This document shows positions 1 through 64,000 of a stretch of DNA of 64,000 nucleotides, piece by piece. Every line of letters starts with the position of its first letter. Position 1 is the first letter of the stretch. The stretch comes from a virus (lineage: Duplodnaviria > Caudoviricetes), in the IMG/VR virus record IMGVR_UViG_3300014039_000013, positions 32,001-96,000 of that record; one strand, 5' to 3'. The translations under genes were made by a program, and so were the position numbers. The notes under the pieces are model-generated. The model was not told the DNA's origin and made no database searches. It saw only the letters and a list, made by a program, of their open reading frames with translations.

Positions 1-3000
1 TCAAACAGTTTCTAATAGTTGTTTAAAACTATGTAAAAAATATGGAAATCTTGCTAATCTTATTAATAATATTAGATTTGATGCACAAAATATACTTCCA
101 TCAGTATTTGAATTATTTTCTAATAAGCAATTTCTCGGTTATTTAAAATCAACAAAAGATACAAATATATTTGAAAACTGGACTTCTGGAAATTTTAATA
201 ATATGTATTCTATGTATAGAGGTATATTTAACACTAATAAATCAAAAGAATTAATGACAAATTCAATATTTAGATTAGATTCTAAATTAGCTAATGATAT
301 ATCTCATACTGTTGACAATGTAACGTCAACTAAATTTTTGTAGTATTGTATTGATGACGATGGCACAATAAAATCTAGAGAAATGTTAGATTTAACTACA
401 ACTAATATACAAAGAGCTGTTGAATATGCTATTAATGGTGGGAACAGTCCATCTTTAGACATATATGACACAATTTCAAATACATATAAAGTAGATGGTT
501 CAAGAACTAACGAATCAGATAGATTGTTTGAAATAGTATTTTCAGTTCCTAATACAGGTTTGTTTTTAAACATTGATAATAGAGGAAAATTTAAAATTGC
601 AAGAAAAGAAAATAATGAATGGAAAGTATTTGAAAGTATACCATCTGAATATTTTGAATTAGTAAAACCATTTATTCAACAAATGATTAAAATCAATACA
701 AATGATATTGATTTAATGAATACAATTCTAGAACAGTATAATAATTCTAACGAAGACATGTATACTGATTTAACTAAGTTTTCATCAAGAATATTACTTC
801 GATCATTTATTTAGAATAAATTTTTATCAAATTATACATCACCTAGAGGATTAAAAGAAAGATTAAATGATTTACAAATTCCTAATAGAATTGATAAAAA
901 ATTAGGAATGATGGATCTAATTGATTTTACATCTGATAGTAGTGTATTAAATAATATTACAAATGCGTATGCATCTTTACGAGGATTAACATCATCTAAT
1001 ACATTGAAAGATGGTGAGGGAAATACACAAAATAGTGCATCTCAAAGTAGACTTCTTGGAACGTATAGAACACAATGGGCAAGGATTTAGTAGAATAATG
1101 GTGTTATGTCAACTTCTTTTTTATTAACTCATCCTGGAGCAATTAAAGGTATTTATAATGCAAAGGAATTTATGGGTAATACTACAGTAAAGCCATACAC
1201 AAAATTTACTATTTCTGAACAAGTCTATGCTCAATTTGTGATTGATTATATTCAATAGTTGACTGATAGTCCGCAAAATAAATATGCTAAAGTTTGGAAA
1301 AAGAATGTAATTGGTATTTTGCCTGCGGACTTTTCTGATAAACCAAATATATCTAGACTTGCTTGTGATTTAAATACGATTGTTGATATTAATGGAACAC
1401 AAAAGCCATTAGTTAATTTAACATTAGAAGAATTGCAAGATTTTATTAAGAATGAATTTAATAATATATATATACATATCAATAATTAGTTAAAGAAAGA
1501 CTGGAATACATTATTAAATTATTTTAATATTCCTGTTACTGCTGATGAATTATTTGATTCTAATTTTGATTATTTTAATTATAATACTGATGAGAATGGT
1601 GTAAAAGTTCCAGTATCTAATCCATTTGCTACTATATAGGAAATGATTAGAACATATAATAAAGCAAACAGAAATCATCCATTAAGTTTTATTGATTAGG
1701 TGCATTATGTATATAATAATAAAGCTAATAAATTAATGGTAAATTAGACATTAAAAGGTAATTTAGAAAGATGGAACAGTAATTCTAACTCTAAATTATT
1801 TTGGATGAGACAACATAAATTAATAGCTAGAGATTTACTTTCTAATAATTTTTCTTTTGATTTATCTTAGGGTTTATCAGTAGGAAACACATCTCTAAAA
1901 TATTTAACTGATACATATCCTAATTGGGTTGATGATTCTGGACGAATGATTATTGCAAAAGACGGAGCAGGTAAGCCTATAAAGACAGTAGAAGAATTAC
2001 AATATGCCAATATTGTTGAATTACACCCAGAGTTATAGAGATATAATTATTTTGATTTTCTATTTAGTGAATAGTTCATATTATCTACAGTTGGTAGTCC
2101 AATAGCACATCCAAGTAAATATTTTGGCGATAATTTTGAAGAAGATGAAGCATTGAGATACAATGCTTAGAATAAACGTAATGTATCTTTTACCGCACAA
2201 ATGTTAGAATTTACATTGAATATGGTAAATGGTATTCCTAAAAACTATAATATTTCTATTGTTAAAGATATAAGTGATTTATAGTATAATTCTTTTGGAT
2301 TAACTGGATTATTAAAAGCTTGGGATGGTGCAACATTTGTTCACCCAGCTATGGTGTATCTTGAAAATAATTCATTAGGCACAGATGCTGTTGGTATAAC
2401 TAAAAAACCATTCTTTCATTATTATAATACATCCACAAGTACAGGTGGTATTATAAAAACCGCAGGATTTGGATTAACTAATAATACTATGAGAAATAGT
2501 AAATTGGATTAGTTAATGGCTAAAAAAATGATGAATCACATTTGGCTTGAAGAGAGTTCTGAAAAATTATTAAATATTGATATTACTAAAAATTATAATG
2601 GAGATTTAATGTCAATTAATGGTGATGTGTACTTTTAGAAAGATGATAAATACTATAAATTACTATCTATAAATAAGACAGAAGGCAACAACACATATCA
2701 ATTAGTATTTTAGAATGTATTAAATGATGGTAGCACACAAAATACAATTGTAATTGATACAGCAAAACAATTAAATGAATTTTTACATACTGACGTGTTT
2801 GAAGTTCATTAGGATGACTCTCCTATTATTATTGATACAAATTATAAATTATATCAAATTTTAGGTGGTTGGGATTCTAGGGAATTAATAAACAATAAAT
2901 TAATACAATCAGAAAATTCAATTAAGTTTTTGGTTGATTATATTAATAACATAGGAATCAAGAAATCTAATATAGTAAAAGTACAAAATGATGTATATCA

Positions 3001-6000
3001 GCCCTTAAAAGTTGCTGACATTCATTATATTGCAACAGAAGGTGCAGTTAAACAGGGCATCACTAACATTAATAATATTGATGATTTATTAGACTTAAAT
3101 ACCGATTTAATGTACTTTCCAATGGAAGTAATTCAAGGAGGTGTATAGCTTGATAAAGAACATCACGCAGACGGTTCTGACCTGTCATTAATGACATAGG
3201 TATGGAATGCGTGTGCATTGAGAGGATATTCACACACACAAGCTGCAAATCTTTATAAAAGTTTAGCTTAGTTGTCTAGAAGAGGTACTGATGCTATTAT
3301 TAAAGCAATTGACAATTATATTGTATTTAATGATAGAGATACTATTAGAGAAATAGTTAATAAAACATTAATTAAAGAATTAGCAAATGATGTTCAAACC
3401 GACAATTTTGCTACAACTATTGCTAAAAGTATAATCAATAAAGCTAGAAAAGGTGAAGATATTCAGTATAAAGATGTGTTACTTCCTATGAGTGACAATG
3501 CTATATATGCTAAATTGGCTTCAACTATTTCAGTCTCTTTAACTAGATCTGGTATTAAACTTAAAATTCCAGGAATATTAAGTATTATTACTCCGTCTTT
3601 TGGACGAATTAAATTGTACGGAGGGAAAAAATTAAGTTAGTGGAAACCCGGTGAATTAGAAACAAAACAAAAATTATTAGAACAAGTTCCATTAGTTGAT
3701 TAGGTTCAAAAGAATTTTGTTGATGTTGAAATAGGAAGACCATACAATATCCAAGGTGACGAAAATTTATTTAATGAATTATTAACAAAATTTCCAGAAA
3801 TTAATATAAACCAAAATATTGCGACAATATTTTTAAAAACTCCATTAGAAAGAAATGAGTTAAAAAAGACTATTAATAATTATACTGGAGAATTTAAAAT
3901 ATATGAAAATATTTTAAATGGACGAGATTTGGCTCCTATGAATTATAAATTTAATTATCAAACATAGGATAATATAACATTGCGAGGCAGTCTTTTTGAT
4001 TTAGATGTTGTAAACGATTTATATATTTTAAGAACCAAAGATGTTCCATTACAAGAAAAATTTCATGTTGCATTTAAATATAATAAAAATAAATATATAG
4101 AATATTTAATAGATAATAATTTATTAAATAATATTCCAAATGAAAATGTAACAGAAGATACTGTTTTAAATATATTGCAAATAAATAACATTCCTTTATA
4201 TAATGAAAAAAGATTGTTAGCGCAGGTTCAAAAAGAAATGGATAGAACAATGCGTGCTCTATCTCCTAACGATACATATAATAATTATGTATATATTGAT
4301 AATAAACGTGTTATGGTGGATAAGAATTCTGTCTAGTTTCAAGCTTACGAACTAGGAATGAACAAAACTTTTGCAAAAGAATTTGGGTTAGAAGAAGATT
4401 CTCAATTATCAGACATACTTGACGATCCATTTTATTTTACAAAAAAACTTATTAGAAAATTTAATGCGAACATTACCAATTAGAATAACTTTGATATTGA
4501 ACTTAAAAGAATAGACGGAAAACACATTTATATATTAGATAAATCTAGAGTAAATAAATTACAAAACGTTGAATTATCTAATATTGAAAAGATATACGAC
4601 GAAGACACAATTTATAGAACTGATTATAAAGGAAATAAACTTTATAAATTAAGTTCTATGGATGATCAAGTGTATACTGATGATAATGGTAACGAAATTA
4701 TAGTTACTGAACATCCAGAATTTTTTATTAATTCACTTAATTATTCTAATATCATATTTAGCAAAAATTTAAATAACGACAATATTATAGAATTATTAAA
4801 CAAATTCTTAAATTCTAATAATAAAGTAGCACAATCAATATTAAAATTCTATAGTGATTCAAATAAATAGGTAACAAAAGTAAATGAAATGTTATCTCGT
4901 TTAACTGAAATTAACCCCGATAATATTAATTCTAAAAATATAAATTCGTTCTTAAAATACAATCCATCATTAAAAATTACAATTACAGAAGGTAATCGAA
5001 TTTATACATCATTTAAAAAGAGCCTCGAAGTAATAGCGTCGCGTACTCCAGCTCAATCATTACAAAGTGTAATGAAGATGAAAATAGTTTTATTTGATGA
5101 TCCAAATTTAAATACTGCGTTTGTAAATAATGCACAATTGTGGTTATAGGGTTCTGATATGGATATTGATGCTGTAAACTTAGCTACATATTATATTAAT
5201 AAATCTGGAAAATTACCAATATGGTCTCCGTATGCCGATATCAGAACTGAAAAATCATTAAATAAATCAATGGAATTACTTCCATTTCCAACATGCTTTA
5301 CATATGAACCAAAAATAACAACATATACACCAGAACTAATATAGGAATTTATTGATAATACAAAAGATGTATTAACATTTGATGAGCAACATAATCCTAA
5401 AATAAATACACATGTTCCATTAGAAAGTATAGCTAAAACATTGCAATATGAATATAAACTTCCAACAGAAGAATCACGTGCAATATTGACATAGGCTATT
5501 GGAATTACAAGTGAGCAACTTGATAAAACATTTGAATTATTAAAATAGTTTATTGATAAACATAATTTATATTTAAATAGTAAATCTAATGATGTTGATG
5601 GAATAATTCAAAATTATCAAATATTTAATATCAATAAAATCTTATCTGATCCAAATAATCTTAGACAATCACAAGCTCCTGTTGATGAAATTACACAAGA
5701 GCAAAAAGATATTACAAAAAATATACCAGAAGCAGAAATTGCAAAAACTGAAGTTCATGGTAATTTTGTAAGTAAAATAAGTGCTATTAATAGAAATATG
5801 GGAGGTAAAGACGGTGTAGGTATTTGTGCTGCAGCATTAAAAACGTTTGAAGGTTTATCTTTTTATTATAATCAAATATTGCAACATGGAACAAAAGAAG
5901 AATAGAATAATTTGTTATTTGATAAAAAATTATATTCTTGGAAAAACGGAGCACCTGAATTAAAAACATATAATTTGTTAGCAAATTGTTATACTCCTGA

Positions 6001-8242
6001 TATATCTACAATTAAATCAGATGCAGTAAGAAGCGCATATCTTTCTGTTGATTAGACAGTTGATGCGGCACTATTCTTGTCTGCAATGTTAGGGTTATCT
6101 GCTGATAACGCAAAAGAATTAGCATTATATAAATTAAATGCTGGTCCTAATATGATGGGGCTATATATGTATGGTGCTATGATTGGAGTTGAATTTAATG
6201 ATTTGGCTAAGACTTTAATGTCTCCTATTGCAAGATTATGTAATGAATTATTAGAAGGAAATGTATTTACTAATGAATTGAATTTTTCATCATTAGCATC
6301 TATATTTCAATTTCTTGAAAGTGGAACATGGACTTATAGATTTAATAAAAAATTATTTAATAGTAATAATTAGTTTGAAAAATAGTCTCCGTTTGAATAC
6401 GTTGATACATAGTTGTAGAAATTTTATCCAGAAGGATTACTTAAATTATTAGATAATAATGTAAATCCTAATTATATTTACGAATAGATTAATAAAATTC
6501 CTAGAATATTAGTATCTACCGATTAGGGTAGATACGTTAATAGATTTATAGATATATTAAAGAAATATGCTAAATATAGATCTATATTAAAAAAATACGA
6601 AGAAGAATATCATAATTTAAAAATACTTGCTGCCGGATCTAAAGAAACACAAGATCTTGGAAAATTATATAAATTTAATCAAGGATTACCAACTAAAGTA
6701 CCCGAAATTATATTAGCTAGTCATAATATATCAAATATATATAACGGTGATACAGTAATAAAAACTGTTAGCTTAGCAACAGATCAAACATTTTTAACTG
6801 CTGCTAATTCTGTTAATAATTCTAAATAGTTTAAATTTGGTAATGATACAGTAACTAGAACATTTAATCCGTTTTATGCTGTATATTATGTTCCTCATTT
6901 TAAAGAGTATGTTCAAGATTTTGCTAGACTTTATATAATGAATACAAATTCAGCTAAATTTAGATTTATCAATAATTTATATTCTTGGGCAGTTAATTTA
7001 TTTGATGCAACAACTTAGAAGTCAAAAATTAAAATTCTAAAAGGATTACAAAATTACGCTGATGACTATATTAATAATCAATTCTTATTAGAAAGTGGTA
7101 AAAAAATTATAATTCCAGCAGGATTTAAATATTATAATGCTTACGGTGATCTCGTAGAAAATAAAACAGATATGCTAATTTAGTTAGGAACAGAGTCAGG
7201 AAATGCTACATTTAAACGTTGGATGGATACACAGGTATTCCCAAATTTAAAACAAGGCTTAATTCATAACAATACTAGATCTTCTGCTGCTGTAAAAACA
7301 AACGAATTTATTAAGTTATTAACTACGACCATATTTGACATGAATACATCGCATAATTCGTCTATTAATTATGGATTAAATATTAATATGATGCCAAGAA
7401 CAGATAACGAAAGATTATTATTTAATATGGTTAAATCTGAATTTAATAAACTTGGAGCATATGATTATAAAATGACTAAAAAAGATTCTATTCCAATTTT
7501 AGAGTTAATGGCATTGTACAATATAGTTACATATTCAAATAAAATTGGCCAATCTACATTAACTCCTATTATGTCAGACATATAGAATCAAGGTATTTTT
7601 AAAGAGTTACATGATTTTGAAGCATACTTTGATAAAGAACGCGAAATTTATAATGGTATGTTAAATACTGACGATATTGATACTATGGGAGATAAAACAT
7701 CCATAGATTTGCTATATTACTTATCTTAGAATGAAAATACATATACTAGCAAAACTAAATATATATTTGGTCAAGATAGAAATTCATTCTAGAGGTTTCT
7801 TATGAAATCTAAATAGAAACGTAAAGAATCTCAAAATTTTTCTGATGAAAACATGGACGATTTTGATTATTCTGATATATATTCAGATGAATATAACGAT
7901 TATATTGAAGAAGATTATGGAGCTGAAGAAGACATGGAAGGAAATCAAGTATATGAAGATAAAAATTATTAGAAAATTAATCCAACTAATTCATCTGAAT
8001 TAAATTTAAATTATTTTATTAAAGGTTTTGCTGGTTTAGATTATACTAACGTGGAAGAATTAAAATCAATTCACGGAAGATATTCTATAAATGAATCTGG
8101 CAAATTAGTTGGTCCAGATCCAACACACAATGGAGAAACAAGAGAATTATGTGACATACCTAGAATTAAAACTAAATATGGAACATTTATTAATTAGAAA
8201 TTATTAGATGATATTATACAAAATTATGAAAATCCTTGCTAA
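1..8242 (+). CDS. Virion-associated multisubunit-type RNA polymerase (fused beta/beta'-like), 5'-truncated, at least 2746 aa, TAG=Gln
   Basis: Track fragments starting at 383, 908, 1259, 2930, 3272, 3980, 4658, 4889, 5159, 6077 and 7223 share one frame and end in TAG; the closing TAA is at 8240-8242. Contains RTPAQ and LWL(TAG)GSDMDID (DxDxD at 5156-5170), plus an upstream WDGATF..KKPF..KTAGF region. Confidence 0.9.
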
Positions 8243-9288
8243 TGCAATGTGTAAATAAAAGTTCTGCAGAATACCAGACGTTGAAAAATACGTCTGGTAT
8301 TCCAGAACAAACTTTAGAACCTATCTGTAGGTCTTATTTGGATACGCTTGGAAGATTTCCAAATCTTGATGAATTACCTGGTGATTCAAGTAGCACACTT
8401 AAAGATAATATTAAGTTACGACAAAACGAAAGCACTAAAATAGATAATTTGTTAGAATATACAAATACTTCTAATGTACAAGATGCAAATATAGCGTTAA
8501 ATAATATTCATTCAGATTTAGAAGTGAAAGTTATTCCTTTAAACACAGAAGCAATTGTAAAAATAGAAAAACGCCCTACTCCATATAGAGAATTAGAAAA
8601 AGAAAAAACAGATACATCTTCTGCTGATACTACCGTATTTTTAAATCAATTTGTTGATAAATTGTCTAAACTTTATGGAATAAATATAAACACAATTACT
8701 ACGTCTGAATTGTCTTCTGGCGAATTTGCTAATAAGGTAATAGATCCAGAGTATTCTGCTGCATTTATCTATAATGGATAGATATATATTAATACAGATA
8801 TTGCTTCTATAGATGCTCCTATACATGAATTATTACATTTATTGTTGGGCGGATTAAGATTTAAATATTCAGAATTATATTCTGATCTAGTAAATAAAGC
8901 CGAATAGTTTAATGGATATGAAAATTTAAAACAATTATATAAAAATAGAACACGAATGGATATTAATGAAGAAATATTTGTATCCGAATTAGCTAAACAT
9001 TTAACTGGACAAAAAAGCCAATTAGATGGATTGGATGAAGCAACAATGTATGAAATATCATACAATACGCACAGAATGCTTGATACATTAATAAAAGGTA
9101 AATGGAGTTCTATAACACTTGGAGATAAAGTTTATAATATGACATTACGTTCTTTAGTTGAGGAATTAAATTCTGTTGAATTAAATAATAATTTTTAGGG
9201 TTCGTTAACTGATGCTTAGATACATAGAACATTAGCTAATAGAAAACAGGAATTATTTGAACAAAATGTATTAAAAGAATATTGCTAA
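8242..9288 (+). CDS. Zincin-like (HExxH) metallopeptidase-domain virion protein, 348 aa, TAG=Gln
   Basis: ATG overlaps the upstream TAA (TAATG). Joins track ORFs 8236 and 8956 through TAGs. Motif AFIYNG(TAG)IYIN..APIHELLH at 8761-8838; TAA at 9286-9288. Confidence 0.8.
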
Positions 9289-12200
9289 TGGCTTGTGTAT
9301 ATGAATATAAAGGACATCGTTTTAATAATGAATTAGAATTAAACGATTTCTTATTAGAAAAAGAAAATTATTTATCAAAATATGGTGATATTGTTTTTGA
9401 ACGATCTTCTCAATTTTTACACGCTAAATCTTAGGTAGATTCTTTAATACAAGAATCTAAAGAATTGAAAAAGAAATTAGATCAAAGTAAAAAAACATAT
9501 ATTGATGGAGAAATACAAGATAATCCAAATCCGCCTTATACTGGTGTAAATACATTTTTAAGTGGCTTAAAAGATTCTGAAGGTAATTTGTTATTTCCAG
9601 AGTTTAATGAAGATGAATATTGGAAAAGAAGATACGATGCTTGGGATAATTTAGAATATACTGATGATGAACGAGAATTATTCTTTAATGATCCAAATAG
9701 TGTAACCAGATTACCAAAATCTCAATATTAGAATTACAGGGAGATAATGGAAGATAAATGGAAACATCAAGCTGAATATGGCGAAACAGTTCATAGTATA
9801 TTCCAAATATTTTTTAGCAAAATTAAATCTGGACAAAACGCAGGACAAATAGTCGGAACAATGTCTGATAATTTTTTAGAAAATATTTATTTACCTAAAA
9901 TGCTTGATATGAATACTATTAATAAAAAATGTATTCATGATGCAATCAAATTAGCTAGAGAATTTAAAACACAATTAGAATAGTAGTTTGGTTCTGATTT
10001 AGACTATTATCCAGAAGTTTCTGTAATGGGAGAAAGTATTCAAGAAGTTCAAGGTAAAGGGAATAAAGTACTTGGACGTTTGGATTTATTAATTATTGAT
10101 GGAAAAGGTAACACACATATTGTTGATTATAAAACATCTCCTAAACCGTTTTATTCACAAGGTGGTATTAAAGGATATAATTCTGCTAAATAGTTGGCAT
10201 TTACGTATTAGTTAGCTGTATATAATAGAATTTTACAAAGACATGGAATTGATGTTTCTAAAAGCGATATGTTAATTGTTCCATTACAATTAACTAATTT
10301 TAGAAAAGAAGGAGATAAATATGTTTATGATTCTATTGATCCAATACAACCAGAAAGTAAAACTAATGATGGTAAAAGAATACCACCTATCCTTTGGCAT
10401 TCTATTAAAAATAAAATTGAACATTCTTTTAATATTTAGAAAAACTTACAAGAATTTTTTCCTGAAAAAATTGAACAAGAACCTGTTTCAGAAAAATTAA
10501 GTTCTAACGTTACAAGTGTAATGAAATAGTTTTTTAAAGAATATTAGTCTCCAGATATTACTGACGAAGAAATATTAGAAGAATTTAAAGAACAAAAATC
10601 ATTAACACCAATTAACGGGTATTTAAATTATAAATTAGGACAGAAAGAATTTAGTGTATCTGAAAAAGAAGGAGAAGCAGTATTACTTAAAAAAGTAAAA
10701 GATTATTATAAATTACTTGAAAATTTCAAGGTTAGAACTACAGAAAATATTAGTTCTAATCTTGAAAAAGCAATGACAGAAGACGATTTTACAATGAAAT
10801 TACCTAAAATATCTGTTGATAATAGATATGAAAACGCCAATTGGCTTTCAGATATATTACATAAATACACACAAGGTAGTTGGGAAATTGTTAATTGTGA
10901 ACAAGTTAAGCAATATGGATTAATATTATTAAGGAATAAAATTACAGGTTAGATAGATGTTAAAAAAGTAACATCAAGACCAGTAATGTATTTAAGACAT
11001 TTTAATCCAAAAAGCAATTTACTTAGTGGAGGATTAATTGAAGATTCTGTAGAAAATATTTCTCGTTCTTCTGTTAGGGTTGGTTCGGATGGTAAAATGT
11101 CTGATAAATCTTTGATGTTAGAATCTAGAAATGGAAATATAGAATTAATTGAAACAATGTTAATTCTTAATAATTTAAAAAGTTTATTTAGTAATGGTTC
11201 GTCTCTTGGAAGTGTTGAAATTTTAAATCCTTATGCTGGTAGAGGTATGACTGCTTCTAATGAAGAATTAGTATATACTGTAAATCGTCTTTGTAAATTA
11301 TCGAATTAGGCTTAGACAGAATTTGGAAAAGATATAAGAGTTTGTTCTAAATATCAATTAGCATTAGATGAACTTACTGATATTTTAACGACAGGTAAAA
11401 ATAAATAGTGGCTTGGTGACTATAAATAGTTTTAGACCTTTGAAAGCTGTTTAAATGATTTAGATAAAGCTAACGACAATACTATTCCAGAAAAAATTCG
11501 AGCTTTAGAAGATTTTATCAGCAGAATGGAAAATGAAGAATAGTGGACAAGATCATTACAATCGTTTGAATATACACAGGACAAATTAGTACAAAATTAT
11601 AGAAGATTATATAATACTGCATAGTTAGCATTATCAGATTTAAGAGGTATTAATTTTAGACAATAGAATATTGAAAGTTCAGATTGGATAAACTCTATTT
11701 AGTCATTCAATAAAGGTATTTAGGGAAATAAAATAGATAACCCCGGTAATCTTGCAAGTGATACGCTGAATCTAATTACCAAACAAACCACTATTGCATA
11801 TCAAAACGTAAGAGATTCATTACGCGAACCTGTTGCTAAATTACACGAACTTGTAGCAAAAGTTAAATAGGAATATGGATTTAATTTATCTGGTAATAGA
11901 GTAAATATTTTTAAAAATTTATATGAAAATCCAGAAAAAGTTGGTGGAGATTTTAGATTTAAATTATTATCAGACCCAACGTTAAAAAAATCTGAAAAAG
12001 AGTTATTACAATATTGCTTAAGATTAATTAATAAAAATAGATTAGGATATTCTGATAAGTTATGCGAAGAAGCAGAAAAGAAAGGCAATATTGATTATTA
12101 TAAAGTTCCTCTTGCTGTTGGTGGAATGGAATCACAAGTTGCTTAGGATGGATTATTAAAATCTTTAAAAATCAAACTTAAGGGTCTCGCTCCATCTAGA

Positions 12201-14054
12201 ATTATGGATGATTTTTCTAATAAAATGAAAGGTGTTGGTTATGCAGAAGAAAATGATGAATTAACAAAAGCTAATTCTGATTTATTTAATATGAATACAA
12301 CATTTGATTGGGGAGAAGCAGCTGATCGACAAGATATAATTAATAGAACTATTGCTAAACACGGCAGTATTGGATATTTTGAACATAATCTAGAAACATT
12401 AACATTAAAACATTATTTTGCATACTCAATGAAAAATAATATTAATAAAGTATTTCCTATTATGAAAGCTGCTATGTCTCATATAGCATATCAAGGATTT
12501 ATTGCTAATCATAATTTCTAGAATGATATTAATTATATGCAAGATTATATTCGTAATAAAATTAAAAACGAATCTATTATACCTAAAAATGTACAATTAT
12601 TATCTGAATATACTAATAAAATTAAAACAATAGCATCTTATTCTGTATTAGCTTTTTCTCCTGTTCAAGGATTATATTAGTCTATACAAGGTATTTGGAA
12701 TGATATTCGTTTAATAATTTAGAAACCAGATATGGTAGGCAAATATGGAAAATCTGCATTTACTTTAAAAAATGTATCTGATTCATTTGCTTCAGCATAT
12801 AAAGATTTATTTGTATTTAGTGATAAAGAAACAATTAATTCATTAATTAATAAACAATATGCTTTAAATGATATGGATATGAATCAATATGTTGAACGAG
12901 TTTAGTCTTAGCCTTCAGGTATATTTAATTTTAATAGTTGGGCTATGAAATTTTCTTCAAGACCAGATTATTATAATCGTTTAACAATCTTTGGCGCACA
13001 AATGAGAGCAGATGGATGTTGGGAAGCGCATTCAATTAAAGATGGTAAACTTATTTATGATTGGAGAAAAGATAAGCGTTTTGAATTATTTGCCAATGAT
13101 AAAAATGTTGGTTCAGATGAATATAATTATCAAAGAGCATTATATTATGAAATGTGTCAATAGTTTGTAAATGAACATACAAAAAATTCTGATGGAACTG
13201 ATTTTAATTATGTAATTGGCGAAAAAGTTGCATTACCAAAAGCTTATACTAATTTATAGGCAGAATCTTATAAATCATTATCGGATGATATTTACGGATA
13301 TTATTCACATGAAAAAAAAGCTATGCTTCATGCAACATGGATTGGTTCAATGTTTATGCAATTTAAAACTTTCTGGACAGGTAAAAAGAATCAATATTTT
13401 GGTTCTGGTGGATTTAAATTAAGAGGTTCATTTCAACAATTAACAGATCCTGATGGTAATTTACTTTATTATAAAGTTGATGAGAATGGCAAAATAACAG
13501 AAGATTTGACCACAAAAAAAACTTCGTTTCCTGCAATTAAATGGTAGGGTCAATGGCAAGAAGGAATTGCAGTTACTTTAGCAAGCGCAATGAGCTGGAA
13601 TCCTATAAAAACATCAAAGAATTTATATGAGCAATGGTATTCTACTAACCCACAACTTAGAAATGCATATAGATCTAATTATAAATAGTTAATGTTTGAT
13701 TTATTTATGTGGGTTATAATTGGAAATATTGCTGCTGCTGGTCTTACTGCTTGGCTAAAAGATTTAAAAGAGGAATCAAAACTTGATCCTAATCCTATTA
13801 AACTTGCAGCTGCTAATGTTCTTGCTAAATCAATTAATAATTCTTTAATGGATTTTAATATATATGATTCTTTTGTTAATCCTTGGGCAAAATGGACTCC
13901 ATTTATGTTTTCTTGGGCTGGCAATACTGCTAGTAGATTATGGAATACAATATTTGGATCTACTACCTTTTTGGATTGTATTTTAAAAACATTTTCTGCA
14001 ACAAACTAGTTAAAACCAGGATTAGATTTATTAATTCCTAAAGATTCTGAATAA
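9288..14054 (+). CDS. Large virion/ejection protein, 1588 aa, with a PD-(D/E)xK nuclease-like domain and a C-terminal hydrophobic segment, TAG=Gln
   Basis: Track fragments 9465, 9747, 10986, 12204, 12945, 13323 and 13692 share one frame. Motifs GETVH..YPEV..GRLDLLIID..IVDYKT..Y(TAG)LAVY; hydrophobic MFDLFMWVIIGNIAAAGLTAWL near 13692; TAA at 14052-14054. Confidence 0.82.
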
Positions 14055-14102
14055 AAAATAAGGGCTAACCCTCTCATTTGAGAAGATTAGCCCTTATTTT
14101 TT
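14055..14102. terminator. Bidirectional intrinsic terminator between the convergent blocks
   Basis: Inverted repeat AAAATAAGGGCTAA...TTAGCCCTTATTTT with an A-tract on the left and a T-tract on the right, lying between the two convergent stop codons. Confidence 0.85.
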
Positions 14103-14406
14103 ATTTTCTATATTCTTTAATTACGTAGTCATCACCATATTTTTTCTTATATCGTTCTGATTTTTTCTTTAGTTTTAATTGTCGTCTACGCTCTTTACGT
14201 TCTTTTTCTTTACGTTTATTTTCTTCATATCTAGCTTCTGTAAGAGATGGGTCTGCTAGTTCAGAAGCAACTCTAATTAGTCCTTTTGCTATATTTTGGA
14301 GTTGTTTAATTTGTATTTCTTTTAAATATTTACATTCTCCGTTTGTCTGTTCTTGAACAAATTTATTAATTCTATTTGCTAAATTTAATGTTGCTGGTAA
14401 TTCCAT
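14101..14406 (-). CDS. Hypothetical basic protein
   Basis: 101-aa ORF, last gene of the minus-strand block, tightly packed. Confidence 0.7.
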   Translation of the reverse strand: MELPATLNLANRINKFVQEQTNGECKYLKEIQIKQLQNIAKGLIRVASELADPSLTEARYEENKRKEKERKERRRQLKLKKKSERYKKKYGDDYVIKEYRK

Positions 14407-14408
14407 AA

Positions 14409-14609
14409 TTATTTTAAATCGTTAATGTCTGCTATATAATCTGAATTAATATGTATTTTTGGATCATCTGAAAATGAAAATATTACATCATTAGAATTAA
14501 AACCTAATTCTTTTAAAATATCCTCTGTTGATAAATCTGATTTATATTGATTAATAAATTCTTGTGTATAAATATATATATTTTCTCCGTCTAATACTAT
14601 TAAATTCAT
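14409..14609 (-). CDS. Hypothetical protein
   Basis: 66-aa ORF abutting both neighbours. Confidence 0.65.
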   Translation of the reverse strand: MNLIVLDGENIYIYTQEFINQYKSDLSTEDILKELGFNSNDVIFSFSDDPKIHINSDYIADINDLK

Positions 14610-14610
14610 A

Positions 14611-15075
14611 TTATTTTTTATTATTTTTATACCAAATAAGTGTCATTATTGAATAGTTAGCCAAATCAATTAAAGTGTCTTCAATTGATTCATCTTTAAC
14701 AAGGTTATCTTGTTTAGAAAGAGTTTTTATTCTATTAAATTTATCGCTCATTCTCACAAGTCCAGCTGTAATTCCAAAATCATCACAAGATTGTTCAAAT
14801 GAATTACCATAATCTTTATTTTTAATTTCATAAAGATTAATCATTTTATCTACAATGCCTTTAAATTGTGCAACAGATGCGATAGATCCAGAATATTCTT
14901 TAAAATAAAATTCCCATTTACTATTAATCGATGAAAGCTTAAATTCATCATTATTTGTACCAATAAGAATATTATCTTTTATACATTTATAGCAATTATC
15001 AGATTTAAATGCCAATTTATTATTAATTAAAACATCGTGTATACAAATATATAATTTACCTTCTTTGAATTCCAT
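14611..15075 (-). CDS. DUF1599/Nmad1-like nucleotide-modification-associated protein
   Basis: C-terminal KNKDYGNSF..VRMSDKFNR..DESIEDTLIDLANY pattern. Confidence 0.7.
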   Translation of the reverse strand: MEFKEGKLYICIHDVLINNKLAFKSDNCYKCIKDNILIGTNNDEFKLSSINSKWEFYFKEYSGSIASVAQFKGIVDKMINLYEIKNKDYGNSFEQSCDDFGITAGLVRMSDKFNRIKTLSKQDNLVKDESIEDTLIDLANYSIMTLIWYKNNKK

Positions 15076-15080
15076 ATTTA

Positions 15081-15602
15081 TTAATAATTATTTAATTTAT
15101 ACTTAAGTTGTTTAATACCTTTTTTAGTTAAAGCATATTTAGCAATTGGTATAATAGTATCTACAAATTTAATACTATCATCTTTATAATCTATATGTTT
15201 ATATATTTTAGAAGTTCCGATGTAAGTAGGAACTTTAGATAAATCATTATTTCTATATAAATATGTTAATAGATAATCCCAGTAATACTCATCGAAATTG
15301 CATTTCTCATCAAATTCATTTCTATAATAAGTATGGAAATTAATAGAAAAACCAAATCTTTTAAAGAAACAAACCCAAATATATGGTGGTCTTTCATATC
15401 TTACATCATCATATTTGGTTTTCCAAGAAACATCTACACATGATATATCTATAATTTTACCTATCCATTTATAAGATGCATAAGGACAATTATAAAGAGG
15501 ATTTGTGAAAAAATGAATACTAATTTTAGGTCTTTTAAAATACTTCCTACACTCCTACCATGTTTTTAATGGGTTTTCTATAAGATAATTTATATCCTTC
15601 AA
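15081..15602 (-). CDS. Hypothetical protein, about 173 aa, with one internal TAG (not in the ORF track)
   Basis: Fills a 550-nt gap. Probable TTG start at 15602: LKDINYLIENPLKTW(TAG 15555-15557)ECRKYFKRP..WKTKYDDVRYERPP..; TAA at 15081-15083. Start position is uncertain. Confidence 0.65.
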
Positions 15603-15630
15603 ATTTTTTATTATAAATCATTAGAATATT

Positions 15631-15831
15631 TTATTTTTCGTATAACAAAACTTTGGTTAAATAGTTAATGGCATCCAATTCAGTTTCATGTAAAGAAATT
15701 AATTTGTCATTAATATTAATATCCCAACCTTCTTTATTAGCCCATTCTGTTACTGTGATATAATCATTATCTTTAGCTATATAACTAAACTTTTTCAAAT
15801 TAGCATTTATTTGTCTTACATTTTCTATCAT
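15631..15831 (-). CDS. Hypothetical protein
   Basis: 66-aa ORF in operon context. Confidence 0.65.
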   Translation of the reverse strand: MIENVRQINANLKKFSYIAKDNDYITVTEWANKEGWDININDKLISLHETELDAINYLTKVLLYEK

Positions 15832-15841
15832 ACTATATTAA

Positions 15842-16150
15842 TTATTCGTTATATATTACTTCATAATCATCAACATCCCATTCTTTTAGTATATCTTGTG
15901 GAAGTATATATTGATTTTCTACAGCTGCCTTTAAATCACAATTTGAATAATCTATTTCTTCAAAAGGAATGTCGTCTTCATCTTTACCAGAATCAATAAT
16001 CTCATAATCAGATACCTTGATCTTAACAGTTTTACTTAGAGTTACACTAATAATAACTTCAATTTCTTTTTCAGGATTATCCTCATGATTCCAAGGGGCA
16101 TTTGGATTGTATTCTGTTCCTACAGGTATATTATTTAAAGTATTATACAT
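15842..16150 (-). CDS. Hypothetical acidic phage protein (PNAPWN motif)
   Basis: 102-aa ORF with N-terminal PVGTEYNPNAPWN. Confidence 0.7.
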   Translation of the reverse strand: MYNTLNNIPVGTEYNPNAPWNHEDNPEKEIEVIISVTLSKTVKIKVSDYEIIDSGKDEDDIPFEEIDYSNCDLKAAVENQYILPQDILKEWDVDDYEVIYNE

Positions 16151-16163
16151 AATTAATAAACCT

Positions 16164-16574
16164 TTAATTATTTATAAGTTTACCACACAACGTACCATCT
16201 GCAAATTTCCATTCTTTATCAAGAAGTTCCTCAAATGATATTTCAGAATCAAAATTATAAAATCTAAGCATAATTCTGCTATTATCTACATTAACTGGAA
16301 AATAATGAGTGTTACCATGCTTAACAAAATTACCATGCTTTTGCAATGCACCTATAAACTCTCCAGCATTTTTAAATGGTACATATTCAGAGGCAGGTTT
16401 AACTCTATAATTATAAGGTTCTTTTTCCAAATAAGCCAGTTCTTCAAATTTATTTACATCTATCCAAACAGAAATAAATGGATCATAGGGCTTTTGAGTT
16501 TTATGTTGAACAACTACTCCGTTAAGATATGCTGATAAAACTTCATTCATTTTATTATAAACCTCTCTTGTCAT
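16164..16574 (-). CDS. Hypothetical phage protein
   Basis: 136-aa ORF with YRVKP..YVPF..FADGTLCG. Confidence 0.7.
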   Translation of the reverse strand: MTREVYNKMNEVLSAYLNGVVVQHKTQKPYDPFISVWIDVNKFEELAYLEKEPYNYRVKPASEYVPFKNAGEFIGALQKHGNFVKHGNTHYFPVNVDNSRIMLRFYNFDSEISFEELLDKEWKFADGTLCGKLINN

Positions 16575-16715
16575 ATTATTTTAAGAATTTAAAATGATTA
16601 TACTTTGTTTTAATTTTAAAAATTTGATATTCTAATATAGCCCATAAAATAATAGCTATTATCGCTAATGAGCTGAACACAATAAAGAAAACTAAATGTA
16701 AAGGCATAAAATTAA

Positions 16716-16874
16716 TTAAGGACAATGTTTATTATTAAACTTCTTTACTCTACCACATTTTTCACATACCCAATATGCAGTATAAGGATTTATCTCTTTA
16801 TATATATATTTATGTCTACAGAATATATTTTCTTTCATCCAATTTTTAATAAATATAAAAATATCACCTAACAT
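16716..16874 (-). CDS. Small Cys/His zinc-binding-like protein, 52 aa (below the track cutoff)
   Basis: Manual translation MLGDIF..FCRHKY..WVCEKCGRVK..; abuts the upstream gene. Confidence 0.55.
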   Translation of the reverse strand: MLGDIFIFIKNWMKENIFCRHKYIYKEINPYTAYWVCEKCGRVKKFNNKHCP

Positions 16875-16876
16875 AT

Positions 16877-17095
16877 TTAATCAGATATAATTATAGAATT
16901 ACTATTTAATGTATTCATTTCGCAAATTTCTTTAAATAGCTGCTTACCTGAATGATTAAGCCAATCCATAAATGGTTGATAAATAACTTGTTTATCTTCT
17001 AACATAGGACAATGCTTAATAGTATCATTAAGTTTTCTTATAATTTGAAGTATCATAATGATATCATCTTTTGAAAGTACATATTTAATATCCAT
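16877..17095 (-). CDS. Hypothetical protein
   Basis: 72-aa ORF. Confidence 0.55.
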   Translation of the reverse strand: MDIKYVLSKDDIIMILQIIRKLNDTIKHCPMLEDKQVIYQPFMDWLNHSGKQLFKEICEMNTLNSNSIIISD

Positions 17096-17442
17096 GATTT
17101 ATATATAGTTCTAAACTATTATATTTATTAATACCCCTAATCATTGCTAACTAATCTTATATAAACTGCATTATCTTCTATATTTTCTATATCAATATAG
17201 TCATTATCTTTGTATTCAATATAGTACATAGAATATTCAGAAACATTTTTATTTTTTTTCAATTAGTGTTTCCTCAGATTGACACATGCCAATCAACTCA
17301 TGATTTACCGTAAAAGCTAAATAAAGTTTCTTATTATTGCGTATCATATAACATGTATTTAATTTAATTACTTATCTATATAGTACATTATATTGTGTAT
17401 TATAAAAAACTTGTGATTAATTATCATTTTTGTTTTTATATT

Positions 17443-17676
17443 TTAAGCAATTGGAAATATGTTTGTCAATTCTTCGTCTGACTTATGGAATATATCATAA
17501 TATTCTTCATTAGACATATAATTCAAATAGTCCTCAGCTATATCATTAAAATCATCGTCATACCGCTGAACTACTGCATTGAGTAAAAGTTCTTCTTTTA
17601 GCAATTCAGCCAATCTGTCTTCTGCAATTATTCTATATCTCATAACTTTAATCTTAAATTTTAATGTCTTCTCCAA
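17443..17676 (-). CDS. Hypothetical protein (start may be the ATG at about 17643)
   Basis: 77-aa ORF. Confidence 0.55.
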   Translation of the reverse strand: MEKTLKFKIKVMRYRIIAEDRLAELLKEELLLNAVVQRYDDDFNDIAEDYLNYMSNEEYYDIFHKSDEELTNIFPIA

Positions 17677-17757
17677 TAGTCTTTTTCTTTTTCATAATTT
17701 ATAGGATAAAATATAATAAGTAATATAATTAACAATATTATTATTTTATACATTTAC

Positions 17758-18120
17758 TTATTCAATTTCAATTTCCAATTTCCATCTGTAAATACTATCA
17801 CCACACTCATCACATGTCCCAAGATATTCTTCCTTTGTATTCTTATTATTTTTAACAAGTTTAATAAACGTATCTTGTGTACAATAGGTATCATATTCAC
17901 CATCCCAAAGATATCCAATTATCCATGCTGGTAAATTATATTGGATCTCAATTTCGTTGATTAAAGTATCGCATACTTTATTTACAAAATTAATATTATT
18001 AACTGCTTCCTTATCATGAATATCAGGTTCTTCATCTTTAACTAAATCTACCCATTCAATACCATTAATAAGATAAGAAAAGCTTGTACATCCTTCTGTT
18101 ATTTCAATGTTTACTTTCAT
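17758..18120 (-). CDS. Hypothetical protein with C-terminal CxxCG
   Basis: 120-aa ORF with GTCDECGD; overlaps the upstream stop. Confidence 0.7.
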   Translation of the reverse strand: MKVNIEITEGCTSFSYLINGIEWVDLVKDEEPDIHDKEAVNNINFVNKVCDTLINEIEIQYNLPAWIIGYLWDGEYDTYCTQDTFIKLVKNNKNTKEEYLGTCDECGDSIYRWKLEIEIE

Positions 18121-18469
18121 GATTTTTCTTAATTTTATTTCTTACAAATTTAAAGAATTTCTTTTTTGATATGTATAAATTGTATTTACTAATACTTATT
18201 TCAATAGTTGCATTTGAAGTGAATGAACATATTAAATGAATCACTTGCCTTTCATTATGTGAACCACCAAATTTCTTAATAAATTCTTCTGGTACATTAG
18301 TATATTCTTTAAATGGTTTTATTTCATAGCTTTTTAACTTAAATTTATATGGTGAACATTCATTCTTAAAAAGGTAATTAAACATTTCACCATTAATATA
18401 ATCATCAAAATAATATGATGAACACAGGTATGCTTCAATATATTTATCTACAAAAGAGTAATTGGTCAT
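18104..18469 (-). CDS. Hypothetical protein, paralog of 24538-24867
   Basis: Shared YLCSSY..Y(I/V)NG..Y.NVP..LYIS.KKF.KF.RN. Confidence 0.7.
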   Translation of the reverse strand: MTNYSFVDKYIEAYLCSSYYFDDYINGEMFNYLFKNECSPYKFKLKSYEIKPFKEYTNVPEEFIKKFGGSHNERQVIHLICSFTSNATIEISISKYNLYISKKKFFKFVRNKIKKNHESKH

Positions 18470-18666
18470 TTACTATAAAAATATTTATAATTAAAAACTT
18501 TATCTCTTGTTCTATATGCAAGAACAATCATATGTTTGCCATCTGGTATTATTGTTGTGCCGTGTGTTTTTTCACAATATATTTTCTTGTTATTAAGACG
18601 TAACCGTTTTCGTTCACTAATTACATATTTTCTAAGAGCTTTCTTTGTTTTTCTAATGCTTACCAT
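18466..18666 (-). CDS. Hypothetical basic protein, paralog of 19630-19842
   Basis: Shared KK.L.K..YC..P(D/N)G..M.VL..KYFY. Confidence 0.65.
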   Translation of the reverse strand: MVSIRKTKKALRKYVISERKRLRLNNKKIYCEKTHGTTIIPDGKHMIVLAYRTRDKVFNYKYFYSK

Positions 18667-18964
18667 ATTTTAATTTTATACATAAGTATTTCTTTTTTTT
18701 ATTCAATATCGTCTTTATTTATTTCATAGATTATGGAGAGCACCAACAGCACTATTCCAATTGTGATTAATGTGTCCATTTTATTTAATTTGTAATTATT
18801 AACGAAGACCTTACAATATACTTTTCGACACTTGTTTTAGAAACTGTAATCCTTGGAAAAGTTGAAGAATTCTCATTTATTAACTACTTATTATTCTTAT
18901 TATCGTAGTTGATTAGAACTTAATTAATCTGACTTCAAACATTTCTTTATATCTGAATTTAGTT

Positions 18965-19624
18965 TTAACTAAAATCAGTATAAATTGCAAATCTCAATCC
19001 ATCTTTTGACTGAAATTCTGAAAATTCAAAATCTACAAATCTATTCTTAGCATAAGGTGTAAAATCTGGAATTGAGATATTATCGTAATAATAAGTAGGT
19101 TCATTTGGATGCATAATATGATATGACCTATGAGAGCAGTATTGGAAATAAGGAAGATTTTTATCAAAATAATTTTCCTTTATATATTTTACTGTATCAG
19201 GATTCATATCATCAGGCAATTCTTCAATACTTCTAATTGCTTTTGATGTATAAAGACATTTTCCAATTTCATCATTGATAAATTCGTCCCATGAAAATTC
19301 TTCACCATATTCATCTTTAATTATAGCATTATTATCTACAATCCATTTATGAATGCTTTTGAGTGATGGTTTATAATATTTGAGTTTGTTAGCATCCCAA
19401 AGAAATGACCACCCAGCACTACGTTTACCAAGATGTATTTTACGTTGTTCATCTATATTTTTTATCCCTTCAGCTAAAACATTAGAAAACTCTTTTATGT
19501 TATCCCATACATCATTGCCTTTTTCTAATTTTTTCAGTAAGCCTTCTAATGTATATACAGCTCCCTCTACAGCATCTATACTTCTTTTATGTATAGGAAG
19601 AATTGCATAAAAATTAGTTCCCAT
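18965..19624 (-). CDS. Conserved-looking phage hypothetical protein
   Basis: 219 aa with MGTNFY..HLGKRSAGWSF..IKDEYGEE..DFS. Confidence 0.75.
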   Translation of the reverse strand: MGTNFYAILPIHKRSIDAVEGAVYTLEGLLKKLEKGNDVWDNIKEFSNVLAEGIKNIDEQRKIHLGKRSAGWSFLWDANKLKYYKPSLKSIHKWIVDNNAIIKDEYGEEFSWDEFINDEIGKCLYTSKAIRSIEELPDDMNPDTVKYIKENYFDKNLPYFQYCSHRSYHIMHPNEPTYYYDNISIPDFTPYAKNRFVDFEFSEFQSKDGLRFAIYTDFS

Positions 19625-19629
19625 AATAT

Positions 19630-19842
19630 TTAATAATTTTTTGATTTAATATAGAAATACTTAAGACCATAAGCTTTATCGTTCTTTTTAGAAAGTAGAC
19701 GTAATACCAACATACGATTACCATTAGGAAATATCTTATCGCTATAAATTATTTTACAGTATGTTTTATTAATATCTATTGGTATTGTATATCTTTTTAG
19801 TGCTATTTTCTTTAGCTTCTTTTTAGCATTTCTTAATTTCAT
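19630..19842 (-). CDS. Hypothetical basic protein, paralog of 18466-18666
   Basis: 70-aa ORF sharing motifs with its paralog. Confidence 0.65.
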   Translation of the reverse strand: MKLRNAKKKLKKIALKRYTIPIDINKTYCKIIYSDKIFPNGNRMLVLRLLSKKNDKAYGLKYFYIKSKNY

Positions 19843-19856
19843 TTAGATAATATAAA

Positions 19857-20273
19857 TTAATTATTGAATCTTTCAATCTTTATATTTCTTTCTTTTAAAA
19901 TATTATTACATACCCACAAAATAACATTATACACCCTGTCTATTCTGCTTTCTGTAATGTCTTTATATATAATATTACCCTCAGAATCAGAGACAATACC
20001 TGTATTTAAAGTCATGTCTATGCTATAATCAGGGATCTTTTTATTAATTGCATCACATATTCTTAATAAATCACCTAAAGTAAACCGATAATTTACTTTT
20101 AATATATCAGCAAAAAGATTACAATGATATTTTCTAGCATAAATATTATTTATCACATAACTACCATCTTTAGAATCATATATTAAAGAAGCATCATTAT
20201 CGTATATATTATGATCTAACAATTCTCTCATTTGTTCTTTAGTAAGAACTATATCTACAAAGTTATTATTCAT
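19857..20273 (-). CDS. Hypothetical protein
   Basis: 138-aa ORF overlapping the thyX stop. Confidence 0.7.
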   Translation of the reverse strand: MNNNFVDIVLTKEQMRELLDHNIYDNDASLIYDSKDGSYVINNIYARKYHCNLFADILKVNYRFTLGDLLRICDAINKKIPDYSIDMTLNTGIVSDSEGNIIYKDITESRIDRVYNVILWVCNNILKERNIKIERFNN

Positions 20274-22170
20274 GAATATATCCTCTTTTGATAAATTCTT
20301 GTTTTAAATTATTAGCAAGTTCTCTTATTTGAGGATGTGCAGCATTACTGCATCTAAGTTCAAAGAAATGAATCCAATCATCTATAAAAGCAGTATGTAT
20401 TACTTCTGTTTTAGTAGCTAACGGCAATACATCTCTTGCTTGTTGAGGTTTAAAACCTTCCTTAATAAGTTGTAGATAGGATTCTTCTGATTGCAGTAAA
20501 CTTAAGATAAAAACATCTGTAGGATTATAATCAGTAAAATATGATTGATTACTAAATAATTGCATATCATAATCACCTACTTTAATATCCATATTTACAG
20601 GTTTAATAAAAGTAAGCTCATTATTAAACTTATCTTTGCTATAATTACAGTTGTGTACTATTATACCATTAGCTACATAGTTATGATAATTTTCTATTTC
20701 TAAGTCGAATACTTCTTCTTCTTCATCTAATTCAGTTATAGTTATGATTCTATCTCCATGCAATGATGTTAAAGACTGATTATGGATTTTTTGATGACAA
20801 GAATGGCATACCGTCATTAAATTATCTGGAATATTATTACTATGATTTTTATCCTTATGATGTACTTCTAAATCTATAGTAGTTTTACAGATTTCACAAA
20901 ATGGTTTTTTGTGTTTTTGATATTTAGAAGTATTTTCTTTTAATATTTTTTCTGTAGAATCCCCATTATGATGATAATTTCTTAATGCATTTGCTTGTTT
21001 TGCAACTCGTTCGTCCTCAAATTTATTTTTTTCTTTATTCCAAGGAATTCGCCCTATATTAAAATATCCTGTTCCTTTATTAGGAATTCCTAATTTTTTA
21101 GCCCATTTTTTTAATGTTGATACATTAAAATTAAATTCATTCCCAATGGCTACGAAAGTTTTATTCAAAGTGATGTTTTGATTATATAACCAATCAAAGT
21201 CTTGATATAATTGTTTTCCTAATATGGGTTTTATAATATTATATTTATATAGCCATTTTCTGATTACATCTGGTTTAAATCCAAACTCCTTACAAATTTC
21301 AGAAACAGTTTTATTAGATTTTAGATAATGATATTCCAACCAATCTTTATTTTGATATACAGGTCCATCAATTCCGTTTACATAAATTTTATCTCCTATA
21401 TTCAATTCTGATAAATGTTTCCAACCATCGGGAGTATATATTTGATGATCTATGGTGCATTTTAAGGAATATCCTAATTCTGTAGTAATTTTGTATACCT
21501 TTTTAATACCATTATTAAATATATTTTTAATTTTAGAATATTCTAAAATTCCTGTATCAGTATTTAATACCTCTATTAAAATTTTAGATAATCTATTTTT
21601 ATTTTGTTTATCTTCCCATAATTCTTTAATAGTATAATGTGCATGAGAATTTTTATATTTTAATAAAGTATCGCCACTTACACAGTATCGTGTGCTCTCT
21701 TCGCATATACTATGACACCTATGTCTATTTAATTCTCTACTTATACCAATAGAAGTTATAAATTTAACTGTTATTCTTGGAGTATGCTCTCCTGTAAAAG
21801 AACATCTATATTTTTCCCATAAATTTTCCAACTTATTTTCAATAATAGCTCTATAGTTAGTAGTTATATACCAATTTTCATTATTATCATAAGACATTCT
21901 TACCCAAGGTTTATTATTAAGTAGAAGATAAAACAAATCAAAATCAGCTTTATTTTCCTTTGCATTAATCTTCATATAAACTGTACTATGTTCCCAAGGA
22001 CTTAAATGGCCATTACTTCTTATCATAGTAAGAAATCTTTGATAAGAAGTATCTGTAATTTTATCCTCTGATTTATAGCAAATCCTACAGGCTTTTTCTA
22101 TATGTTTAAATAGTCCTATTGTAGTATTAGGCTGTTCAATAATTTCAAAAGATTGATTTATTAATTTCAT
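20266..22170 (-). CDS. thyX: FAD-dependent thymidylate synthase ThyX containing an intein
   Basis: GHLSPWEH, ELNRHR..ESTRY|intein|CNY, QARDVLP, ELRCSNAAHPQIR. Confidence 0.92.
   Translation of the reverse strand: MKLINQSFEIIEQPNTTIGLFKHIEKACRICYKSEDKITDTSYQRFLTMIRSNGHLSPWEHSTVYMKINAKENKADFDLFYLLLNNKPWVRMSYDNNENWYITTNYRAIIENKLENLWEKYRCSFTGEHTPRITVKFITSIGISRELNRHRCHSICEESTRYCVSGDTLLKYKNSHAHYTIKELWEDKQNKNRLSKILIEVLNTDTGILEYSKIKNIFNNGIKKVYKITTELGYSLKCTIDHQIYTPDGWKHLSELNIGDKIYVNGIDGPVYQNKDWLEYHYLKSNKTVSEICKEFGFKPDVIRKWLYKYNIIKPILGKQLYQDFDWLYNQNITLNKTFVAIGNEFNFNVSTLKKWAKKLGIPNKGTGYFNIGRIPWNKEKNKFEDERVAKQANALRNYHHNGDSTEKILKENTSKYQKHKKPFCEICKTTIDLEVHHKDKNHSNNIPDNLMTVCHSCHQKIHNQSLTSLHGDRIITITELDEEEEVFDLEIENYHNYVANGIIVHNCNYSKDKFNNELTFIKPVNMDIKVGDYDMQLFSNQSYFTDYNPTDVFILSLLQSEESYLQLIKEGFKPQQARDVLPLATKTEVIHTAFIDDWIHFFELRCSNAAHPQIRELANNLKQEFIKRGYIHE
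20650..21684 (-). mobile_element. Intein, 345 aa, with HNH endonuclease and two HTH-like repeats
   Basis: Begins CVSGDT; block B LKCTIDHQI; ends VFDLEIENYHNYVANGIIVHN followed by Cys+1; internal CEIC..EVHHKDKNHSNN..NL..CHSCHQKIH. Confidence 0.92.
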
Positions 22171-22807
22171 GACTTAACTAAACTTAAAATATACCCAATT
22201 ATAAATAATACAAATACAATTATTCCAAATATATTGCTTATCATAAAAGCAATAGTCATAATAACTCCCATCCCTAGACCTACAAGTAATACTACTAATA
22301 AGTCTAGGACTTTATATATAAAAGATTGTTTATACATCTATAGTAATTGTTTTAGTGGACGATTCTAGTATACCTCCTGACAATACTTCTTGTACTGCTG
22401 TTACTCTATATTTGTTAATTTTAGCATATTCTAATCCAATATTTAAAGCTTCTTGCACAGAATTAGCTTTACTGCTTTTATATCACTAACAGTTTTATCA
22501 TTAGGAAAAGCAAAGCTTACATTATATATCTTTGATTCAATAAGTTTCATATTAAATAATTTTAATGATTAGCGTAAATAAAATATATTTCAGTATTAGG
22601 TATGTGTTCAATAATTACATTGTCTTCCTTAAACCAAAATAAATATTTTTCAATATTATGCTTAGGATTTGCTTCAACTTCTATATTTATTTTATATTTT
22701 TTATTCTTAACTGTATATACAATAGTTTGTGTAACTATAATAGGCCCCCTTATAAAACTTCTCTACCTCTACATTTGCTTTACCAATAATAATTTCATTC
22801 ATATTAT

Positions 22808-23188
22808 TTATTCTTTTCCTTCTTCATTATTTATAATTTTTATAATTAGTTGTATAGTATTTAATAGAATTTGATGTATATCATCTAATTGGTCTTCACC
22901 ATAACGTTCAATATTAAATAAATACTCTCCTATTTCTCCACGTCCATTAACTTCTATATAGTAGTAATATAATAATGTCTTAATATTAAAAACTAGTGTG
23001 ATGTTAAATGGTATTTCTTTATATTTAAAAACCCCTCGACATTCTATTACATTAGTTGATAGGTAATCTTCAGGATCTCCTAAAAGAAAAACTTTAATTA
23101 ATTTAATATCTTTTATAGAATATTCTAAATATTTGAAAAATTCTTCAGCAATATACTTTTGCTTTTTAAGATCTATATCTTTTGACAT
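22808..23188 (-). CDS. Hypothetical protein
   Basis: 126-aa ORF. Confidence 0.65.
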   Translation of the reverse strand: MSKDIDLKKQKYIAEEFFKYLEYSIKDIKLIKVFLLGDPEDYLSTNVIECRGVFKYKEIPFNITLVFNIKTLLYYYYIEVNGRGEIGEYLFNIERYGEDQLDDIHQILLNTIQLIIKIINNEEGKE

Positions 23189-23916
23189 TTTATTTCTTGA
23201 TTAATTATTTTACCAAATTCATTTAATTCTTGTATCATATAGGTATGCTGCGCATTATCAATAAAATAACAATTATTTTTTTCATAATACCCATTATCGT
23301 TTTGTGTTATACTTTGGGTATGTCCGACTATTTGTATATATTTAGATATTTTATCTTCTAATAAACTATTTGGACGTACCCAAATAGGACTTGATGCTAT
23401 GCTGTCACCATATTCATTACCACCATACAAGTAAGTAAATCTTAGAATACTTGGATTTTGTAATACTGATTTATTTATATCATATATAGAATTTATATTA
23501 TTTTCTTTCATCCATGTTTTAGTAACACCAGCATGAGAAAATATAATCTTATTGATGTCATCTATATATATAACAGGTAATTTTCCCTGCTTAAATTCTG
23601 CATCTACAAGAGGTGTAATACATCTTTCCATAAACCAAGCAAAACCCGAATATTGTTCAAAAATAGCATCACTAAGATAATGATAATCATGATTTCCTAA
23701 TAACATAATAAAAGAATTACTATTATGATTATTTATAAAATCGTTTTTTATAGTTAATAATTCTTTAAATGCTTCATCACTTTTATAAACAAGATCGCTA
23801 TTAAATGAATCAAAATAATCGCCTAACATTATAATCGTATCAGGCGATTCTCTATTTATAATATTTTTTACCCATTCAATTTTACAATGAATATCTGGTA
23901 TTATAATACGTTTCAT
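23173..23916 (-). CDS. Calcineurin-like metallophosphoesterase
   Basis: DIH, GDYFD, GNHD, SHAG, VGHT motifs; ends at a TAG. Confidence 0.88.
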   Translation of the reverse strand: MKRIIIPDIHCKIEWVKNIINRESPDTIIMLGDYFDSFNSDLVYKSDEAFKELLTIKNDFINNHNSNSFIMLLGNHDYHYLSDAIFEQYSGFAWFMERCITPLVDAEFKQGKLPVIYIDDINKIIFSHAGVTKTWMKENNINSIYDINKSVLQNPSILRFTYLYGGNEYGDSIASSPIWVRPNSLLEDKISKYIQIVGHTQSITQNDNGYYEKNNCYFIDNAQHTYMIQELNEFGKIINQEIKCQKI

Positions 23917-23918
23917 AT

Positions 23919-24104
23919 TTATATATTTATTAGATATTCTGATACATTTTTAATCAATATACCGTAAGTCGCTTCCTTACTTTGTTCGAATGTATCATAT
24001 TTGTCTACTAAAAGTATTTTCCCTTTATATATTTTATTACCAACTCGAAAAGTAACAATATCAGTAAGTTTATATTTTGATTTTCTTATCATAATTTTAA
24101 TCAA
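23919..24104 (-). CDS. Small SH3-like hypothetical protein
   Basis: 61 aa, KYKLTDIVTF..KGKILLVD. Confidence 0.5.
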   Translation of the reverse strand: MIKIMIRKSKYKLTDIVTFRVGNKIYKGKILLVDKYDTFEQSKEATYGILIKNVSEYLINI

Positions 24105-24498
24105 AATAAAAAATATTTCCTGTTTTTGTTACGAATAATATTGTGTTGTTAAAATTTTCTATATAAAAAATACTTGCATCAATGTTGTTTGATAAGTCAT
24201 GAAAGTTTTTAAATTTAATAAAAACTGTATCACTATTATTGTTATCAACATTTCTTACATATTGCAATATCGTTGAGCTTGACTTATGCGCTGCATTTGC
24301 TTTCAAATCTATTATTTTACACTTTATTGCATTCTTTGTTGGTTTATAGTTTTCAATTTTTGGATTGTCATCCCAGAGGTCAATTGTCTTATCATTTACC
24401 TTTACTGTTGGATTTCCAAGAAGATTACTATTGCAACTATATAATATTATAATATTTAAGCAAATTAATACTGAAGTAAAAATTTTTATTATGTTCAT
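24097..24498 (-). CDS. Putative lipoprotein or membrane-anchored protein
   Basis: N-terminal hydrophobic stretch ending in LYSC (lipobox-like). Confidence 0.6.
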   Translation of the reverse strand: MNIIKIFTSVLICLNIIILYSCNSNLLGNPTVKVNDKTIDLWDDNPKIENYKPTKNAIKCKIIDLKANAAHKSSSTILQYVRNVDNNNSDTVFIKFKNFHDLSNNIDASIFYIENFNNTILFVTKTGNIFYFD

Positions 24499-24537
24499 AA
24501 AAGTTATTCATTATCTATACGTTTTTAAACACAATAT

Positions 24538-24867
24538 TTAATATATTCTTTTATTCTCATAATTCCTGCAAAATTTCTTAAATTTTTTATGTGAAATATA
24601 TAAATCGAAAGTTGTTGTAGTTACAATTATATTATCTTCTGTTTTAGAAAAATGAAATTTTACATGTATAATCTTTCGATTCTCTTTATATTTAAAATGA
24701 TTTATATATACTATTGGAACATTTTTGTATTGATGAAATAATCTACATTCAATTTTATCCCAATTCCAAGCATATCTTAGCATATATGCATTTATAACAG
24801 TTCCATTTACATAGGGATTTAAATTATATGATGAACATAAATAAACTTTTAACAATCTTATATCCAT
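24538..24867 (-). CDS. Hypothetical protein, paralog of 18104-18469
   Basis: Motifs shared with the paralog. Confidence 0.7.
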   Translation of the reverse strand: MDIRLLKVYLCSSYNLNPYVNGTVINAYMLRYAWNWDKIECRLFHQYKNVPIVYINHFKYKENRKIIHVKFHFSKTEDNIIVTTTTFDLYISHKKFKKFCRNYENKRIY

Positions 24868-24961
24868 ATTATAAATAGCATATATTAATAAAAGAGATTT
24901 GATATAAGGCTTTTTTAATTAAATCTTGTGAATTTTCTTTACCTGTCATATAATAAAAACT

Positions 24962-24996
24962 AAAATAGGTGTTGCCCAATATTGAGCAACACCTAT
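24962..24996 (-). terminator. Intrinsic terminator-like hairpin
   Basis: ATAGGTGTTGC/GCAACACCTAT stem right after the stop at 24999, followed by a short U tract. Confidence 0.65.
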
Positions 24997-24998
24997 AA

Positions 24999-25415
24999 TT
25001 ATTGTCCTAATAGAGATTTGTCGTTAGGATATTTGGTACTTCTAATAAAATCTCCGTGTAAATATGCTGTATCCCAATTTATTTCGTCTGGTGGATAAAT
25101 TGCAAGTCCCTCTTTATTATGACAATTTCCCCAATTATTTAATAATACATCAAGCTTATATTTTTCGATTATTAATTCTTCTAAAAGTTCAATATTTTCT
25201 TTAAAGTTATCACATAAAAAGAAATAAGGATTTTCATCATTATCTTTATTTACAAATTTAGAAGGTTCGGTAATCATAACCATATCTCTAATTGTTTCTT
25301 TACAGGTATTGATTTGTTTATTTAAATCATCAATATCATCTTGAACCTCATATTTAGAATTGTACGTTTTTCTATTAAAAGAAATATTACAAAATAATTC
25401 AGTTGACCAGCTCAT
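24999..25415 (-). CDS. Hypothetical protein
   Basis: 138-aa ORF. Confidence 0.7.
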   Translation of the reverse strand: MSWSTELFCNISFNRKTYNSKYEVQDDIDDLNKQINTCKETIRDMVMITEPSKFVNKDNDENPYFFLCDNFKENIELLEELIIEKYKLDVLLNNWGNCHNKEGLAIYPPDEINWDTAYLHGDFIRSTKYPNDKSLLGQ

Positions 25416-25434
25416 AATTATATATTTTATAAAA

Positions 25435-25653
25435 TTACCATTTAGATTTAATCTTTAATTTTAGTTGTTTACAAGTTCCTACAGGAAGATCTTTAGGATA
25501 TAAAATACCTAAACTATCAAGCGTCTCTATATTAATCCAATCACAGTCTTCATTAGAATTAAAAATATTATCTTCTAAAATTGGTTCTGTTTTTCCAACA
25601 TAAAGATATAAACCTTGCGCATCATTGCACATCCAATAATTTTTATTTTTCAT
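25435..25653 (-). CDS. Hypothetical protein
   Basis: 72-aa ORF, TAATG-coupled to the upstream gene. Confidence 0.65.
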   Translation of the reverse strand: MKNKNYWMCNDAQGLYLYVGKTEPILEDNIFNSNEDCDWINIETLDSLGILYPKDLPVGTCKQLKLKIKSKW

Positions 25654-25907
25654 TATAGGGAATATTTAGTATTAAGTATTACTTCATTATATAATGATTC
25701 AGGGACCATATATGCATTATCAGGACATTGATGTCCTTCTATTTCCATACAGAATATACATTCTGACCATCTTGAATGACTCATAAAATCTTGAATCTCT
25801 GGCCATTGTACTAATATATACTTTTCTAATGTGTCACAAATAGCTGGCTTCATATCAATTTTAATTACTTTGACTTTTGTTAATACAATAGGATAATAAT
25901 CATTCAT
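25653..25907 (-). CDS. Hypothetical phage protein
   Basis: 84 aa, YILVQWPEIQDFM..AYMVPE. Confidence 0.7.
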   Translation of the reverse strand: MNDYYPIVLTKVKVIKIDMKPAICDTLEKYILVQWPEIQDFMSHSRWSECIFCMEIEGHQCPDNAYMVPESLYNEVILNTKYSL

Positions 25908-26093
25908 TTTCTAAACTTTTAAGTTAATTTTCTATGTCTTTAATTTTAATTTTCATATCTGTAAATATATCTGTCAGTATATTATTATGAATACATTTAC
26001 TTAAACTATTTAAAATAAGTAAAAATCCATTCATTTGTCCAATGAATATCCAAACTATTTTAGATTCTTTAATAGTCATATCTTATTTATGTA

Positions 26094-29000
26094 TTAAAAT
26101 AAACTTAATTGTCCATAATCTTCAATTACATTTTTTATTTTATTAGCTTCTGATATATAAAAATTATAATTAATATTATAATCTTTAATAGGTTTTTCTA
26201 TATATTTATTAAATAATGTTACTGAAAACCCTATATTAACTCCGTTTAATTTGCCGTTAAAATCTTTTAATAAAATTCCACCATTATTAGATATATAATA
26301 TCTTGTTGTTCTATTTAATTTATCGTTGACAATTAAACCTTTATCATTTAAATGTCTAAAATATGGTATAGATTTTGAATTTGTTTTTAATCTTAAACAA
26401 AAATCAAATATGTTTTTATGATTTGTTATAGTTTCTTTAATTGGAATACCATCTACAAAATATTTCTTTAAAGAAATAGGAACAACTTTCATAGAAGGAT
26501 CTTTATAATACTCTTTATCTATTTCAAAGCATCCTTTTAATTTGCAATGATTATTTTCTAGAGTATAATCATCGTATACTGCGATGTAATTATTTACGTC
26601 TCTGATTATCATCTTTTTATAGAATACTTCCTCAATAGTAAGACCTGTTTCTTTAGTTAATTGTTCGTTTGCTTCTCTAATTAAATGTAATTTTGATCTC
26701 GGTATAAGAATTGTTTGTCCATCCTTAACCTTTATATTTTCATATAAAGCCTGACTATATCTTTATATTAATTCCCAATTATATAATTGTTTTATCAGTT
26801 GTTTTGATTTTTTATTAACTAATTCAGATGTATATCCTCTCCACATATTAAAATATTTATCACATTTAGAATAAGAGTCAAATATCATTTCATCACCATC
26901 GACAAAAACTTTAATTTTTTCTTCTGTGACGATAGCTTTTCTATTTTCCAAACCTTTTTATAAACTCCTGTTCTTTTATTTGCTTTTTGTAACGCTTCTG
27001 GAGTAACATTAAAATGGTTACCTGCATCTTTCCATGAATTAAAAAATAATTCTTCATTAGTGTTAATATTAATCATTTTTACTTTAACAGCATTATTCTT
27101 ATTATTTTCTGTAACTATAGATAATGTTTCAGGTGAGTGTTTATATAATGCAGATTTTTCAGCAATTTTTTGCTTCCATTCTTCTGATAGTTTTATTCCT
27201 AAATTAGGCTTACCTCCAACAGTTGGAAATTTACAAATATTGTATTCAGGATTTAATGTTTGTATATAATATTCTTCTCGTTCTAAAATTTCTTGAGATG
27301 TTTTATTATTTAGAATTTCAATCAATTCAACTTTAAAATTATCAATACCATACTTATTGTATGCTCTCCATAATATAGGATGAATATTTTTATGATTTCC
27401 TTTTTTAAATAATTCATAACATCTACAATGTTCTCTAAATCTTTCTTTAAACGATCTATCTGAACTTCCTATATAAAAATGATTATTTATTTTATTAATA
27501 ATTTTATATACTCCGACAGATAATAAATCATCACTATTAATTTCAGTTAAATCAAAATAAATTGTTCTTACATGTTCATTTTTTCATAATTTATTATATT
27601 ATTTAGTTATACAATAAATATATGAAAAATTTGTCAGATCGTCAACTGATAATATAACAATTTTAAAAAATTAATATACTCCGCTTTTCCTACTAAAAAG
27701 TAGTACTCCATAATGGATAGTCGATGAACCTTCTCTATTTAAAGAGCTTGGCTGCGGATTGTCCAATCTTTAATGTTTTTACTATACCTAAAACATTACT
27801 TTTAGTAAATATACAGTAATTAAAGCTTAAGGAGTTTCCCGCAATTAACAGAGTTTTATAACACCAATGGACTATTTAGTGTTACTTTGCAAAAATTTTA
27901 CTTCTGGTACAGCTTTTATCCATCTTTCAGACCACATACATATAAAACATTGACCAGCAATAGTTGTCTTAAACGTATATAATGGATCGTAAAGAAAAGA
28001 TGATTCTTCTTTAGATTTTCCGTATGTACCATTAAGAATAAGCTTGTATCCTTCAATTAACGTTTGATTACGTTCATTTTTAGGTTTATGCTTCTCAGCA
28101 AGCCTATCTTTAATAAACTTTTCATACAGTTTAAGAAACGTAGGTCCTAAATGTTCTGGATAAAGACTTAAAGATTTAGCTATAGATGGATATAGTGACC
28201 CAATGTCGTAATCTACAATTATAAAATCATCATTTGATTCATAAATACCAGGTTTACAACATCCATGACAACCTCCTCCACCAAAGTCAAATTTATAATC
28301 ATGTGTAAGTATACTAAAACCGAAGTTTTTTATACTTTCTGTAGAATTAGGATCTATAATAGACGTATTAACTCTATTTAAAAATTGTTTAAATGGTTCT
28401 GATTGAATATTACACCATTTTGGAATACATTCCTTTAATATTATTTTTTCTCTTGGTGTTTTTAATTGTTTTAATTGTGGTATTGATATTCCTGATGCTC
28501 TAGAATAAAGACTTAATATAAGCTGATATCCCATTGGAACATCACCAAGATTTAATACATTAACTCCAAATTGTTTCTGTATATCTTGTCTTAATTTAAG
28601 TTTATTTTTTCCTTTGTATATTGAATATTCAGTTTTACCAATAGTAACTAAGAAAAATTTATATGTAGAGTATACATCATTAAGATTATATGAGAGTATA
28701 AGGTCTTCGTCCCCCTTTTTACACCAATGCGTATGATGAAGTGGCATTTCTTCTACATTTGGTAAACACATAGCTATTTCTAAATCCTTTAACGAACAAG
28801 CTCTAGCCTTATTATTAAAATGCCAAACCCTATATAGATCTAATTGAGGAATATATTTATTTTTATCAGCTATTGCTGAAAATTCCATTTCAATTATTTC
28901 TTGTGATTTCTTATAAAGCTGTTGAGCTAATTCTTGACCATTTAAATCTTTATATATATCAAAATGTTTAATTAAATGATGTAAAAGAGGATAATCATAT

Positions 29001-29191
29001 GACTCATTATTAAATCCAATCATTAATAATGATTTATCATCATTATTTAAATGATTATATAATTCTAAATAATCGTTTTTCCATTTACAAATAATATATT
29101 GATAATATTTTTTTTCTTTTATATTATAACCTGTATAAGTAAATAGATTTGACAAACATTCTAAATCATATACTTCAAATTTATTAATCAT
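26094..29191 (-). CDS. polB: Family B DNA polymerase split by one group I intron (exons 29191-27878 and 26723-26094; 647 aa)
   Basis: Exonuclease YDLE/GFNNESYD, motif A DIGSLYPS, motif B KLILNGTYG; motif C is restored on splicing as LQSNT|DGQTI; C-terminal RDVNNYIA..KLKG. Confidence 0.9.
26724..27877 (-). mobile_element. Group I intron in polB motif C
   Basis: P1: exon AACACU pairs with GGUGUU (U-G at the splice site). P10: GUCCAUU with exon GAUGGAC. Core UCGACUA and AGAUAUAGUC elements; terminal G at 26724. Confidence 0.88.
26763..27587 (-). pseudogene. Intron-encoded GIY-YIG homing endonuclease with two homopolymer frameshifts
   Basis: GVYKIINKINNHFYIGSS..RFREH..EREEYYI..PEYN. The ATG at 27587 is out of frame by one extra A; a second shift near 26915-26920 joins track ORFs 26885 and 26763. 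Confidence 0.75.
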
Positions 29192-30039
29192 ATAAAATCC
29201 TTTAATTCCTCACGTTTATTTTTAATAAGCCAATCTATACCTTTTTCTTTAAGCTGTCTTACTCTTTCAGATGATATATTTAATCTGCTTGCAAGTTCTT
29301 CAAGAGTAAGTTCTTGTGTTCCTATACCAAACATAGTTCTAACTATATCTGCCATTCGGTTATCTGGCATACTATTAATAATATAATTTAATCCATCTAT
29401 TCTATCATGTTTGGCACAATCAGAATCAGCTTCAAATTTTGAAGGAATTAAATTTTCTAATGTTATAGGTTCTTCTTCTGAACCATAATTTGTATCAAAA
29501 GAAGCATAATGTTGTTTAGTTAATTTTATTTGTCTTACTTCTTCTTCTGATAATTGCATATAATTAGCAATATCTTCAATTTCTGGATCTTTCTTTAATA
29601 CCTTTGTTAAAAATTGAACCGCTTTATTATATCTGTTTATTTTTACAGATTGGCCTACTGGTATATAAACATTTCCACTTTTAACATAAATGGCATTTAC
29701 AATAAAATTTTTAATCCACCAAACAGCGTAAGTAATAAACCTTACTCCAATATTTGGTTTAAATTCTTTTGCTGCAACACAAAGACCCATATTGCCTTCG
29801 CAAATCAAATCGTTTAGACAAATTCCTCTACCTTGATATTGTTTTGCAACTGTAATAACAAATTTAAGATTGTGCTTAATTAATTCATCTAATGCTTGTT
29901 TATCTCCATTTTGAATCTTTTTAGACAATTCTTTTTCTTGTAATGTAGACAAACTTTTATAATTTTTAATGTCTTTAAAATATCTAACTAATAAATCATC
30001 TGCATAAGTGTAACTACCTCCTTTTGTTATATTTTTCAT
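29188..30039 (-). CDS. RpoD/SigA-family sigma-70 factor lacking region 1.1
   Basis: NLKFVITVAKQYQGRG..DLICEGNMGL..RFITYAVWWI (region 2) and TLEELASRLNISSERVRQ (region 4.2). Confidence 0.9.
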   Translation of the reverse strand: MKNITKGGSYTYADDLLVRYFKDIKNYKSLSTLQEKELSKKIQNGDKQALDELIKHNLKFVITVAKQYQGRGICLNDLICEGNMGLCVAAKEFKPNIGVRFITYAVWWIKNFIVNAIYVKSGNVYIPVGQSVKINRYNKAVQFLTKVLKKDPEIEDIANYMQLSEEEVRQIKLTKQHYASFDTNYGSEEEPITLENLIPSKFEADSDCAKHDRIDGLNYIINSMPDNRMADIVRTMFGIGTQELTLEELASRLNISSERVRQLKEKGIDWLIKNKREELKDFI

Positions 30040-30085
30040 AATTAATTTTAAAAGATTTCAATATTATCTATATTATTAAATAAAT

Positions 30086-31306
30086 TTAATCTTCTAAATC
30101 AAATCTAAATACTCTCATTTTTGGTTGGGTTGGAATTCCATCATCAGAATAATTAAAGAAAGTACATTCAGCTTTATGTCCTCTATATTTATTATCAAAG
30201 TTTTCAACATATTCTGCTTTAGTAGCCCTATCTCCACAAGGCATAGCTTCAAATGTTCTTCCATCATCCAATTCACAAGTAAAGGTCATATCTTCAGATC
30301 CTCTAAGTCCTAATTTATAACCTATTACTTTAAAATCTTCAGATTTGTATTGTTTAATCTTTATAAGATTATTACAACGTGAACCAGGTTTATAAGGTTT
30401 TTCTGGATCTGTAATTACAGCTCCTTCAAATCCTTCAGCTACCCATTTATCATGAAGCCATTTCATATTATCCCAACCAGAAGTAGATTCATGACCCAGT
30501 ATTCTTATAGGATCTTTAATAGAATCATCATCTATTGTAAGATATACAAATATTCCAAATTTATGATTAAGTTCCTTAATTAAAAATTTATATCTTTCTT
30601 TAGCTATTATATCTGGATTAGCTGTATCATAACAATCATATATCCAATATTGCAACCAATCACAATCTACTGCATTCTTTTCCATTCTGGCGGCTCCACT
30701 AATTTGTTGAAGTGTTTTACCTCTAACAAAAAGTTCTCCATCTAGAATTATAGTAGGATTAGCTTTAAAGAAATCAATTAATGGTTGATATGTTCGTAAA
30801 TGAGTAGTTGCAGGATCGTAGTCTTCGCCTCCTCTGCTCGAAGTGTGTATTTCTCCATCTTTGTAGTAGAATAAAGCTTTTAATCCATCGAGTTTTCGTG
30901 AAATAAGCCACTCTTTATCAAATATCTTAGGATTAGTAACTTTATTAGCTTGTTTAGCAAGCTGAGGTTTGATTACTCCATATTGATTTGTTTTCACTTC
31001 ACCAAATATAGAATTGAGTTCTTCTTCTGTATATTCATTAGGATGCTTATCTACTTTAATATACCCCTTATCTAGAAATCCTTTTACTAAACTATTAAAT
31101 TGAAGTATAGCTTGTTCTCTGTGGGTACGCTTTGCTTTTCCAACTTTAATCCAAGTATCTGGGCTTTTTGTAGTTTTTCCTCTAACCTGTCCATATTCTC
31201 GAGTAATTAGAAATCCATGTTCAGGCTCTTTCCATTCTTCATCCCAATTAACTACAGAAAAACGAAACTTACCATTTGATGCTTTTCCTAATAAATATAT
31301 TATCAT
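30086..31306 (-). CDS. ATP-dependent DNA ligase
   Basis: KLDG adenylation motif, LDGEL, FEGAV, KIK and a C-terminal OB-type region. Confidence 0.9.
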   Translation of the reverse strand: MIIYLLGKASNGKFRFSVVNWDEEWKEPEHGFLITREYGQVRGKTTKSPDTWIKVGKAKRTHREQAILQFNSLVKGFLDKGYIKVDKHPNEYTEEELNSIFGEVKTNQYGVIKPQLAKQANKVTNPKIFDKEWLISRKLDGLKALFYYKDGEIHTSSRGGEDYDPATTHLRTYQPLIDFFKANPTIILDGELFVRGKTLQQISGAARMEKNAVDCDWLQYWIYDCYDTANPDIIAKERYKFLIKELNHKFGIFVYLTIDDDSIKDPIRILGHESTSGWDNMKWLHDKWVAEGFEGAVITDPEKPYKPGSRCNNLIKIKQYKSEDFKVIGYKLGLRGSEDMTFTCELDDGRTFEAMPCGDRATKAEYVENFDNKYRGHKAECTFFNYSDDGIPTQPKMRVFRFDLED

Positions 31307-31623
31307 TTACGATATTTTTTTATAATATTCCAAAGATCATCTATAGTTTCTGTAGGTATTTCATTATCATCTTTATCCCACATCTTAAAATCTGATCTAC
31401 CTCTTTTATCATATATCCACCAATTTATAGTATCTATACCATCATTGGTAAATAACATATTAATAGTATTTTCAAATAATTGAGTAGCATAATCTATCCA
31501 ATCACATTCAAATAATGATGTAAAATTTAAGACTTTAGATACTTCATCAATTCTATTTGACCAGTGTATATGATCTTCAATTAATTTATTAAACTCTTCT
31601 TTACTTATCATAATTAATACCAA
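31303..31623 (-). CDS. Hypothetical protein
   Basis: 106 aa, DTINWWIYD..ETIDDLWN. Confidence 0.7.
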   Translation of the reverse strand: MVLIMISKEEFNKLIEDHIHWSNRIDEVSKVLNFTSLFECDWIDYATQLFENTINMLFTNDGIDTINWWIYDKRGRSDFKMWDKDDNEIPTETIDDLWNIIKKYRK

Positions 31624-31976
31624 ATATCAAAGTAAATATCTTCTTCATTATCTAGTGAATCAAAAGCTTCAAAGAGATTATTTTCAATATAATCACATAC
31701 TTTTTGAACATCTTTAAAGTAATATTCATCATATTCTGTACTTCCAAAGAAAAATCCAGACATTGTTGGTAATAATTGTTCTGCCTTTGAATGATCATTA
31801 ATAACTTGTAGACAACGATTGTACAAATCTTCTATCATTTCTTTATTAATAAGAAATAATTGTTGATTATCAACATCCATTCCTTTATCTTGAAAGAATT
31901 TTACCAGAAAATTTACTTTTCTAAAATATCCAATAGATTCACTTCTACGTTTTATAAAATTAATATCTAAGCCCAT
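31614..31976 (-). CDS. Conserved-looking phage protein (MGLD..YFRKVN..GFFFGSTEYD)
   Basis: 120-aa ORF with recognisable phage motifs. Confidence 0.75.
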   Translation of the reverse strand: MGLDINFIKRRSESIGYFRKVNFLVKFFQDKGMDVDNQQLFLINKEMIEDLYNRCLQVINDHSKAEQLLPTMSGFFFGSTEYDEYYFKDVQKVCDYIENNLFEAFDSLDNEEDIYFDIWY

Positions 31977-31989
31977 TTTATATAAAATT

Positions 31990-32015
31990 ATAGAGGAGAT
32001 ATAAATCTCCTCTAT
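31990..32015 (-). terminator. Hairpin, possible terminator or processing site
   Basis: ATAGAGGAGAT/ATCTCCTCTAT perfect 11-bp inverted repeat just after the GIY-YIG stop. Confidence 0.55.
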
Positions 32016-32027
32016 TGTTAATGATTT

Positions 32028-32786
32028 TTATTCTATTTTCCAAAAATAACCCATATACATTTTACGTTTCCCTTTTATCACCTAATTAATTTTTCCTTTA
32101 TTCGGAATTTCTAAAAAATCATACGCCTCTTTCATAGAATTAAATATGTGTTTTTCAGTACTATTATAAGCAATTAGATGATCAAATTTTATGCGTCCGA
32201 ATTTTTTAGGATCAGGGGTGATTTTATCTAACTTTTCATATCTCCAAATAAAAGACGCACATGTTCTTCTCTTATTTTTGCAACATTCTGAAATATGACA
32301 GGCGTTATCTAAAGAAATATTTAATGCTTTACAAGCTTCTCTAATACATTCATATTCTTGAATAAATTCTCCAGTATCCTTATTATACTAATATACTTTT
32401 ACAGATTTATTATTATTAACACTGTAACGTACTGGAGGATTTTCTCCACCTTCTGTAATATTTGTTAATACATCACCTAGATTCTATTTAATCCAAGAAA
32501 TTATATAAATTTCATTATTCAACGCATCTGATTCACTAGAATTTGTATTTAAAATTACAAATTTAGGAAAATAACCTCCCTATTTTAGTTTTAATAATAA
32601 ATTCTTTTTATGTGGATTAGAATCACACCTAATATTACCTGAGCGATAGTGATCTGTACATCTAGTTCCAGAACCCTTACCTACATAAAATGGAAGGTAT
32701 TCAAATTTAATAGAATTAAATTCCCAAGTAAAAGGCTTTCTTGGATCTAATAATATATAATTATAATATTTATTTTCCTGCTACAT
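32028..32786 (-). CDS. Free-standing GIY-YIG endonuclease with NUMOD1-like domains, 252 aa, five TAG=Gln codons (not in the ORF track)
   Basis: M(TAG)QENKYYNYILLDPRK..PFYVGKGSGTRCTDH..LTNITEGGE..KVY(TAG)YNKDTGEFIQEY. TAGs start at 32783, 32582, 32486, 32390 and 32084; TAA at 32028-32030. Confidence 0.82.
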
Positions 32787-34444
32787 AATTCCCATTTTCA
32801 TCCAAGTTAGTACTTCCAAATCCACCCGTACCTCGCTCTGAATCAGAAAGTGTTTCTACCTCGTTCCAATCAATATGAAATACAGGCATTAGAACTGCTT
32901 GTGCAACACGTTCCCCATCTTCAAGCCATACAGTTTCCTGGCCTTGATTCACTACAGGCAAACCCCACTCATTTCTATAACCCATTTTGTAATTTACTCA
33001 GAACTCTTTATTTCTGACTCTAAAATTTCTTCTATAGATTTATTATATCCATCTATTGTTATATTTTTAGTTTGGACTATATAATCATTAATAATATTAC
33101 ATATATTATTAAGCAAGGCACTCGTGTCAGTATTACTTTCCTCAGCTTTACCTGTTCGGAATCGACTGTTAGTCTCTGAACTTTCAAAAATATTACTATT
33201 TAAGCTTAGCTGCTGATTGTCCACTTTTGGAGTTTCCAGCAATTCACCTTGTTTAAGGACGCCAATTATATTATGAATGGAGATTTCTGCAATTTGTAAT
33301 AAATTATTATGTATTGTTTTATGTTGTTTTCTTGTTAATGGAATAAAATTTGAAAGAGCATTATTCGAATGATTTCCATCTATATGATGCACGTTTATAT
33401 TATATTTAGGATTGAATTTTACAATCTTATTTTCTTCTTCGAAAAATACATTATTAAATTTTTTATGATTCCGAAGAACATTAAGCCTGTGTTGTGTAAT
33501 TCTCCCATCTTTGTTAGAATCTGGATATTCTGGAGCGTATACAAACATATCTTCAACATGATTATTCTTCTTTGGTAATGCTCTGTCTTTAAAAGATGCA
33601 TTTATTTTTCCTTTTAATCCATATTGATGATTATTTTTTCCAATAAATGTTGTTTCTTTTAGTTTAGAAGCGCATTCTTTACTACAACAAGGTGTTGATT
33701 TTATACGATTGTAAGAATAGGGTTTTAACTTAAATTCTTTACCACAAATTGGACAGATACAACTAATTTTTTGAGAATATCGTTCACTATTATATTTAGC
33801 AAGACATACTACAGAACAACAATGATAATTCTTAGCTCTACATGGAAGTACATATTCTTCTTTACCACAAGTAGCGCAAACAACTTTAATTCTTTCAACT
33901 TTTGTACCAATCTTTTTCCCTTTTCTTCCTAAATTTGAACATTCCTTACAGCAATATTTTCTTTTACTACTTTGTTTTGCTTCAAATTCTTTTCCACAAT
34001 ATTCACAAATAAATTTTGCCATTAATTATTAATTTTATATTTAACATACTATAAATATAAAATTAAATTAGTAAATTTACACGGAACTATTAATAATTAA
34101 CAAATTTTAGCGTCCACCGTGCCTACACAGTTAATCAAATTTAGACCATTTTTGATACTCAAACCACTTCTTGGACGTAGCTCAACCTGCCATCCTTCGG
34201 GGATAGCTGTAAATATACCAGTAGGAAGAATAGCTCTAGCACCTGGTTCAAGACGAATCATTGTTTTAGAATGAGCTTCACCTGCAAATATAACTTCGGC
34301 ATCACCAAATACTTTAATAGGATTTTCTGGAGTTGTTCTACTAAAATCAATACGAATATCACATCCAGCATCTCCTTTTGTAGCATAATTAGGAAGTTTA
34401 TTTTCAGATTTGTTAATCACATTTACAGTTATTTTCTTTTCCAT
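32770..34444 (-). CDS. dut: Trimeric dUTPase split by a group I intron (exons 34444-34109 and 32982-32770; 182 aa)
   Basis: AGCD, RPRSGLS, motif 3 restored as GTVDA|GYR, ERVAQ, RGTGGFGST. Confidence 0.9.
32983..34108 (-). mobile_element. Group I intron in dut motif 3
   Basis: Exon GGACGCU pairs with GGCGUCC about 840 nt downstream; GGUGAAUUGCUGGAAACUCC, AGAGACUA and AUAUAGUCC core elements; terminal G at 32983. Confidence 0.85.
32994..34022 (-). CDS. Intron-encoded HNH endonuclease with three CxxCGKE..CCSxxC zinc-finger repeats
   Basis: VHHIDGNHSNNALSNF..HKTIH; the ORF runs on through the ribozyme core. Confidence 0.85.
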   Translation of the reverse strand: MAKFICEYCGKEFEAKQSSKRKYCCKECSNLGRKGKKIGTKVERIKVVCATCGKEEYVLPCRAKNYHCCSVVCLAKYNSERYSQKISCICPICGKEFKLKPYSYNRIKSTPCCSKECASKLKETTFIGKNNHQYGLKGKINASFKDRALPKKNNHVEDMFVYAPEYPDSNKDGRITQHRLNVLRNHKKFNNVFFEEENKIVKFNPKYNINVHHIDGNHSNNALSNFIPLTRKQHKTIHNNLLQIAEISIHNIIGVLKQGELLETPKVDNQQLSLNSNIFESSETNSRFRTGKAEESNTDTSALLNNICNIINDYIVQTKNITIDGYNKSIEEILESEIKSSE

Positions 34445-34700
34445 AGTTTTTAAGTAGATTATTTAAAGAATTAATTACGTTTTCAGCTTCTGAATAAAAA
34501 GCTTTAATAATTTTATTATCTTTATTTGTTATTACAATAAATGGATCTAATTTAGCACTACAATAATTTTTTATTTTCCATGCTTTTTTCTTTGTTTTTT
34601 TAGATTGTATATCTAAAAAATTAACTTTATAATTCTCTAAAATCTCAGAATTAATTTGTTTAATTTGAGATTCATCATTATAAATAATTGTAATTTCCAT
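34413..34700 (-). CDS. Possible thioredoxin-fold protein
   Basis: 95 aa adjacent to dut; the DPFIVI..IKAFYSE pattern is only suggestive and there is no CxxC. Confidence 0.45.
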   Translation of the reverse strand: MEITIIYNDESQIKQINSEILENYKVNFLDIQSKKTKKKAWKIKNYCSAKLDPFIVITNKDNKIIKAFYSEAENVINSLNNLLKNYGKENNCKCD

Positions 34701-34751
34701 TATCCTACTAATTCATAAATAGGAAGAGTTGAATTAACTACCCAATCAAAT

Positions 34752-36092
34752 TTATTGATAAATATATACATTGTGTCTTGCACGTGATAAAGCTACATAC
34801 TGAAGTTGTCGTTTCATTTCAGAATCATAGCAGGTATTAATATCTTTCATATCTACATAAATATTATTCAAAGTACTTCCTTGTAATTTATGCACTGTAA
34901 CTGCATAACCTTTATTAAAAGATTTACCTCGAATTAATCTATTATCATAGTATAAATCTCTAGAAGATGCAAAACTATTTATTGTATTAAAATATTGTTT
35001 CCATCTTTTAGATTTCTGATAATTAGTTTTTGACTCTAAAGCAAAAATTCTTAATGATTCAATTGTATAAGCTAATGCAATATATTCATTATCGTTTAAT
35101 GTATTAGAAATTATATTTATATTTCCATATTCTTTTGTTCCAGTATCAAATAAAGTTAATTTGAATCCTGGAAGAGTATGATAATTAGGAATATTAATAT
35201 CTATTGATGTAACATTTTTAATAATATAATCCATAGAATTATAATATTGAAAATTATTAAACAATAGATTTTCATTTCCCATTAGAATTTCTAATTTATG
35301 ATATTCTTCAGAATCATTAAATATAGCCTTAGTTAAATATTCATTATAATTGTTAACTCTGCTATTTTTAAATGCTGTTATTTTAGCTTCAAAAATATCT
35401 TCATTTTTTATAGCATTATAAATTCCATTTTTACAAAGATTAAAAAATGATTTAAAATCAGACTCACAGAGAAGACTTCCGTCTTCACCAATAGAAGTAT
35501 TAAACTTATTTATAGGATGCTCTCTGAGAATCTGTAAAGTATCTAAAATGGCATTTTTTTCTGATTGTCTAAAGATTTTTGTAAGAACAATTTGATTTTT
35601 TAAAGTATAAACTTTACTTTTATTTTCTGATTTTACAGGAGCGAGTTGTTTAGAATCTGATACAAAAAGCATTTTTGTATTAAGTTCTTCACATTTTTGT
35701 TTTAATAAATCAAACAAATCATCATTAATCATTGAACCTTCATCACAAATCACAATTCCATTTTTTGGAATTTCTTTTGAACTTTTAGATTGAAATATTA
35801 AGTCATTAAAATCTAATTCAAAAATATCTAATTTAGGAGAAAGAGACAATAATTTATGTAATGTCATTGCTTCTCTGTGTGTATAATGCTCAAGTACTGT
35901 TTTGGCTTTATGAGTTGGCGCACATAAACAATATTTAATATGCTCTGATTCTAAATATTGAATAATATATGAAATTAATAAACTTTTTCCACTTCCTCCA
36001 GCCCCACAAAGACTAATAGCAAAATCTTTATTTTTTAAAAATAATTTAATTTGCTCTAAAGCATTTACTTGTTCATCACTTAACTTTATCAT
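34752..36092 (-). CDS. SF1 helicase (Dda/RecD-like)
   Basis: GAGGSGKS, APTHKA, DEGSM, QLAPV, IFRQ, YAVTVHKLQGST, YVALSRA. Confidence 0.9.
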   Translation of the reverse strand: MIKLSDEQVNALEQIKLFLKNKDFAISLCGAGGSGKSLLISYIIQYLESEHIKYCLCAPTHKAKTVLEHYTHREAMTLHKLLSLSPKLDIFELDFNDLIFQSKSSKEIPKNGIVICDEGSMINDDLFDLLKQKCEELNTKMLFVSDSKQLAPVKSENKSKVYTLKNQIVLTKIFRQSEKNAILDTLQILREHPINKFNTSIGEDGSLLCESDFKSFFNLCKNGIYNAIKNEDIFEAKITAFKNSRVNNYNEYLTKAIFNDSEEYHKLEILMGNENLLFNNFQYYNSMDYIIKNVTSIDINIPNYHTLPGFKLTLFDTGTKEYGNINIISNTLNDNEYIALAYTIESLRIFALESKTNYQKSKRWKQYFNTINSFASSRDLYYDNRLIRGKSFNKGYAVTVHKLQGSTLNNIYVDMKDINTCYDSEMKRQLQYVALSRARHNVYIYQ

Positions 36093-36276
36093 AAATTGGT
36101 TTCCAAATATTTACATGTATTCTTTTATGATTTGGGTCTATAAGCCAATCTATTGTATTTAAATCAAATCCTTGACTTTTAATATATTCTTCTATTTCTT
36201 GTTTGCTTTCAAGATTAGGTGCTGTTTTAATAATATCTACACACAAATCTTTATGATTAAGAATTGCTATTTCCAT
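36076..36276 (-). CDS. Hypothetical protein, tandem paralog of 36257-36451
   Basis: IAILNHKDLCVDII versus IIVLNYEDCSVDII. Confidence 0.6.
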   Translation of the reverse strand: MEIAILNHKDLCVDIIKTAPNLESKQEIEEYIKSQGFDLNTIDWLIDPNHKRIHVNIWKPIYDKVK

Positions 36277-36451
36277 ATTGTGTTGAATTTCTAAAATTAA
36301 TATTTAACTCTTGATCTTCTACTATCATATAATAACATTCATTCTCGTTATAATGTTGATGAAACCAATCTTCTTCTGAAACATTAGTTTCTTTAAAATC
36401 AATTATATCAACACTACAATCTTCGTAGTTTAATACTATAATCTTAGTCAT
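36257..36451 (-). CDS. Hypothetical protein, tandem paralog of 36076-36276
   Basis: Shared N-terminal motif with the paralog. Confidence 0.6.
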   Translation of the reverse strand: MTKIIVLNYEDCSVDIIDFKETNVSEEDWFHQHYNENECYYMIVEDQELNINFRNSTQYGNSNS

Positions 36452-36632
36452 TTGTAAACCCTTTAATTGATGTTTTATTAGTATTTTTTTCTTCTCCTAA
36501 TTCCTCTCTAACTTTGACATTAGTTGTATATCTAATATCTTGATAGATGGGTTTATTAAAAAGATAATGAGTTATATTACATATTGCTTTTCCTTTTTCA
36601 AAGTACTCTTTACCTTCCCTTTTGTAAATCAT
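36444..36632 (-). CDS. Hypothetical protein
   Basis: 62-aa ORF overlapping both neighbours. Confidence 0.5.
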   Translation of the reverse strand: MIYKREGKEYFEKGKAICNITHYLFNKPIYQDIRYTTNVKVREELGEEKNTNKTSIKGFTND

Positions 36633-37155
36633 AAAGTATTACTGTGTTATTATTAATAGACTTCTTCACATCAATAATTCTTTGATTTGAACTACCTCTC
36701 CAATAAAGATTTAAATCCTTTCGTTCTTCTATAAATTTACCATCAATGAGTACATCTATATAATTAAGAACCTCGGGTTCATTTTTTAATATATCTTCAT
36801 AAAGATATCCAGTCCATAACCATACTGGTTTGTTAGAAGCCTTACACATTTTCAATAATATTCTAACATTAGAAATACTATCTGCTATATAATCACTATC
36901 GAAGTTTAAATCATCCTTCATTATCCAATATAAAGGATCACCTCCTAATATAGAGATACCATCAATTTTTGGATTATCCACACATCTCTGAATTTTATCA
37001 GCAACGTCTATAAAATTAACTCCTGCTAATGGATTCCAAGTCTGAGGAGACCAGCATCCTTTACAACGGTTATTACATCCTGCTAACCAGATACTGCATC
37101 TAATTCCAGGGCCATTAACAACATCATATTGTTGATACTTTAGTATTTTAAGCAT
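36610..37155 (-). CDS. nrdG: Anaerobic ribonucleotide reductase activase (radical SAM)
   Basis: NGPGIR..GCNNRCKGC, GGDP, WTGY, DVLIDG, RGSSNQR. Confidence 0.95.
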   Translation of the reverse strand: MLKILKYQQYDVVNGPGIRCSIWLAGCNNRCKGCWSPQTWNPLAGVNFIDVADKIQRCVDNPKIDGISILGGDPLYWIMKDDLNFDSDYIADSISNVRILLKMCKASNKPVWLWTGYLYEDILKNEPEVLNYIDVLIDGKFIEERKDLNLYWRGSSNQRIIDVKKSINNNTVILYDLQKGR

Positions 37156-37447
37156 TATTTAATATATTTTTGATTATATTAAGATTTTCATTTGATAATG
37201 GATTTAATTCTAATTGTTCAGTTATTTCATTATACTGATCTAGAAAATCACAATATCTTGGATCATATCCTTCAATATTGCTTTCAAAGACATTTTCACT
37301 AAACATATTATTTTCAATATAATTAATTATATCTGATAAAGTAAAATACCCATCATGTCTAGCTTCATTAATTATATCTTTTAATAATTTAGGCATATTA
37401 AATGTTACCTCGGTTGGTAAATTTAATAATATAGTAATATTATCCAT
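37148..37447 (-). CDS. Hypothetical protein
   Basis: 99-aa ORF between nrdD and nrdG. Confidence 0.6.
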   Translation of the reverse strand: MDNITILLNLPTEVTFNMPKLLKDIINEARHDGYFTLSDIINYIENNMFSENVFESNIEGYDPRYCDFLDQYNEITEQLELNPLSNENLNIIKNILNNA

Positions 37448-37455
37448 AAGTATAT

Positions 37456-37484
37456 AAAAATAGCCAGATTTTACTCTGGCTATT
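37456..37484 (-). terminator. Intrinsic terminator after nrdD
   Basis: AATAGCCAGA/TCTGGCTATT stem followed by a U tract on the minus strand. Confidence 0.7.
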
Positions 37485-37490
37485 ATTTTA

Positions 37491-40400
37491 TTAAAAATGT
37501 TTTACGCGATTATTTATGTCTGCTATTCTTCCTTTAGAAATACCATTAGTTAGAATACCAATATCATTTATACCCCACCTTTCAGTGTATTTATTTTATT
37601 ATTAAAATAAATTTCTATATTATTTTTTTCTATATCCGAAAGCTTACTAATTTCAGATTGAATTACTTTGTCATTTTCTTTAAATCTAAATTCTTTTTGA
37701 AAATAAACTTCACATAAATAACGTAAATATACAGCTTCTTCTTTTTTATTAAATTGCTTAAAGTAATATCTTACATTTTTATATCTAAAGTCTATTTTCC
37801 ATTTAGAATTAGATTTAATTTGAATAACTCCTCGAAATCCTGATTTATTATTTTTACATTTATCCATATTTAACTGGTTGTCTTCTTTATTTATAATACG
37901 TAAATTAGATTTACGATTATCTAAAGAATTTCCATTAATGTGATCTATTTCTTTATTTACAGGATTTCCCATTATCAATCTATGAAAATATTCTTTTTGT
38001 GATATTTGATTACCTGTAACCAGATATGGTTTTTCACCATTATCTTTTAATATGGTTCTCCATTTAAATTTTTTAGCTTCTTCTAAATTATCTTTATCAA
38101 ATATATATGTAAATAATACATTTCCGTGTTGGTCATATGTATCTATTTCACAATAATTGTCTAATACTCGTATTTCATTTGGATCAAATACACCTCTTGA
38201 ATTTGTGTCTAAATTATGTCCAAATTTTATAAACTGATGCATATGTTTTTTTACATAAAAACATATTAAATTTTTTACTGTAATTGACAATTTTTTCATC
38301 TGAAGATATTCCACAAATATCACAAAATTTAGTAGTTTTTCGCATATAAATATAGTTTAAATTAGTAATAAGGGATTAGACTATACCTTCATCTAAATTA
38401 GATGCGCCTTGGTAGTCGTTGAGAGCTTCCCAGTAACTATATAAATATACGTATATAATTTGGGATTCCAAAATTATATTAACATTTAGTTAATAGGCTA
38501 TCTCTGCTGATTGTCCAATTTTCTTAATTTTTTAACATTCAAGCTTATTCTTTACAAATTACTTTGTAGTTTAAGAAACTTTAGGAGTTTCCAGCATATT
38601 CAGCGTTTTCTATATATATCACTATATAAAGGGGCATATTAGTTTACCCGCATAACCTGCGTTCTGCATACAATTTATGTCTATCGGTCTCTCCACAATT
38701 AGGACAACTAAGATTACCTTGATTATCCATATGAATTTCTCCTTCATAGCCACAAGTATAACATACATCGCACGAAGTGGTATTTAACTCACAGTACATC
38801 ATATTATCATAAATACATTTCATAATATTTAGTACTGCTTCTGGGTTTTTACGTATATCTGGCATTTCGCAATAACTTATACACAATTTTTACTTTTTAA
38901 TTTATTAACTACATACTCTTTTATAGATAAAAACTGAGATTTTTTAATTTTATTTTTAATAATTTTTTCTTTTTTCTTTTGTTCAGAAGTATTTTGAAAC
39001 TCTTTAAATAATATTTTCTCAGCAATATATCTAGCACATACAGCTTCTTCTATTGTATACCATCTACATAAATGTATTCTACTTTTACCAAATCGAATTT
39101 CTGCTGCCCATTGATTTCTTGATTTATCTAAATATACACCAATGTAATTAGAAGTATTATTAGACATAAATGTCTTATTGCAAACATTTTCAAATTGTTT
39201 ACAAATACGTAGATTAGACCTACAATTATTTAAAGGATTACTATCAATATGGTCAACAACCTCATCATCTTTCGGATTTAATAATATTCTGTGAAGCCAT
39301 GTTGTTGGATTTGTTTTTGTACAATTTCCTGTAACAATGTATCCTTTTGAACTTAGTCTCCATTTTTTATATTTAATTAAATCTATATCAGATTTATCTA
39401 TTATAAATTCTGTAACCTTTTCATTTCTTTGATTATATACATTAAATATTGCAATATCATTTTTAATAATATAATCATTAAAATCATTAGTTGTTCTAGG
39501 ATTATTGTCTAGAGGTTTACCATATTTATGTATTTGATGCATATGTTTAGAGCATACATCTTTATATCCTTTTAAAGTATATACTTTTGTATTTTTTCTA
39601 TTACATATACTACATGTGCCTATTTTTATTGTATGTGACATAAATTAAAAATTAAAATTAGACTATATCTTCTTAGTAGCGGAATCCGCCTTTTAAGCTG
39701 TGCGCTTGGAATAGGTAATCACTTCCTATCCTACAGGGTTACACTCATCACCCTTAGTCGTTACACCTTCAAGAATTAAAAAATTCAAGCTTGGCACGGT
39801 ATTATCAAAAAGACTTCACCGTTAGCTATTTATAAAAATAACACCCTTGATTAAAAGTTCACACAGTTTTAGGAAGCTGTATTACCAACCTCCTGATGAA
39901 TATTCTTGAAAAGGAGCTTCAAATTCTATCTTTGAATACCCATCAATCTTATATTCTACAGGTATATGATAGCTATTAGTTATATAATCTCTATCATTAA
40001 CATGTTTTTCTATAGGAAATTGTTTTAAAGCATTAGCAAATTTAGTAACAGTGGCTTCTGCAGGAGTACCATATAAAGATAATGCTAAATGATACTTTTC
40101 TTTATTTAAATTAGTTCTATCATACATATGTTTTAATATATCAAGACCTAATTGTTGTCCTTCTTTAGTGCCGTACTCTTTACCAAAATGATAAACACAT
40201 TCTGCAATACCCATATAACCTATAGATGCAGAACAATATTCATCTTTAATAGCTTCACCTATTTTACTTCCTACAGGTAATCTTGCAAAAGCCCCATAAT
40301 TCCAAAGTATAGGAGCTACATCTGTATTTACATTAGATATTTGATTAAATATCTTATTTTGTTCAGAGGAAATCTTATCAATTATATCATCTAACTTATT

Positions 40401-43400
40401 TAAAAAATCATTATAATCTTTTGATTCTAATGCTAGATAAGGTAAATTGATAGAAATTACACCAATGTTTACAATCGATCTCTTATTACTAAGAGGATTA
40501 GACTATCTCTTCATTGTTATTTTCAACAATGCTGTGCACTTCGGATAGTGATAAATTCTATCCTACTGGCTTACACTCATCAGCCATAGTCGTTACACTT
40601 CTAAAATGTTCTAAATTTTTAATATTACCATAATCCAGAACTTCATATCTTTTATTAAACCATTGTCTAATAAACCAACGTTTAATAGAACCATTTTTAG
40701 AAGAATGTCCATCGTATTCAATAAATTTAGATAAAGGGCAAAAAGTTAGCACTGCGTTATTATTTTCTTTATCTTTAACAGTAATATACTTTATACTGCT
40801 TATTTTATGACCATTATTATAACAATCTTTTATATTATCTTTTTGATCACCTATGTGTAAATTTTCAACTCTATTATCTAAAGAGTTATCATTAATATGG
40901 TTAACTTGTTCTCCTTCTTTTAATGGCCTCATCCATACTTCTGCAATAATTCTATGCAATGCAATATGTTGTTGTTTATGTGTAGTTTTATTAAGAATGT
41001 CTATATATTTATACATTTTATTTCTTGTTTTTCTACACATTGGTTTTAATAAAGTTTTTGAATAAACAGAATATACATCACCTAATTTATTTACATAATA
41101 CCAAGTGTCTCTAAACTATTTAAATTCTTGTTCATTAATAATTATAGTATTCATACTCAAAAATATTTTTGTAGTTTATAATTTTAAAAGCACGGTATTG
41201 ACCCATATAGGTTTTCACCGTTAGCAAGCAATTAAGCTCACACCGTTTTTTCTTACGTTCACACAGTTTAATGACGGCTAAACGATTTGGTCAACCGTCC
41301 CCAGAATTTATACTTACCATCTTTATCTTTCCAAGGATGAAGGAAACTTCTGCACATTTAATCATTTGTCGCCAAATGAACTGACTATATATTCTACATT
41401 TATGATGTAGTCTCCTGTTTCGAGTTTGTGCTTATCTCAAACTCTACTGGCTTACACTCATCAGCCATAGTCGATACACATTTAGGAATATTTTATTCCA
41501 TTTAGCACGGTCTCATCTTATTTAAAAGACCTAACCGTTAGCCCTTAAAGGACACCTCTAAGCGAGTTAAGGAGATTTTACATGGGCTACATATTTCACT
41601 TACCCATGCTTGGAAAGACATTTCCTTCTTTATATTTCTTCATAATCTTAGCTGAAATATAATCAGGAACCATTCTTTTGCATGTACATTCTGCTGCCAA
41701 CTTAGTTACATCATAGTATTTAGTTCCAGGATTTATATTATCTTCATCAAGAACATAGATGAGTTTCAATTTGTTAATCAATATGTTTCCATATTGTTCA
41801 GACTATCTCTTCAATGTGTGGCGCTTCGTAATTAGGGGTTTCACCTAAAAACTACTTCCGTTTCAGGAATAGTCGTTACACTTCTTCTTTATATTTCCAA
41901 ATATATCCGTATGCTGATTTTGCTTTTCCATTACAACAAGCACTTATATTACTGTTTGCTTTTGGATTGCTTGTTAAATCTTTCGTTATAAGCCATTTTG
42001 TAGCTTCGGTCATACTTTTAAATTCTTGTAGGAATTTATTACTTAAATCATACTGTTGTATAGCTTTCCATAAATGAAGTTTTGGTTTTTTAAATTGAGC
42101 CATCATGTTATCACTTACTTTTCTATCATTAAATGACCACTCGTATTGAATATTATATGATGTAGTACACCATTCTAGATTTTTTACATCATTATTTAAC
42201 GGATTACTATCTTTACGATTTATTACTTCATAATTATTTGGATTAGGAATAAAAGCAAAAGCCACAAGTCTATGAACTAAAAATTTGCGAGTTTTATTAT
42301 TAATTCTTAAATCTACACATTCATAACCTTTATTGTTTATATAAGATTTTAAGATTTTTTCTTTTATTTTATAATATCTATCATGTCCAGTATCATAAAC
42401 TAATCTTGATAAAGATTTAATTTTACCTGATTTACTCACAGCATAATTTTCAGTTATTCCAGTTAAAACTTTAAACTTTTCTTCCATATATAAATATTTA
42501 GCACGGTATTATCAGCTATCTATATTATAGACCTTAGATTCTCTTAGTCAGTATATTCGTGAATTATTTATTTTCCCTTATTTCCACTGATACCGTTAGC
42601 ATTAATTAATTAACACACCCTGTATTTACAGGTTCACCACATTTTACTTCCCCAAACAGTTTTAGGGAAGGCTGGATTAATGATATTTCCATTAGGACCC
42701 TTCATTCCTTTAATCCTTTGATTAAATATTTCTTTTATAAGAGCTACATTCTCTTTAGCATAATTATCATTCTCATGTATATAACAGAATACAGAGCAAA
42801 ATGGGCTTTGCACGCCCTCTATATGTTACCATATAGTTTAGACTATCTCTTCACCCTCATCATTACATGTTAGGGGTAAGGCGCTTCGTAATTAGGGGTT
42901 TCACCTAAAAACTACTTCCGTTTCAGGAATAGTCGTTACACTTTCTCTATTATTTATAGAGCTTAGCACGGTATTAACTACATATTTATATTTTTCTAAT
43001 ATATTATCATATATTTTTGGAGCTTTTATATATTGAATAATATGTTTTTCTCCATATCTAAATTTATGATTAAACAAAGAATCTTTTTCTTCTACAACAT
43101 GTACGAATACTTTCTAATTTAAATCTAGTTAACCTCGAAGCTGATTCAAGATCTTTATATTTCTTATTTTCAGTAAAATCAAGTATATAGTTTACATTTC
43201 GTTCACTTATAGGAAGGTTTACAATAACAGGTTTATCGTTTTCTAAATATCTATATATGTTTATAAGCAGAGTGTCTATCTCCTCTTGCTGATGCGCATA
43301 TTTTTGTTACTCCTGATGCACCTAATCCTAAATGAATACTGGCTTCTGTAGCACTATCAAATATTTCTCCAGTTGTTATGTCAATAATAGGTTTAGAAGA

Positions 43401-45963
43401 TGGACTTAATTTACCTTTTTTACCATACATATGATTTTTACTGCCAAGTTGTGCTTCACCTATTTTCTTTTTGGTTTCTTTAGAATGTTTACCTGTTGAA
43501 TTTCCACCATTTTCTATATTATATCCAATATTATGATCCTGTGTATTAAATTCTAAAATATATTTTGTTTCTAATATATTCATTTCTTCTTGAGTTTCTA
43601 TATTATCTACTAATATTTCAAATTCAAAGTTTTCAAAATCATATTTTTTTATTGCTTTTATAATAGGTCTAGATGTGTCTGGAGATTTAAATTTAGTATC
43701 AGATTTATAATTTCGTATTCTGTCTTTTAATTTCTAAGTTGTTTGTCCAATATAAATTTTATTGTTGATTTTATTAGTAATTTTATAAATTAACATAGTC
43801 TTCACCGTTAGCATTAATAATTAAGTTATCAATGTAAATGTATGAAATTTATGGTCAATATCAAAATTATTAACACACCCTGCATTTACAGGTTCACCTT
43901 ATAATAATCTTATAAATTACTTTATAAGACGGCCAAATTGACCATTCGTACTTGTCATTGAGTTAAGTTGATAAAGTAATGTTTGCATACTATCAACTAT
44001 TTCTTTATTCAGAAACTTGTTTACAAGCTTATTTTTTTCATTTGGAGATAAATCCTTAAATTGCTCTTCGTAATATTCTTTACTACTGCGAACAAATGGT
44101 GCTAAATGAGCTAAAGTAATACTTACTCCCACCAAAATATAATTTGTATCTTATATAATGGCAGACTATTTCTTACAGAAATTTGTATTTTTCTGTGGAC
44201 ACGTTTCCATTAAATTTTAATTTAATGTACTCTCTTTCGAGATAGTCGTTACAATTATATTAATTTATCAATAACTTTAATATTATATTTTTCAGGATTG
44301 TCTATATATCGTCTAGCTTGTGTTTCAGATTTACCTATAAATCTAGCGTAAGCAGCTATAGTTTTAAATATATATTTATTATTATAAATAATTGTCCATC
44401 TATTAGGAGTTCCTATATTTTTCTGTCTTTTTAATTTATTATATGCGTGTAAATTATTATAAGATTGAGAAACCCATTCAAGATTAGAAGCATCATTATT
44501 CTGAACATTTCCATCTTTATGATTTATAGTATTATTAATTTCACTATATCCATCACAAAAATTAAATCCAACTAATCGTGCTACTTGAAGATTTTCTTTT
44601 TTATCATTATTACATAAAGTTACATAAAATCTATTAGATTTTTGATTAGGGCTTAATGTTAATAAATAAAATTTGTTATAACTTATAGCAAAATGTTTAA
44701 CTCTACCTTTATTAGAAATTTCATAACCATCATACCCTAATATGGGTTTCCAGATTTCTCCTTCTATAGGTTCTATATTATAAAGTCTAGAACTTTTTTC
44801 TATCTTATCATTTATAATATTATTATGTTTTTTAGATAACTTTTCTCTATATTCTTCTACAGCACTTATTAAATCATTATCTAATTTATAAGTATACAAT
44901 AACTTAGAATAAGGTATATTAATTTCTTTAGAAATATCTTTTAAAGAAATATTATTTTTTAATCTTGATATTATTAGATTTTTATACTTATTTATAAATT
45001 TCTTGTTAGATGGAGTTATTCTTTTAACTTTTAATTTTTCAAATTCCCAATCTTTTAATTGTAGTCCTAATTTCTTTCTATTTAATTTTAATAAATTACT
45101 GATATATACTGTACTTTTGCCTTCTTTACAGTATAATTGATATATAGTATCTTTTAATTCTAATATTTTGTTATTCATAGCATTCCACTATTTAAAATTA
45201 ATATAATCACGAGATTTAAATATTCCATTTATCCCTCGTTAGCTTTGAAACTTAATTCAAAACCCTTATTAGGTTAGTGTCCTTTTAATACGGCAGATTA
45301 AAATGGGAAACCGTATTGGCTCGAACTTACGGCAACAAGTATTTGAGTTGCAATGGTTGTAGCCGTTCTTAGTGAATGAGGCTTTTCGATGAGTTTGCCA
45401 TTAATAACTGTTCCATTTTGAAGCATATCTTCTAAGTTAATTAATGAGCAGTTGCTCATTCCATGCATAAATCTATAATCTGTATCATGAATATGGATTG
45501 CACCTTTTTCATGTAATTTAAGTAGTTCTTTGTTACACTCTAATTCTTTATATAGCTTCTTGCAAACTTCTCCAGCTACTAAATCGCGCATTACATTAAA
45601 TTGTTTAGGATTTTTATTTCCATTTTCATTAGTAACCTTGTTAGTTTTTCCAGAAACTATTTCTTCAATAGTAGTATTAAACTTATTAGAATCAGCTATA
45701 TTCCTAGCAAGTTTATGCTTATATCTATAAAGAATATACTCTTTTGCTACTTGTTGATAATCATAATTCATAAGTAGCTCTTCTATCTGATCTTGTATTT
45801 CTTCAATACTCATCTTATCCCAAATATAAACAGAATTATATATATCTTCTATAACAGTGCTATTAATATCTATTTTACACTGTTTAAAAGCTCTATACAA
45901 AGCTGTTTTGATTCTATTGGGATCAAATTCCTGTAAATTACCTTTTCTATCTGTAACTTTCAT
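37491..45963 (-). CDS. nrdD: Class III anaerobic ribonucleotide reductase NrdD in eight exons (703 aa after splicing)
   Basis: Exons 45963-45310, 44129-43941, 42810-42664, 41766-41602, 41354-41294, 40471-39888, 38883-38646 and 37564-37491 total 2112 nt in frame. Splicing restores ATP-cone, IHIHD, QYG|G, NG|QSPF, FP|KL, MG|CR, GRLNIGV, SGG|CISY, CxxC..CPxC and RLCGYIG. Confidence 0.92.
37565..38645 (-). mobile_element. Group I intron 7 of nrdD, splitting the Tyr codon after the glycyl-radical Gly
   Basis: P1 GGGU/GCCC; P10 AAUAU/AUAUU; core GCUGGAAACUCC, ACGACUA, GUAUAGUC; terminal G at 37565. Confidence 0.85.
37568..38345 (-). CDS. Intron HNH-AP2 endonuclease, N-terminus frameshifted in an A7 run
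   Basis: IDHINGNSLDNRKSNLR plus AP2-like SGFRGV..KW. The likely start MRKTTKFCDICG..LCKK|HMHQ at 38345 matches paralog 38877-39641 but is one base out of frame. Confidence 0.75.
38877..39641 (-). CDS. Intron HNH-AP2 homing endonuclease
   Basis: VVDHIDSNPLNNCRSNLR, SNYIGV..QWAAEI; N-terminal CxxC..CxxH. Confidence 0.85.
   Translation of the reverse strand: MSHTIKIGTCSICNRKNTKVYTLKGYKDVCSKHMHQIHKYGKPLDNNPRTTNDFNDYIIKNDIAIFNVYNQRNEKVTEFIIDKSDIDLIKYKKWRLSSKGYIVTGNCTKTNPTTWLHRILLNPKDDEVVDHIDSNPLNNCRSNLRICKQFENVCNKTFMSNNTSNYIGVYLDKSRNQWAAEIRFGKSRIHLCRWYTIEEAVCARYIAEKILFKEFQNTSEQKKKEKIIKNKIKKSQFLSIKEYVVNKLKSKNCV
38884..39887 (-). mobile_element. Group I intron 6 of nrdD
   Basis: P1 GGAGGU/GCUUCC; P10 AUACA/UGUAU; GAAGAUAUAGUC at about 39661-39672; terminal G at 38884. 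Confidence 0.85.
40472..41293 (-). mobile_element. Group I intron 5 of nrdD
   Basis: P1 GACGGU/GCCGUC; P10 GUUUA/UAAAC; terminal G at 40472. Confidence 0.87.
40498..41154 (-). CDS. Intron HNH endonuclease using TAG=Gln (218 aa; the track shows only 40558-41040)
   Basis: MNTIIINEQEFK(TAG 41116-41118)FRDTWYYVNKLGDVYS..HRIIAE..VNHINDNSLDNRVENL; second TAG at 40558-40560, then TAA at 40498-40500. Confidence 0.75.
41355..41601 (-). mobile_element. Group I intron 4 of nrdD, 247 nt, no ORF, at MG|CR
   Basis: P1 CAUGGGU/GCCCAUG; UCGACUA and AUAUAGUC core; terminal G at 41355. Confidence 0.87.
41767..42663 (-). mobile_element. Group I intron 3 of nrdD
   Basis: P1 CUUCCCU/GGGGAAG; GAAGAGAUAGUC; terminal G at 41767. 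Confidence 0.87.
41876..42487 (-). CDS. Intron NUMOD4-HNH-NUMOD1 endonuclease, probably inactive
   Basis: YAVSKSGKIKS, VHRLVAFAFIPNP, INRKDSNPLNN..NLEW (expected catalytic His replaced by Arg), SAYGYIWKY. Confidence 0.82.
   Translation of the reverse strand: MEEKFKVLTGITENYAVSKSGKIKSLSRLVYDTGHDRYYKIKEKILKSYINNKGYECVDLRINNKTRKFLVHRLVAFAFIPNPNNYEVINRKDSNPLNNDVKNLEWCTTSYNIQYEWSFNDRKVSDNMMAQFKKPKLHLWKAIQQYDLSNKFLQEFKSMTEATKWLITKDLTSNPKANSNISACCNGKAKSAYGYIWKYKEEV
42811..43940 (-). mobile_element. Group I intron 2 of nrdD
   Basis: P1 AUGGU/GCCGU; core nearly identical to intron 3; terminal G at 42811. Confidence 0.85.
43007..43796 (-). pseudogene. Intron GIY-YIG endonuclease with a TAG at codon 21 and C-terminal frameshifts
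   Basis: MLIYKITNKINNKIYIGQTT(TAG 43734-43736)KLKDR..AIKKYDFENF..GYNIENGG, NUMOD3-like HSKETKKKI; apparent frameshifts near 43250 and 43085. The end coordinate is approximate. Confidence 0.7.
44130..45309 (-). mobile_element. Group I intron 1 of nrdD
   Basis: P1 AAUACGGU/GCCGUAUU; ACGACUA and AAAUAGUC; terminal G at 44130. Confidence 0.85.
44255..45178 (-). CDS. Intron HTH-NUMOD4-HNH endonuclease
   Basis: EIWKPILGYDGYEISNKGRVK, TINHKDGNVQNNDASNLEWVSQSYNNLH. Confidence 0.85.
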   Translation of the reverse strand: MNNKILELKDTIYQLYCKEGKSTVYISNLLKLNRKKLGLQLKDWEFEKLKVKRITPSNKKFINKYKNLIISRLKNNISLKDISKEINIPYSKLLYTYKLDNDLISAVEEYREKLSKKHNNIINDKIEKSSRLYNIEPIEGEIWKPILGYDGYEISNKGRVKHFAISYNKFYLLTLSPNQKSNRFYVTLCNNDKKENLQVARLVGFNFCDGYSEINNTINHKDGNVQNNDASNLEWVSQSYNNLHAYNKLKRQKNIGTPNRWTIIYNNKYIFKTIAAYARFIGKSETQARRYIDNPEKYNIKVIDKLI

Positions 45964-45972
45964 AATGTATAA

Positions 45973-46015
45973 AATATCCCAGACTATAAAATATATATTT
46001 ATAATCTGGGATATT
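45973..46015 (-). promoter_or_regulatory. Long hairpin immediately upstream of the nrdD start
   Basis: AATATCCCAGA-TATAAA..TTTATA-TCTGGGATATT inverted repeat; could be a terminator or a translational operator. Confidence 0.55.
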
Positions 46016-46024
46016 CAATATAAA

Positions 46025-46801
46025 TTAAAGTGATAATATTTTCTTTAAGAGCATTGTTTTTTCAAACTGATTCATAATATCCTTTTTTAATGAATCAGTA
46101 ATACATTGAGTAAAAGCATTATACACATTAAACATATTAGTATCTTTCTCTCCTACATAATATGGAGATTTTTCATTAGAATACAATAGTTTATATGCAG
46201 ATTCTGCTACTGATGAAGCTAATTTAATTTTTCCAAATCCATTATCTTCATATTCAACCATACAACGTTTAATCCAATTACCCAATTGTTCAGATGTATT
46301 TCTATAATCAGAATCAAATGGAGTATCAAGCATTTGTTTTAATGTAACTGCAATGCTGTTAACTTCTTCCAACATTCTATTTACTGGTTTAAAATTCATT
46401 GGTGAATTTGATTCTAACTCCTTAACTTCTAAATCATCAGGATTAAATACACAAAGATTAGTACAAGCCATATTTAATCCACCAGTATAAATTTTATAAA
46501 TTGGTTTTCTAACATCCAATCCATATACTAAACCAATAACTTGTTTATGATTTTTAAAATTTAATTCATTAGGTAAAACTGCTTGAATCCATACTCTATT
46601 ATAAGTTATATCTTCAGTAGTAATTTTTCCATCAGAATCAAGGGTTACTTGATTTGGAAGTTGAACCTGAACCCTAAAATCATCAGTTATATTATGAAGT
46701 CTTTCTAGAAATGGATTAATATATGCTTCTGTTGGTAAATATTCATTATTTTTAATTCGCGTTGCTTTTCCTTTTAAAAGTTCATTTATAGTAATTTCCA
46801 T
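46025..46801 (-). CDS. DUF932-like conserved phage protein
   Basis: ACTNL..FNVYNAFTQ pattern. Confidence 0.65.
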   Translation of the reverse strand: MEITINELLKGKATRIKNNEYLPTEAYINPFLERLHNITDDFRVQVQLPNQVTLDSDGKITTEDITYNRVWIQAVLPNELNFKNHKQVIGLVYGLDVRKPIYKIYTGGLNMACTNLCVFNPDDLEVKELESNSPMNFKPVNRMLEEVNSIAVTLKQMLDTPFDSDYRNTSEQLGNWIKRCMVEYEDNGFGKIKLASSVAESAYKLLYSNEKSPYYVGEKDTNMFNVYNAFTQCITDSLKKDIMNQFEKTMLLKKILSL

Positions 46802-46818
46802 ATTATATTATTTAATTA

Positions 46819-48360
46819 TTACATATTTTGAAATTCACCTCTAGTAATATGATTATTAATCATTAGGTCATAACTAACTCCATAAGAATTAGCTGAAAAA
46901 TTCATTGCAGAATAATCACTTGCTCCGAATAAACTCAATGTATTTCTATAATCAAATCGTTTACAAGAAGTGTAACTATTAGAATGTAAGTCTCCTTTAA
47001 TAACATGAACAGGACAATTATGTATATTTATTTGTTCTAGGAATTCATACATTTGTACTTGTGTTTTATCATTAAGCACAAGAGGCAAACCTCTTTTCAT
47101 GTATTGATCGTCCTTACCATGACAAATTAGAAATTTATGAGAATTTAATTCAAATATACCAAAAAATTCTTCAAATAGAGTTGTTGTAATATCAGGGAAT
47201 TTATTATTAATTAAATTCATTATAGCTTTGTTACAAATATATTCATAATTTCCAGAATGATTTCCACATGGTACAGAATATAAATTAATTTTATTAGATA
47301 AATTCATACTTATACAACTTGTAACAAACCAATCTATAAGTTCAATATATTTATTTGCTTGTTCTCTTGCATCCATGTTTTCTGGAATATAATGATCAAG
47401 TCTAGCTGTCTTATTAATAATACCGCAACAATCAATATTATCTCCAAGTAAAATAATATTTAATGTATCAAAAGCCCCAAATTCATAAAGACCATCGATA
47501 ACTTTAGTAAGTCTACGTTTAGCTTCTTCAAATCCATAATTAATATTTTCTACAGCAAGAGTACCTGAAGTTACTGATGCTCCTAAATGAATATCGGCTA
47601 AATATACATTTATAGACTGACCGTATTCTTTATTGTCATTATCAATGATATATGGTTTAATATTTCCATTAATTTCAACTTTAAAATTAGAATAATCTTT
47701 TAATTTCTGTTTTAATTCAATGTTTTCTTGGGCATATTTTCTAAGAAGTTTTTCATTATTTTTAATAATGTCTTCCTCTGATTTGCGTAAGAAGTCATTT
47801 TCTTTTTCTCTAAGTTGAATTTCACGTAATTCATCTTCTGTTTTTTCCTCTATCATATGTGGAGGAAATGGACTCGAAGCTTTAGTAATATTAAACGCCC
47901 TAAGTATTCTTTTAAAATCAATTAAAGAATAATCTGGGAAAAATCTACTAACTTGTCTTTGCGTTAATGATGCACCATAATATGAATACATTCTATATAT
48001 AGAAGACATTTCTTCTCTAGTTATACTTCCTGTAAGTGCTGGTTTATTCTTTTTAAATATTTTAAAAGAATAAAGTTTTATTTTACCACTGTCATCTCTT
48101 ATTTGTTTAACTTCTGATATATCATCTGTATCTAATTTTTCTTCAGAACAATTGTTTTGTGTTTTTAAATTATTGTAAAGATCTAATGCTTGCTTGTGAT
48201 ATTCCAAACTTGAATCTTTATTAAGATCACTTTTAATCTTAGAAATATATTTAAATGGTTTAGTAGTATTGTGTTCTTTACAATATTTACTAATAGAAAT
48301 ATTATCTTTTTTAATTTGTTCTAGAAGATTAATAAAATTTTTGACAGTAGTTTCTTTCAT
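46819..48360 (-). CDS. Metallophosphoesterase-domain protein with a long N-terminal extension
   Basis: ADIHLG, LGDNID, CGNH, CHGKD, GDLH motifs. Confidence 0.8.
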   Translation of the reverse strand: MKETTVKNFINLLEQIKKDNISISKYCKEHNTTKPFKYISKIKSDLNKDSSLEYHKQALDLYNNLKTQNNCSEEKLDTDDISEVKQIRDDSGKIKLYSFKIFKKNKPALTGSITREEMSSIYRMYSYYGASLTQRQVSRFFPDYSLIDFKRILRAFNITKASSPFPPHMIEEKTEDELREIQLREKENDFLRKSEEDIIKNNEKLLRKYAQENIELKQKLKDYSNFKVEINGNIKPYIIDNDNKEYGQSINVYLADIHLGASVTSGTLAVENINYGFEEAKRRLTKVIDGLYEFGAFDTLNIILLGDNIDCCGIINKTARLDHYIPENMDAREQANKYIELIDWFVTSCISMNLSNKINLYSVPCGNHSGNYEYICNKAIMNLINNKFPDITTTLFEEFFGIFELNSHKFLICHGKDDQYMKRGLPLVLNDKTQVQMYEFLEQINIHNCPVHVIKGDLHSNSYTSCKRFDYRNTLSLFGASDYSAMNFSANSYGVSYDLMINNHITRGEFQNM

Positions 48361-48394
48361 TTTTCAATGTTTATTACAGTTACGTTTTTAAAAT

Positions 48395-48428
48395 AAAAAA
48401 GCTGAGCCAGTTAAAAACCGACTCAGCT
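48395..48428 (-). terminator. Intrinsic terminator
   Basis: Minus strand AGCUGAGUCGGUU/AACUGGCUCAGCU stem followed by a U tract. Confidence 0.8.
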
Positions 48429-48458
48429 CATTAGAAATATATTATATTATAAGTACGA

Positions 48459-49028
48459 TTATGCTTCTACACCAAACATGATAAAGCGACCAATCTTGAA
48501 ATTCTTAGATGGAGCATATTTAACATTGAATGCAACAGTAGTACCTTCAATAATCTTCTTAGCTCTAATACAAGTTGTATCTTCTGTAACCTTCTTAGAA
48601 GAATACAAGTCACGTGCAAGTTTCTTGATTTCTGATTGTGTTTCAGCTTCTGCAAGAACATTGCCATCAGCAGTCTTCAACTGATAAACACTCTTCCATT
48701 TACGACGACCATTAGCATCCTTAGCAGGTTCAAACTTATACGGACGCTCGCGAGTATCAGCAGACGCAGATTCAACAGTAATCGCAAGACCCAAACCAGG
48801 AGCCATCTTGGTTTTTGATTTCAATTGATCAATCAAGAAATCTTTAATCATTACTTCAGTGATAGCAGTTTTTTGATTAGCTACCCAAGCCTTATATGCA
48901 TGAGTTGCATCGCCAAAAATCTTAAACGGAGCTTTATCATAAGCTTCTTGCTTAGTTGAACCTGTTACCTCGAATTTCTTAAAATTTACAAAATTTTCCA
49001 TTTTTTTTATTTTTAATTTATTAAACAT
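48459..49028 (-). CDS. Conserved-looking hypothetical protein (start probably MENF at 49001)
   Basis: ADTRERPYK motif; followed by a terminator. Confidence 0.75.
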   Translation of the reverse strand: MFNKLKIKKMENFVNFKKFEVTGSTKQEAYDKAPFKIFGDATHAYKAWVANQKTAITEVMIKDFLIDQLKSKTKMAPGLGLAITVESASADTRERPYKFEPAKDANGRRKWKSVYQLKTADGNVLAEAETQSEIKKLARDLYSSKKVTEDTTCIRAKKIIEGTTVAFNVKYAPSKNFKIGRFIMFGVEA

Positions 49029-49111
49029 TTATTCATTAACTTACTTATGTAAGTCATCATTTTTTAAGTAATATCTAATTTATATTCCAATTTTAATATA
49101 AACAAATCTTA

Positions 49112-49465
49112 TTAAAAAGGCATATATGATTTTAAAATATCATATATTGTTTTTAACATATTTTTTGGTTCAATATCAAATGTTGGAAATTCTTTACATT
49201 GATAACTAAAATCATCACAAACTACAGAAAGACCCTTAATAAAATCTTCTGGTAAATTAAGTTTCTCATTTAGTTTATGTAAAATAGAATATGCTGTTAC
49301 TCCTGGCTTTTTCTGCTTTAAATTATATGTAAGATAACCAACCAAAGATATTAAAGCAAATTTAGTTTTAATATCTGTATTTAAATATCCTAATGAATAT
49401 TTATTAGCATATTCCTGCCGCATTTGACTATAAGGCGGCGAAGTTTCTATATCTGGTCGCAACAT
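49112..49465 (-). CDS. Hypothetical protein
   Basis: 117-aa ORF. Confidence 0.7.
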   Translation of the reverse strand: MLRPDIETSPPYSQMRQEYANKYSLGYLNTDIKTKFALISLVGYLTYNLKQKKPGVTAYSILHKLNEKLNLPEDFIKGLSVVCDDFSYQCKEFPTFDIEPKNMLKTIYDILKSYMPF

Positions 49466-50453
49466 AATATGCTACTAATTTTAGTAATTGTGAAAATTCT
49501 TTGAATCCTTGTAAATACATTTTTTTAGTCATCGGTACTACTTTCGTATAATAATTTGGAATTGTACTTACAACTAAAAAATTACCTTTTATTTTTGGAT
49601 TATCCAAATTAAAGAATTTTTTTGCACACAAACTCAATAAATAAGCATACATTCCAAGTTCACGTTGATAATGATAACGATCAATTGCTTCATGAAATTC
49701 ATTAACCATTTTACCTGTTGTTTTGACATCATTTACAATAATAGTATTATTTTCAAAATCAATAGTAAATTGGTCTAATTTACTTTTTAATTTTAAAATA
49801 AAATGTTCATTATTATAATTAACATTTACATCAAGTAAAATAGTACGTTCGTAGCCATTTTCTGGTTGTTGTAATAGCCCACTAGGATGAAGTAATTTTT
49901 GTATCTGAGAACTTCTAGAAACACTCTCTAAACATGAATTTACACAATTCCTATGTCGTTCAGATAAATAAATTGGAATCTTATTTAAATGAAATTTTTC
50001 TTCAAAATCAGCTCTGTTTTTCCAATAATTATTACATTTTAATTTAATATCTGAAATTTTCTTATCAGATAAAAAACCACCATAATAATCGTATTTTATA
50101 GCAGCACTAATTATTTGTTCATTACTAGGAGTTTTTCTAGTATTTGTGTATAATTCATCTGCTATATAACCCATTTTTGCTGTAGGTCTATCAACACAAT
50201 CTACCATAAAAAATGATTCTGGTTGTAATATTAATTCATGAACAGCACTACCTACTATTAAAGAATCACTAAAAGCGTTAAACTTTCCTTCAAAAAACTG
50301 TTCTGGAGTACCACCCTGTTTTGGATTTATTAATCCTAATCTAGAGTTTGATATATAATTAGAAAAACGCTTAGAAAAATATATTTCATCAGATATATTT
50401 TCTAAGCGTAAACTTTCTATTATTGGTTCGATTTGTATTTCATTTAAATTCAA
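49428..50453 (-). CDS. PD-(D/E)xK exonuclease (RecE/ExoVIII-like)
   Basis: ISNSRL, GSAVHELIL, KSKLD..NDVKTT, YQRELGMY. Confidence 0.82.
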   Translation of the reverse strand: MNLNEIQIEPIIESLRLENISDEIYFSKRFSNYISNSRLGLINPKQGGTPEQFFEGKFNAFSDSLIVGSAVHELILQPESFFMVDCVDRPTAKMGYIADELYTNTRKTPSNEQIISAAIKYDYYGGFLSDKKISDIKLKCNNYWKNRADFEEKFHLNKIPIYLSERHRNCVNSCLESVSRSSQIQKLLHPSGLLQQPENGYERTILLDVNVNYNNEHFILKLKSKLDQFTIDFENNTIIVNDVKTTGKMVNEFHEAIDRYHYQRELGMYAYLLSLCAKKFFNLDNPKIKGNFLVVSTIPNYYTKVVPMTKKMYLQGFKEFSQLLKLVAYYVATRYRNFAAL

Positions 50454-50489
50454 ATTATAGAATTTTAACTATATTTTTTACATATATAC

Positions 50490-50800
50490 AGCAACTCCTC
50501 TACCAGCCCCTAGTAGAGTAACTACAGAGAAGCTGGCACAGAGCCTCACACCCTTCTTAGGTGTCATATTGTATATATATTATACTATAATAATATACTC
50601 AGAGGCCACCGAGACTAACCCAATTAAGCGTCTACCAGAACGAACGTGGGATTTATAATTTAGGCTGGACCATGTTGCGGAGTTGTCAGACAGAGCATGG
50701 ATTTGTTCACGTTAGTTAGTCTTAGGTAAGCGGACTTAATGCCGCACGTTTCTAATATTTATTATGTCCTAGAAATGATCCGCAAAGAAGGACTAAGTAC
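50490..50800 (-). ncRNA. Candidate structured non-coding element (ncRNA or origin)
   Basis: GC-enriched intergenic stretch with no track ORF and several nested stems (see findings). Strand inferred from G-U pairs; no family recognised. Confidence 0.45.
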
Positions 50801-50822
50801 AATTAAATATATATTTTTATTT

Positions 50823-51341
50823 TTAACACCAAAATGATTTTAATAAATTATTAAAATCATTTTTAATAAATTCTTCATAAATAGGTATTATTTCATTTAT
50901 TTTTAAAGAATGAATTCTCCCTATATTTTTCCACGATTTATTATTATTAGAATCCATAAGTAAACATGGTATTCCTTTTTGATTTAAATCAATAAAATTC
51001 TTTAAAGAGTCATCAATAAACAAATCCACTTTACCTTTTAATAAATCATATTTAGAAATATGATAACCATTTACTTGATAAAGTGGACTATTTAATCCAT
51101 ATTTTTTTAAATATGCTTTTGTCCAATTTTTAGAATTTACTCTAGCACTACAAAATAACCTTGGTATAAAGTCTGGCATATTAAGTAATGGTAAATTTAG
51201 CCAAAAATCACGTTCATGTATTAAAATGTTGTTTACATTTCTAGTAATCGCCCAATCATATTTAGGAAATTTACCAAAACGTTTAATATATCCTGAATCC
51301 CAATCTGCAATAACATTATCAATATCTAAACCAATTCTCAC
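50823..51341 (-). CDS. HAD-family 5'(3')-deoxyribonucleotidase-like protein
   Basis: IGLDIDNVIAD, CSAR, FIDDS motifs. Confidence 0.82.
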   Translation of the reverse strand: MRIGLDIDNVIADWDSGYIKRFGKFPKYDWAITRNVNNILIHERDFWLNLPLLNMPDFIPRLFCSARVNSKNWTKAYLKKYGLNSPLYQVNGYHISKYDLLKGKVDLFIDDSLKNFIDLNQKGIPCLLMDSNNNKSWKNIGRIHSLKINEIIPIYEEFIKNDFNNLLKSFWC

Positions 51342-51553
51342 AACTCATTGACATTAAAAATTTCACTTAAAGATATTCCGCAAATTTCATATATTAAATA
51401 TATAAATTCAATATATGAATTATAATGCATATTTGGGATATGTGTACTATAAATATATTCTACTTTTTTTTGAGCGTCTTCTATAGAATTTGCAATAATT
51501 ACTTCTGGATATGTACAACCTTTAATACAAACACTATATATATATTTATTCAT
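51338..51553 (-). CDS. Hypothetical protein
   Basis: 71-aa coupled ORF. Confidence 0.6.
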   Translation of the reverse strand: MNKYIYSVCIKGCTYPEVIIANSIEDAQKKVEYIYSTHIPNMHYNSYIEFIYLIYEICGISLSEIFNVNEL

Positions 51554-51758
51554 AAAGATTTGTTGTTATATAAAATATAAAATTTAATCCTTCAAGAGTG
51601 TCTATTAAATCTTCTTTACTTAAATTTAATTCAGAAATTAAAGGTAGATATTTATTTATAAATTTTTGAATCGCATCTTGTTCATTTGTTACATTCGTAA
51701 TTCTATAAATTTTGCATTTATCTTCAGAATTACTTAGTACTATATAGTAAGTATTCAT
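51546..51758 (-). CDS. Hypothetical protein
   Basis: 70-aa coupled ORF. Confidence 0.6.
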   Translation of the reverse strand: MNTYYIVLSNSEDKCKIYRITNVTNEQDAIQKFINKYLPLISELNLSKEDLIDTLEGLNFIFYITTNLYE

Positions 51759-52336
51759 TTTTTATAATGTTTTATTAGTTTATAAAAAAACTCCTTAGGA
51801 ACAAATACAACTTCTCCTTCACTATGCATATTAACTTGTCCGTCTTGTACTTTCTGTGAATTCCAAAATAGTACAAATGGTTTATCAGTTAATGGGCACT
51901 GTGATTTAATTTTAAAGAAACTTGGTGTATTTGAAGTACATTTTAATTGAGCATTAAAAGGCAATTGTGAATTAGTATCAATTAAATCTACTTTCAAATT
52001 ATCCAATTTCTTTGATTCTGATCTTGATGTAACTACACCTGTAAATCCTAATTCTCTAAGTTCTTTAGCAATTTTTTGTTCATATCTATTACCTTTTCCT
52101 TTAGAATATTTACCAGATTGTCTTTGTTTCTTTGCTTTTGCTTGATCGCATAAAGGGCATCCAGTATGTGTAAGAACCTTTTTAGCAATTTGAGAAACAG
52201 TGTTTCCACATGTATTACATTTATATGTTATATTTTTATCAAGTCCCTAATAATTACTTTCAGAAAAATCAAATTTTCCATGACCGTGTTTATTTTCGAC
52301 TTTATCGATAAATGTTTTAAGAGTTTGTTTTGTCAT
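51755..52336 (-). CDS. Holliday junction resolvase (Hjc-like) with an N-terminal zinc ribbon, 193 aa, one TAG=Gln
   Basis: ATG at 52336 overlaps the primase end. ESNY(TAG 52247-52249)GLDKN..CNTCG..GCPLC..SKGKGNRYEQKIAKELRELGF..VDLID..NAQLK; the track shows only 51755-52006. Confidence 0.8.
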
Positions 52337-53318
52337 GTATTTTTAATATTTCATTTTTTATAAATTCAAATGTTTTTACTTTTCCATATTTTTTGTGAAA
52401 ATCTGAAATATCTTTTACTTTATACTTATTAGGAATAAAAAAATATTTTAATTCTGGATGTTTTTTTCTAATTTTTGCTAAATTATATTTACCAGGTCTA
52501 TCATTATCATAAAATACTACAATATATTTGAAACGTTCTTTTAATTTATTTAATACTTTTTCTTCTATAAATAAATTTTCAGAACAAGGTGCTATAGCTG
52601 CAATTCCAAATGAATTCAGACACATAACATCTTTCATGCTTTTTGTAATTATTAATAATTTTCCTGATTCTGGAAGTTGTTTCCAACCTTGAATTTTATC
52701 CTTATCCCAATTAGCTAAAAAACGATAAGATTTTCTATTTGGAAAATACATTCTCCAATATTCGATTCCATCTTTTTTACCACCATAATATCCATATATA
52801 GGACATTTTGAATTTGATGAAGCAAATATGTTTCCATTCAAAAATACAGTCTTTACAGAATATATATGAAATTTTTTTAATTGTTTTTTTTCAACTCCAA
52901 ATTCTTTCCACCATTTTAATTGTTCTTCTGAAAATGGTTGTAATTCTGCTTGTAAAAACGTACTTTGCTTAATTTCTAAATCATGAACGATAGATATCTT
53001 TTTTTGTTTTATATTATCAGATTTAATTAACCCAAAATCTTTAGCAATAATGCGTAATGCTTTATAAAAATTGCAATTATAAATATTCATTACAACTGTA
53101 AAACAATTGTAATGAATATTTGTTGCAAAATCATGAAAATATACTATTCCAGATTTAGATTTATAAAATGCAGCAGTAGGTTTATGATCATTACGTAATG
53201 GATTTACAAATAGTTTTTTAGATTCTACTGGCAAATTTAAATAAAATGATAATATACTTTCTTGATTAATTTTTGATAATATAAATTCTTTATTAATAAT
53301 TGAGACATTAAAATCCAT
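52317..53318 (-). CDS. DNA primase (Toprim)
   Basis: NPLRNDHKPT, ITKSMKDVM, YDNDRPG, KDISD. Confidence 0.88.
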   Translation of the reverse strand: MDFNVSIINKEFILSKINQESILSFYLNLPVESKKLFVNPLRNDHKPTAAFYKSKSGIVYFHDFATNIHYNCFTVVMNIYNCNFYKALRIIAKDFGLIKSDNIKQKKISIVHDLEIKQSTFLQAELQPFSEEQLKWWKEFGVEKKQLKKFHIYSVKTVFLNGNIFASSNSKCPIYGYYGGKKDGIEYWRMYFPNRKSYRFLANWDKDKIQGWKQLPESGKLLIITKSMKDVMCLNSFGIAAIAPCSENLFIEEKVLNKLKERFKYIVVFYDNDRPGKYNLAKIRKKHPELKYFFIPNKYKVKDISDFHKKYGKVKTFEFIKNEILKIHDKTNS

Positions 53319-53332
53319 GTCTCAATTAATTA

Positions 53333-54034
53333 TTAAAGATTATCGATTTCGTCTGACAAAGAGCTAAAATCTAAGTTTTCTAAATTATCATTATTAGACG
53401 ATGTATCGGTAATTTTAGTTGGTTTTGCTGAAGAATAATTAGCAGCTTGTCCAGCTTCATATGCTGTAAATGCAACATTCGTACCAACAAAATTATTTCT
53501 AACAAATGGTTCGTCATCGTTTCCAATAGCAGTTACATATGGGAAGTCTGCGTATACAGAACCATCACGATTTTTACCAATAAGTTTAATCTTTGTAGAT
53601 ACTCCTTTTTTAGCATTAATAATTTTTATCAAGGAATCTACAAATTGGTCCATTGTTTTAATCTTATTGGCAACTTTCTGAAGTTTACTAAATCCATCAG
53701 AATTAATAACTTGTGCAAGTTGCAACAACGTCCATTTAAATTCTTCAAAACGAGATGGTGTTGGATATGTTGATCCATCTTGTCTTTTCATTTGACCTCG
53801 TTGAGAATTTTCTGGAGTATCGTCAGGAATAAATAGATTTTTAATAAATCTTCCCTCTGAATTACTAAACGATATTTTAATTGTTTTATATGTTATACTT
53901 TCATCATTCTTTTTATGAAGCTCTTCGCGTTCAATTCCATCGAATTTGACATCATAAATACCCCAAGGCTTCAAGAAAGATGAAGTATTGATTGCTGACT
54001 TATTTTCAAAACTACCGAAATTAAAATTGCTCAT
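53333..54034 (-). CDS. Probable single-stranded DNA-binding protein
   Basis: Acidic C-terminal tail; lies between the AAA ATPase region and primase. Confidence 0.55.
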   Translation of the reverse strand: MSNFNFGSFENKSAINTSSFLKPWGIYDVKFDGIEREELHKKNDESITYKTIKISFSNSEGRFIKNLFIPDDTPENSQRGQMKRQDGSTYPTPSRFEEFKWTLLQLAQVINSDGFSKLQKVANKIKTMDQFVDSLIKIINAKKGVSTKIKLIGKNRDGSVYADFPYVTAIGNDDEPFVRNNFVGTNVAFTAYEAGQAANYSSAKPTKITDTSSNNDNLENLDFSSLSDEIDNL

Positions 54035-54048
54035 ATTATTTATATTTT

Positions 54049-54621
54049 TTAAAAGTTAAAATCCTGTGCTGTTAAATCATTATCATCTATTAAATCAGAA
54101 AGTTCTAAATCATCATCAGACAAATCAATGTCTGGTTCATCTGAAGGTAATTCTATATCATCACTTGCTTCTACTTTTTCTGGTTGTTTATCACCAATTA
54201 AAAAGAAAACACCTTCTTGTTTTTCTTTTAGCTGAAATGCATTTCCATATTTGCTAAGCTGTTCATTTGCTTTTCCTCTACAACTTACCGTAAATGATTT
54301 AGTAACTTTGTTACCACCATTATTCCCAAATAATTCAGCTTTTCCTATGATTGGTGTTAAATTACCTTCATATTGTTCATAATTAATTTCAAGCTTATCA
54401 CCAGGAATAATATTAAGTAATTCAACAGATGCATTATTTAATTTGTATTTATTATCCTCTAAAATAATTTGAGGATTAGAGTTGTCGTCTTTAGTTTTCT
54501 TTACAACCTTAGCTTTAGAAGTTTTATTAAATTTTCCTTCTTTAACTTCTCCAGTTTCTGTATTAATTATTTCAAACTGACCAGTTGTTGTATCAATTGT
54601 AAAATTAAATATTAATTTCAT
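54049..54621 (-). CDS. Hypothetical protein with an acidic tail
   Basis: 190 aa with an Asp-rich C-terminus. Confidence 0.7.
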   Translation of the reverse strand: MKLIFNFTIDTTTGQFEIINTETGEVKEGKFNKTSKAKVVKKTKDDNSNPQIILEDNKYKLNNASVELLNIIPGDKLEINYEQYEGNLTPIIGKAELFGNNGGNKVTKSFTVSCRGKANEQLSKYGNAFQLKEKQEGVFFLIGDKQPEKVEASDDIELPSDEPDIDLSDDDLELSDLIDDNDLTAQDFNF

Positions 54622-55319
54622 TAAATATCAGAATTTTCAAATTTATTAATAGTATCAACTATTTCTTTCATATTAGGTTCTACATATTTATCCTTAAAAC
54701 ATCCTGCAACACTTCTACAGGTGTCATTGCCATCTGTTCTAGTCTTAATATGATATTGAACCTCGTCTTCGCCATCGGGAATATATCGTTCTGCATATAA
54801 CAAATAACTAAACAAACCATCCAAATTAATCTTAGAGGTTAACATTTTACCACTTGTATATAATCTCCAACTTGGATCTTCTTCTGTTCCGCAGTTTTCT
54901 ATATGAGAGATAAATATTACAGTAATATCATCTCTTAATTCTAGTGACAATTCAATTAAATCATAATAATTCTTAGCTTGGATCGTGAATTTTTCATATC
55001 CTTTAACTAATGCATCCTTAAAAGTAGCATTACTAAGTAAATAATTAGCATCATCTATAACAAGTACCTTTATATCAGGACGTGAACTAGAAATAGCCTT
55101 CATAATCTTTTGAATAGTCCCATATTCATTAGATACCAACCAATTGCCAATAAGCTTACCGTCTTCTACTTTTACTTTTTGATATTTTTTACGAAAACCT
55201 GGAATTTGTAGTTGTTTATTAGTACAACTAATAATAAATGTTGATTTTGAATCTAGATACTTTAATGAAGTCGATTTTCCACTATTTGATAAACCGCATA
55301 ATCCTAAAAGTGCACTCAT
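54621..55319 (-). CDS. AAA-family ATPase (Sak4/AAA_24-like)
   Basis: GLSNSGKST Walker A, VLVIDD Walker B. Confidence 0.85.
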   Translation of the reverse strand: MSALLGLCGLSNSGKSTSLKYLDSKSTFIISCTNKQLQIPGFRKKYQKVKVEDGKLIGNWLVSNEYGTIQKIMKAISSSRPDIKVLVIDDANYLLSNATFKDALVKGYEKFTIQAKNYYDLIELSLELRDDITVIFISHIENCGTEEDPSWRLYTSGKMLTSKINLDGLFSYLLYAERYIPDGEDEVQYHIKTRTDGNDTCRSVAGCFKDKYVEPNMKEIVDTINKFENSDI

Positions 55320-56407
55320 TATAATGTAAATTTAAAATTTTGTTTATTATTAACAATTTTATTGTCAATATTTTTATCTATTATATAATTAGGATCTTGA
55401 TATTTAGTATAATCATAAATTTCTCTTGGTAAAGGAAGTTCGTGCCATTCATTTATTTTACCAAAATAATTTATCCCTATTTCAATATCAGATTCTCCAT
55501 ATCTAGACTTTTGGATTGTAATACTTCTAAAACAATCTCTTAATAGACTAATATTATAGTCTTTATAAGTATTTAATCTATTTCTAAAAGGATTTAATAG
55601 TGAAATAACAATTTCACTATCATTTACTGGATTTGCAGAATCTCTTGTATCAGTAAGACTAAAATTAATCATACCTTGTTTTCTTCTTTCCATACCGCTT
55701 TGTTCTCTGTTTGCTTGTTGTATTACAACTGGAGAAATTGCTGCAATATTTCTAAGAGTTAGTAATTCTGCTGAAGCTAAATCTATTTCTTGTTTTAGTG
55801 TTCTACCTTTATTTGGTCTTAATAAAGATATATGATCCACTATTACTAAAAAAATACATTTAGGATTATTCCAAATAAAATTTTTATGATTATCAGTTTC
55901 TTCAAAATGCCCAAAGTTTTCTAATTCTTTCATTATTTTAGAATACATTATATCGGCATTCAATCCCTTATCATAGATTTTTAATCGTTTTTCAACTTCA
56001 ATTAACCAAGGTTTACATTTTTGTATAATTTCATAATATTCATCAGATAATACATAATTTTGTTCTCGAGAAAGTAATTGTTTAATTGATATTTCTTTGT
56101 GATATGTCTCAAAAATATAAGTAGATAATAATTTACCTAAAATCATTTCGGAGTTCATTTCTAATGAAAATAAATAACAAAAATAATTGTTATCATTATT
56201 TTTAATAGATTCACAAATTGGTTTATAAATATAACTAAATTGTGTAAAACTACTTTTACCACTTCCACTATCTGAGAAAATAGTAGTATAAGTTTGACGC
56301 ATTACACCATCAATTACTTTATCAAGTTTTTGTATTCCTGTAGAATATCCATGATTATATCCCGTTCTTCCTTGATCAATTTGCTGAAATAATTTTTCAA
56401 CAATCAT
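55319..56407 (-). CDS. DnaB-like replicative helicase
   Basis: SDSGSGKS, FSLEM, IVDHISL, QQANR, KSRYGE. Confidence 0.88.
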   Translation of the reverse strand: MIVEKLFQQIDQGRTGYNHGYSTGIQKLDKVIDGVMRQTYTTIFSDSGSGKSSFTQFSYIYKPICESIKNNDNNYFCYLFSLEMNSEMILGKLLSTYIFETYHKEISIKQLLSREQNYVLSDEYYEIIQKCKPWLIEVEKRLKIYDKGLNADIMYSKIMKELENFGHFEETDNHKNFIWNNPKCIFLVIVDHISLLRPNKGRTLKQEIDLASAELLTLRNIAAISPVVIQQANREQSGMERRKQGMINFSLTDTRDSANPVNDSEIVISLLNPFRNRLNTYKDYNISLLRDCFRSITIQKSRYGESDIEIGINYFGKINEWHELPLPREIYDYTKYQDPNYIIDKNIDNKIVNNKQNFKFTL

Positions 56408-56997
56408 ATTAATTTGACTGCATCAAAATTAATATTTATTCCGTTATTTTCTTTTATAGCTTTAATATTTAACCAATCATTATCAACAATAAAACTATCT
56501 AAAGTAGTGAAATTATATCCATTATTAATGCCCCATTTTACTAATTCAAGAACTTCTTGATGTAATTTAGGATTCCATTTAATAGCTTTTCCATATACAC
56601 GAAAGGCATCTTCTAGTGAATTAAACTTTTTGCTAATTCTTTTTAATTTAAATATTTCTCCTTTAACAATTGTTGTAGTAGGATAAGCATCAAATAATTC
56701 TTTACCAAGAATAAACGCACTTTTATAAAAAGTTTTAGTAAAATTTTTATTGAATAAAACGTCTTCAATATGAAACGCTTCTCCTTTATTAGGAATTTTA
56801 TAAGATTTTATAATAATACCTTTATTTTGTAAAGAAATTAATACATCTCTAAGACTACTTCCACACTTTGTTAAAATACCTGCGAATCTAAATATGTATT
56901 CAGAATCTCCATCTTTAGATAGTAAAATAGTTTGAATTGTAAATAATTCAGTTGGTGTTAAATAATATTTTTCTAATAAATTTAGTTGTTCGTCCAC
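56404..56997 (-). CDS. Replication-module hypothetical protein (GTG start)
   Basis: 197-aa ORF coupled to the DnaB-like gene; ELFDAYP motif. Confidence 0.7.
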   Translation of the reverse strand: MDEQLNLLEKYYLTPTELFTIQTILLSKDGDSEYIFRFAGILTKCGSSLRDVLISLQNKGIIIKSYKIPNKGEAFHIEDVLFNKNFTKTFYKSAFILGKELFDAYPTTTIVKGEIFKLKRISKKFNSLEDAFRVYGKAIKWNPKLHQEVLELVKWGINNGYNFTTLDSFIVDNDWLNIKAIKENNGININFDAVKLI

Positions 56998-57069
56998 AGT
57001 TAAAATAGTGTTTTAACTGTAATTTGGGTAATTTCATTTCTGAATGTATACAACTACATATAATTATAA

Positions 57070-58326
57070 TTAAAATCTAAACATATAACTCTGTAATTTA
57101 TATCTTGGTTTATCTGGTGTTTGATAATTTAACACTTGATTTAATCCATTTTCATCAATAGTAACAAAATCTCTACCTTCATGACTTTTAGTAACCCATT
57201 TTTCTTCAACAGTACCTCTAATAACAATATTAAAAAATTCAGCATTTTTATTAAAACTTTCAGCTCTAATAACTCTACCCAATCTTTGTATTGAGCTTGT
57301 TTTAGAAGATGTTGTTCCTATAACAATTCCGACTTCAAGTCTAGAAACATCTAATCCTTCATCAGCTTTTTTACATGTTGATAATTGATTAAATTTTCCA
57401 TCATTAAAGTCTTCTATCATAGTTTTACTACGTTTATTACTTAGCCTACCAGTATACACGTTTTCTATTCCTAATGACGAAGCCATTTGTACATTACCAC
57501 TAAATACAATACATTTTTTATTTTTACGTGCTTCAAGTATTTGTTTTGCTATTTGAATTTTTTTTGGATGATTATTAATAAATAATTTTCTTTTTTGCAT
57601 TGTTCTCATAAATCCCATTGTATGATAAGATATTTCTTTTAGTATATCTGTATATACTAATTTAGAATTATTTTGACATAACAATTTTGCATATTGAGTT
57701 CTAGCTAAAAATCCATTTTTACCAATTAATTTATTAATTAAATTCCAATTGAATTCAAAGTATTCAAAATGCATTGTAAATTCTTTATTTAAATTAATAT
57801 AATCATCAATATCGTCAACATCGATAATTACTATATATTCTTTAAATTTAGAAACCCATCCATTGGAAATACATTCAATAATATTTACTTCATCACACTT
57901 AGGACAATATTTATTTAGTAGTTCTTCCTTGCCATCTAATCTTTCAAATGTAGCTGTTAATCCTAAAATATATTTATATTTACATTTAGTAAATATATTA
58001 CTGAAAGAATCAGCTGGAATACGATGACATTCGTCAATTATTAATAAATCGCACGATAAACATTCTTTAATTGCACTATTTATTACATATACTTTAACAT
58101 TAAACGCAAGACCTCTATCATCTATTTGTCTAATCCATTGTTCTTTTAAAGTTGTAGTAGGAACAATAACAATTGTTTGAAGATCAGATTTTTGTTTTAA
58201 TAACAATTGGATGGCTAAAAATGCTGTTTTTGTTTTACCAAAACCAGTACTTGCTACAATACTAGCTTTACATTTATATTTTACCCAATTACGAATACAT
58301 TCTTTTTGTCGTTCATCACGTGTCAT
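57070..58326 (-). CDS. SF2 helicase (DExH)
   Basis: STGFGKT, VPT, DECH, TAT, EGLD, QRLGRVIR. Confidence 0.9.
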   Translation of the reverse strand: MTRDERQKECIRNWVKYKCKASIVASTGFGKTKTAFLAIQLLLKQKSDLQTIVIVPTTTLKEQWIRQIDDRGLAFNVKVYVINSAIKECLSCDLLIIDECHRIPADSFSNIFTKCKYKYILGLTATFERLDGKEELLNKYCPKCDEVNIIECISNGWVSKFKEYIVIIDVDDIDDYINLNKEFTMHFEYFEFNWNLINKLIGKNGFLARTQYAKLLCQNNSKLVYTDILKEISYHTMGFMRTMQKRKLFINNHPKKIQIAKQILEARKNKKCIVFSGNVQMASSLGIENVYTGRLSNKRSKTMIEDFNDGKFNQLSTCKKADEGLDVSRLEVGIVIGTTSSKTSSIQRLGRVIRAESFNKNAEFFNIVIRGTVEEKWVTKSHEGRDFVTIDENGLNQVLNYQTPDKPRYKLQSYMFRF

Positions 58327-59231
58327 TATTTATGTTTAAACAATATATTACTAACATCAGTATTAATAGTAATATTTCTAGTTTCACAAACTTTTAAAAT
58401 TTGTTGTATTCTTTCGTTCCATTGTTTTGCGTGATCTCTTACCTTTGCTTCAAGTTTATGTAGAATTGTATTTCTAAGAATCATGAGTTGGTCTGTTGTT
58501 AACTCTGAATATTTTTTATTCGATAGAGTCATCATAGCTCTAAATTCACGATATGTCAAACCTCCATTTTTAATATGAAGTTTAACATATGGTTTAAGAT
58601 TAAGTCTTGTTTTAACAACCTTAAGTCTATTAATTAGTTCTCCTTTTTCATTATGTTCTGTGAGATCTAATAATTCTTTATCAGTAAACCACAATCCTAA
58701 ACTTGTAATAAAATTACTTGTTAAATGTTTTTTATCAAATGAACCCAATGAATCTATACAAGCACAATATACTTTTTCAATTGTTAATTTTGAAAAATCC
58801 TCTGGTACATTTGTAATTCTAGTTATATATTCTTTAGACCAAGTTTCTCTTGGAATGGCTTCTTCATTATTATCTAAGAATGCTTTAAGAGATTGAAAAT
58901 ATGAAAACCTTGGAATTGGCTTAATACCTTTATCAGGATTACCCTTTTCAATATAACGCAAGAATAGTTCTGCATTACAATTTTCTACTTGTTCACCAAT
59001 TTGTTTAATCAAAACATTTCGGCCTGGATTTTTAGGTGATGGGTTATCGAGCATAATTACACATCTATTATACATATTTTGTAATTGTTCTTGTGTTGCG
59101 TCCATCATTTGAATTTCGTCTTGCACAAATTCTCCATTTACAAGTTTCTTTTCACCTTTCCAAACAAAATTCTTAACGTCATTCTTTTTCTCATCTAGTG
59201 CCTTAGCGAAGGCATCTGCCATTACTGTCAT
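58326..59231 (-). CDS. Conserved-looking hypothetical protein
   Basis: 301-aa ORF. Confidence 0.75.
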   Translation of the reverse strand: MTVMADAFAKALDEKKNDVKNFVWKGEKKLVNGEFVQDEIQMMDATQEQLQNMYNRCVIMLDNPSPKNPGRNVLIKQIGEQVENCNAELFLRYIEKGNPDKGIKPIPRFSYFQSLKAFLDNNEEAIPRETWSKEYITRITNVPEDFSKLTIEKVYCACIDSLGSFDKKHLTSNFITSLGLWFTDKELLDLTEHNEKGELINRLKVVKTRLNLKPYVKLHIKNGGLTYREFRAMMTLSNKKYSELTTDQLMILRNTILHKLEAKVRDHAKQWNERIQQILKVCETRNITINTDVSNILFKHK

Positions 59232-59237
59232 AATTTT

Positions 59238-59570
59238 CTATAATATTATTGTTTCATTTTTATCTATTTTTATTGGTTTATCTATAAAATTTAAAAATTG
59301 ATAGCCACTATATTTATAAGGAATAAATTTATCGCCATCATACCATTTATCTACTCCAGCGTTATGCAGTTCGTAAGTTAAATATCCAATATCATCTATT
59401 TGAATATCTCTACATTGCCAATTTGGGAATCTTACGCACCAAATATATTTTGACCAAATGCTCTTTTCTTCAAGATTTTCAAATATATATTGAATATATC
59501 CTAAAGTATCATTTTGTATTGCTTTTAATTGTGCTAATACTGTGTTTCTTTTTAAAGAGTTTGCATCCAT
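59238..59570 (-). CDS. Hypothetical protein whose TAG stop is in frame with the next gene
   Basis: ATG at 59570 (track start GTG 59585); CVRFPNW..AGVDKWYDG..PYKY; ends TAG AAA ATT ATG. Confidence 0.7.
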   Translation of the reverse strand: MDANSLKRNTVLAQLKAIQNDTLGYIQYIFENLEEKSIWSKYIWCVRFPNWQCRDIQIDDIGYLTYELHNAGVDKWYDGDKFIPYKYSGYQFLNFIDKPIKIDKNETIIL

Positions 59571-59670
59571 ATTTGGCAAAATCACTTATACATCTTTCCA
59601 TGCCTTCAAAGCATGGATAATGGTTACAATCTTTACAAGATAAATCAGGTCGTTTTATTTGACCGATCAT
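59509..59670 (-). CDS. Small Cys-rich protein, 53 aa (below the track cutoff)
   Basis: MIGQIKRPDLSCKDCNHYPCFEGMERCISDFAKYGC..; ATG overlaps the upstream TGA. Confidence 0.6.
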   Translation of the reverse strand: MIGQIKRPDLSCKDCNHYPCFEGMERCISDFAKYGCKLFKKKHSISTIKSNTK

Positions 59671-60080
59671 TTTATAAGCCATAAAATTCCAAATAAAGCT
59701 GATAAACTGAATCCTCCTATCGTCCAGTTTCTCAATCTTTTCTTTTTAGATTTAGTTATACGTATCTGTTCATTTAAATTATCTATTGTTTTTAAATTAT
59801 TATTAATTGTTATAAGATCTTTTTGATTTTGAACATTTCTTAAAGAATCTGATTTCTCTAAAATAGAATTTATCTTATTTAAAGATATAATTTTATTTTC
59901 TAATTGAGGAATCAAAAGCTTTTGTTTTTCATGTTCTATAAAGATAAGATTGCATTGCTTTAATTGTGTTGGTGTGATTACAATTAATGAATCATTTAAA
60001 ATTTTTGGATAAATAGTTTGAGAAAAAGATACAGTCGGAATCAGTAGACTGACTAAGAACAGTATTATAAGTTTTTTCAT
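59667..60080 (-). CDS. Signal-peptide/coiled-coil protein with a C-terminal TM segment (spanin-like candidate)
   Basis: N-terminal signal, coiled coil, hydrophobic C-terminus; overlaps the upstream gene by 89 nt. Confidence 0.55.
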   Translation of the reverse strand: MKKLIILFLVSLLIPTVSFSQTIYPKILNDSLIVITPTQLKQCNLIFIEHEKQKLLIPQLENKIISLNKINSILEKSDSLRNVQNQKDLITINNNLKTIDNLNEQIRITKSKKKRLRNWTIGGFSLSALFGILWLIK

Positions 60081-60297
60081 ACTTTGTTTTAATTACTGTT
60101 ATGTTTTTATCTACTTTTATAATTGTATCTTTAATAGATTCCTTATCTTTTTTTAAACTATCACATATAATTTTTAAAGAATCATACGAACTTTTATATG
60201 TATCTGGTGATTTATCTATTTTGTTTGGTTTAATAATAACAAATATTATTAATATAATTAAACAAATTATACCTAAAATACAAATAAATCTGTTCAT
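59992..60297 (-). CDS. N-terminal TM coiled-coil protein (i-spanin-like candidate)
   Basis: FICILGIICLIILIIFVII anchor followed by a coiled coil. Confidence 0.55.
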   Translation of the reverse strand: MNRFICILGIICLIILIIFVIIKPNKIDKSPDTYKSSYDSLKIICDSLKKDKESIKDTIIKVDKNITVIKTKYEKTYNTVLSQSTDSDCIFFSNYLSKNFK

Positions 60298-60863
60298 TAA
60301 TTTTTATTAAAATAAAAATTATAAATTGATTCTTCTTTAATTAACCAAGAAGTGTTTTCTTCAGCAGCAATATCTCTAATAGTTCTAGAAATAGATTCTT
60401 CTTCTGCTTGTTCTGGAATAAGTTTTCCTTCTACAGGACCATTTCCATTTAGCCAAGCTATAGTTCTATAATCTTTTAGTTCTAATGCCTTTTCTAAAAT
60501 ATTATCTATTTTATCAGTTGTTTCAATTTCTCTATCAACCGTAAATTGAAAAGGAAAGCTTCTGTCATCATAATTTAATTCAAGTGTTTGAATATTGGGA
60601 TATTGAAATTCAACATCATTATATGTTAACCAATTATAAATCCATTTATGATGATTATCTTCTTCTTCTGCACGTTTAAGATAATACTCAGATAATTTAT
60701 TTAATCCTTCATTTGCAAAGAAATTTGCAAAACTTAGATATATGTGTCTATTAGTTAATTCATGAGAGATTTGTTTTATAAACAAATCGATTAATTCTTC
60801 TTCTAATTCACAATATCTACGATTTGTATCAAACTTTTTTGGCTCTTCTGCATTTTCTGACAT
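60297..60863 (-). CDS. Non-heme ferritin-like protein
   Basis: QISHEL..YLSFANFF..AEEEDNH..EIETT..EQAEEE. Confidence 0.85.
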   Translation of the reverse strand: MSENAEEPKKFDTNRRYCELEEELIDLFIKQISHELTNRHIYLSFANFFANEGLNKLSEYYLKRAEEEDNHHKWIYNWLTYNDVEFQYPNIQTLELNYDDRSFPFQFTVDREIETTDKIDNILEKALELKDYRTIAWLNGNGPVEGKLIPEQAEEESISRTIRDIAAEENTSWLIKEESIYNFYFNKN

Positions 60864-61128
60864 TTAATTTAAGTTTAGGAAGTTTATTATTAATAATATA
60901 ATCTTTTGGAGCTTTTAACCAATCGATAAATTTGCCAACTATATAATTTTCTTTATAGTTGTATATAGATTTTCTCTTAATAGTTAAAGGATAATCTAAA
61001 TATAAAAATTTTGATCCATAGTATTCTAATCTATTCTTTAGAATTTTATAAAACGAAATTTCATATACAAATTTATCAGATATTGTAATCCAATCTCCAT
61101 TTGGTGCTACAAATGTATCATTAGACAT
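60829..61128 (-). CDS. Hypothetical protein
   Basis: 99-aa ORF. Confidence 0.55.
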   Translation of the reverse strand: MSNDTFVAPNGDWITISDKFVYEISFYKILKNRLEYYGSKFLYLDYPLTIKRKSIYNYKENYIVGKFIDWLKAPKDYIINNKLPKLKLNVRKCRRAKKV

Positions 61129-61552
61129 TTAATGTATTATCACAAATTTTATTTAAAAATTTACCAAGTAAATTATTATTAGAACTATCGTAAACATCAT
61201 TCCAGTTTCCTTTTTGATAAATCCATAATAAATCTTTAGCGGAAATATTTCTTGAAATAAATCTATAATTATATTTACGATTTTTATTTATTTCATATTT
61301 ACCAATTTTCAAATAGATATGATTACAGGAATATTCTCCATTTGAAAATATACCATGTTTAGATCTATTGATAATTTTACGTTCTACATTATAAAATATG
61401 TTATCGTCATCAGCAAATACAACCGAATATGAAATATTATGTTGTTCGCAATATCTAACTAAAGCATATGTTATATAACAACAGCCACCGTGATTAATTT
61501 TTAATATAGAATTTAATTTGGTAAAAAAATCATTCAATAAATTAATCTGCAT
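61121..61552 (-). CDS. Hypothetical protein (INHGGC..H, possible papain-like Cys/His pair)
   Basis: 143-aa ORF; the fold call is speculative. Confidence 0.55.
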   Translation of the reverse strand: MQINLLNDFFTKLNSILKINHGGCCYITYALVRYCEQHNISYSVVFADDDNIFYNVERKIINRSKHGIFSNGEYSCNHIYLKIGKYEINKNRKYNYRFISRNISAKDLLWIYQKGNWNDVYDSSNNNLLGKFLNKICDNTLNV

Positions 61553-61823
61553 TTACTAAATATTCAATTTTATTATATTCTTGTTTATAGTCTTTAATAT
61601 ATTGTTTCAAAGATATAATAGAATTAGAATCATATTTATTATTAATTCTATGAATAATAATTTTTTTAATTGCATGTTCTAATGTTATACCATATCCGCA
61701 ATTTTTAAATTCTTTTCTTGCATCTTTTGATTTAGCTTTAACTATATATAATAATTCTAAATCAAACAAACAAGCAGAATTAACTACAGGATATAATTTA
61801 AAATCTTCTTCTGCGATAATCAT
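61542..61823 (-). CDS. Hypothetical protein
   Basis: 93-aa ORF. Confidence 0.65.
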   Translation of the reverse strand: MIIAEEDFKLYPVVNSACLFDLELLYIVKAKSKDARKEFKNCGYGITLEHAIKKIIIHRINNKYDSNSIISLKQYIKDYKQEYNKIEYLVNAD

Positions 61824-61960
61824 TTTAAATAATTTTAACGAGTTTTAATAGATCCTGGTCTTTTTCTAGATGCCTTTTCTCTTTCTGGAAGTTTTTCATA
61901 CCAATTAAGCTTTTGTTCAAGCCATTTTCTTTTGTTTTTAGCTTTCATAATAATAAAATT

Positions 61961-62386
61961 TTAATCAGCCCAAGACTGAGATTTATAATAAAGAATTAAA
62001 TTATATAAATGCAATATTTTATCTCTATAAAGTTCTTCTTTTACAAATAAACTAGGGTTTATTTTTACACTTATAATTTCTTTTTTAGAATTTATATATT
62101 CAAAACTGTCTTCTGTTTTGAACAATGACTCTTGTTCATATTTAGAAAGGTTAAATCTCTTATAATTTCTAGTATTAATATATTTAGATATTCCTCCATT
62201 TATAAATTTATTTAGAAGATTAATACATATATTAATATCTCTACAAATAATAGAACCGTCTATATATTTATTTTGTTTAAAATAATTATACATTTGTTCT
62301 AGTTTATAAAGCTGAATTTCATAAAAGAACATATAATCCCAATCATAGTTCTTTCTTAAAAGTCTTCTTATTTTTTTGTCTTTCAT
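61961..62386 (-). CDS. Hypothetical protein (start moved to ATG 62386)
   Basis: The track's extra N-terminus runs through a terminator; DWDYMF..SWAD. Confidence 0.65.
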   Translation of the reverse strand: MKDKKIRRLLRKNYDWDYMFFYEIQLYKLEQMYNYFKQNKYIDGSIICRDINICINLLNKFINGGISKYINTRNYKRFNLSKYEQESLFKTEDSFEYINSKKEIISVKINPSLFVKEELYRDKILHLYNLILYYKSQSWAD

Positions 62387-62396
62387 AATTATAAAT

Positions 62397-62426
62397 AAAA
62401 ATAGCCGAGCAAAACGCCCGGCTATT
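62397..62426 (-). terminator. Intrinsic terminator after rnhA
   Basis: Minus strand AAUAGCCGGGC/GCUCGGCUAUU stem followed by a U tract. Confidence 0.75.
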
Positions 62427-62817
62427 AACATTGAATATGACTTGCATGTACTGCTAATCTATCACAAAGGTTATTGTATTCATTATTAGCGTGACCTTTT
62501 ACATGTTGCCAATCAATGCTATATTTACCAACAATTTTATCAAAACGATTCCACAAATCAAGATTTTTTCTACGTTGCCAATTAAGTGTAGCAGTTCCTA
62601 TAACATACATACTATCACTATATATAATAATTTTATCAGATTTTTTAATAGATTCTAAAGCTAATATAACAGCTAACATTTCCATTCGATTATTAGTTGT
62701 ATTTTTATAAGCTTTACTAAATTGAGCTATTATTTTATCATCTTTTAAAATTACAAATGCACAACCACCTTGATTTCGTTTATTACTATAAGCACCATCA
62801 GTATATATTTTATACAT
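62425..62817 (-). CDS. rnhA: Ribonuclease HI
   Basis: YTDGA, TNNRMEM, YSDSMY, NLDLW, HVKGH..N..CD.LA. Confidence 0.93.
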   Translation of the reverse strand: MYKIYTDGAYSNKRNQGGCAFVILKDDKIIAQFSKAYKNTTNNRMEMLAVILALESIKKSDKIIIYSDSMYVIGTATLNWQRRKNLDLWNRFDKIVGKYSIDWQHVKGHANNEYNNLCDRLAVHASHIQC

Positions 62818-62910
62818 ATACCAAATCTTTTAAAGAATCAAATAATTCTTTTAAGAGATTATTCATTTTAAATTCTAGATCATTAACAAATTCATCTGTC
62901 CATTTATCAA

Positions 62911-63297
62911 TCATAATGTATTATAAATTGTGTTTATACGATTTATATAAAGTGGATCAGAAGCATATCCTATTCTTTTTAAGAATGAAGTATATTTTTC
63001 TCCAACTTTATATCTTGATTGTATTTTATCTTTATACATCTTTACAGAATAACTCCAATGCGGAAATCTATAAAGCCCATGAGAATGGGAAAGTCCGAAT
63101 AAATTATTATGTTTTTTACTAGGTTTTAAGCCACACTCTTGGATGGCTTGTGCTAATACATATTTTTTATTGTGTATGTTATGATATTTACATACTAAAA
63201 TTATGTTTTCTTTTGTTGGCTTTAAATGTTCAAATTGTTTTTGTCCAAACATTAAATTACTAATAAAAAACATAATTACTAATAAGTAATTTTTCAT
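62911..63297 (-). CDS. Glucosaminidase (GH73-like) peptidoglycan hydrolase with a signal peptide
   Basis: AQAIQECG, NNLFGL, GYASDPLY; hydrophobic N-terminus. Confidence 0.78.
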   Translation of the reverse strand: MKNYLLVIMFFISNLMFGQKQFEHLKPTKENIILVCKYHNIHNKKYVLAQAIQECGLKPSKKHNNLFGLSHSHGLYRFPHWSYSVKMYKDKIQSRYKVGEKYTSFLKRIGYASDPLYINRINTIYNTL

Positions 63298-63695
63298 TAT
63301 TTAAATAAATCACGATTCTGGATTAGATTATATAAAGATTTTCCAATCCATTCCACAAGAGGTTCATTTGCAGATTCTGTATCATATTGTCCTTCACTTA
63401 ATATAACGTGTACTAATTCATGATAAAGAGTTCTACTTTGAGTTATTAATGGTATTGGGCTTCCATTTAATTTTGTAGCTATCCAAATTTCTCTTTTGTC
63501 ATAATGTGTTTGGCCAAAGAAAAAATTATCTTTATTACTTGGTATTTCGTCTACATATTTAATTACCCAATTTACATCTAAATATTTAAAAGGTATATTT
63601 TTAATTATTTTCAACTTTTGTGAATTGGCCATAAGTATGATTATTAATAATTGGTTTGTGGTTTTGAGGATGTAACATTTCTGTTCCATCTTCAT
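63297..63695 (-). CDS. HExxH metallopeptidase-like protein (true start may be MANSQ)
   Basis: RTLYHELVHVIL..E motif. Confidence 0.65.
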   Translation of the reverse strand: MKMEQKCYILKTTNQLLIIILMANSQKLKIIKNIPFKYLDVNWVIKYVDEIPSNKDNFFFGQTHYDKREIWIATKLNGSPIPLITQSRTLYHELVHVILSEGQYDTESANEPLVEWIGKSLYNLIQNRDLFK

Positions 63696-63822
63696 TAAGT
63701 ATTAGAATTTTACAAAAAGAATTTCTTACTTCTTGTATAATTCCTTTATGATTTAAATCATTTGTATGTGTTCTAGTAATTTTAACTTTATCACCTACAT
63801 TCCAAAGTTTCCAATTTTTCAT
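63601..63822 (-). CDS. Small KOW/SH3-like protein
   Basis: VGDKVKI..KGIIQEV. Confidence 0.5.
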   Translation of the reverse strand: MKNWKLWNVGDKVKITRTHTNDLNHKGIIQEVRNSFCKILILNEDGTEMLHPQNHKPIINNHTYGQFTKVENN

Positions 63823-64000
63823 TTAATATAAAATTTTGATAAAATCCAATAAATAATTTTTCTATACCATAGTTCATTATCTAAGTCTACATCTTTTGTA
63901 TGTTTTCTAAATAAATGTAAATCGTATAAAAGATTATGAGCTTTCCATTCATTTATTAAACTTGACATAGAACGTTTATTTACTATATAATCATTTAATA
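63819..64000 (-). CDS. Partial hypothetical protein, truncated by the window end
   Basis: Open frame ..RSMSSLINEWKAHNLLY..TKDVDLD..; TGA at 63819-63821. Confidence 0.55.
   Translation of the reverse strand, partial: LNDYIVNKRSMSSLINEWKAHNLLYDLHLFRKHTKDVDLDNELWYRKIIYWILSKFYIK

Follow-up and report, generated by a model that had tools for sequence, protein, structure and literature searches.

Facing terminal cysteines in the RNA-polymerase cargo block of a divergent crAss-like phage and their possible role as a head-to-tail tether

The window (the whole 64,000-nt stretch analysed here, positions 32,001 to 96,000 of IMG/VR record IMGVR_UViG_3300014039_000013) opens with three adjacent plus-strand genes, whose products we call P0001, P0002 and P0003. 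The genome is complete (160.4 kb, with terminal repeats), and the phage is a very divergent crAss-like lineage. All three ORFs are open only with TAG as a sense codon (48, 4 and 32 in-frame TAGs, respectively), and a tRNA with anticodon CTA is encoded by the phage. PHROGs gave no match for the three window proteins. For eight late proteins, searched for the hallmark capsid, portal and terminase families of Crassvirales, it gave no confident match and a single marginal one, to a family without known function. A single-protein locus search also found no match.

P0001 (2..8242, + strand) covers 2,746 aa, the C-terminal part of a giant RNA-polymerase-like cargo protein that is 3,123 aa long in full when TAG is read as Q, and it ends ..ENPC*. 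Its gene starts at genome position 30871, 1,130 nt upstream of the window, and its N-terminus reads MNKC; the original prediction had correctly placed a Cys at the C-terminus but overlooked this M-x-x-C start. A catalytic-type DxDxD motif, GSDMDID, lies at 5150..5170 (+), with D333, D335 and D337 invariant in an alignment of 24 relatives (A3). When a model of the DxDxD region was compared with 48,161 chains, the top match was PDB 6VR4, the phi14:2 virion RNA polymerase (Z 6.8, rmsd 4.4, 159 residues; chain 944-1503, spanning the DFDID of 6VR4). The Z score of this modelled resemblance is modest, and its weight is carried by the identity of the top match. In Foldseek, the top 50 matches to the model of this region were all RNAP beta-prime, each weak (E 0.011 or worse). 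Searches of PDB sequences by phmmer and by profile gave no useful match.

P0002 (8242..9288, +; MQCV..KEYC*) is a 348-aa protein with an N-terminal domain (approximately residues 1-112) and a zincin-type domain, in which the predicted metal-binding motif HELLH was read directly at 8824..8838 (+). Across 50 diverse homologues, its C3, C348 and H195-E196-x-x-H199 never vary, and both Cys lie in terminal coil in an AF2 model (pLDDT 84.7). Pfam gave no match for P0002, and comparison of its fold with the PDB (Foldseek, VIA) gave no clear match, the best Z being 4.3; one homologue is labelled DUF4157 by one source. Longer homologues (610-918 aa) have domains inserted and keep the two terminal Cys (hereafter caps), the 918-aa protein having C4 and C917 as its only Cys. 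In many of them the internal insertion is PF18760 (ART-PolyVal), which P0002 itself lacks. No fused P0002 homologues were found in the lineage, all 31 longer ones carrying internal insertions.

P0003 (9288..14054, +) comprises 1,588 aa, starts MACV and ends ..KDSE*, and carries a PD-(D/E)XK nuclease domain at 9762..10292 (+; aa 159-335; Pfam PF12705, E 2.3e-8). Steigviridae proteins resembling gp47 carry this domain too, as does cr1_1 gp_19429, and it is the only sequence-level link of the block to crassvirus proteins. Among 120 P0003 homologues, all unfused, 119 have Cys at residue 3-5 and none has Cys in the last three residues, where the relatives' last proteins show 30 different tails; the absence of a C-terminal Cys, originally read from ..KDSE, is thus correct for the family. 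All 59 relatives (100%) retain C3, and the remaining P0003 Cys occur in 0-51%.

Directly upstream of the window lies a fourth member, A0, a 2,879-aa helicase-domain protein. The chain had first been described as one of three proteins; those three belong to it, but the count must be raised to four. The N-terminus of A0 lacks Cys, and a Cys conserved in relatives lies eight residues from its C-terminus. In the order A0, P0001, P0002, P0003, every facing end has a Cys, and the outer two ends are Cys-free. In the 131 other ORFs of the genome, Cys occurs at residues 2-6 in 6% and in the last nine residues in 11%; from this background, the probability of Cys at all six facing ends is about 3e-7 with conservation left out of the count, which excludes chance as their source. 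The chain proteins contain 0.14-0.86% Cys, against 1.44% in the background, and in this lineage each has 3-12 further Cys.

At the DNA level, the two junctions in the window share the form TTGCTAATG-nnn-TGTGTA, which encodes ..NPC*/MQCV.. at one and ..EYC*/MACV.. at the other only when TAG is read as a sense codon. The near-identity of the two copies noticed originally is present, TTGCTAATGCAATGTGTA at 8236-8253 and TTGCTAATGGCTTGTGTA at 9282-9299 sharing 15 of 18 nt. At junction 2 (8237..8253, +), the TGC of the C-terminal Cys of P0001 (8237-8239) is followed by TAA (8240-8242), an ATG overlapping it (8242-8244), CAA, the TGT of Cys3 of P0002 (8248-8250) and GTA. Junction 3 (9283..9299, +) runs from the TGC of the C-terminal Cys of P0002 (9283-9285) through TAA (9286-9288), an overlapping ATG (9288-9290), GCT and the TGT of Cys3 of P0003 (9294-9296) to GTA. 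With up to two mismatches, the motif has three matches in the window against 0.32 expected, a number reached in 0 of 100 shuffles.

Such a repeat could be a translational signal, either for termination-reinitiation coupling or for frameshifting, with the Cys a by-product. The shared nucleotides and the TAATG stop-start overlap would fit a signal, as would the use at both junctions of TGC, the rare Cys codon of the four chain genes (5 TGC against 25 TGT). However, most of the nucleotide identity follows from encoding C-stop-M-x-C-V with an overlap. Relatives vary in the Cys codon (TGT or TGC), the stop (TAA or TGA), the start (some GTG) and the spacing (-11 to +29 nt), with no conserved nucleotide motif or fixed frame relation, and yet the Cys persist; in crAss001, one facing pair is even encoded on opposite strands. 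Conservation is therefore at the amino-acid level, and we reject the signal as extremely improbable. The overlap itself, once thought to favour matched synthesis, is not conserved and represents ordinary tight gene packing.

Our survey took in 81 distinct adjacent junctions at about 80 loci of related phages. In 76 of them, a Cys within the last nine residues of the upstream protein is accompanied by one at positions 2-6 of the downstream protein. Of the five flagged junctions, one obeys the rule with a start outside the scan window, two are single-locus ORF breaks without counterpart in sister loci, one is a C-terminal extension, and one is an outer boundary of the chain. Conservation of the terminal Cys in homologues, on which the original prediction had staked its case, is strong: P0001 C4/C3123, P0002 C3/C348 and P0003 C3 occur in every relative (100%), whereas the remaining Cys occur in 0-55%. 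For P0001 this covers nine full-length relatives (its other 10 Cys, 0-44%), and giant proteins of distinct relatives have Cys within the last four residues in 28 of the 28 listed. The rule tracks real protein ends, not domains, since it is obeyed in both four-gene and five-gene partitions of the block, homologues with internal insertions keep the caps, and no Cys flank the breaks that a LAGLIDADG-bearing group I intron introduces into the giant ORF.

In characterised phages, the RNA-polymerase cargo block of Crassvirales corresponds to g067-g066-g065 of phi14:2 (g066 being PDB 6VR4) and gp47-gp50-gp49 of crAss001. The facing-ends rule is found in both, as well as in cr116_1 and cr1_1, so that the head-to-tail link of the original prediction is the best-supported reading. 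Of the 5,398 residues in the phi14:2 block, only four are Cys, and each sits at a terminus that faces a neighbour; g067 and g065 have one each. In crAss001, C2339 is the sole Cys of gp47 and C5 that of gp49, and gp50 has C5, C1334 and C2404; gp47, on the opposite strand, nonetheless keeps its facing pair. Besides caps and one extra, the cargo of these two phages is without Cys. An intramolecular N-to-C disulfide was rejected as a general explanation, given that end members have one cap each and that g067 and g065 contain just one Cys apiece.

Fusion offers a further comparison, for which cr1_1 is the sole genome. Its gp_19430 (4,551 aa, Suoliviridae) is collinear with gp47 plus the RNA polymerase. 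Residues 1-4025 are free of Cys, so that the seam between the two fused members has none. The second cr1_1 protein, gp_19429, is a motif-level stand-in only for a fused P0002-P0003, because a zincin-family profile gave no significant match to it (nor to g065 or gp49).

These patterns bear on whether each terminal Cys might act alone, as an anchor to the portal or inner capsid, in homodimers, or as a packaging or ejection mark. Many inter-subunit disulfides occur among crAss001 structural proteins, and at two loci (L149 and L152) the Cys of the zincin protein lies 25-100 residues from its end while the facing N-terminal Cys of its neighbour is retained, as independent action would allow. It gives no account, however, of why, in every genome checked, the only cap missing from the first member is the N-terminal one and from the last member the C-terminal one, or of the joint loss of both caps at the fused seam, and we regard it as unlikely. 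We give still less credence, and consider it very improbable, that the Cys are left over from polyprotein processing or serve as its recognition marks, whether for cleavage by the zincin or for Cys-dependent self-cleavage. The phi14:2 paper does report a fusion of three proteins in some phages, with probable cleavage and a zincin domain in the block, and the HExxH of P0002 is invariant. However, the separate genes here make cleavage needless, the fused cr1_1 protein lacks Cys at its seam, and Pfam shows no Hint, intein or other self-processing domain in the three window proteins. Intein/Hint self-processing was rejected, with no such domain beside the junction Cys and with termini that are short coils in the P0002 model.

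On balance, we lean somewhat towards the facing Cys tethering the four cargo proteins head to tail, most likely via inter-protein disulfides. There is precedent in crAss001 virions, which contain inter-protein disulfides and package gp47, gp49 and gp50 as cargo (PMC10172136), and the position of the caps in coil right at the two termini of the confident P0002 model also counts for a tether. The disulfides would form once the cargo is inside the particle, allowing approximately 7,900 residues to be packed in fixed proportion; the tethered cargo would then pass through the tail as a continuous thread, and the enzymes would be released in the host, whose reducing cytoplasm would break the links. 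Against disulfides, that same reducing cytoplasm should block their formation, and the gut is anoxic. A search for thiol-redox enzymes found no phage thioredoxin or glutaredoxin; in the search for Erv1, the control itself had no match in any genome. The further Cys of the chain proteins could permit disulfide scrambling, which weighs against a tether, as do caps that are not strictly terminal (in A0, in crAss001 gp50, with eight residues beyond its C-terminal cap, and at L149 and L152).

A metal ion (zinc or iron) shared by facing Cys, released by chelation, pH change or unfolding, would predict the same facing-ends pattern. It could form in a reducing cytoplasm, where a disulfide could not, and acidic residues often stand beside the C-terminal Cys (..E-x-C-D/E) as possible extra ligands. 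Each junction, however, offers two thiols only, and no conserved His or extra Cys was seen nearby; a single common metal cluster is opposed by a cap number that scales with junction number (2, 4, 6, 8). We consider such a metal bridge improbable.

Returning to the disulfide tether, the sequence patterns may extend to a broader proposal, which we hold at slightly less than even confidence: a reducible pseudo-polyprotein of crassviruses, in which a disulfide-joined thread of roughly 5,000-9,000 residues would be packed in fixed proportion, be drawn as a single string through the tail and be cut in the reducing host cytoplasm. Its caps would make the chain modular, any enzyme cassette such as the 348-aa zincin or its ADP-ribosyltransferase-bearing variants joining the chain by a Cys at each end. 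If real, the tether would explain the interchangeability of separate genes and fused polyproteins in the block, the purge of Cys from cargo except at its ends, and the addition of new effector modules to the injected set. Crassviruses are the most abundant human-gut viruses, and the cargo enzymes of several hundred kilodaltons that they must pack and inject are not resolved in published virion cryo-EM maps; the order-wide sequence rule names residues for a tether. Facing terminal Cys would also serve as an annotation handle, marking cargo genes in divergent phages where family searches fail, as here. We found no paper describing facing terminal Cys in cargo proteins, and an end-to-end Cys tether between cargo proteins appears to be undescribed.

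Compared with known systems, the block most resembles that of phi14:2 and crAss001, sharing a giant DxDxD protein with 6VR4 as best structural match, neighbouring giant proteins, a zincin motif, a place at the end of the late genes and facing terminal Cys. It differs in having four members rather than three, the zincin as a separate 348-aa link, the nuclease domain in a different member, recoded TAG and a greater tolerance of internal Cys, which are few or absent in those phages. No sequence similarity to their block proteins was detected, BLASTP and hhalign comparisons with g065 and gp49 being insignificant. Those proteins are known in virions by mass spectrometry (crAss001: PMC10172136), and block homology, with the place among TAG-recoded late genes, suggests that the proteins here are likewise packaged and ejected. 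Covalent Cys-Cys links between different virion proteins also occur in crAss001, as inter-subunit disulfides in its tail and portal vertex (Bayfield et al. 2023, PMC10172136); these are visible in the density map and hold a rigid assembly together, whereas the link here is predicted and would join termini of mobile cargo, and that study does not mention cysteine in cargo. N4-like phages (N4 gp50; DEV gp71-73) similarly eject a giant virion RNA polymerase and partners with Cys strongly suppressed, which has been attributed to passage through the periplasm (PMC11445570). Unlike those proteins, which have essentially no Cys, crassvirus cargo retains exactly the terminal ones.

AB-type toxins, in which a disulfide keeps the translocated enzyme attached to a partner chain until it is reduced in the cytosol and the two chains derive from one nicked polypeptide, offer a working analogy only, with no relation in sequence, fold or biology. 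A further counterpart to a tethered chain is the fused gp_19430 of cr1_1, which holds the same modules in the same order as one thread, its seam a peptide bond without Cys where the phage studied here has separate, capped genes.

Both junctions read as the original prediction described them. The end of P0001 (the 3,123-aa RNA-polymerase-like giant) meets the start of P0002 (a 348-aa, putatively zincin-type link protein, 8242..9288), and the end of P0002 meets the start of P0003 (the 1,588-aa last member, 9288..14054), at copies of TTGCTAATG-nnn-TGTGTA, at 8236 and 9282 respectively, which are identical at 15/18 nt. That prediction had left two readings side by side, one in which the facing cysteines join the proteins and one in which the DNA motif itself acts as a frameshift or reinitiation signal, and had asked at which level the junctions are conserved. 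Relatives keep the amino acids, while nucleotides, stop and spacing vary. At both junctions of related loci, C-x(0-2)-stop closes the upstream protein and M-x(1-4)-C opens the following one, over DNA in which the Cys codon is TGT or TGC, the stop is TAA or TGA, and the spacing runs from -11 to +29 nt. Because these elements vary while the cysteines stay, a frameshift or reinitiation signal is ruled out. Encoding C-stop-M-x-C-V with a TAATG overlap largely accounts for the near-identity of the DNA. Both C-terminal cysteines (8237-8239 and 9283-9285) are encoded by TGC, in a set of four chain genes that use 5 TGC versus 25 TGT; this shared codon may be chance, as relatives use either.

We assessed conservation in 80 related loci from viral contigs with the order large ORF-middle ORF-large ORF, drawn from standard-code and TAG-recoded genomes. 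Cysteines on both sides were found at 76 of 81 distinct adjacent junctions, a count independent of start codon. Among the five flagged cases, one has its start beyond the scan window and does obey, two are breaks within the giant gene, each seen in a single locus and missing from sister loci, one is a C-terminal extension, and one is an outer chain boundary with Cys on neither side. Of 162 database homologues of P0002, with identities as low as 38%, nearly all have M-x(0-4)-C at the start and C-x(0-1) at the end, and C3, C348 and H195-E196-x-x-H199 were invariant in a 50-sequence alignment. The terminal cysteines that face a neighbouring member (hereafter caps), namely P0001 C4 and C3123, P0002 C3 and C348, and P0003 C3, are shared by 100% of relatives, and the remaining 21 cysteines of the three proteins by 0-55%. 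As background, 6% of the 131 other ORFs of the genome have an N-terminal Cys and 11% have one in the last 9 residues. Cys content is 0.14-0.86% in the chain proteins versus 1.44% overall in those ORFs. Cys is also missing altogether from many of the same genome's late proteins, 400-1,070 aa long, against that 1.44% background (examples of Cys-free late modules lie at genome 14739-16349, 20392-22239, 114860-117595, 118815-120260 and 120908-126729), and purging may reach past the cargo chain into other late proteins.

The chain has four members, and its outer ends carry no Cys. A0, the 2,879-aa protein just upstream of the giant (genome 22232-30871; L167:8232-16871), lacks Cys near its N-terminus, whereas one lies 8 residues from the C-terminal end, and its relatives retain this near-terminal Cys in tails such as ..NSCPITIKIKL-stop and ..GTCS-stop, which face the giant's M-x-x-C. 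At the other end, Cys lies at residue 3-5 in 119/120 P0003 homologues and at the C-terminus in 0/120, and 30 different tails of the last chain protein include none ending in Cys. About 100 residues before its C-terminus, P0003 contains a run of 18 residues (aa 1473-1490; window 13704-13757) that is strongly hydrophobic and might insert into a membrane at the chain's free end.

The rule follows protein ends and not domains, as seen where the block is cut differently. It holds where a further protein of 334 aa, with a cap at each end, is present, where the middle protein has 804-823 aa, and where the giant is split once more (..CG-stop, then a GTG start giving MANNC). Inserted domains leave it intact: P0002 homologues that reach 610-918 aa with ART-PolyVal and other domains often contain just two Cys, one at residue 4 and one at the penultimate position. 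In these longer homologues (P0050, P0124-P0153), ART-PolyVal (PF18760), and once also HD (PF01966), is inserted between the N-terminal and zincin domains; the P0002-type link seems to be a carrier of variable effector modules. ORF breaks that do not correspond to protein ends are uncapped: at L087:5432-6610, and at the same site in L098, L128 and L155-L157, the giant gene is interrupted inside its catalytic motif (..LQGSD, then Y-stop), with no Cys flanking the ORF breaks. Within the insert, Pfam recognises a LAGLIDADG endonuclease gene (E 8e-22), and a group I intron match stays below threshold, at 27.9 bits for a cut-off of 50. In the window the giant gene runs through this site uninterrupted.

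These proteins emerge under a recoded reading. With table 11, plus strand 1-14,054 contains short ORFs only; when TAG is given an amino acid, three long ORFs open up, reading through 48, 4 and 32 TAGs, at columns that are polar, often Gln, in relatives. The virus record is complete (160,403 bp, terminal repeats), and the window covers its positions 32,001-96,000. The full P0001 gene begins 1,130 nt upstream of the window, giving the N-terminus MNKC. A tRNA with anticodon CTA, labelled Pyl by ARAGORN from its anticodon, is encoded at genome 114,254-114,343 (L168:2254-2343, outside the window); it would read UAG, which fits TAG-recoded late genes. TAG is almost missing from the window's minus-strand early genes. 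One early-region protein outside the cargo block (267 aa; 49404-50207, minus) has Cys at both ends, starting MVDC and ending ..AAGIC-stop.

PHROGs gave no match for the three window proteins and one marginal match among eight other late proteins. The giant carries an invariant DxDxD motif, and a predicted model of the 660 residues around it (pLDDT 76) had as its best match, of 48,161 chains, PDB 6VR4, the virion RNA polymerase of phi14:2 (Z 6.8, with 159 residues aligned, covering that enzyme's catalytic motif). The Foldseek top-50 were all RNAP beta-prime, each weak. P0002 appears zincin-like by its motif only, P0003 has a PD-(D/E)XK domain (window 9762-10292), and A0 contains an SF1-helicase-like region (AAA_30/UvrD_C-like, aa 1420-1756, E 2.6e-7) and would be packaged helicase-like cargo. 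Together, these features point to a divergent form of the RNA-polymerase cargo block known from crassviruses.

Characterised crassviruses follow the same pattern. In phi14:2, g067 (1,797 aa) has Cys 1797, its last residue, the RNAP g066 (2,180 aa) has Cys 3 and 2179, and g065 (1,421 aa) has Cys 3. In crAss001, gp47 (2,341 aa) has Cys 2339, gp50 (2,412 aa) has Cys 5, 1334 and 2404, and gp49 (1,349 aa) has Cys 5; cr116_1 behaves likewise. The crAss001 gp47 gene lies on the opposite strand, yet the pattern holds, which ties it to the proteins rather than to their operon. The block of cr1_1 (Suoliviridae) has two proteins. The first, gp_19430 (4,551 aa; Cys 4026, 4548), is collinear with gp47 (E 1e-11) and then RNAP (E 8e-59); its residues 1-4025 are Cys-free, so the facing pair is gone where the members fuse, while Cys 4548 faces the MSIIC of the next protein. 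That protein, gp_19429 (2,007 aa; Cys 5, 1884), has HExxH at residue 517 and then PD-(D/E)XK at 794-1013 (E 5e-12), both in the Cys-free stretch that separates its two cysteines. This would fit a fusion across the P0002-P0003 seam, although the similarity of the zincin parts does not reach significance.

A tether in which facing caps would join neighbouring proteins head to tail explains every feature found: we read it as the reason that caps sit at facing ends only and in terminal coil, scale in number with the seams and are lost at a fused seam, and that other Cys are purged. Independent anchoring of each end is, beside these features, unlikely. The simplest chemistry for the tether would be a disulfide, a bond we infer by analogy with crassvirus particles, where disulfides link proteins in the tail and portal vertex of crAss001 (PMC10172136). 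Against it stands the oxidising step required, which neither cytoplasm nor gut obviously offers, and no phage thioredoxin or glutaredoxin was found. A metal bridging the facing Cys instead strikes us as quite improbable. It also weakens the case for the tether that some caps lie 8 residues from the end, and in one sub-lineage 25-100 residues inside.

The crAss001 atlas identifies gp47, gp49 and gp50 as cargo inside the particle whose exit requires partial unfolding, and does not mention cysteine in the cargo (PMC10172136). The phi14:2 paper points out that the block also occurs as fused polyproteins and that it contains the zincin domain, and leaves cysteine unmentioned; literature searches on terminal cysteines or disulfides in Crassvirales turned up no other account. 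N4-like phages are known to suppress Cys in their ejected proteins, which is ascribed to passage through the periplasm (PMC11445570). New from the window are a small putative enzyme acting as a full chain link and domain insertions that leave the caps intact. The member that carries the PD-(D/E)XK domain differs between crassvirus families: in this phage and in Suoliviridae (gp_19429) it is the last one, in Steigviridae the gp47-like one (crAss001 gp47 aa 1716-1850; L163). Domains have moved along the chain.

Follow-up and report, generated by a model that had tools for sequence, protein, structure and literature searches.

In-frame amber codons in nuclease genes of an otherwise TAG-free replication block suggest a translational gate in a TAG-recoded crAss-like phage

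A crAss-like gut phage that reads TAG as glutamine keeps its replication genes in the standard code, and within that block sense TAGs occur near the 5' ends of a few nuclease genes. We propose that these codons probably keep translation locked until the suppressor tRNA becomes active and that, in a small nuclease resembling Hjc, the lock is a selected gate. Comparison of orthologous sequences supports this reading for the Hjc-like nuclease, whose single 5' TAG appears to have been kept or reinvented at three alternative sites, as a selected gate predicts. The sequence analyzed, here called the window, is a stretch of 64,000 nucleotides belonging to a 160-kb phage genome; coordinates refer to the window unless they are marked as genome positions (Table 1).

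Genetic code and suppressor tRNA

The phage is recoded from TAG to Gln (code 15), with standard-code replication genes and its own tRNA(CUA). TAG accounts for 31% of the Gln codons in late genes and is nearly absent from the 67-kb replication block on the minus strand. In total, 442 in-frame TAGs are spread over 68 late ORFs that are otherwise intact; the giant late ORFs are open only if TAG is a sense codon, and the load on a single late ORF reaches 53 (several carry 27 to 53). At 170 TAG sites in late proteins aligned to the standard-code relative G2, Gln was 5.5-fold enriched and Ser was depleted. This alignment ruled out a reading of TAG as Ser, which had been prompted by the 90-nt length and the long extra arm of the tRNA. 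The tRNA(CUA) gene (genome positions 114254-114343; tRNA(cta) in ARAGORN) stands at the head of the TAG-rich plus-strand late block, which runs from genome position 114860. Its counterpart in the recoded relative G4 adjoins TAG-rich genes, and that in G6 occupies the corresponding edge of its replication block. A megablast search with 22 kb against GenBank phages returned no match.

The replication block comprises about 110 ORFs with 564 CAA/CAG codons. ThyX, the ligase, the helicases, the polB piece, and the nrdD exons are all open in the standard code, as a preliminary description of this DNA had stated. Outside the TAG-bearing genes discussed below, in-frame TAGs in the block are only stop codons or lie upstream of true starts. 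Two sets of candidates were rejected on inspection: the 5'-terminal TAGs of the nrdD exon ORFs fall in noncoding intron sequence, and 58326-59585 is not a single TAG-containing gene, as its two parts lie in different frames in most relatives and the TAG there is therefore a stop. In late genes, the evidence for an excess of TAG at the 5' end is mixed, with odds ratios of 1.8 in this phage and in G4 and, in G7, of 1.0 overall and 1.8 for genes with tightly defined starts; no argument here depends on it.

Table 1. Location of the replication block and of the genes discussed, in window coordinates
Feature	Position	Strand	Remarks
Replication block, part within the window	14101..64000	(-)	Standard-code compatible; a few genes end in TAG
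Conserved hypothetical, probably decaying	15081..15602	(-)	TAG at 15555-15557
Free-standing GIY-YIG + NUMOD1 + I-HmuI-like endonuclease	32028..32801	(-)	Start overlaps end of dUTPase exon 2
HNH endonuclease, dUTPase intron	32994..34022	(-)	No in-frame TAG; counterexample
HNH endonuclease, nrdD intron	37568..38323	(-)	No in-frame TAG; counterexample
HNH endonuclease, nrdD intron	38877..39641	(-)	No in-frame TAG; counterexample
HNH_3 homing endonuclease, nrdD intron, 218 aa	40498..41154	(-)	Sense TAGs at codon 13 (41116-41118) and codon 199 (40558-40560)
NUMOD4 + HNH endonuclease, nrdD intron	41876..42487	(-)	No in-frame TAG; counterexample
GIY-YIG + NUMOD3 homing endonuclease, nrdD intron	43233..43796	(-)	TAG at codon 21 (43734-43736); second TAG at 43251-43253
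NUMOD4 + HNH endonuclease, nrdD intron	44255..45178	(-)	No in-frame TAG; counterexample
Zn-ribbon (DUF723-type) + PD-(D/E)XK, Hjc-like nuclease, 193 aa	51755..52336	(-)	Single TAG, codon 30 (52247-52249)

TAG-bearing genes within the replication block

The preliminary description had listed five genes with a first TAG at codon 2 (ATG at 32786), 13 (ATG at 41154), 16 (TTG at 15602), 21 (ATG at 43796), or 30 (ATG at 52336), and all five positions were recovered. Its suggestion that such genes are concentrated among nucleases also holds for this replication block (4/11 versus 2/92; Fisher p = 0.001), as does its caveat that several nucleases lack TAG, namely, the HNH genes listed as counterexamples in Table 1, of which four lie in nrdD and one in the dUTPase intron. 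The accompanying proposal that DNA-cutting genes are gated is supported in part. An Amidase_3 endolysin located 530 bases past the window end is a sixth case, with TAG at codon 38, and the class is thus not nuclease specific. In all five intact TAG-bearing genes, the first TAG lies within the first fifth of the gene.

Several lines of evidence indicate that the TAGs of the four nuclease genes are read as sense codons. Nonsense decay, in which TAG-bearing genes would be dying copies, is a highly improbable account of the set and fails for the four nucleases. All eight stops that interrupt them are TAG, against 19% of the off-frame stops in the block (P ~2e-6), and across some 850 codons there is neither a TAA or TGA stop nor a frameshift, although one-step nonsense targets favor the other two stops (TAA, 254; TGA, 126; TAG, 77). 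Their domains are intact, homology running across the TAG in both GIY-YIG genes and in the Zn-ribbon/PD-(D/E)XK gene, and the TAG either is conserved or faces Gln in alignments. Decay does fit the gene at 15081-15602, which had been presented as a fifth gated gene and does not qualify: a 2-nt deletion places its true ATG and first 10 codons in another frame, and 10 of 13 aligned homologues, the closest included, have Trp at the TAG site, and a single base change turns TGG into TAG. By its sequence, this gene is most likely a pseudogene. An annotation artifact, with the true starts lying 3' of the TAGs, is the least credible account of all for the nucleases. Elsewhere in the block it does explain a number of 5' TAGs, such as those of the nrdD exon ORFs that extend into introns and that of the ORF at 36257-36520, which has an ATG downstream of its TAG. 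Against it, the next start lies only at codon 111 in the Hjc-like nuclease, at codon 78 in the intron GIY-YIG gene (past the catalytic motifs), and at codon 41 in the HNH_3 gene, and residues upstream of the TAGs are common to homologues. The evidence also supports the conclusion that each of the four nucleases needs the phage tRNA(CUA) for its full-length product.

The Hjc-like nuclease

The clearest case is the Hjc-like nuclease. Each of its TAG-bearing orthologues has exactly one TAG, located at codon 29/30 (this phage, L113, L114/L217, and L221), at codon 4 (L115 and L120), or at codon 11 (L218). The gate TAG is the first or second among 6 to 13 Gln codons, and all later Gln codons are CAA or CAG. 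Orthologues in the standard-code G9 and in the L117 group, which has no in-frame TAG, are without it. The nuclease lineages are 61 to 72% identical, use different codons for 33 to 52% of identical residues, and have saturated synonymous sites; whether a late gene uses TAG or CAA/CAG at a given site shows no memory between these genomes (4% versus 5%; 19% versus 14%). The closest relatives of the nuclease at the protein level, P0034, P0035, and P0036, are 80 to 93% identical. Conservation in relatives, which the preliminary description had made a condition for its TAGs, is seen in this nuclease, in the form of three alternative 5' sites, and not in the homing endonucleases, whose sites are unshared with the homologues found. 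Such a pattern suggests that the 5' TAG of the nuclease is under selection and hence that it would act as a real gate. The TAG-recoded G4 has an ungated orthologue of 133 aa, and relatives in the group of G2 and G4 lack the N-terminal Zn-ribbon. At the gate TAGs, Gln is silently printed by gene callers and protein databases (compare P0044 with L221), making the gates invisible at the protein level.

We assign the nuclease tentatively, as a putative Hjc-type junction resolvase. The Pfam families that define its orthologues are PF24608, with or without PF05265. A profile built from the family alignment matches Hjc resolvases (E = 0.008), and the match to Pfam PDDEXK_15 (17.2 bits) falls below the cutoff of 27. 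The AlphaFold model has a mean pLDDT of 72, VIA-align gave Z scores of at most 4.6, and the C-terminal domain aligns weakly to restriction-endonuclease-type folds, including Hjc (Z = 2.9); it is the weakness of these structural matches that keeps the label tentative. A Foldseek search with the model returned nothing clear. In IMG/VR, a scan with the single nuclease protein as the query found nothing, whereas scans with alignments as queries yielded the homologues.

TAG-bearing homing endonucleases

Both GIY-YIG genes were identified by matches to Pfam GIY-YIG or LEM-3_GIY-YIG, NUMOD1, NUMOD3, and I-HmuI_NUMOD-like models, all above the cutoffs. In the nrdD-intron member, the first TAG directly follows the YIGQTT motif, with Gln at that site in the homologues L031 and L032, and the second lies five codons ahead of the TAA stop. 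The HNH_3 gene, an ORF between pieces of the nrdD exons, matches Pfam HNH_3 with 29.8 bits (cutoff, 24.8) as well as PHROG 59 and 959. An alignment of six HNH paralogues left its N terminus unsettled, which was settled by IMG/VR homologues that share both the N-terminal stretch containing the TAG and the C-terminal tail past the second TAG; the residue at the latter site is Gln in L214, while the codon in L216 is again TAG. This codon-199 TAG is an addition to the first TAG listed earlier for the gene. The free-standing GIY-YIG gene has five TAGs scattered along its length (highest bases 32783, 32582, 32486, 32390, and 32084), versus three CAA/CAG codons. It is absent between the same neighbors in G2, and nrdD is uninterrupted in G4. 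The nrdD and dUTPase exon splits were defined by protein homology only; no group I intron core matched Rfam at the gathering threshold or at E <= 1. Introns with large ORFs are often missed by the Rfam group I models.

Recoded relatives show the same pattern. The TAG-free block of G4 contains a GIY-YIG gene with 5 TAGs, and that of G7 contains a LAGLIDADG gene with 7 and a gene for a treble-clef Zn-finger protein (weak DUF2726 match) with 11. In the block of G6, we found an HNH gene whose eighth codon is TAG, together with a LAGLIDADG ORF that shares the reading frame of DnaB exon 1 and has its only TAG at the junction.

Proposed mechanism and alternative explanations

We envisage that TAG is read as Gln by way of the phage tRNA(CUA) and that the replication block, being in the standard code, would be translatable as soon as it is transcribed. 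The block would be expressed early and the suppressor later, and premature enzyme would be harmful. As long as the suppressor is inactive, ribosomes translating the three homing endonucleases, the Zn-ribbon/Hjc-like nuclease, and the endolysin would read only 2 to 38 codons before halting at the sense TAGs, and the peptide released would be harmless; with the suppressor active, full-length proteins would be produced. In intron ORFs, the early stop would keep ribosomes off the intron RNA, thereby sparing splicing. The 67-kb block may also include late sub-operons. Whether selected or merely tolerated, the TAGs of the homing endonucleases would have the same effect as the nuclease gate. A broader proposal is that selected 5' TAGs form an amber-gate regulon, locking the junction-cutting nuclease, the homing endonucleases, and the endolysin and, where they lie in introns, protecting splicing; we regard it as possible, though with somewhat more doubt than confidence. 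If true, the code switch would be a gene-by-gene timer within early operons, going beyond the split into early and late modules.

The main competing view is passive tolerance, whereby mobile or late-needed genes, having no need to be legible early, drift from Gln codons to TAG just as late genes do and the TAG marks late or dispensable status instead of a gate. The free GIY-YIG gene and its counterparts, with 5 to 11 scattered TAGs, are what it would lead one to expect: these multi-TAG endonucleases have no 5' bias and resemble ordinary late-type genes. The TAG-bearing endonucleases are, moreover, lineage-specific insertions, their TAG sites are not common to the homologues found (41 to 53% identical), and the endolysin TAG is missing in G6, where the orthologue (78% identical) has Lys. 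Owing to the unconserved sites and the late-type multi-TAG relatives, drift may account for the TAGs of the homing endonucleases. As a general account we consider it unlikely, given that the Hjc-like nuclease has exactly one TAG, within 30 codons of the start, at three sites across saturated divergence and with every later Gln codon CAA or CAG, and that the position of the first TAG in all five intact genes is left unexplained. In a further view, competition between suppression and release factor 1 would let one TAG keep a toxic nuclease at a lower yield throughout infection, with no delay. Homing endonucleases are usually kept low, and T4 has several devices for a low level, but late ORFs with 27 to 53 TAGs need read-through of about 100% per codon, so that one TAG hardly matters; such a dose limiter is quite improbable. 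With loads of up to 53 TAGs, late read-through must be nearly complete, and one TAG would therefore act as a timer, not a dimmer.

Comparison with known systems

The question of whether stop codon recoding serves phages as a regulatory device or arises as a by-product is unsettled, and the case is built mainly on correlations at the level of modules. A conserved core nuclease with one interchangeable 5' amber codon among standard-code genes offers a compact test case for recoding as regulation. The gating idea itself is already published: Borges et al. proposed such a gate for an intron endonuclease. The recoded phages described there likewise have standard-code early genes, recoded late and lysis genes, and their own suppressor tRNA. 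This phage differs in that the codon is TAG (Gln), the phage is crAss-like, and the gate is on a conserved, nonmobile Hjc-like nuclease, at one 5' codon and with evidence of selection from alternative sites. Positional evidence of that kind does not appear in the consulted part of Borges et al., and the nuclease adds unusually clean evidence. Relative to archaeal Hjc and other PD-(D/E)XK junction-resolving nucleases, the phage protein is linked by the weak profile and structural matches and is set apart by its extra N-terminal Zn-ribbon domain.

Zeta-type crAss-like phages, according to the consulted portion of PMC12386605, have suppressor tRNAs, introns, inteins, and many homing endonucleases. 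They resemble this phage in genome size (~150 to 200 kb), in the opposed orientation of the replication and virion blocks, in having clusters of tRNAs and suppressor tRNAs, and in a set of mobile endonucleases that differs from one relative to the next; that portion does not link the location of recoded stops to endonuclease genes.

The closest functional parallel is T4, in which hairpins hide the ribosome-binding site on early or middle transcripts of e, 49, soc, I-TevI/II/III, and segB, as well as of Aeh1 mobE (PMC3014915, PMC2988022). Both e (lysozyme) and gene 49 (endonuclease VII) are translationally blocked on early transcripts (PMC3014915, PMC2988022), and delayed translation of I-TevI is credited with protecting intron splicing (Gibb and Edgell 2010, as cited in PMC3014915 and PMC2988022). 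In both phages, a lysis enzyme, a junction-resolving nuclease, and homing endonucleases would be held back posttranscriptionally. T4 blocks initiation through RNA structure, relieved by late promoters, whereas here elongation would halt at an amber codon, relieved in trans by a tRNA. Repression of the same gene classes on early transcripts in T4 suggests that the need to restrain DNA-cutting and lytic enzymes is a convergent one.

Genetic code and content of the replication block

The whole contig of the crAss-like phage (160,403 bp, G+C content of 27%; the window represents bases 32001 to 96000) carries 442 in-frame TAG codons in late-type ORFs, equal to 31% of Gln-type codons and reaching 53 in a single ORF, and two giant plus-strand ORFs at the left end of the window are open only with TAG as a residue. 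Alignment of late proteins with the standard-code relative G2, covering 170 TAG sites, showed Gln to be enriched 5.5-fold at these sites and Ser, which had been suspected from the long extra arm of tRNA(CUA) and was rejected, to be depleted; hence, TAG is read as Gln and not as Ser. The tRNA gene is flanked by two small TAG-free ORFs, with TAG-rich genes starting closely downstream (genome position 114860). Same-strand TAG-free ORFs precede tRNA(CUA) in all three genomes compared (our phage, genome positions 113898 to 114860, and the recoded relatives G4, at 178306, and G6, at 77738); TAG-rich genes lie directly downstream in our phage and G4, and in our phage and G6 the replication block has the tRNA at its divergent edge. 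ARAGORN found no tRNA(CUA) in the heavily recoded relative G7.

The standard code suffices to read nearly the entire minus-strand block, which spans 67 kb (genome positions 46101 to 113510; ~110 ORFs; 564 CAA/CAG codons) and encodes ThyX (with an intein), a sigma-70 family protein, ATP-dependent ligase, dUTPase, SF1, DnaB-type, and SF2 helicases, NrdG, and a heavily interrupted NrdD. As the ThyX intein is TAG-free, this mobile element would be translated along with its early host gene. The sigma-70 family gene may serve as a middle or late transcription switch. Block genes terminating at TAG (23173, 49428, and 59238) fit a standard-code reading early in infection. Suppression would add short C-terminal extensions to the genes that stop at 23173 and 49428, and read-through at the third after the code switch would yield a 419-amino-acid fusion with the following gene (start at 59231), which is in frame; the frames of this gene pair differ in most relatives and agree in locus L009.

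Features discussed in the text (window coordinates unless stated otherwise)
Feature	Location	Strand	Description
Hypothetical gene	15081-15602		One TAG
ThyX with intein	20266-22170		Intein_splicing domain (residues 174-507) and HTH; TAG-free
ORFs reaching a TAG	23113-23916, 27845-29191, 49404-50453		Next TAA/TGA 7-19 codons on; TAG at 27872 belongs to polB piece
Sigma-70 family gene	29188-30039		Full (regions 1.2, 2, 3, and 4); inside replication block
Free GIY-YIG	32028-32801		One TAG 2-7 codons past possible ATGs
Split dUTPase	32809-34444		Exon 1, 34097-34444; exon 2, 32809-32979; TAG-free HNH gene between them, 32994-34022
Intron HNH	40498-41154		Two sense TAGs, codons 13 and 199
Intron GIY-YIG	43233-43796		TAG right behind YIGQTT motif; next ATG at codon 78
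Hjc-like nuclease	51755-52336	-	TAG within Zn-ribbon domain; next start at codon 111
TAG-terminated gene	59238-59585		115 amino acids; fusion with following gene, 58326-59585
Amidase_3 endolysin	L112:1530-2120 (genome 96530-97120)	-	530 bases past window end
tRNA(CUA)	Genome 114254-114343	+	Anticodon CTA, 90 nt (ARAGORN)
LAGLIDADG ORF, G6	L196:12460-13758	-	In frame with DnaB exon 1; single TAG
HNH, G6	TAG-free block		TAG at codon 8
GIY-YIG, G4	TAG-free block		5 TAGs
LAGLIDADG, G7	TAG-free block		7 TAGs
Treble-clef Zn-finger protein, G7	TAG-free block		11 TAGs; weak DUF2726 match

A start-proximal amber codon in the Hjc-like nuclease

The gene with the strongest case for amber gating encodes a Zn-ribbon plus PD-(D/E)XK nuclease, for which "resolvase" is a tentative label (Hjc profile match, E = 0.008; weak structural matches). 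The Zn-ribbon domain that contains its TAG is common to ~30 full-length homologue clusters. Among relatives with the fused Zn-ribbon form, compared at the DNA level, the TAG is at codon 29/30 (..Y-TAG-GLDK) in our phage, L113 (G6), L114/L217 (G7), and L221, at codon 4 (MAK-TAG) in L115 and L120, and at codon 11 in L218; L116 (G9), L117 to L119, L219, L220, and L223 have none. G6 and G7 are TAG recoded, and G9 uses the standard code. Every TAG-bearing copy has a single TAG, the first or second among 6 to 13 Gln codons, and all Gln codons after it are CAA or CAG.

The nuclease lineages share 61 to 72% protein identity, and their codons differ at 33 to 52% of identical residues, indicating that synonymous sites are near saturation under the A+T-rich codon usage. 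In late genes, 4% (G6) and 19% (G7) of the TAG sites of our phage are TAG, as are 5% and 14%, respectively, of its CAA/CAG sites; judged from these alignments, the choice between TAG and CAA/CAG retains no memory. One amber site of the nuclease is kept in four lineages, with two alternative 5'-proximal sites elsewhere, a pattern not easily accounted for unless a start-proximal TAG is under selection. A counterpoint comes from the G2/G4 group (~45% identity), whose 133-amino-acid orthologue in the same place lacks both the Zn-ribbon domain and the TAG, such that G4, although recoded, carries a short, ungated form.

The closest relatives (80 to 93% identical) are represented here by database proteins; the protein database prints Gln at TAG sites, so that protein-level homologue searches conceal amber codons. 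Gln is printed in P0044 and P0054 where the DNA of a near-identical N-terminus has TAG (L221:1501-2079 and L120, respectively), and the site-30 "Q" of the closest relatives (P0034 to P0036) may likewise be TAG.

Homing endonucleases, endolysin, and rival explanations

The coordinates and codon numbers that the preliminary description gave for the first TAG of five block genes were all correct, and the early TAGs are real. No TAA, TGA, or frameshift occurs within the four TAG-bearing nuclease genes, and their interrupting stops are TAG in 8/8 cases (P of ~2e-6 given the off-frame stops of the block, which are 56% TAA, 25% TGA, and 19% TAG). TAG-bearing genes are indeed enriched among nucleases (4/11 versus 2/92; p = 0.001), and the caveat that other nucleases are TAG-free holds for five HNH endonucleases (32994, 37568, 38877, 41876, and 44255). 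The fifth gene, hypothetical, had been wrongly counted as amber gated. Among its 33 full-length homologues, all start ~10 residues more upstream, and the TAG site is Trp in 10/13 aligned, including the 87%-identical P0001; TGG to TAG is a single transition, and a TA run has lost 2 nt, which puts the upstream ATG and first 10 codons (MIYNKKFEGY) out of frame. Two lesions in 26 codons (15555-15660) indicate decay rather than gating, and the gene is probably a young pseudogene or an assembly error.

The free GIY-YIG gene, which starts 16 to 31 nt within the exon 2 end of dUTPase, comparable to T4 seg/mob genes overlapping an upstream ORF, has four further TAGs within its GIY-YIG, NUMOD1, and NUMOD-like domains. 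The TAG site of the intron GIY-YIG is Gln in L031 and L032, and its IMG/VR homologues in other recoded phages contain TAGs (L063) or TGAs (L037 family and L088). For the intron HNH, homologues share both the N-terminus around the first TAG (MN..I.IN..EFK) and the 19-residue tail beyond the second, a site that is Gln in L214 and TAG in L216. The TAG-free blocks of other recoded relatives likewise contain TAG-bearing endonucleases. In G6, the single TAG lies ~4 codons beyond the end of DnaB exon homology, and the LAGLIDADG ORF is the intron ORF; the standard code terminates exon 1 at this TAG, and suppression would produce an exon-endonuclease fusion.

A 5' bias of the first TAG is suggested by the intact TAG-bearing genes, in 5/5 of which it lies within the first fifth of the gene, but the number is small; a general 5' excess in late genes was mixed, the share of TAG in Gln codons being ~1.8-fold raised over the first 60 codons of a gene (our phage, p = 6e-4; G4, p = 0.014) and, in G7, in excess only in genes with tightly defined starts.

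Full-length protein cannot be made from the TAG-bearing genes without amber suppression. If transcription of the block precedes suppressor activity, ribosomes would halt at 2 to 38 codons until the tRNA is present. That TAG instead acts as a dose limiter is unlikely, as late ORFs with 27 to 53 TAGs require near-complete read-through at each codon late in infection. The homing endonucleases have a live rival explanation, in which late or dispensable mobile genes pick up TAG passively: these genes are lineage-specific insertions, their TAG sites differ from those of the homologues found, and multi-TAG copies show no 5' bias. The amber-gating interpretation is partly supported, strongly so for the Hjc-like nuclease; for the homing endonucleases it is plausible on sequence grounds. 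The class is not specific to nucleases, since codon 38 of an Amidase_3 endolysin gene in the same block, within the domain, is an in-frame TAG; the next start (TTG, codon 44) would drop the Zn-binding DNGHG motif, and the orthologue in G6, with 78% identity, is TAG-free and carries Lys at the site. "Genes that are unwanted early" thus describes the class better.

Comparison with known systems

The gating idea is already published: Borges et al. proposed that recoding holds back late and lytic genes, and they put forward such a gate for an intron endonuclease. Our phage would be a further example of this kind and offers a useful test case. T4 hides the ribosome-binding sites of e (lysozyme), 49 (endonuclease VII), I-TevI/II/III, and segB when these are carried on early transcripts, and premature I-TevI translation impairs splicing (PMC3014915, PMC2988022). 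The outcome in T4 and in our phage would be the same, with three matching gene classes, namely, lysis enzymes, nucleases of the junction-resolving type (a tentative label in our phage), and homing endonucleases.

What the first reader, a model, noticed from the sequence alone, without database searches (positions are those of the whole stretch)
37491..45963. nrdD interrupted by seven group I introns
Seen: 2112 coding nt spread over 8473 nt. Each intron has a U-G P1 helix and a terminal G, and sits in a conserved motif, including MG|CR and the glycyl-radical CG-Y. Exons are as short as 61 and 74 nt, and six introns carry endonuclease ORFs (HNH or GIY-YIG). Known: RNR genes are intron hotspots, but seven in one phage gene is very high. 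Inference: cumulative splicing could limit or time dNTP supply, and exon skipping is possible.
Basis: partly seen in the sequence, partly recalled or inferred. Interest (0 to 1): 0.72.

Follow-up and report, generated by a model that had tools for sequence, protein, structure and literature searches.

The report
Phage nrdD with seven group I introns
The gene for the oxygen-sensitive enzyme that makes DNA building blocks in this 160-kb gut-type phage really is cut into eight pieces by seven self-splicing (group I) introns, the heaviest intron load in one phage gene that I could find, but of a kind already known for this intron-rich phage group.

Summary
Observation confirmed to the base. On the minus strand, 45963-37491, eight exons (654, 189, 147, 165, 61, 584, 238, 74 nt) add up to 2112 nt. 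A related viral contig (L003) carries the same gene uninterrupted. It is also exactly 2112 nt and aligns without a gap at 84% identity, so all seven junctions are fixed. Every intron has a U.G-closed P1, a terminal G and a P10 pairing that fits only its own downstream exon. I1-I6 share a T4 sunY-like core (P3, P4, P7, P7.1, P7.2, P8) with compensatory changes; I7 is a different type. Rfam's group I model matches six of seven, always below its cut-off. Five introns carry HNH genes, one a GIY-YIG gene and one has no ORF. The GIY-YIG gene and one HNH gene are full length only if TAG is read as Gln, as in this phage's late genes. Relatives carry 0, 0, 1, at least 2 and 3 introns, so the introns are mobile. 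Caveats: I3 lacks P8, splicing is not shown, and the haplotype comes from a metagenome assembly. The regulatory idea (timing of dNTP supply) is untested. Earlier notes of this scan reported five introns plus an intein in another phage's nrdD. Verdict: an extreme new member of a known kind.

The parts
45310..45963 (-). nrdD exon 1 (654 nt, aa 1-218, ATP-cone and N-terminal barrel, ends ..SSSQYG)
   Evidence: tblastn with intact NrdD; PDB NrdD hits at E 3e-28; junction coordinates
44130..45309 (-). Intron I1 (1180 nt), group I, sunY-like core. HNH/NUMOD4 ORF at 45178-44255 lies in the P6 region.
   Evidence: P1 8 bp with U.G; P3 GGACAC/GUGUCC; P4, P7, P7.1, P7.2, P8, P9 verified. Held-out hit of model R1, 38.0 bits, E 1.4e-5. 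Pfam NUMOD4 and HNH_3. No RF00028 hit.
43941..44129 (-). nrdD exon 2 (189 nt)
42811..43940 (-). Intron I2 (1130 nt), group I, the only one with a P2. GIY-YIG/NUMOD3 ORF at 43814-43233 (193 aa with TAG=Q; TAG at codon 27) starts in P4/P5.
   Evidence: Helices; RF00028 35.1 bits, E 1.7e-8 on its 3' part; R1 40.6 bits; GIY-YIG at E 1.9e-8 across the TAG
42664..42810 (-). nrdD exon 3 (147 nt)
41767..42663 (-). Intron I3 (897 nt), a paralog of I2, with HNH/NUMOD4 ORF at 42487-41876. The P8 hairpin is missing.
   Evidence: 80% identity to I2 over 139 nt and 94% over 35 nt. P3 UGUGG/CCACA is compensatory against I2's UAAGG/CCUUA. RF00028 25.8 bits; R1 38.4 bits, with P8 reduced to 2 pairs.
41602..41766 (-). 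nrdD exon 4 (165 nt, ends ..PSMG)
41355..41601 (-). Intron I4 (247 nt), ORF-less complete group I ribozyme
   Evidence: RF00028 over the full model, 19.4 bits, E 0.0064 in a 276-nt search. MFE z-score -4.5. All helices P1-P9 verified.
41294..41354 (-). nrdD exon 5 (61 nt, CRSFLHPWKDKDGKYKFWGR, holds the Cys of the MGCR motif)
40472..41293 (-). Intron I5 (822 nt). HNH ORF at 41040-40558 (160 aa), or 41160-40498 (220 aa) with TAG=Q. The ORF's 3' end overlaps P7/P7.1.
   Evidence: RF00028 34.5 bits, E 1.1e-7 on the 3' part. 97% identity to I4 over 36 nt and 81% to I6 over 80 nt. Helices. HNH_3.
39888..40471 (-). nrdD exon 6 (584 nt)
38884..39887 (-). Intron I6 (1004 nt). The whole core lies in the first 246 nt. 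The HNH-AP2 ORF at 39641-38877 fills the 3' part and runs 7 nt into exon 7, as in T4 sunY.
   Evidence: RF00028 26.7 bits, E 4.1e-5. Helices. 99.7% identical to the intron at the same site in L004 and 92.8% to that in L005.
38646..38883 (-). nrdD exon 7 (238 nt, Zn-ribbon, ends ..RRLCG)
37565..38645 (-). Intron I7 (1081 nt), a different group I type with P2 and no P7.1/P7.2. The core lies in the first ~320 nt. The HNH ORF at 38323-37568 ends 3 nt before the 3' splice site.
   Evidence: RF00028 22.9 bits, E 7.3e-4. Homologs at the same CG|Y site in L007 (84% identity), L004 and Enterocloster phage CB457P1. Conserved P4/P5/P6 with compensatory pairs. P10 of 8 bp.
37491..37564 (-). nrdD exon 8 (74 nt, completes the Tyr codon of the glycyl-radical CGY motif; stop codon at 37493-37491)
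37459..37484 (-). Terminator-like hairpin 7 nt after the nrdD stop
36610..37155 (-). nrdG (activating radical-SAM enzyme), downstream partner of nrdD
   Evidence: Pfam Fer4_12 at E 2.6e-36, plus Radical_SAM

Best explanation
This is a functional class III ribonucleotide reductase gene (nrdD) of a 160-kb, 27% GC phage that recodes TAG as Gln. Seven group I introns have invaded it at seven conserved motifs. The gene is transcribed as one pre-mRNA of about 8.5 kb. Each intron folds and pairs the last bases of its upstream exon with an internal guide (P1, closed by U.G). Exogenous guanosine attacks the 5' splice site. The same guide aligns the downstream exon (P10), and the terminal G marks the 3' splice site. 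Seven such reactions yield a 2112-nt mRNA for a 703-aa NrdD, which NrdG activates. I1-I6 form one structural family related to the T4 nrdD (sunY) intron: P7.1 and P7.2 lie between P7 and P3', plus extra small hairpins between P3 and P4. I2/I3 and I4/I5/I6 are close paralogs, so the ribozyme scaffold has spread to new sites within this gene. I7 belongs to a separate family that occupies the CG|Y site in several phages. Six introns carry homing-endonuclease genes that copy them into intron-less alleles during co-infection, which explains the presence/absence pattern in relatives. Shown here: the exon map, the junctions, the RNA helices, the covariation, the endonuclease domains and the polymorphism. 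Inferred: actual self-splicing, homing, and late-only translation of the two TAG-containing endonuclease genes.
For: The spliced protein aligns end to end with intact NrdD at 47% identity, with no gap at any junction. An uninterrupted allele of identical length (2112 nt) in L003 is collinear at 83.9% nt identity. dN/dS against it is 0.12, and the exons contain no in-frame stop. P1 with U.G and a terminal G are present in 7/7. Cognate P10 is 3-8 bp in 7/7, against a non-cognate mean of 0.74; only 1 of 5040 permutations reaches the observed sum. All core helices were verified in canonical order. Model R1, trained on I4, I5, I6 and T4 sunY, finds the held-out I1, I2 and I3 at E about 1e-5 in the whole window. 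In the fitted alignment, 96.7% of cells pair against 68% in shuffles and 29-45% in slid controls, and 12 of 19 pairs show compensatory change. RF00028 is the best or only significant Rfam match for I2-I7. An in-frame stop lies 0-9 codons into every intron. HNH and GIY-YIG domains were found. Relatives carry 0, 0, 1, at least 2 and 3 introns, and I6 is 99.7% identical to L004's intron while the flanking exons are 80-89% identical. nrdG lies downstream.
Against: No RNA data, so splicing is inferred. All Rfam scores (19-35 bits) are below the family cut-off of 50, whereas the T4 sunY control scores 105. The searches of the whole window and of the whole region found nothing. I1 has no RF00028 match at all. 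I3 lacks P8, which the literature lists as a mandatory pairing (PMC3873408), so it may splice poorly or need help. The sequence is a metagenome-assembled genome, so the seven-intron haplotype could be a composite of intron-polymorphic strains. The covariation alignment was fitted to the model.
Confidence: 0.85

Rival explanations
1. The introns are group I, but at least one, most likely the P8-less I3, no longer splices. This nrdD copy would then be a recently inactivated pseudogene, or would depend on a helper (an RNA chaperone or trans-acting factor).
For: I3 lacks the P8 hairpin that its paralog I2 has: 23 nt are replaced by 3 nt. P8 is listed among the mandatory pairings (PMC3873408). No other copy of the P8-less sequence was found in viral contigs. 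No close relative of the I3 endonuclease was found either.
Against: All eight exons are intact, with no stop or frameshift over 2112 nt. dN/dS is 0.12 against the uninterrupted allele. I3 keeps P1, P3 (with changes compensatory to I2), P4, P7, P7.1, P7.2, P9, a 4-bp P10 and the terminal G.
Confidence: 0.15
2. The seven-intron arrangement is an assembly composite. Each intron is real, but they are spread over co-occurring strains, and no single genome carries all seven.
For: The genome is a metagenome-derived virus record. Close relatives are polymorphic for these very introns. I6 is nearly identical in another contig.
Against: The internal exons are short (61-238 nt for five of the six), so neighbouring introns lie within one read or read pair. 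The contig is complete, with terminal repeats. Exon sequence is continuous and consistent in divergence from L003 across all junctions.
Confidence: 0.08
3. The introns have been co-opted as a regulatory device. Seven serial splicing steps delay or gate NrdD production, or exon-skipped isoforms are made.
For: There is precedent for condition-dependent splicing of T4 introns (Sandegren & Sjoberg 2007, cited in PMC3653736). Twort orf142 shows exon skipping among similar introns (cited in PMC3073962). E2, E3 and E4 are multiples of 3 nt, so skipping them would keep the frame. The guide of I4 can pair 6 bp with the start of E7.
Against: Close relatives manage with 0-3 introns at the same gene, so the introns are dispensable. 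P10 with the next downstream exon is only 0-2 bp. The skippable exons encode conserved core segments. There are no expression data.
Confidence: 0.1
4. The interruptions are not group I introns. They could be inteins, group II introns, or free-standing endonuclease genes that split nrdD into separately translated pieces.
For: Split nrdA/nrdD genes and inteins do occur in phages (PMC3653736; earlier notes of this scan).
Against: Stops in all frames rule out inteins. No reverse transcriptase or maturase domain was found. Pieces of 61 and 74 nt begin mid-codon and have no start codon. Group I cores are present in every insert.
Confidence: 0.01

Closest known systems
Bacteriophage T4 nrdD (sunY) group IA2 intron with I-TevII
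   Same: Same host gene. The core architecture matches, with near-identical elements: the P7 strand CAACGACUAU, the P7.1 loop GAUGARUGUA, P7.2, GAAAC-P3', and J8/7-P7' AAGAUAUAGUC. As in I6 and I7, the endonuclease ORF lies 3' of the catalytic core and ends at the 3' splice site.
   Different: T4 has one intron, at a different site, around aa 260 of this protein. T4 has a P2 and no hairpins between P3 and P4. It carries a GIY-YIG gene, whereas I6 and I7 carry HNH genes. T4 scores 105 bits with RF00028, against 19-35 bits here.
Staphylococcus phage Twort orf142: three similar group I introns in one gene, with exon skipping (Landthaler & Shub 1999, PMC22036, as cited in PMC3073962 and PMC11878797)
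   Different: Three introns against seven. Splicing is experimentally shown there and only inferred here.
Zeta-group crAss-like phages (Yutin et al. 2021, PMC7886860)
   Same: Genomes of 145-192 kb, stop-codon recoding of late genes with suppressor tRNAs, and an 'unprecedented' density of group I introns and inteins in core genes. This phage (160 kb, TAG=Gln, tRNA-CUA, many introns) fits that description.
   Different: The paper's worked example is an MCP gene in five fragments, and its maximum is 14 introns plus 3 inteins per genome. Here one gene alone holds seven. I did not test membership of this phage in the Zeta group.
Jug phages of the gut (PMC12880540)
   Same: nrdD is fragmented by group I introns and endonuclease genes in 95 of 104 genomes, and splicing is confirmed for many introns by metatranscriptome reads.
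   Different: Their example nrdD is in four fragments, their introns average ~206 nt, and they use no alternative code.
Brochothrix phage A9 nrdE (three introns plus an intein; PMC3653736) and Bastillevirinae polymerase/terminase genes (up to three introns; PMC11878797)
   Same: Multiple self-splicing elements stacked in one nucleotide-metabolism or replication gene.
   Different: Lower counts, and different genes and intron families.

Membership tests
Group I intron (Rfam RF00028) | P1 helix between the end of the 5' exon and an internal guide, with U.G at the splice site | tested here: met
   7/7: 4-8 bp, last exon base T opposite a guide G, guide 7-15 nt into the intron
Group I intron (Rfam RF00028) | Terminal G at the 3' splice site and P10 pairing of the guide with the 3' exon | tested here: met
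   All seven introns end in G. Cognate P10 is 3-8 bp, and only 1 of 5040 permutations is as good.
Group I intron (Rfam RF00028) | Conserved core pairings P3, P4, P5, P6, P7, P8, P9 in canonical order, with J8/7 | tested here: met
   Met for I1, I2, I4, I5, I6 and for I7. Covariation was checked. Exception: I3 has every element except P8, so this feature is inconclusive for I3.
Group I intron (Rfam RF00028) | Score at or above Rfam's gathering threshold (50 bits) | tested here: not met
   Scores: I4 19.4, I6 26.7, I7 22.9, I5 34.5, I2 35.1, I3 25.8 bits; no hit for I1. Nothing was found in the whole-window or whole-region searches. The T4 sunY control scores 105 bits. The curated threshold is a property of the model, not of the RNA class.
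Group I intron (Rfam RF00028) | Precise excision restores the host reading frame | tested here: met
   The spliced CDS has the same length (2112 nt) as the uninterrupted allele in L003 and aligns to it without gaps.
Group I intron (Rfam RF00028) | Guanosine-dependent self-splicing | not testable with these tools
   Needs in-vitro transcription with GTP labelling, or cDNA.
Subgroup IA (T4 td/sunY-like) | Extra helices P7.1 and P7.2 between P7 and P3' | tested here: met
   Present in I1-I6, with compensatory changes. Absent from I7, which is therefore not filed here.
NrdD, class III (anaerobic) ribonucleotide reductase | End-to-end homology, including the MGCR cysteine motif, the C-terminal Cys4 zinc ribbon and the RxCGY glycyl-radical motif, with an adjacent nrdG activase | tested here: met
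   Alignment to intact NrdD proteins; PDB NrdD hits; nrdG at 36610-37155
Homing endonucleases (HNH, GIY-YIG) | Catalytic domain signature in an ORF inside the intron | tested here: met
   HNH_3 is above its cut-off in I1, I5 and I7, and below it in I3 (23.7 bits) and I6 (20.3 bits), cut-off 24.8. NUMOD4 in I1 and I3. GIY-YIG plus NUMOD3 in I2 with TAG=Q. Nuclease activity and target sites were not tested.

The most novel reading that the evidence does not exclude
The seven-intron haplotype is real and fully spliced, and it records active spread of one ribozyme scaffold within a single gene: I2 to I3, and I4/I5/I6, each picking up a different endonuclease gene in a different loop. On this reading the phage's late TAG-to-Gln recoding acts as a timer for at least the I2 GIY-YIG homing endonuclease (TAG at codon 27), so the nuclease is made only late. 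This would be analogous to the late-promoter control of T4 intron endonucleases, but achieved through the genetic code. I3 would then be a natural group I intron that works without P8.
Probability: 0.25. Interest if true: 0.65.

Novelty: new member of a known kind. Interest (0 to 1): 0.5.

Why it matters
It sets a practical upper mark for how many self-splicing introns a single essential phage gene can tolerate: seven in 2.1 kb, with 75% of the locus being intron. Because uninterrupted and partly interrupted alleles exist in close relatives, it also gives a ready-made natural series (0 to 7 introns) for studying homing, co-conversion and the cost of serial splicing. For annotation, it shows that standard pipelines will miss such genes. 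Rfam at its default threshold finds none of the seven introns, and an ORF caller sees eight fragments. I also found that a published Enterocloster phage NrdD is annotated as truncated at the same CG|Y intron site. The TAG-containing endonuclease genes link two features of these phages, intron load and late stop-codon recoding, in a testable way.

Tried and rejected
1. Rfam over the whole window at gathering threshold, and over 37000-46500 at E<=10, found no group I hit. I rejected this as evidence of absence, because narrow searches of single cores then gave full-length RF00028 matches.
2. RF00028 on the 3' part of I1 gave no hit, only a spurious RT-6 match. Assignment of I1 rests on model R1 and the hand-checked helices.
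3. Megablast and blastn of the locus and of I4/I6 against GenBank phages gave only 39-76-nt core matches in Staphylococcus and Vibrio phages and none for I4. No close relative is in that collection.
4. A first five-sequence MAFFT alignment of the 3' cores (A1) misaligned P8 and was not used. A2 was used instead.
5. An exact-pattern scan for the P8-less I3 junction in viral contigs found 0 matches.
6. Relatives of the I3 HNH protein are at most 43% identical, and only 3 of 80 loci carry an R1-type core. This says nothing about P8.
7. The T4 intron site was compared and is not one of the seven.
8. The sigma-70 promoter scan was at chance level.
9. Inteins, group II introns and genes-in-pieces were considered and rejected (see rivals).
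10. Literature phrase searches found no phage gene with four or more group I introns described as such. The library is incomplete, so this is not proof of a record.
Full report
**What is there.**
Six-frame translation and ORF listing of 37.4-46.0 kb show NrdD-like fragments on the minus strand, separated by stop-rich inserts that carry endonuclease-like ORFs. A tblastn with two intact phage NrdD proteins mapped eight collinear pieces. The proteins were Enterocloster phage CB457P1 (L001) and a gut contig, MT835508 (L002). Reading the junctions on the minus strand gave one consistent solution, in which every upstream exon ends in T and every insert ends in G.
- Exons: E1 45963-45310, E2 44129-43941, E3 42810-42664, E4 41766-41602, E5 41354-41294, E6 40471-39888, E7 38883-38646, E8 37564-37491. 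Their lengths are 654, 189, 147, 165, 61, 584, 238 and 74 nt, 2112 nt in all.
- Introns: I1-I7 are 1180, 1130, 897, 247, 822, 1004 and 1081 nt.
The 703-aa product aligns end to end with intact NrdD at 47% identity, with no gap at any junction. It restores SSQYG|G, TNG|Q, AFP|K, MG|CR, GR|LN, GG|CISY and the glycyl-radical CG|Y.

**Independent proof of the junctions.**
A scan of viral contigs with exon 6 returned five related loci.
- L003 carries the gene uninterrupted. It is also 2112 nt and aligns to the spliced window CDS without a single gap, at 83.9% nt and 86.5% aa identity. All seven joins are in register.
- L006 is also uninterrupted.
- L007 has an intron only at site 7.
- L005 has introns at sites 1 and 6; its contig starts inside the site-1 intron.
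- L004 has introns at sites 6 and 7, plus a different intron 4 nt upstream of site 4.
dN/dS between the window gene and L003 is 0.12, and the exons hold no in-frame stop and no TAG. So the interrupted gene looks functional.

**Are they group I introns?**
Rfam at default settings found nothing. That reflects its filters and the ORF insertions. When single cores were searched, RF00028 was the top match over the full model:
- I4: 19.4 bits, E 0.0064.
- I6: 26.7 bits, E 4e-5.
- I7: 22.9 bits, E 7e-4.
- I5, 3' half: 34.5 bits, E 1e-7.
- I2 and I3, 3' parts, in the whole-genome search: 35.1 and 25.8 bits.
- I1: no hit.
All of these are below the 50-bit cut-off, while the T4 sunY control scores 105 bits. 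I therefore tested structure directly.

A script confirmed perfectly complementary P1, P3, P4, P7, P7.1, P7.2, P8 and P9 in canonical order in I1, I2, I4, I5 and I6. The long-range P3 takes five different sequences: GGACAC/GUGUCC, UAAGG/CCUUA, UGUGG/CCACA, UCUCC/GGAGA and CUGUG/CACAG.

I built a covariance model of the P7-P7.1-P7.2-P3'-P8-P7' module from I4, I5, I6 and T4 sunY only. With filters off it found the held-out I2, I3 and I1 in the 64-kb window at E 4e-6, 1e-5 and 1.4e-5. The next hits were at E about 0.5. On 10 distinct family members, 96.7% of cells pair, against 68% in shuffles and 29-45% when partners are slid. Twelve of 19 pairs show compensatory change. The caveat is that this alignment was fitted to the model.

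The segment just 5' of each guide pairs with the first 3-8 nt of its own downstream exon (P10). The non-cognate mean is 0.74 bp, and only the true assignment, 1 of 5040 permutations, reaches the observed total. Each intron also has an in-frame stop 0-9 codons past the 5' splice site, a trait noted for bacterial and phage group I introns (PMC3984707).

I7 has P2 and no P7.1/P7.2. It shares conserved P4/P5/P6 and P7 elements with introns at the same CG|Y site in L007, L004 and Enterocloster phage CB457P1.

**Anatomy and relationships.**
- I1-I6 resemble T4 sunY closely, down to the P7.1 loop GAUGARUGUA.
- They differ from T4 in two ways. All except I2 lack P2. All have one or two small covarying hairpins between P3 and P4, which fits the optional 'P3.1' of the literature (PMC3873408).
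- I2 and I3 are paralogs: 80% identity over 139 nt and 94% over 35 nt. I4, I5 and I6 share their P7-P7.2 region at 73-97% identity. So one scaffold has colonised several sites of this gene.
- The endonuclease genes differ in type and position. HNH/NUMOD4 lies in P6 of I1 and I3. GIY-YIG lies in P5 of I2. HNH lies in P6 of I5 and runs into P7.1. HNH-AP2 lies 3' of the core in I6 and I7 and reaches the 3' splice site, as I-TevII does in T4.
- I6 is 99.7% identical to L004's intron, although the flanking exons are only 80-89% identical. This indicates recent horizontal movement.
- Exon bases next to the introns differ from the intron-less allele in ways that create P10. At J2 the window has CAAAGC and L003 has CAGTCA, which is synonymous. 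At J6 the window has TGTATAAGT and L003 has GCAATTTCG. This is consistent with co-conversion.

**Link to recoding.**
Earlier notes of this scan said that this genome reads TAG as Gln in its late genes and encodes a tRNA-CUA. ARAGORN finds that tRNA at G000 114254-114343.
- With TAG=Q the I2 ORF grows from a catalytically headless 110 aa to 193 aa. The GIY-YIG domain then matches across the TAG at codon 27.
- The I5 HNH ORF gains a 40-aa NUMOD4-like N-terminus that holds a TAG at codon 15.
- Under the standard code, I2 would give only a 26-aa peptide.
Late-only translation is therefore a reasonable but untested inference. A plain nonsense mutation in a decaying endonuclease gene is the alternative.

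**Weak points.**
- I3 lacks P8: 23 nt of I2 are replaced by 3 nt. P8 is counted as mandatory (PMC3873408).
- No RNA evidence exists.
- The genome is a metagenome assembly, complete with terminal repeats. A composite haplotype cannot be excluded, although five of the six internal exons are at most 238 nt long.

**Comparison with what is known.**
- Group I introns in phage RNR genes are classic, and nrdD is the most often split (PMC3653736).
[quoted passage not shown] Their worked example is an MCP gene in five fragments (PMC7886860). Jug phages have nrdD in four fragments (PMC12880540). Both show the same phenomenon.
- Twort orf142 and the Bastillevirinae genes reach three introns per gene (PMC3073962, PMC11878797).
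- My phrase searches found no phage gene described with four or more group I introns, but the library is incomplete.
This genome also has further group I cores elsewhere. RF00028 hits lie at G000 153665-153872 (53.7 bits), window 27678-27856 next to DNA polymerase fragments, and G000 156949-157150 and 154079-154149. More P7 motif pairs were found as well. That makes at least 11 introns in all.

**Verdict.**
The observation and the main interpretation are correct. The case is an extreme member of a known kind, not a new mechanism. The regulatory inference stays open. The P10 data argue against easy skipping of neighbouring exons, and relatives with 0-3 introns show that the introns are dispensable.

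Noticed in passing
window 27678-27856 (-), next to ORF 27872-29191: RF00028 match of 47.1 bits (E 4.5e-12, model positions 47-158) directly downstream of a 439-aa DNA polymerase fragment (PHROG 1252, profile positions 53-457 of 663). The polymerase gene is probably also split by a group I intron.
   Followed up: partly
window 33069-33182 (-), inside or next to ORF 32994-34022: A P7/P7' motif pair (GAGACTAA ... TATAGTCC) and a weak R1 hit (E 0.65) beside a 342-aa HNH endonuclease ORF, just downstream of a Dda-like helicase fragment (34752-36092). This is likely another intron with a homing endonuclease.
   Followed up: no
window 20266-22170 (-): A single 634-aa ORF combines an HNH endonuclease segment (aa 271-467) with a thymidylate synthase C-terminal segment (aa 560-627). 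It looks like an intron ORF or intein fused in frame to a thyA exon.
   Followed up: no
G000 153665-158628 (+), outside the window: A cluster of group I cores: RF00028 hits of 53.7 bits at 153665-153872, 24.9 bits at 154079-154149 and 35.2 bits at 156949-157150, plus P7 motif pairs at 156747-156826 and 158571-158628. The late region is intron-rich too.
   Followed up: partly
L001 5108-5400 (Enterocloster phage CB457P1, OP172753.1): The deposited nrdD CDS ends ..RRTCGLTL* because an unannotated 293-nt ORF-less group I intron sits after the first base of the Tyr codon of the CGY motif. This is the same site as I7. The last exon (..YIGTHYWNYGRTEEIRDRFVHLGDNEN) follows.
   Followed up: partly
L004 about 9664-9931: A relative carries a different ORF-less intron 4 nt upstream of the window's site 4 (it splits AT|G of the Met codon in the MGCR motif). 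Two intron families thus target overlapping sites next to the catalytic cysteine.
   Followed up: partly
window 43233-43814 and 40498-41160 (-): Two of the six intron endonuclease ORFs contain 5'-proximal in-frame TAG codons (codon 27 of the GIY-YIG ORF, codon 15 of the long HNH form). The nrdD exons and the other four endonuclease ORFs have none. This fits the 'amber gate on nucleases' noted earlier for this genome.
   Followed up: partly
window 37148-37447 (-): A 99-aa ORF with no Pfam match lies between nrdD and nrdG, after a strong terminator-like hairpin (37459-37484).
   Followed up: no
L004 8508-9665 versus 9935-12845: L004's NrdD is mosaic relative to the window: 60% aa identity over residues 3-384 but 80-89% downstream. 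This suggests recombination within the gene, possibly linked to homing.
   Followed up: no
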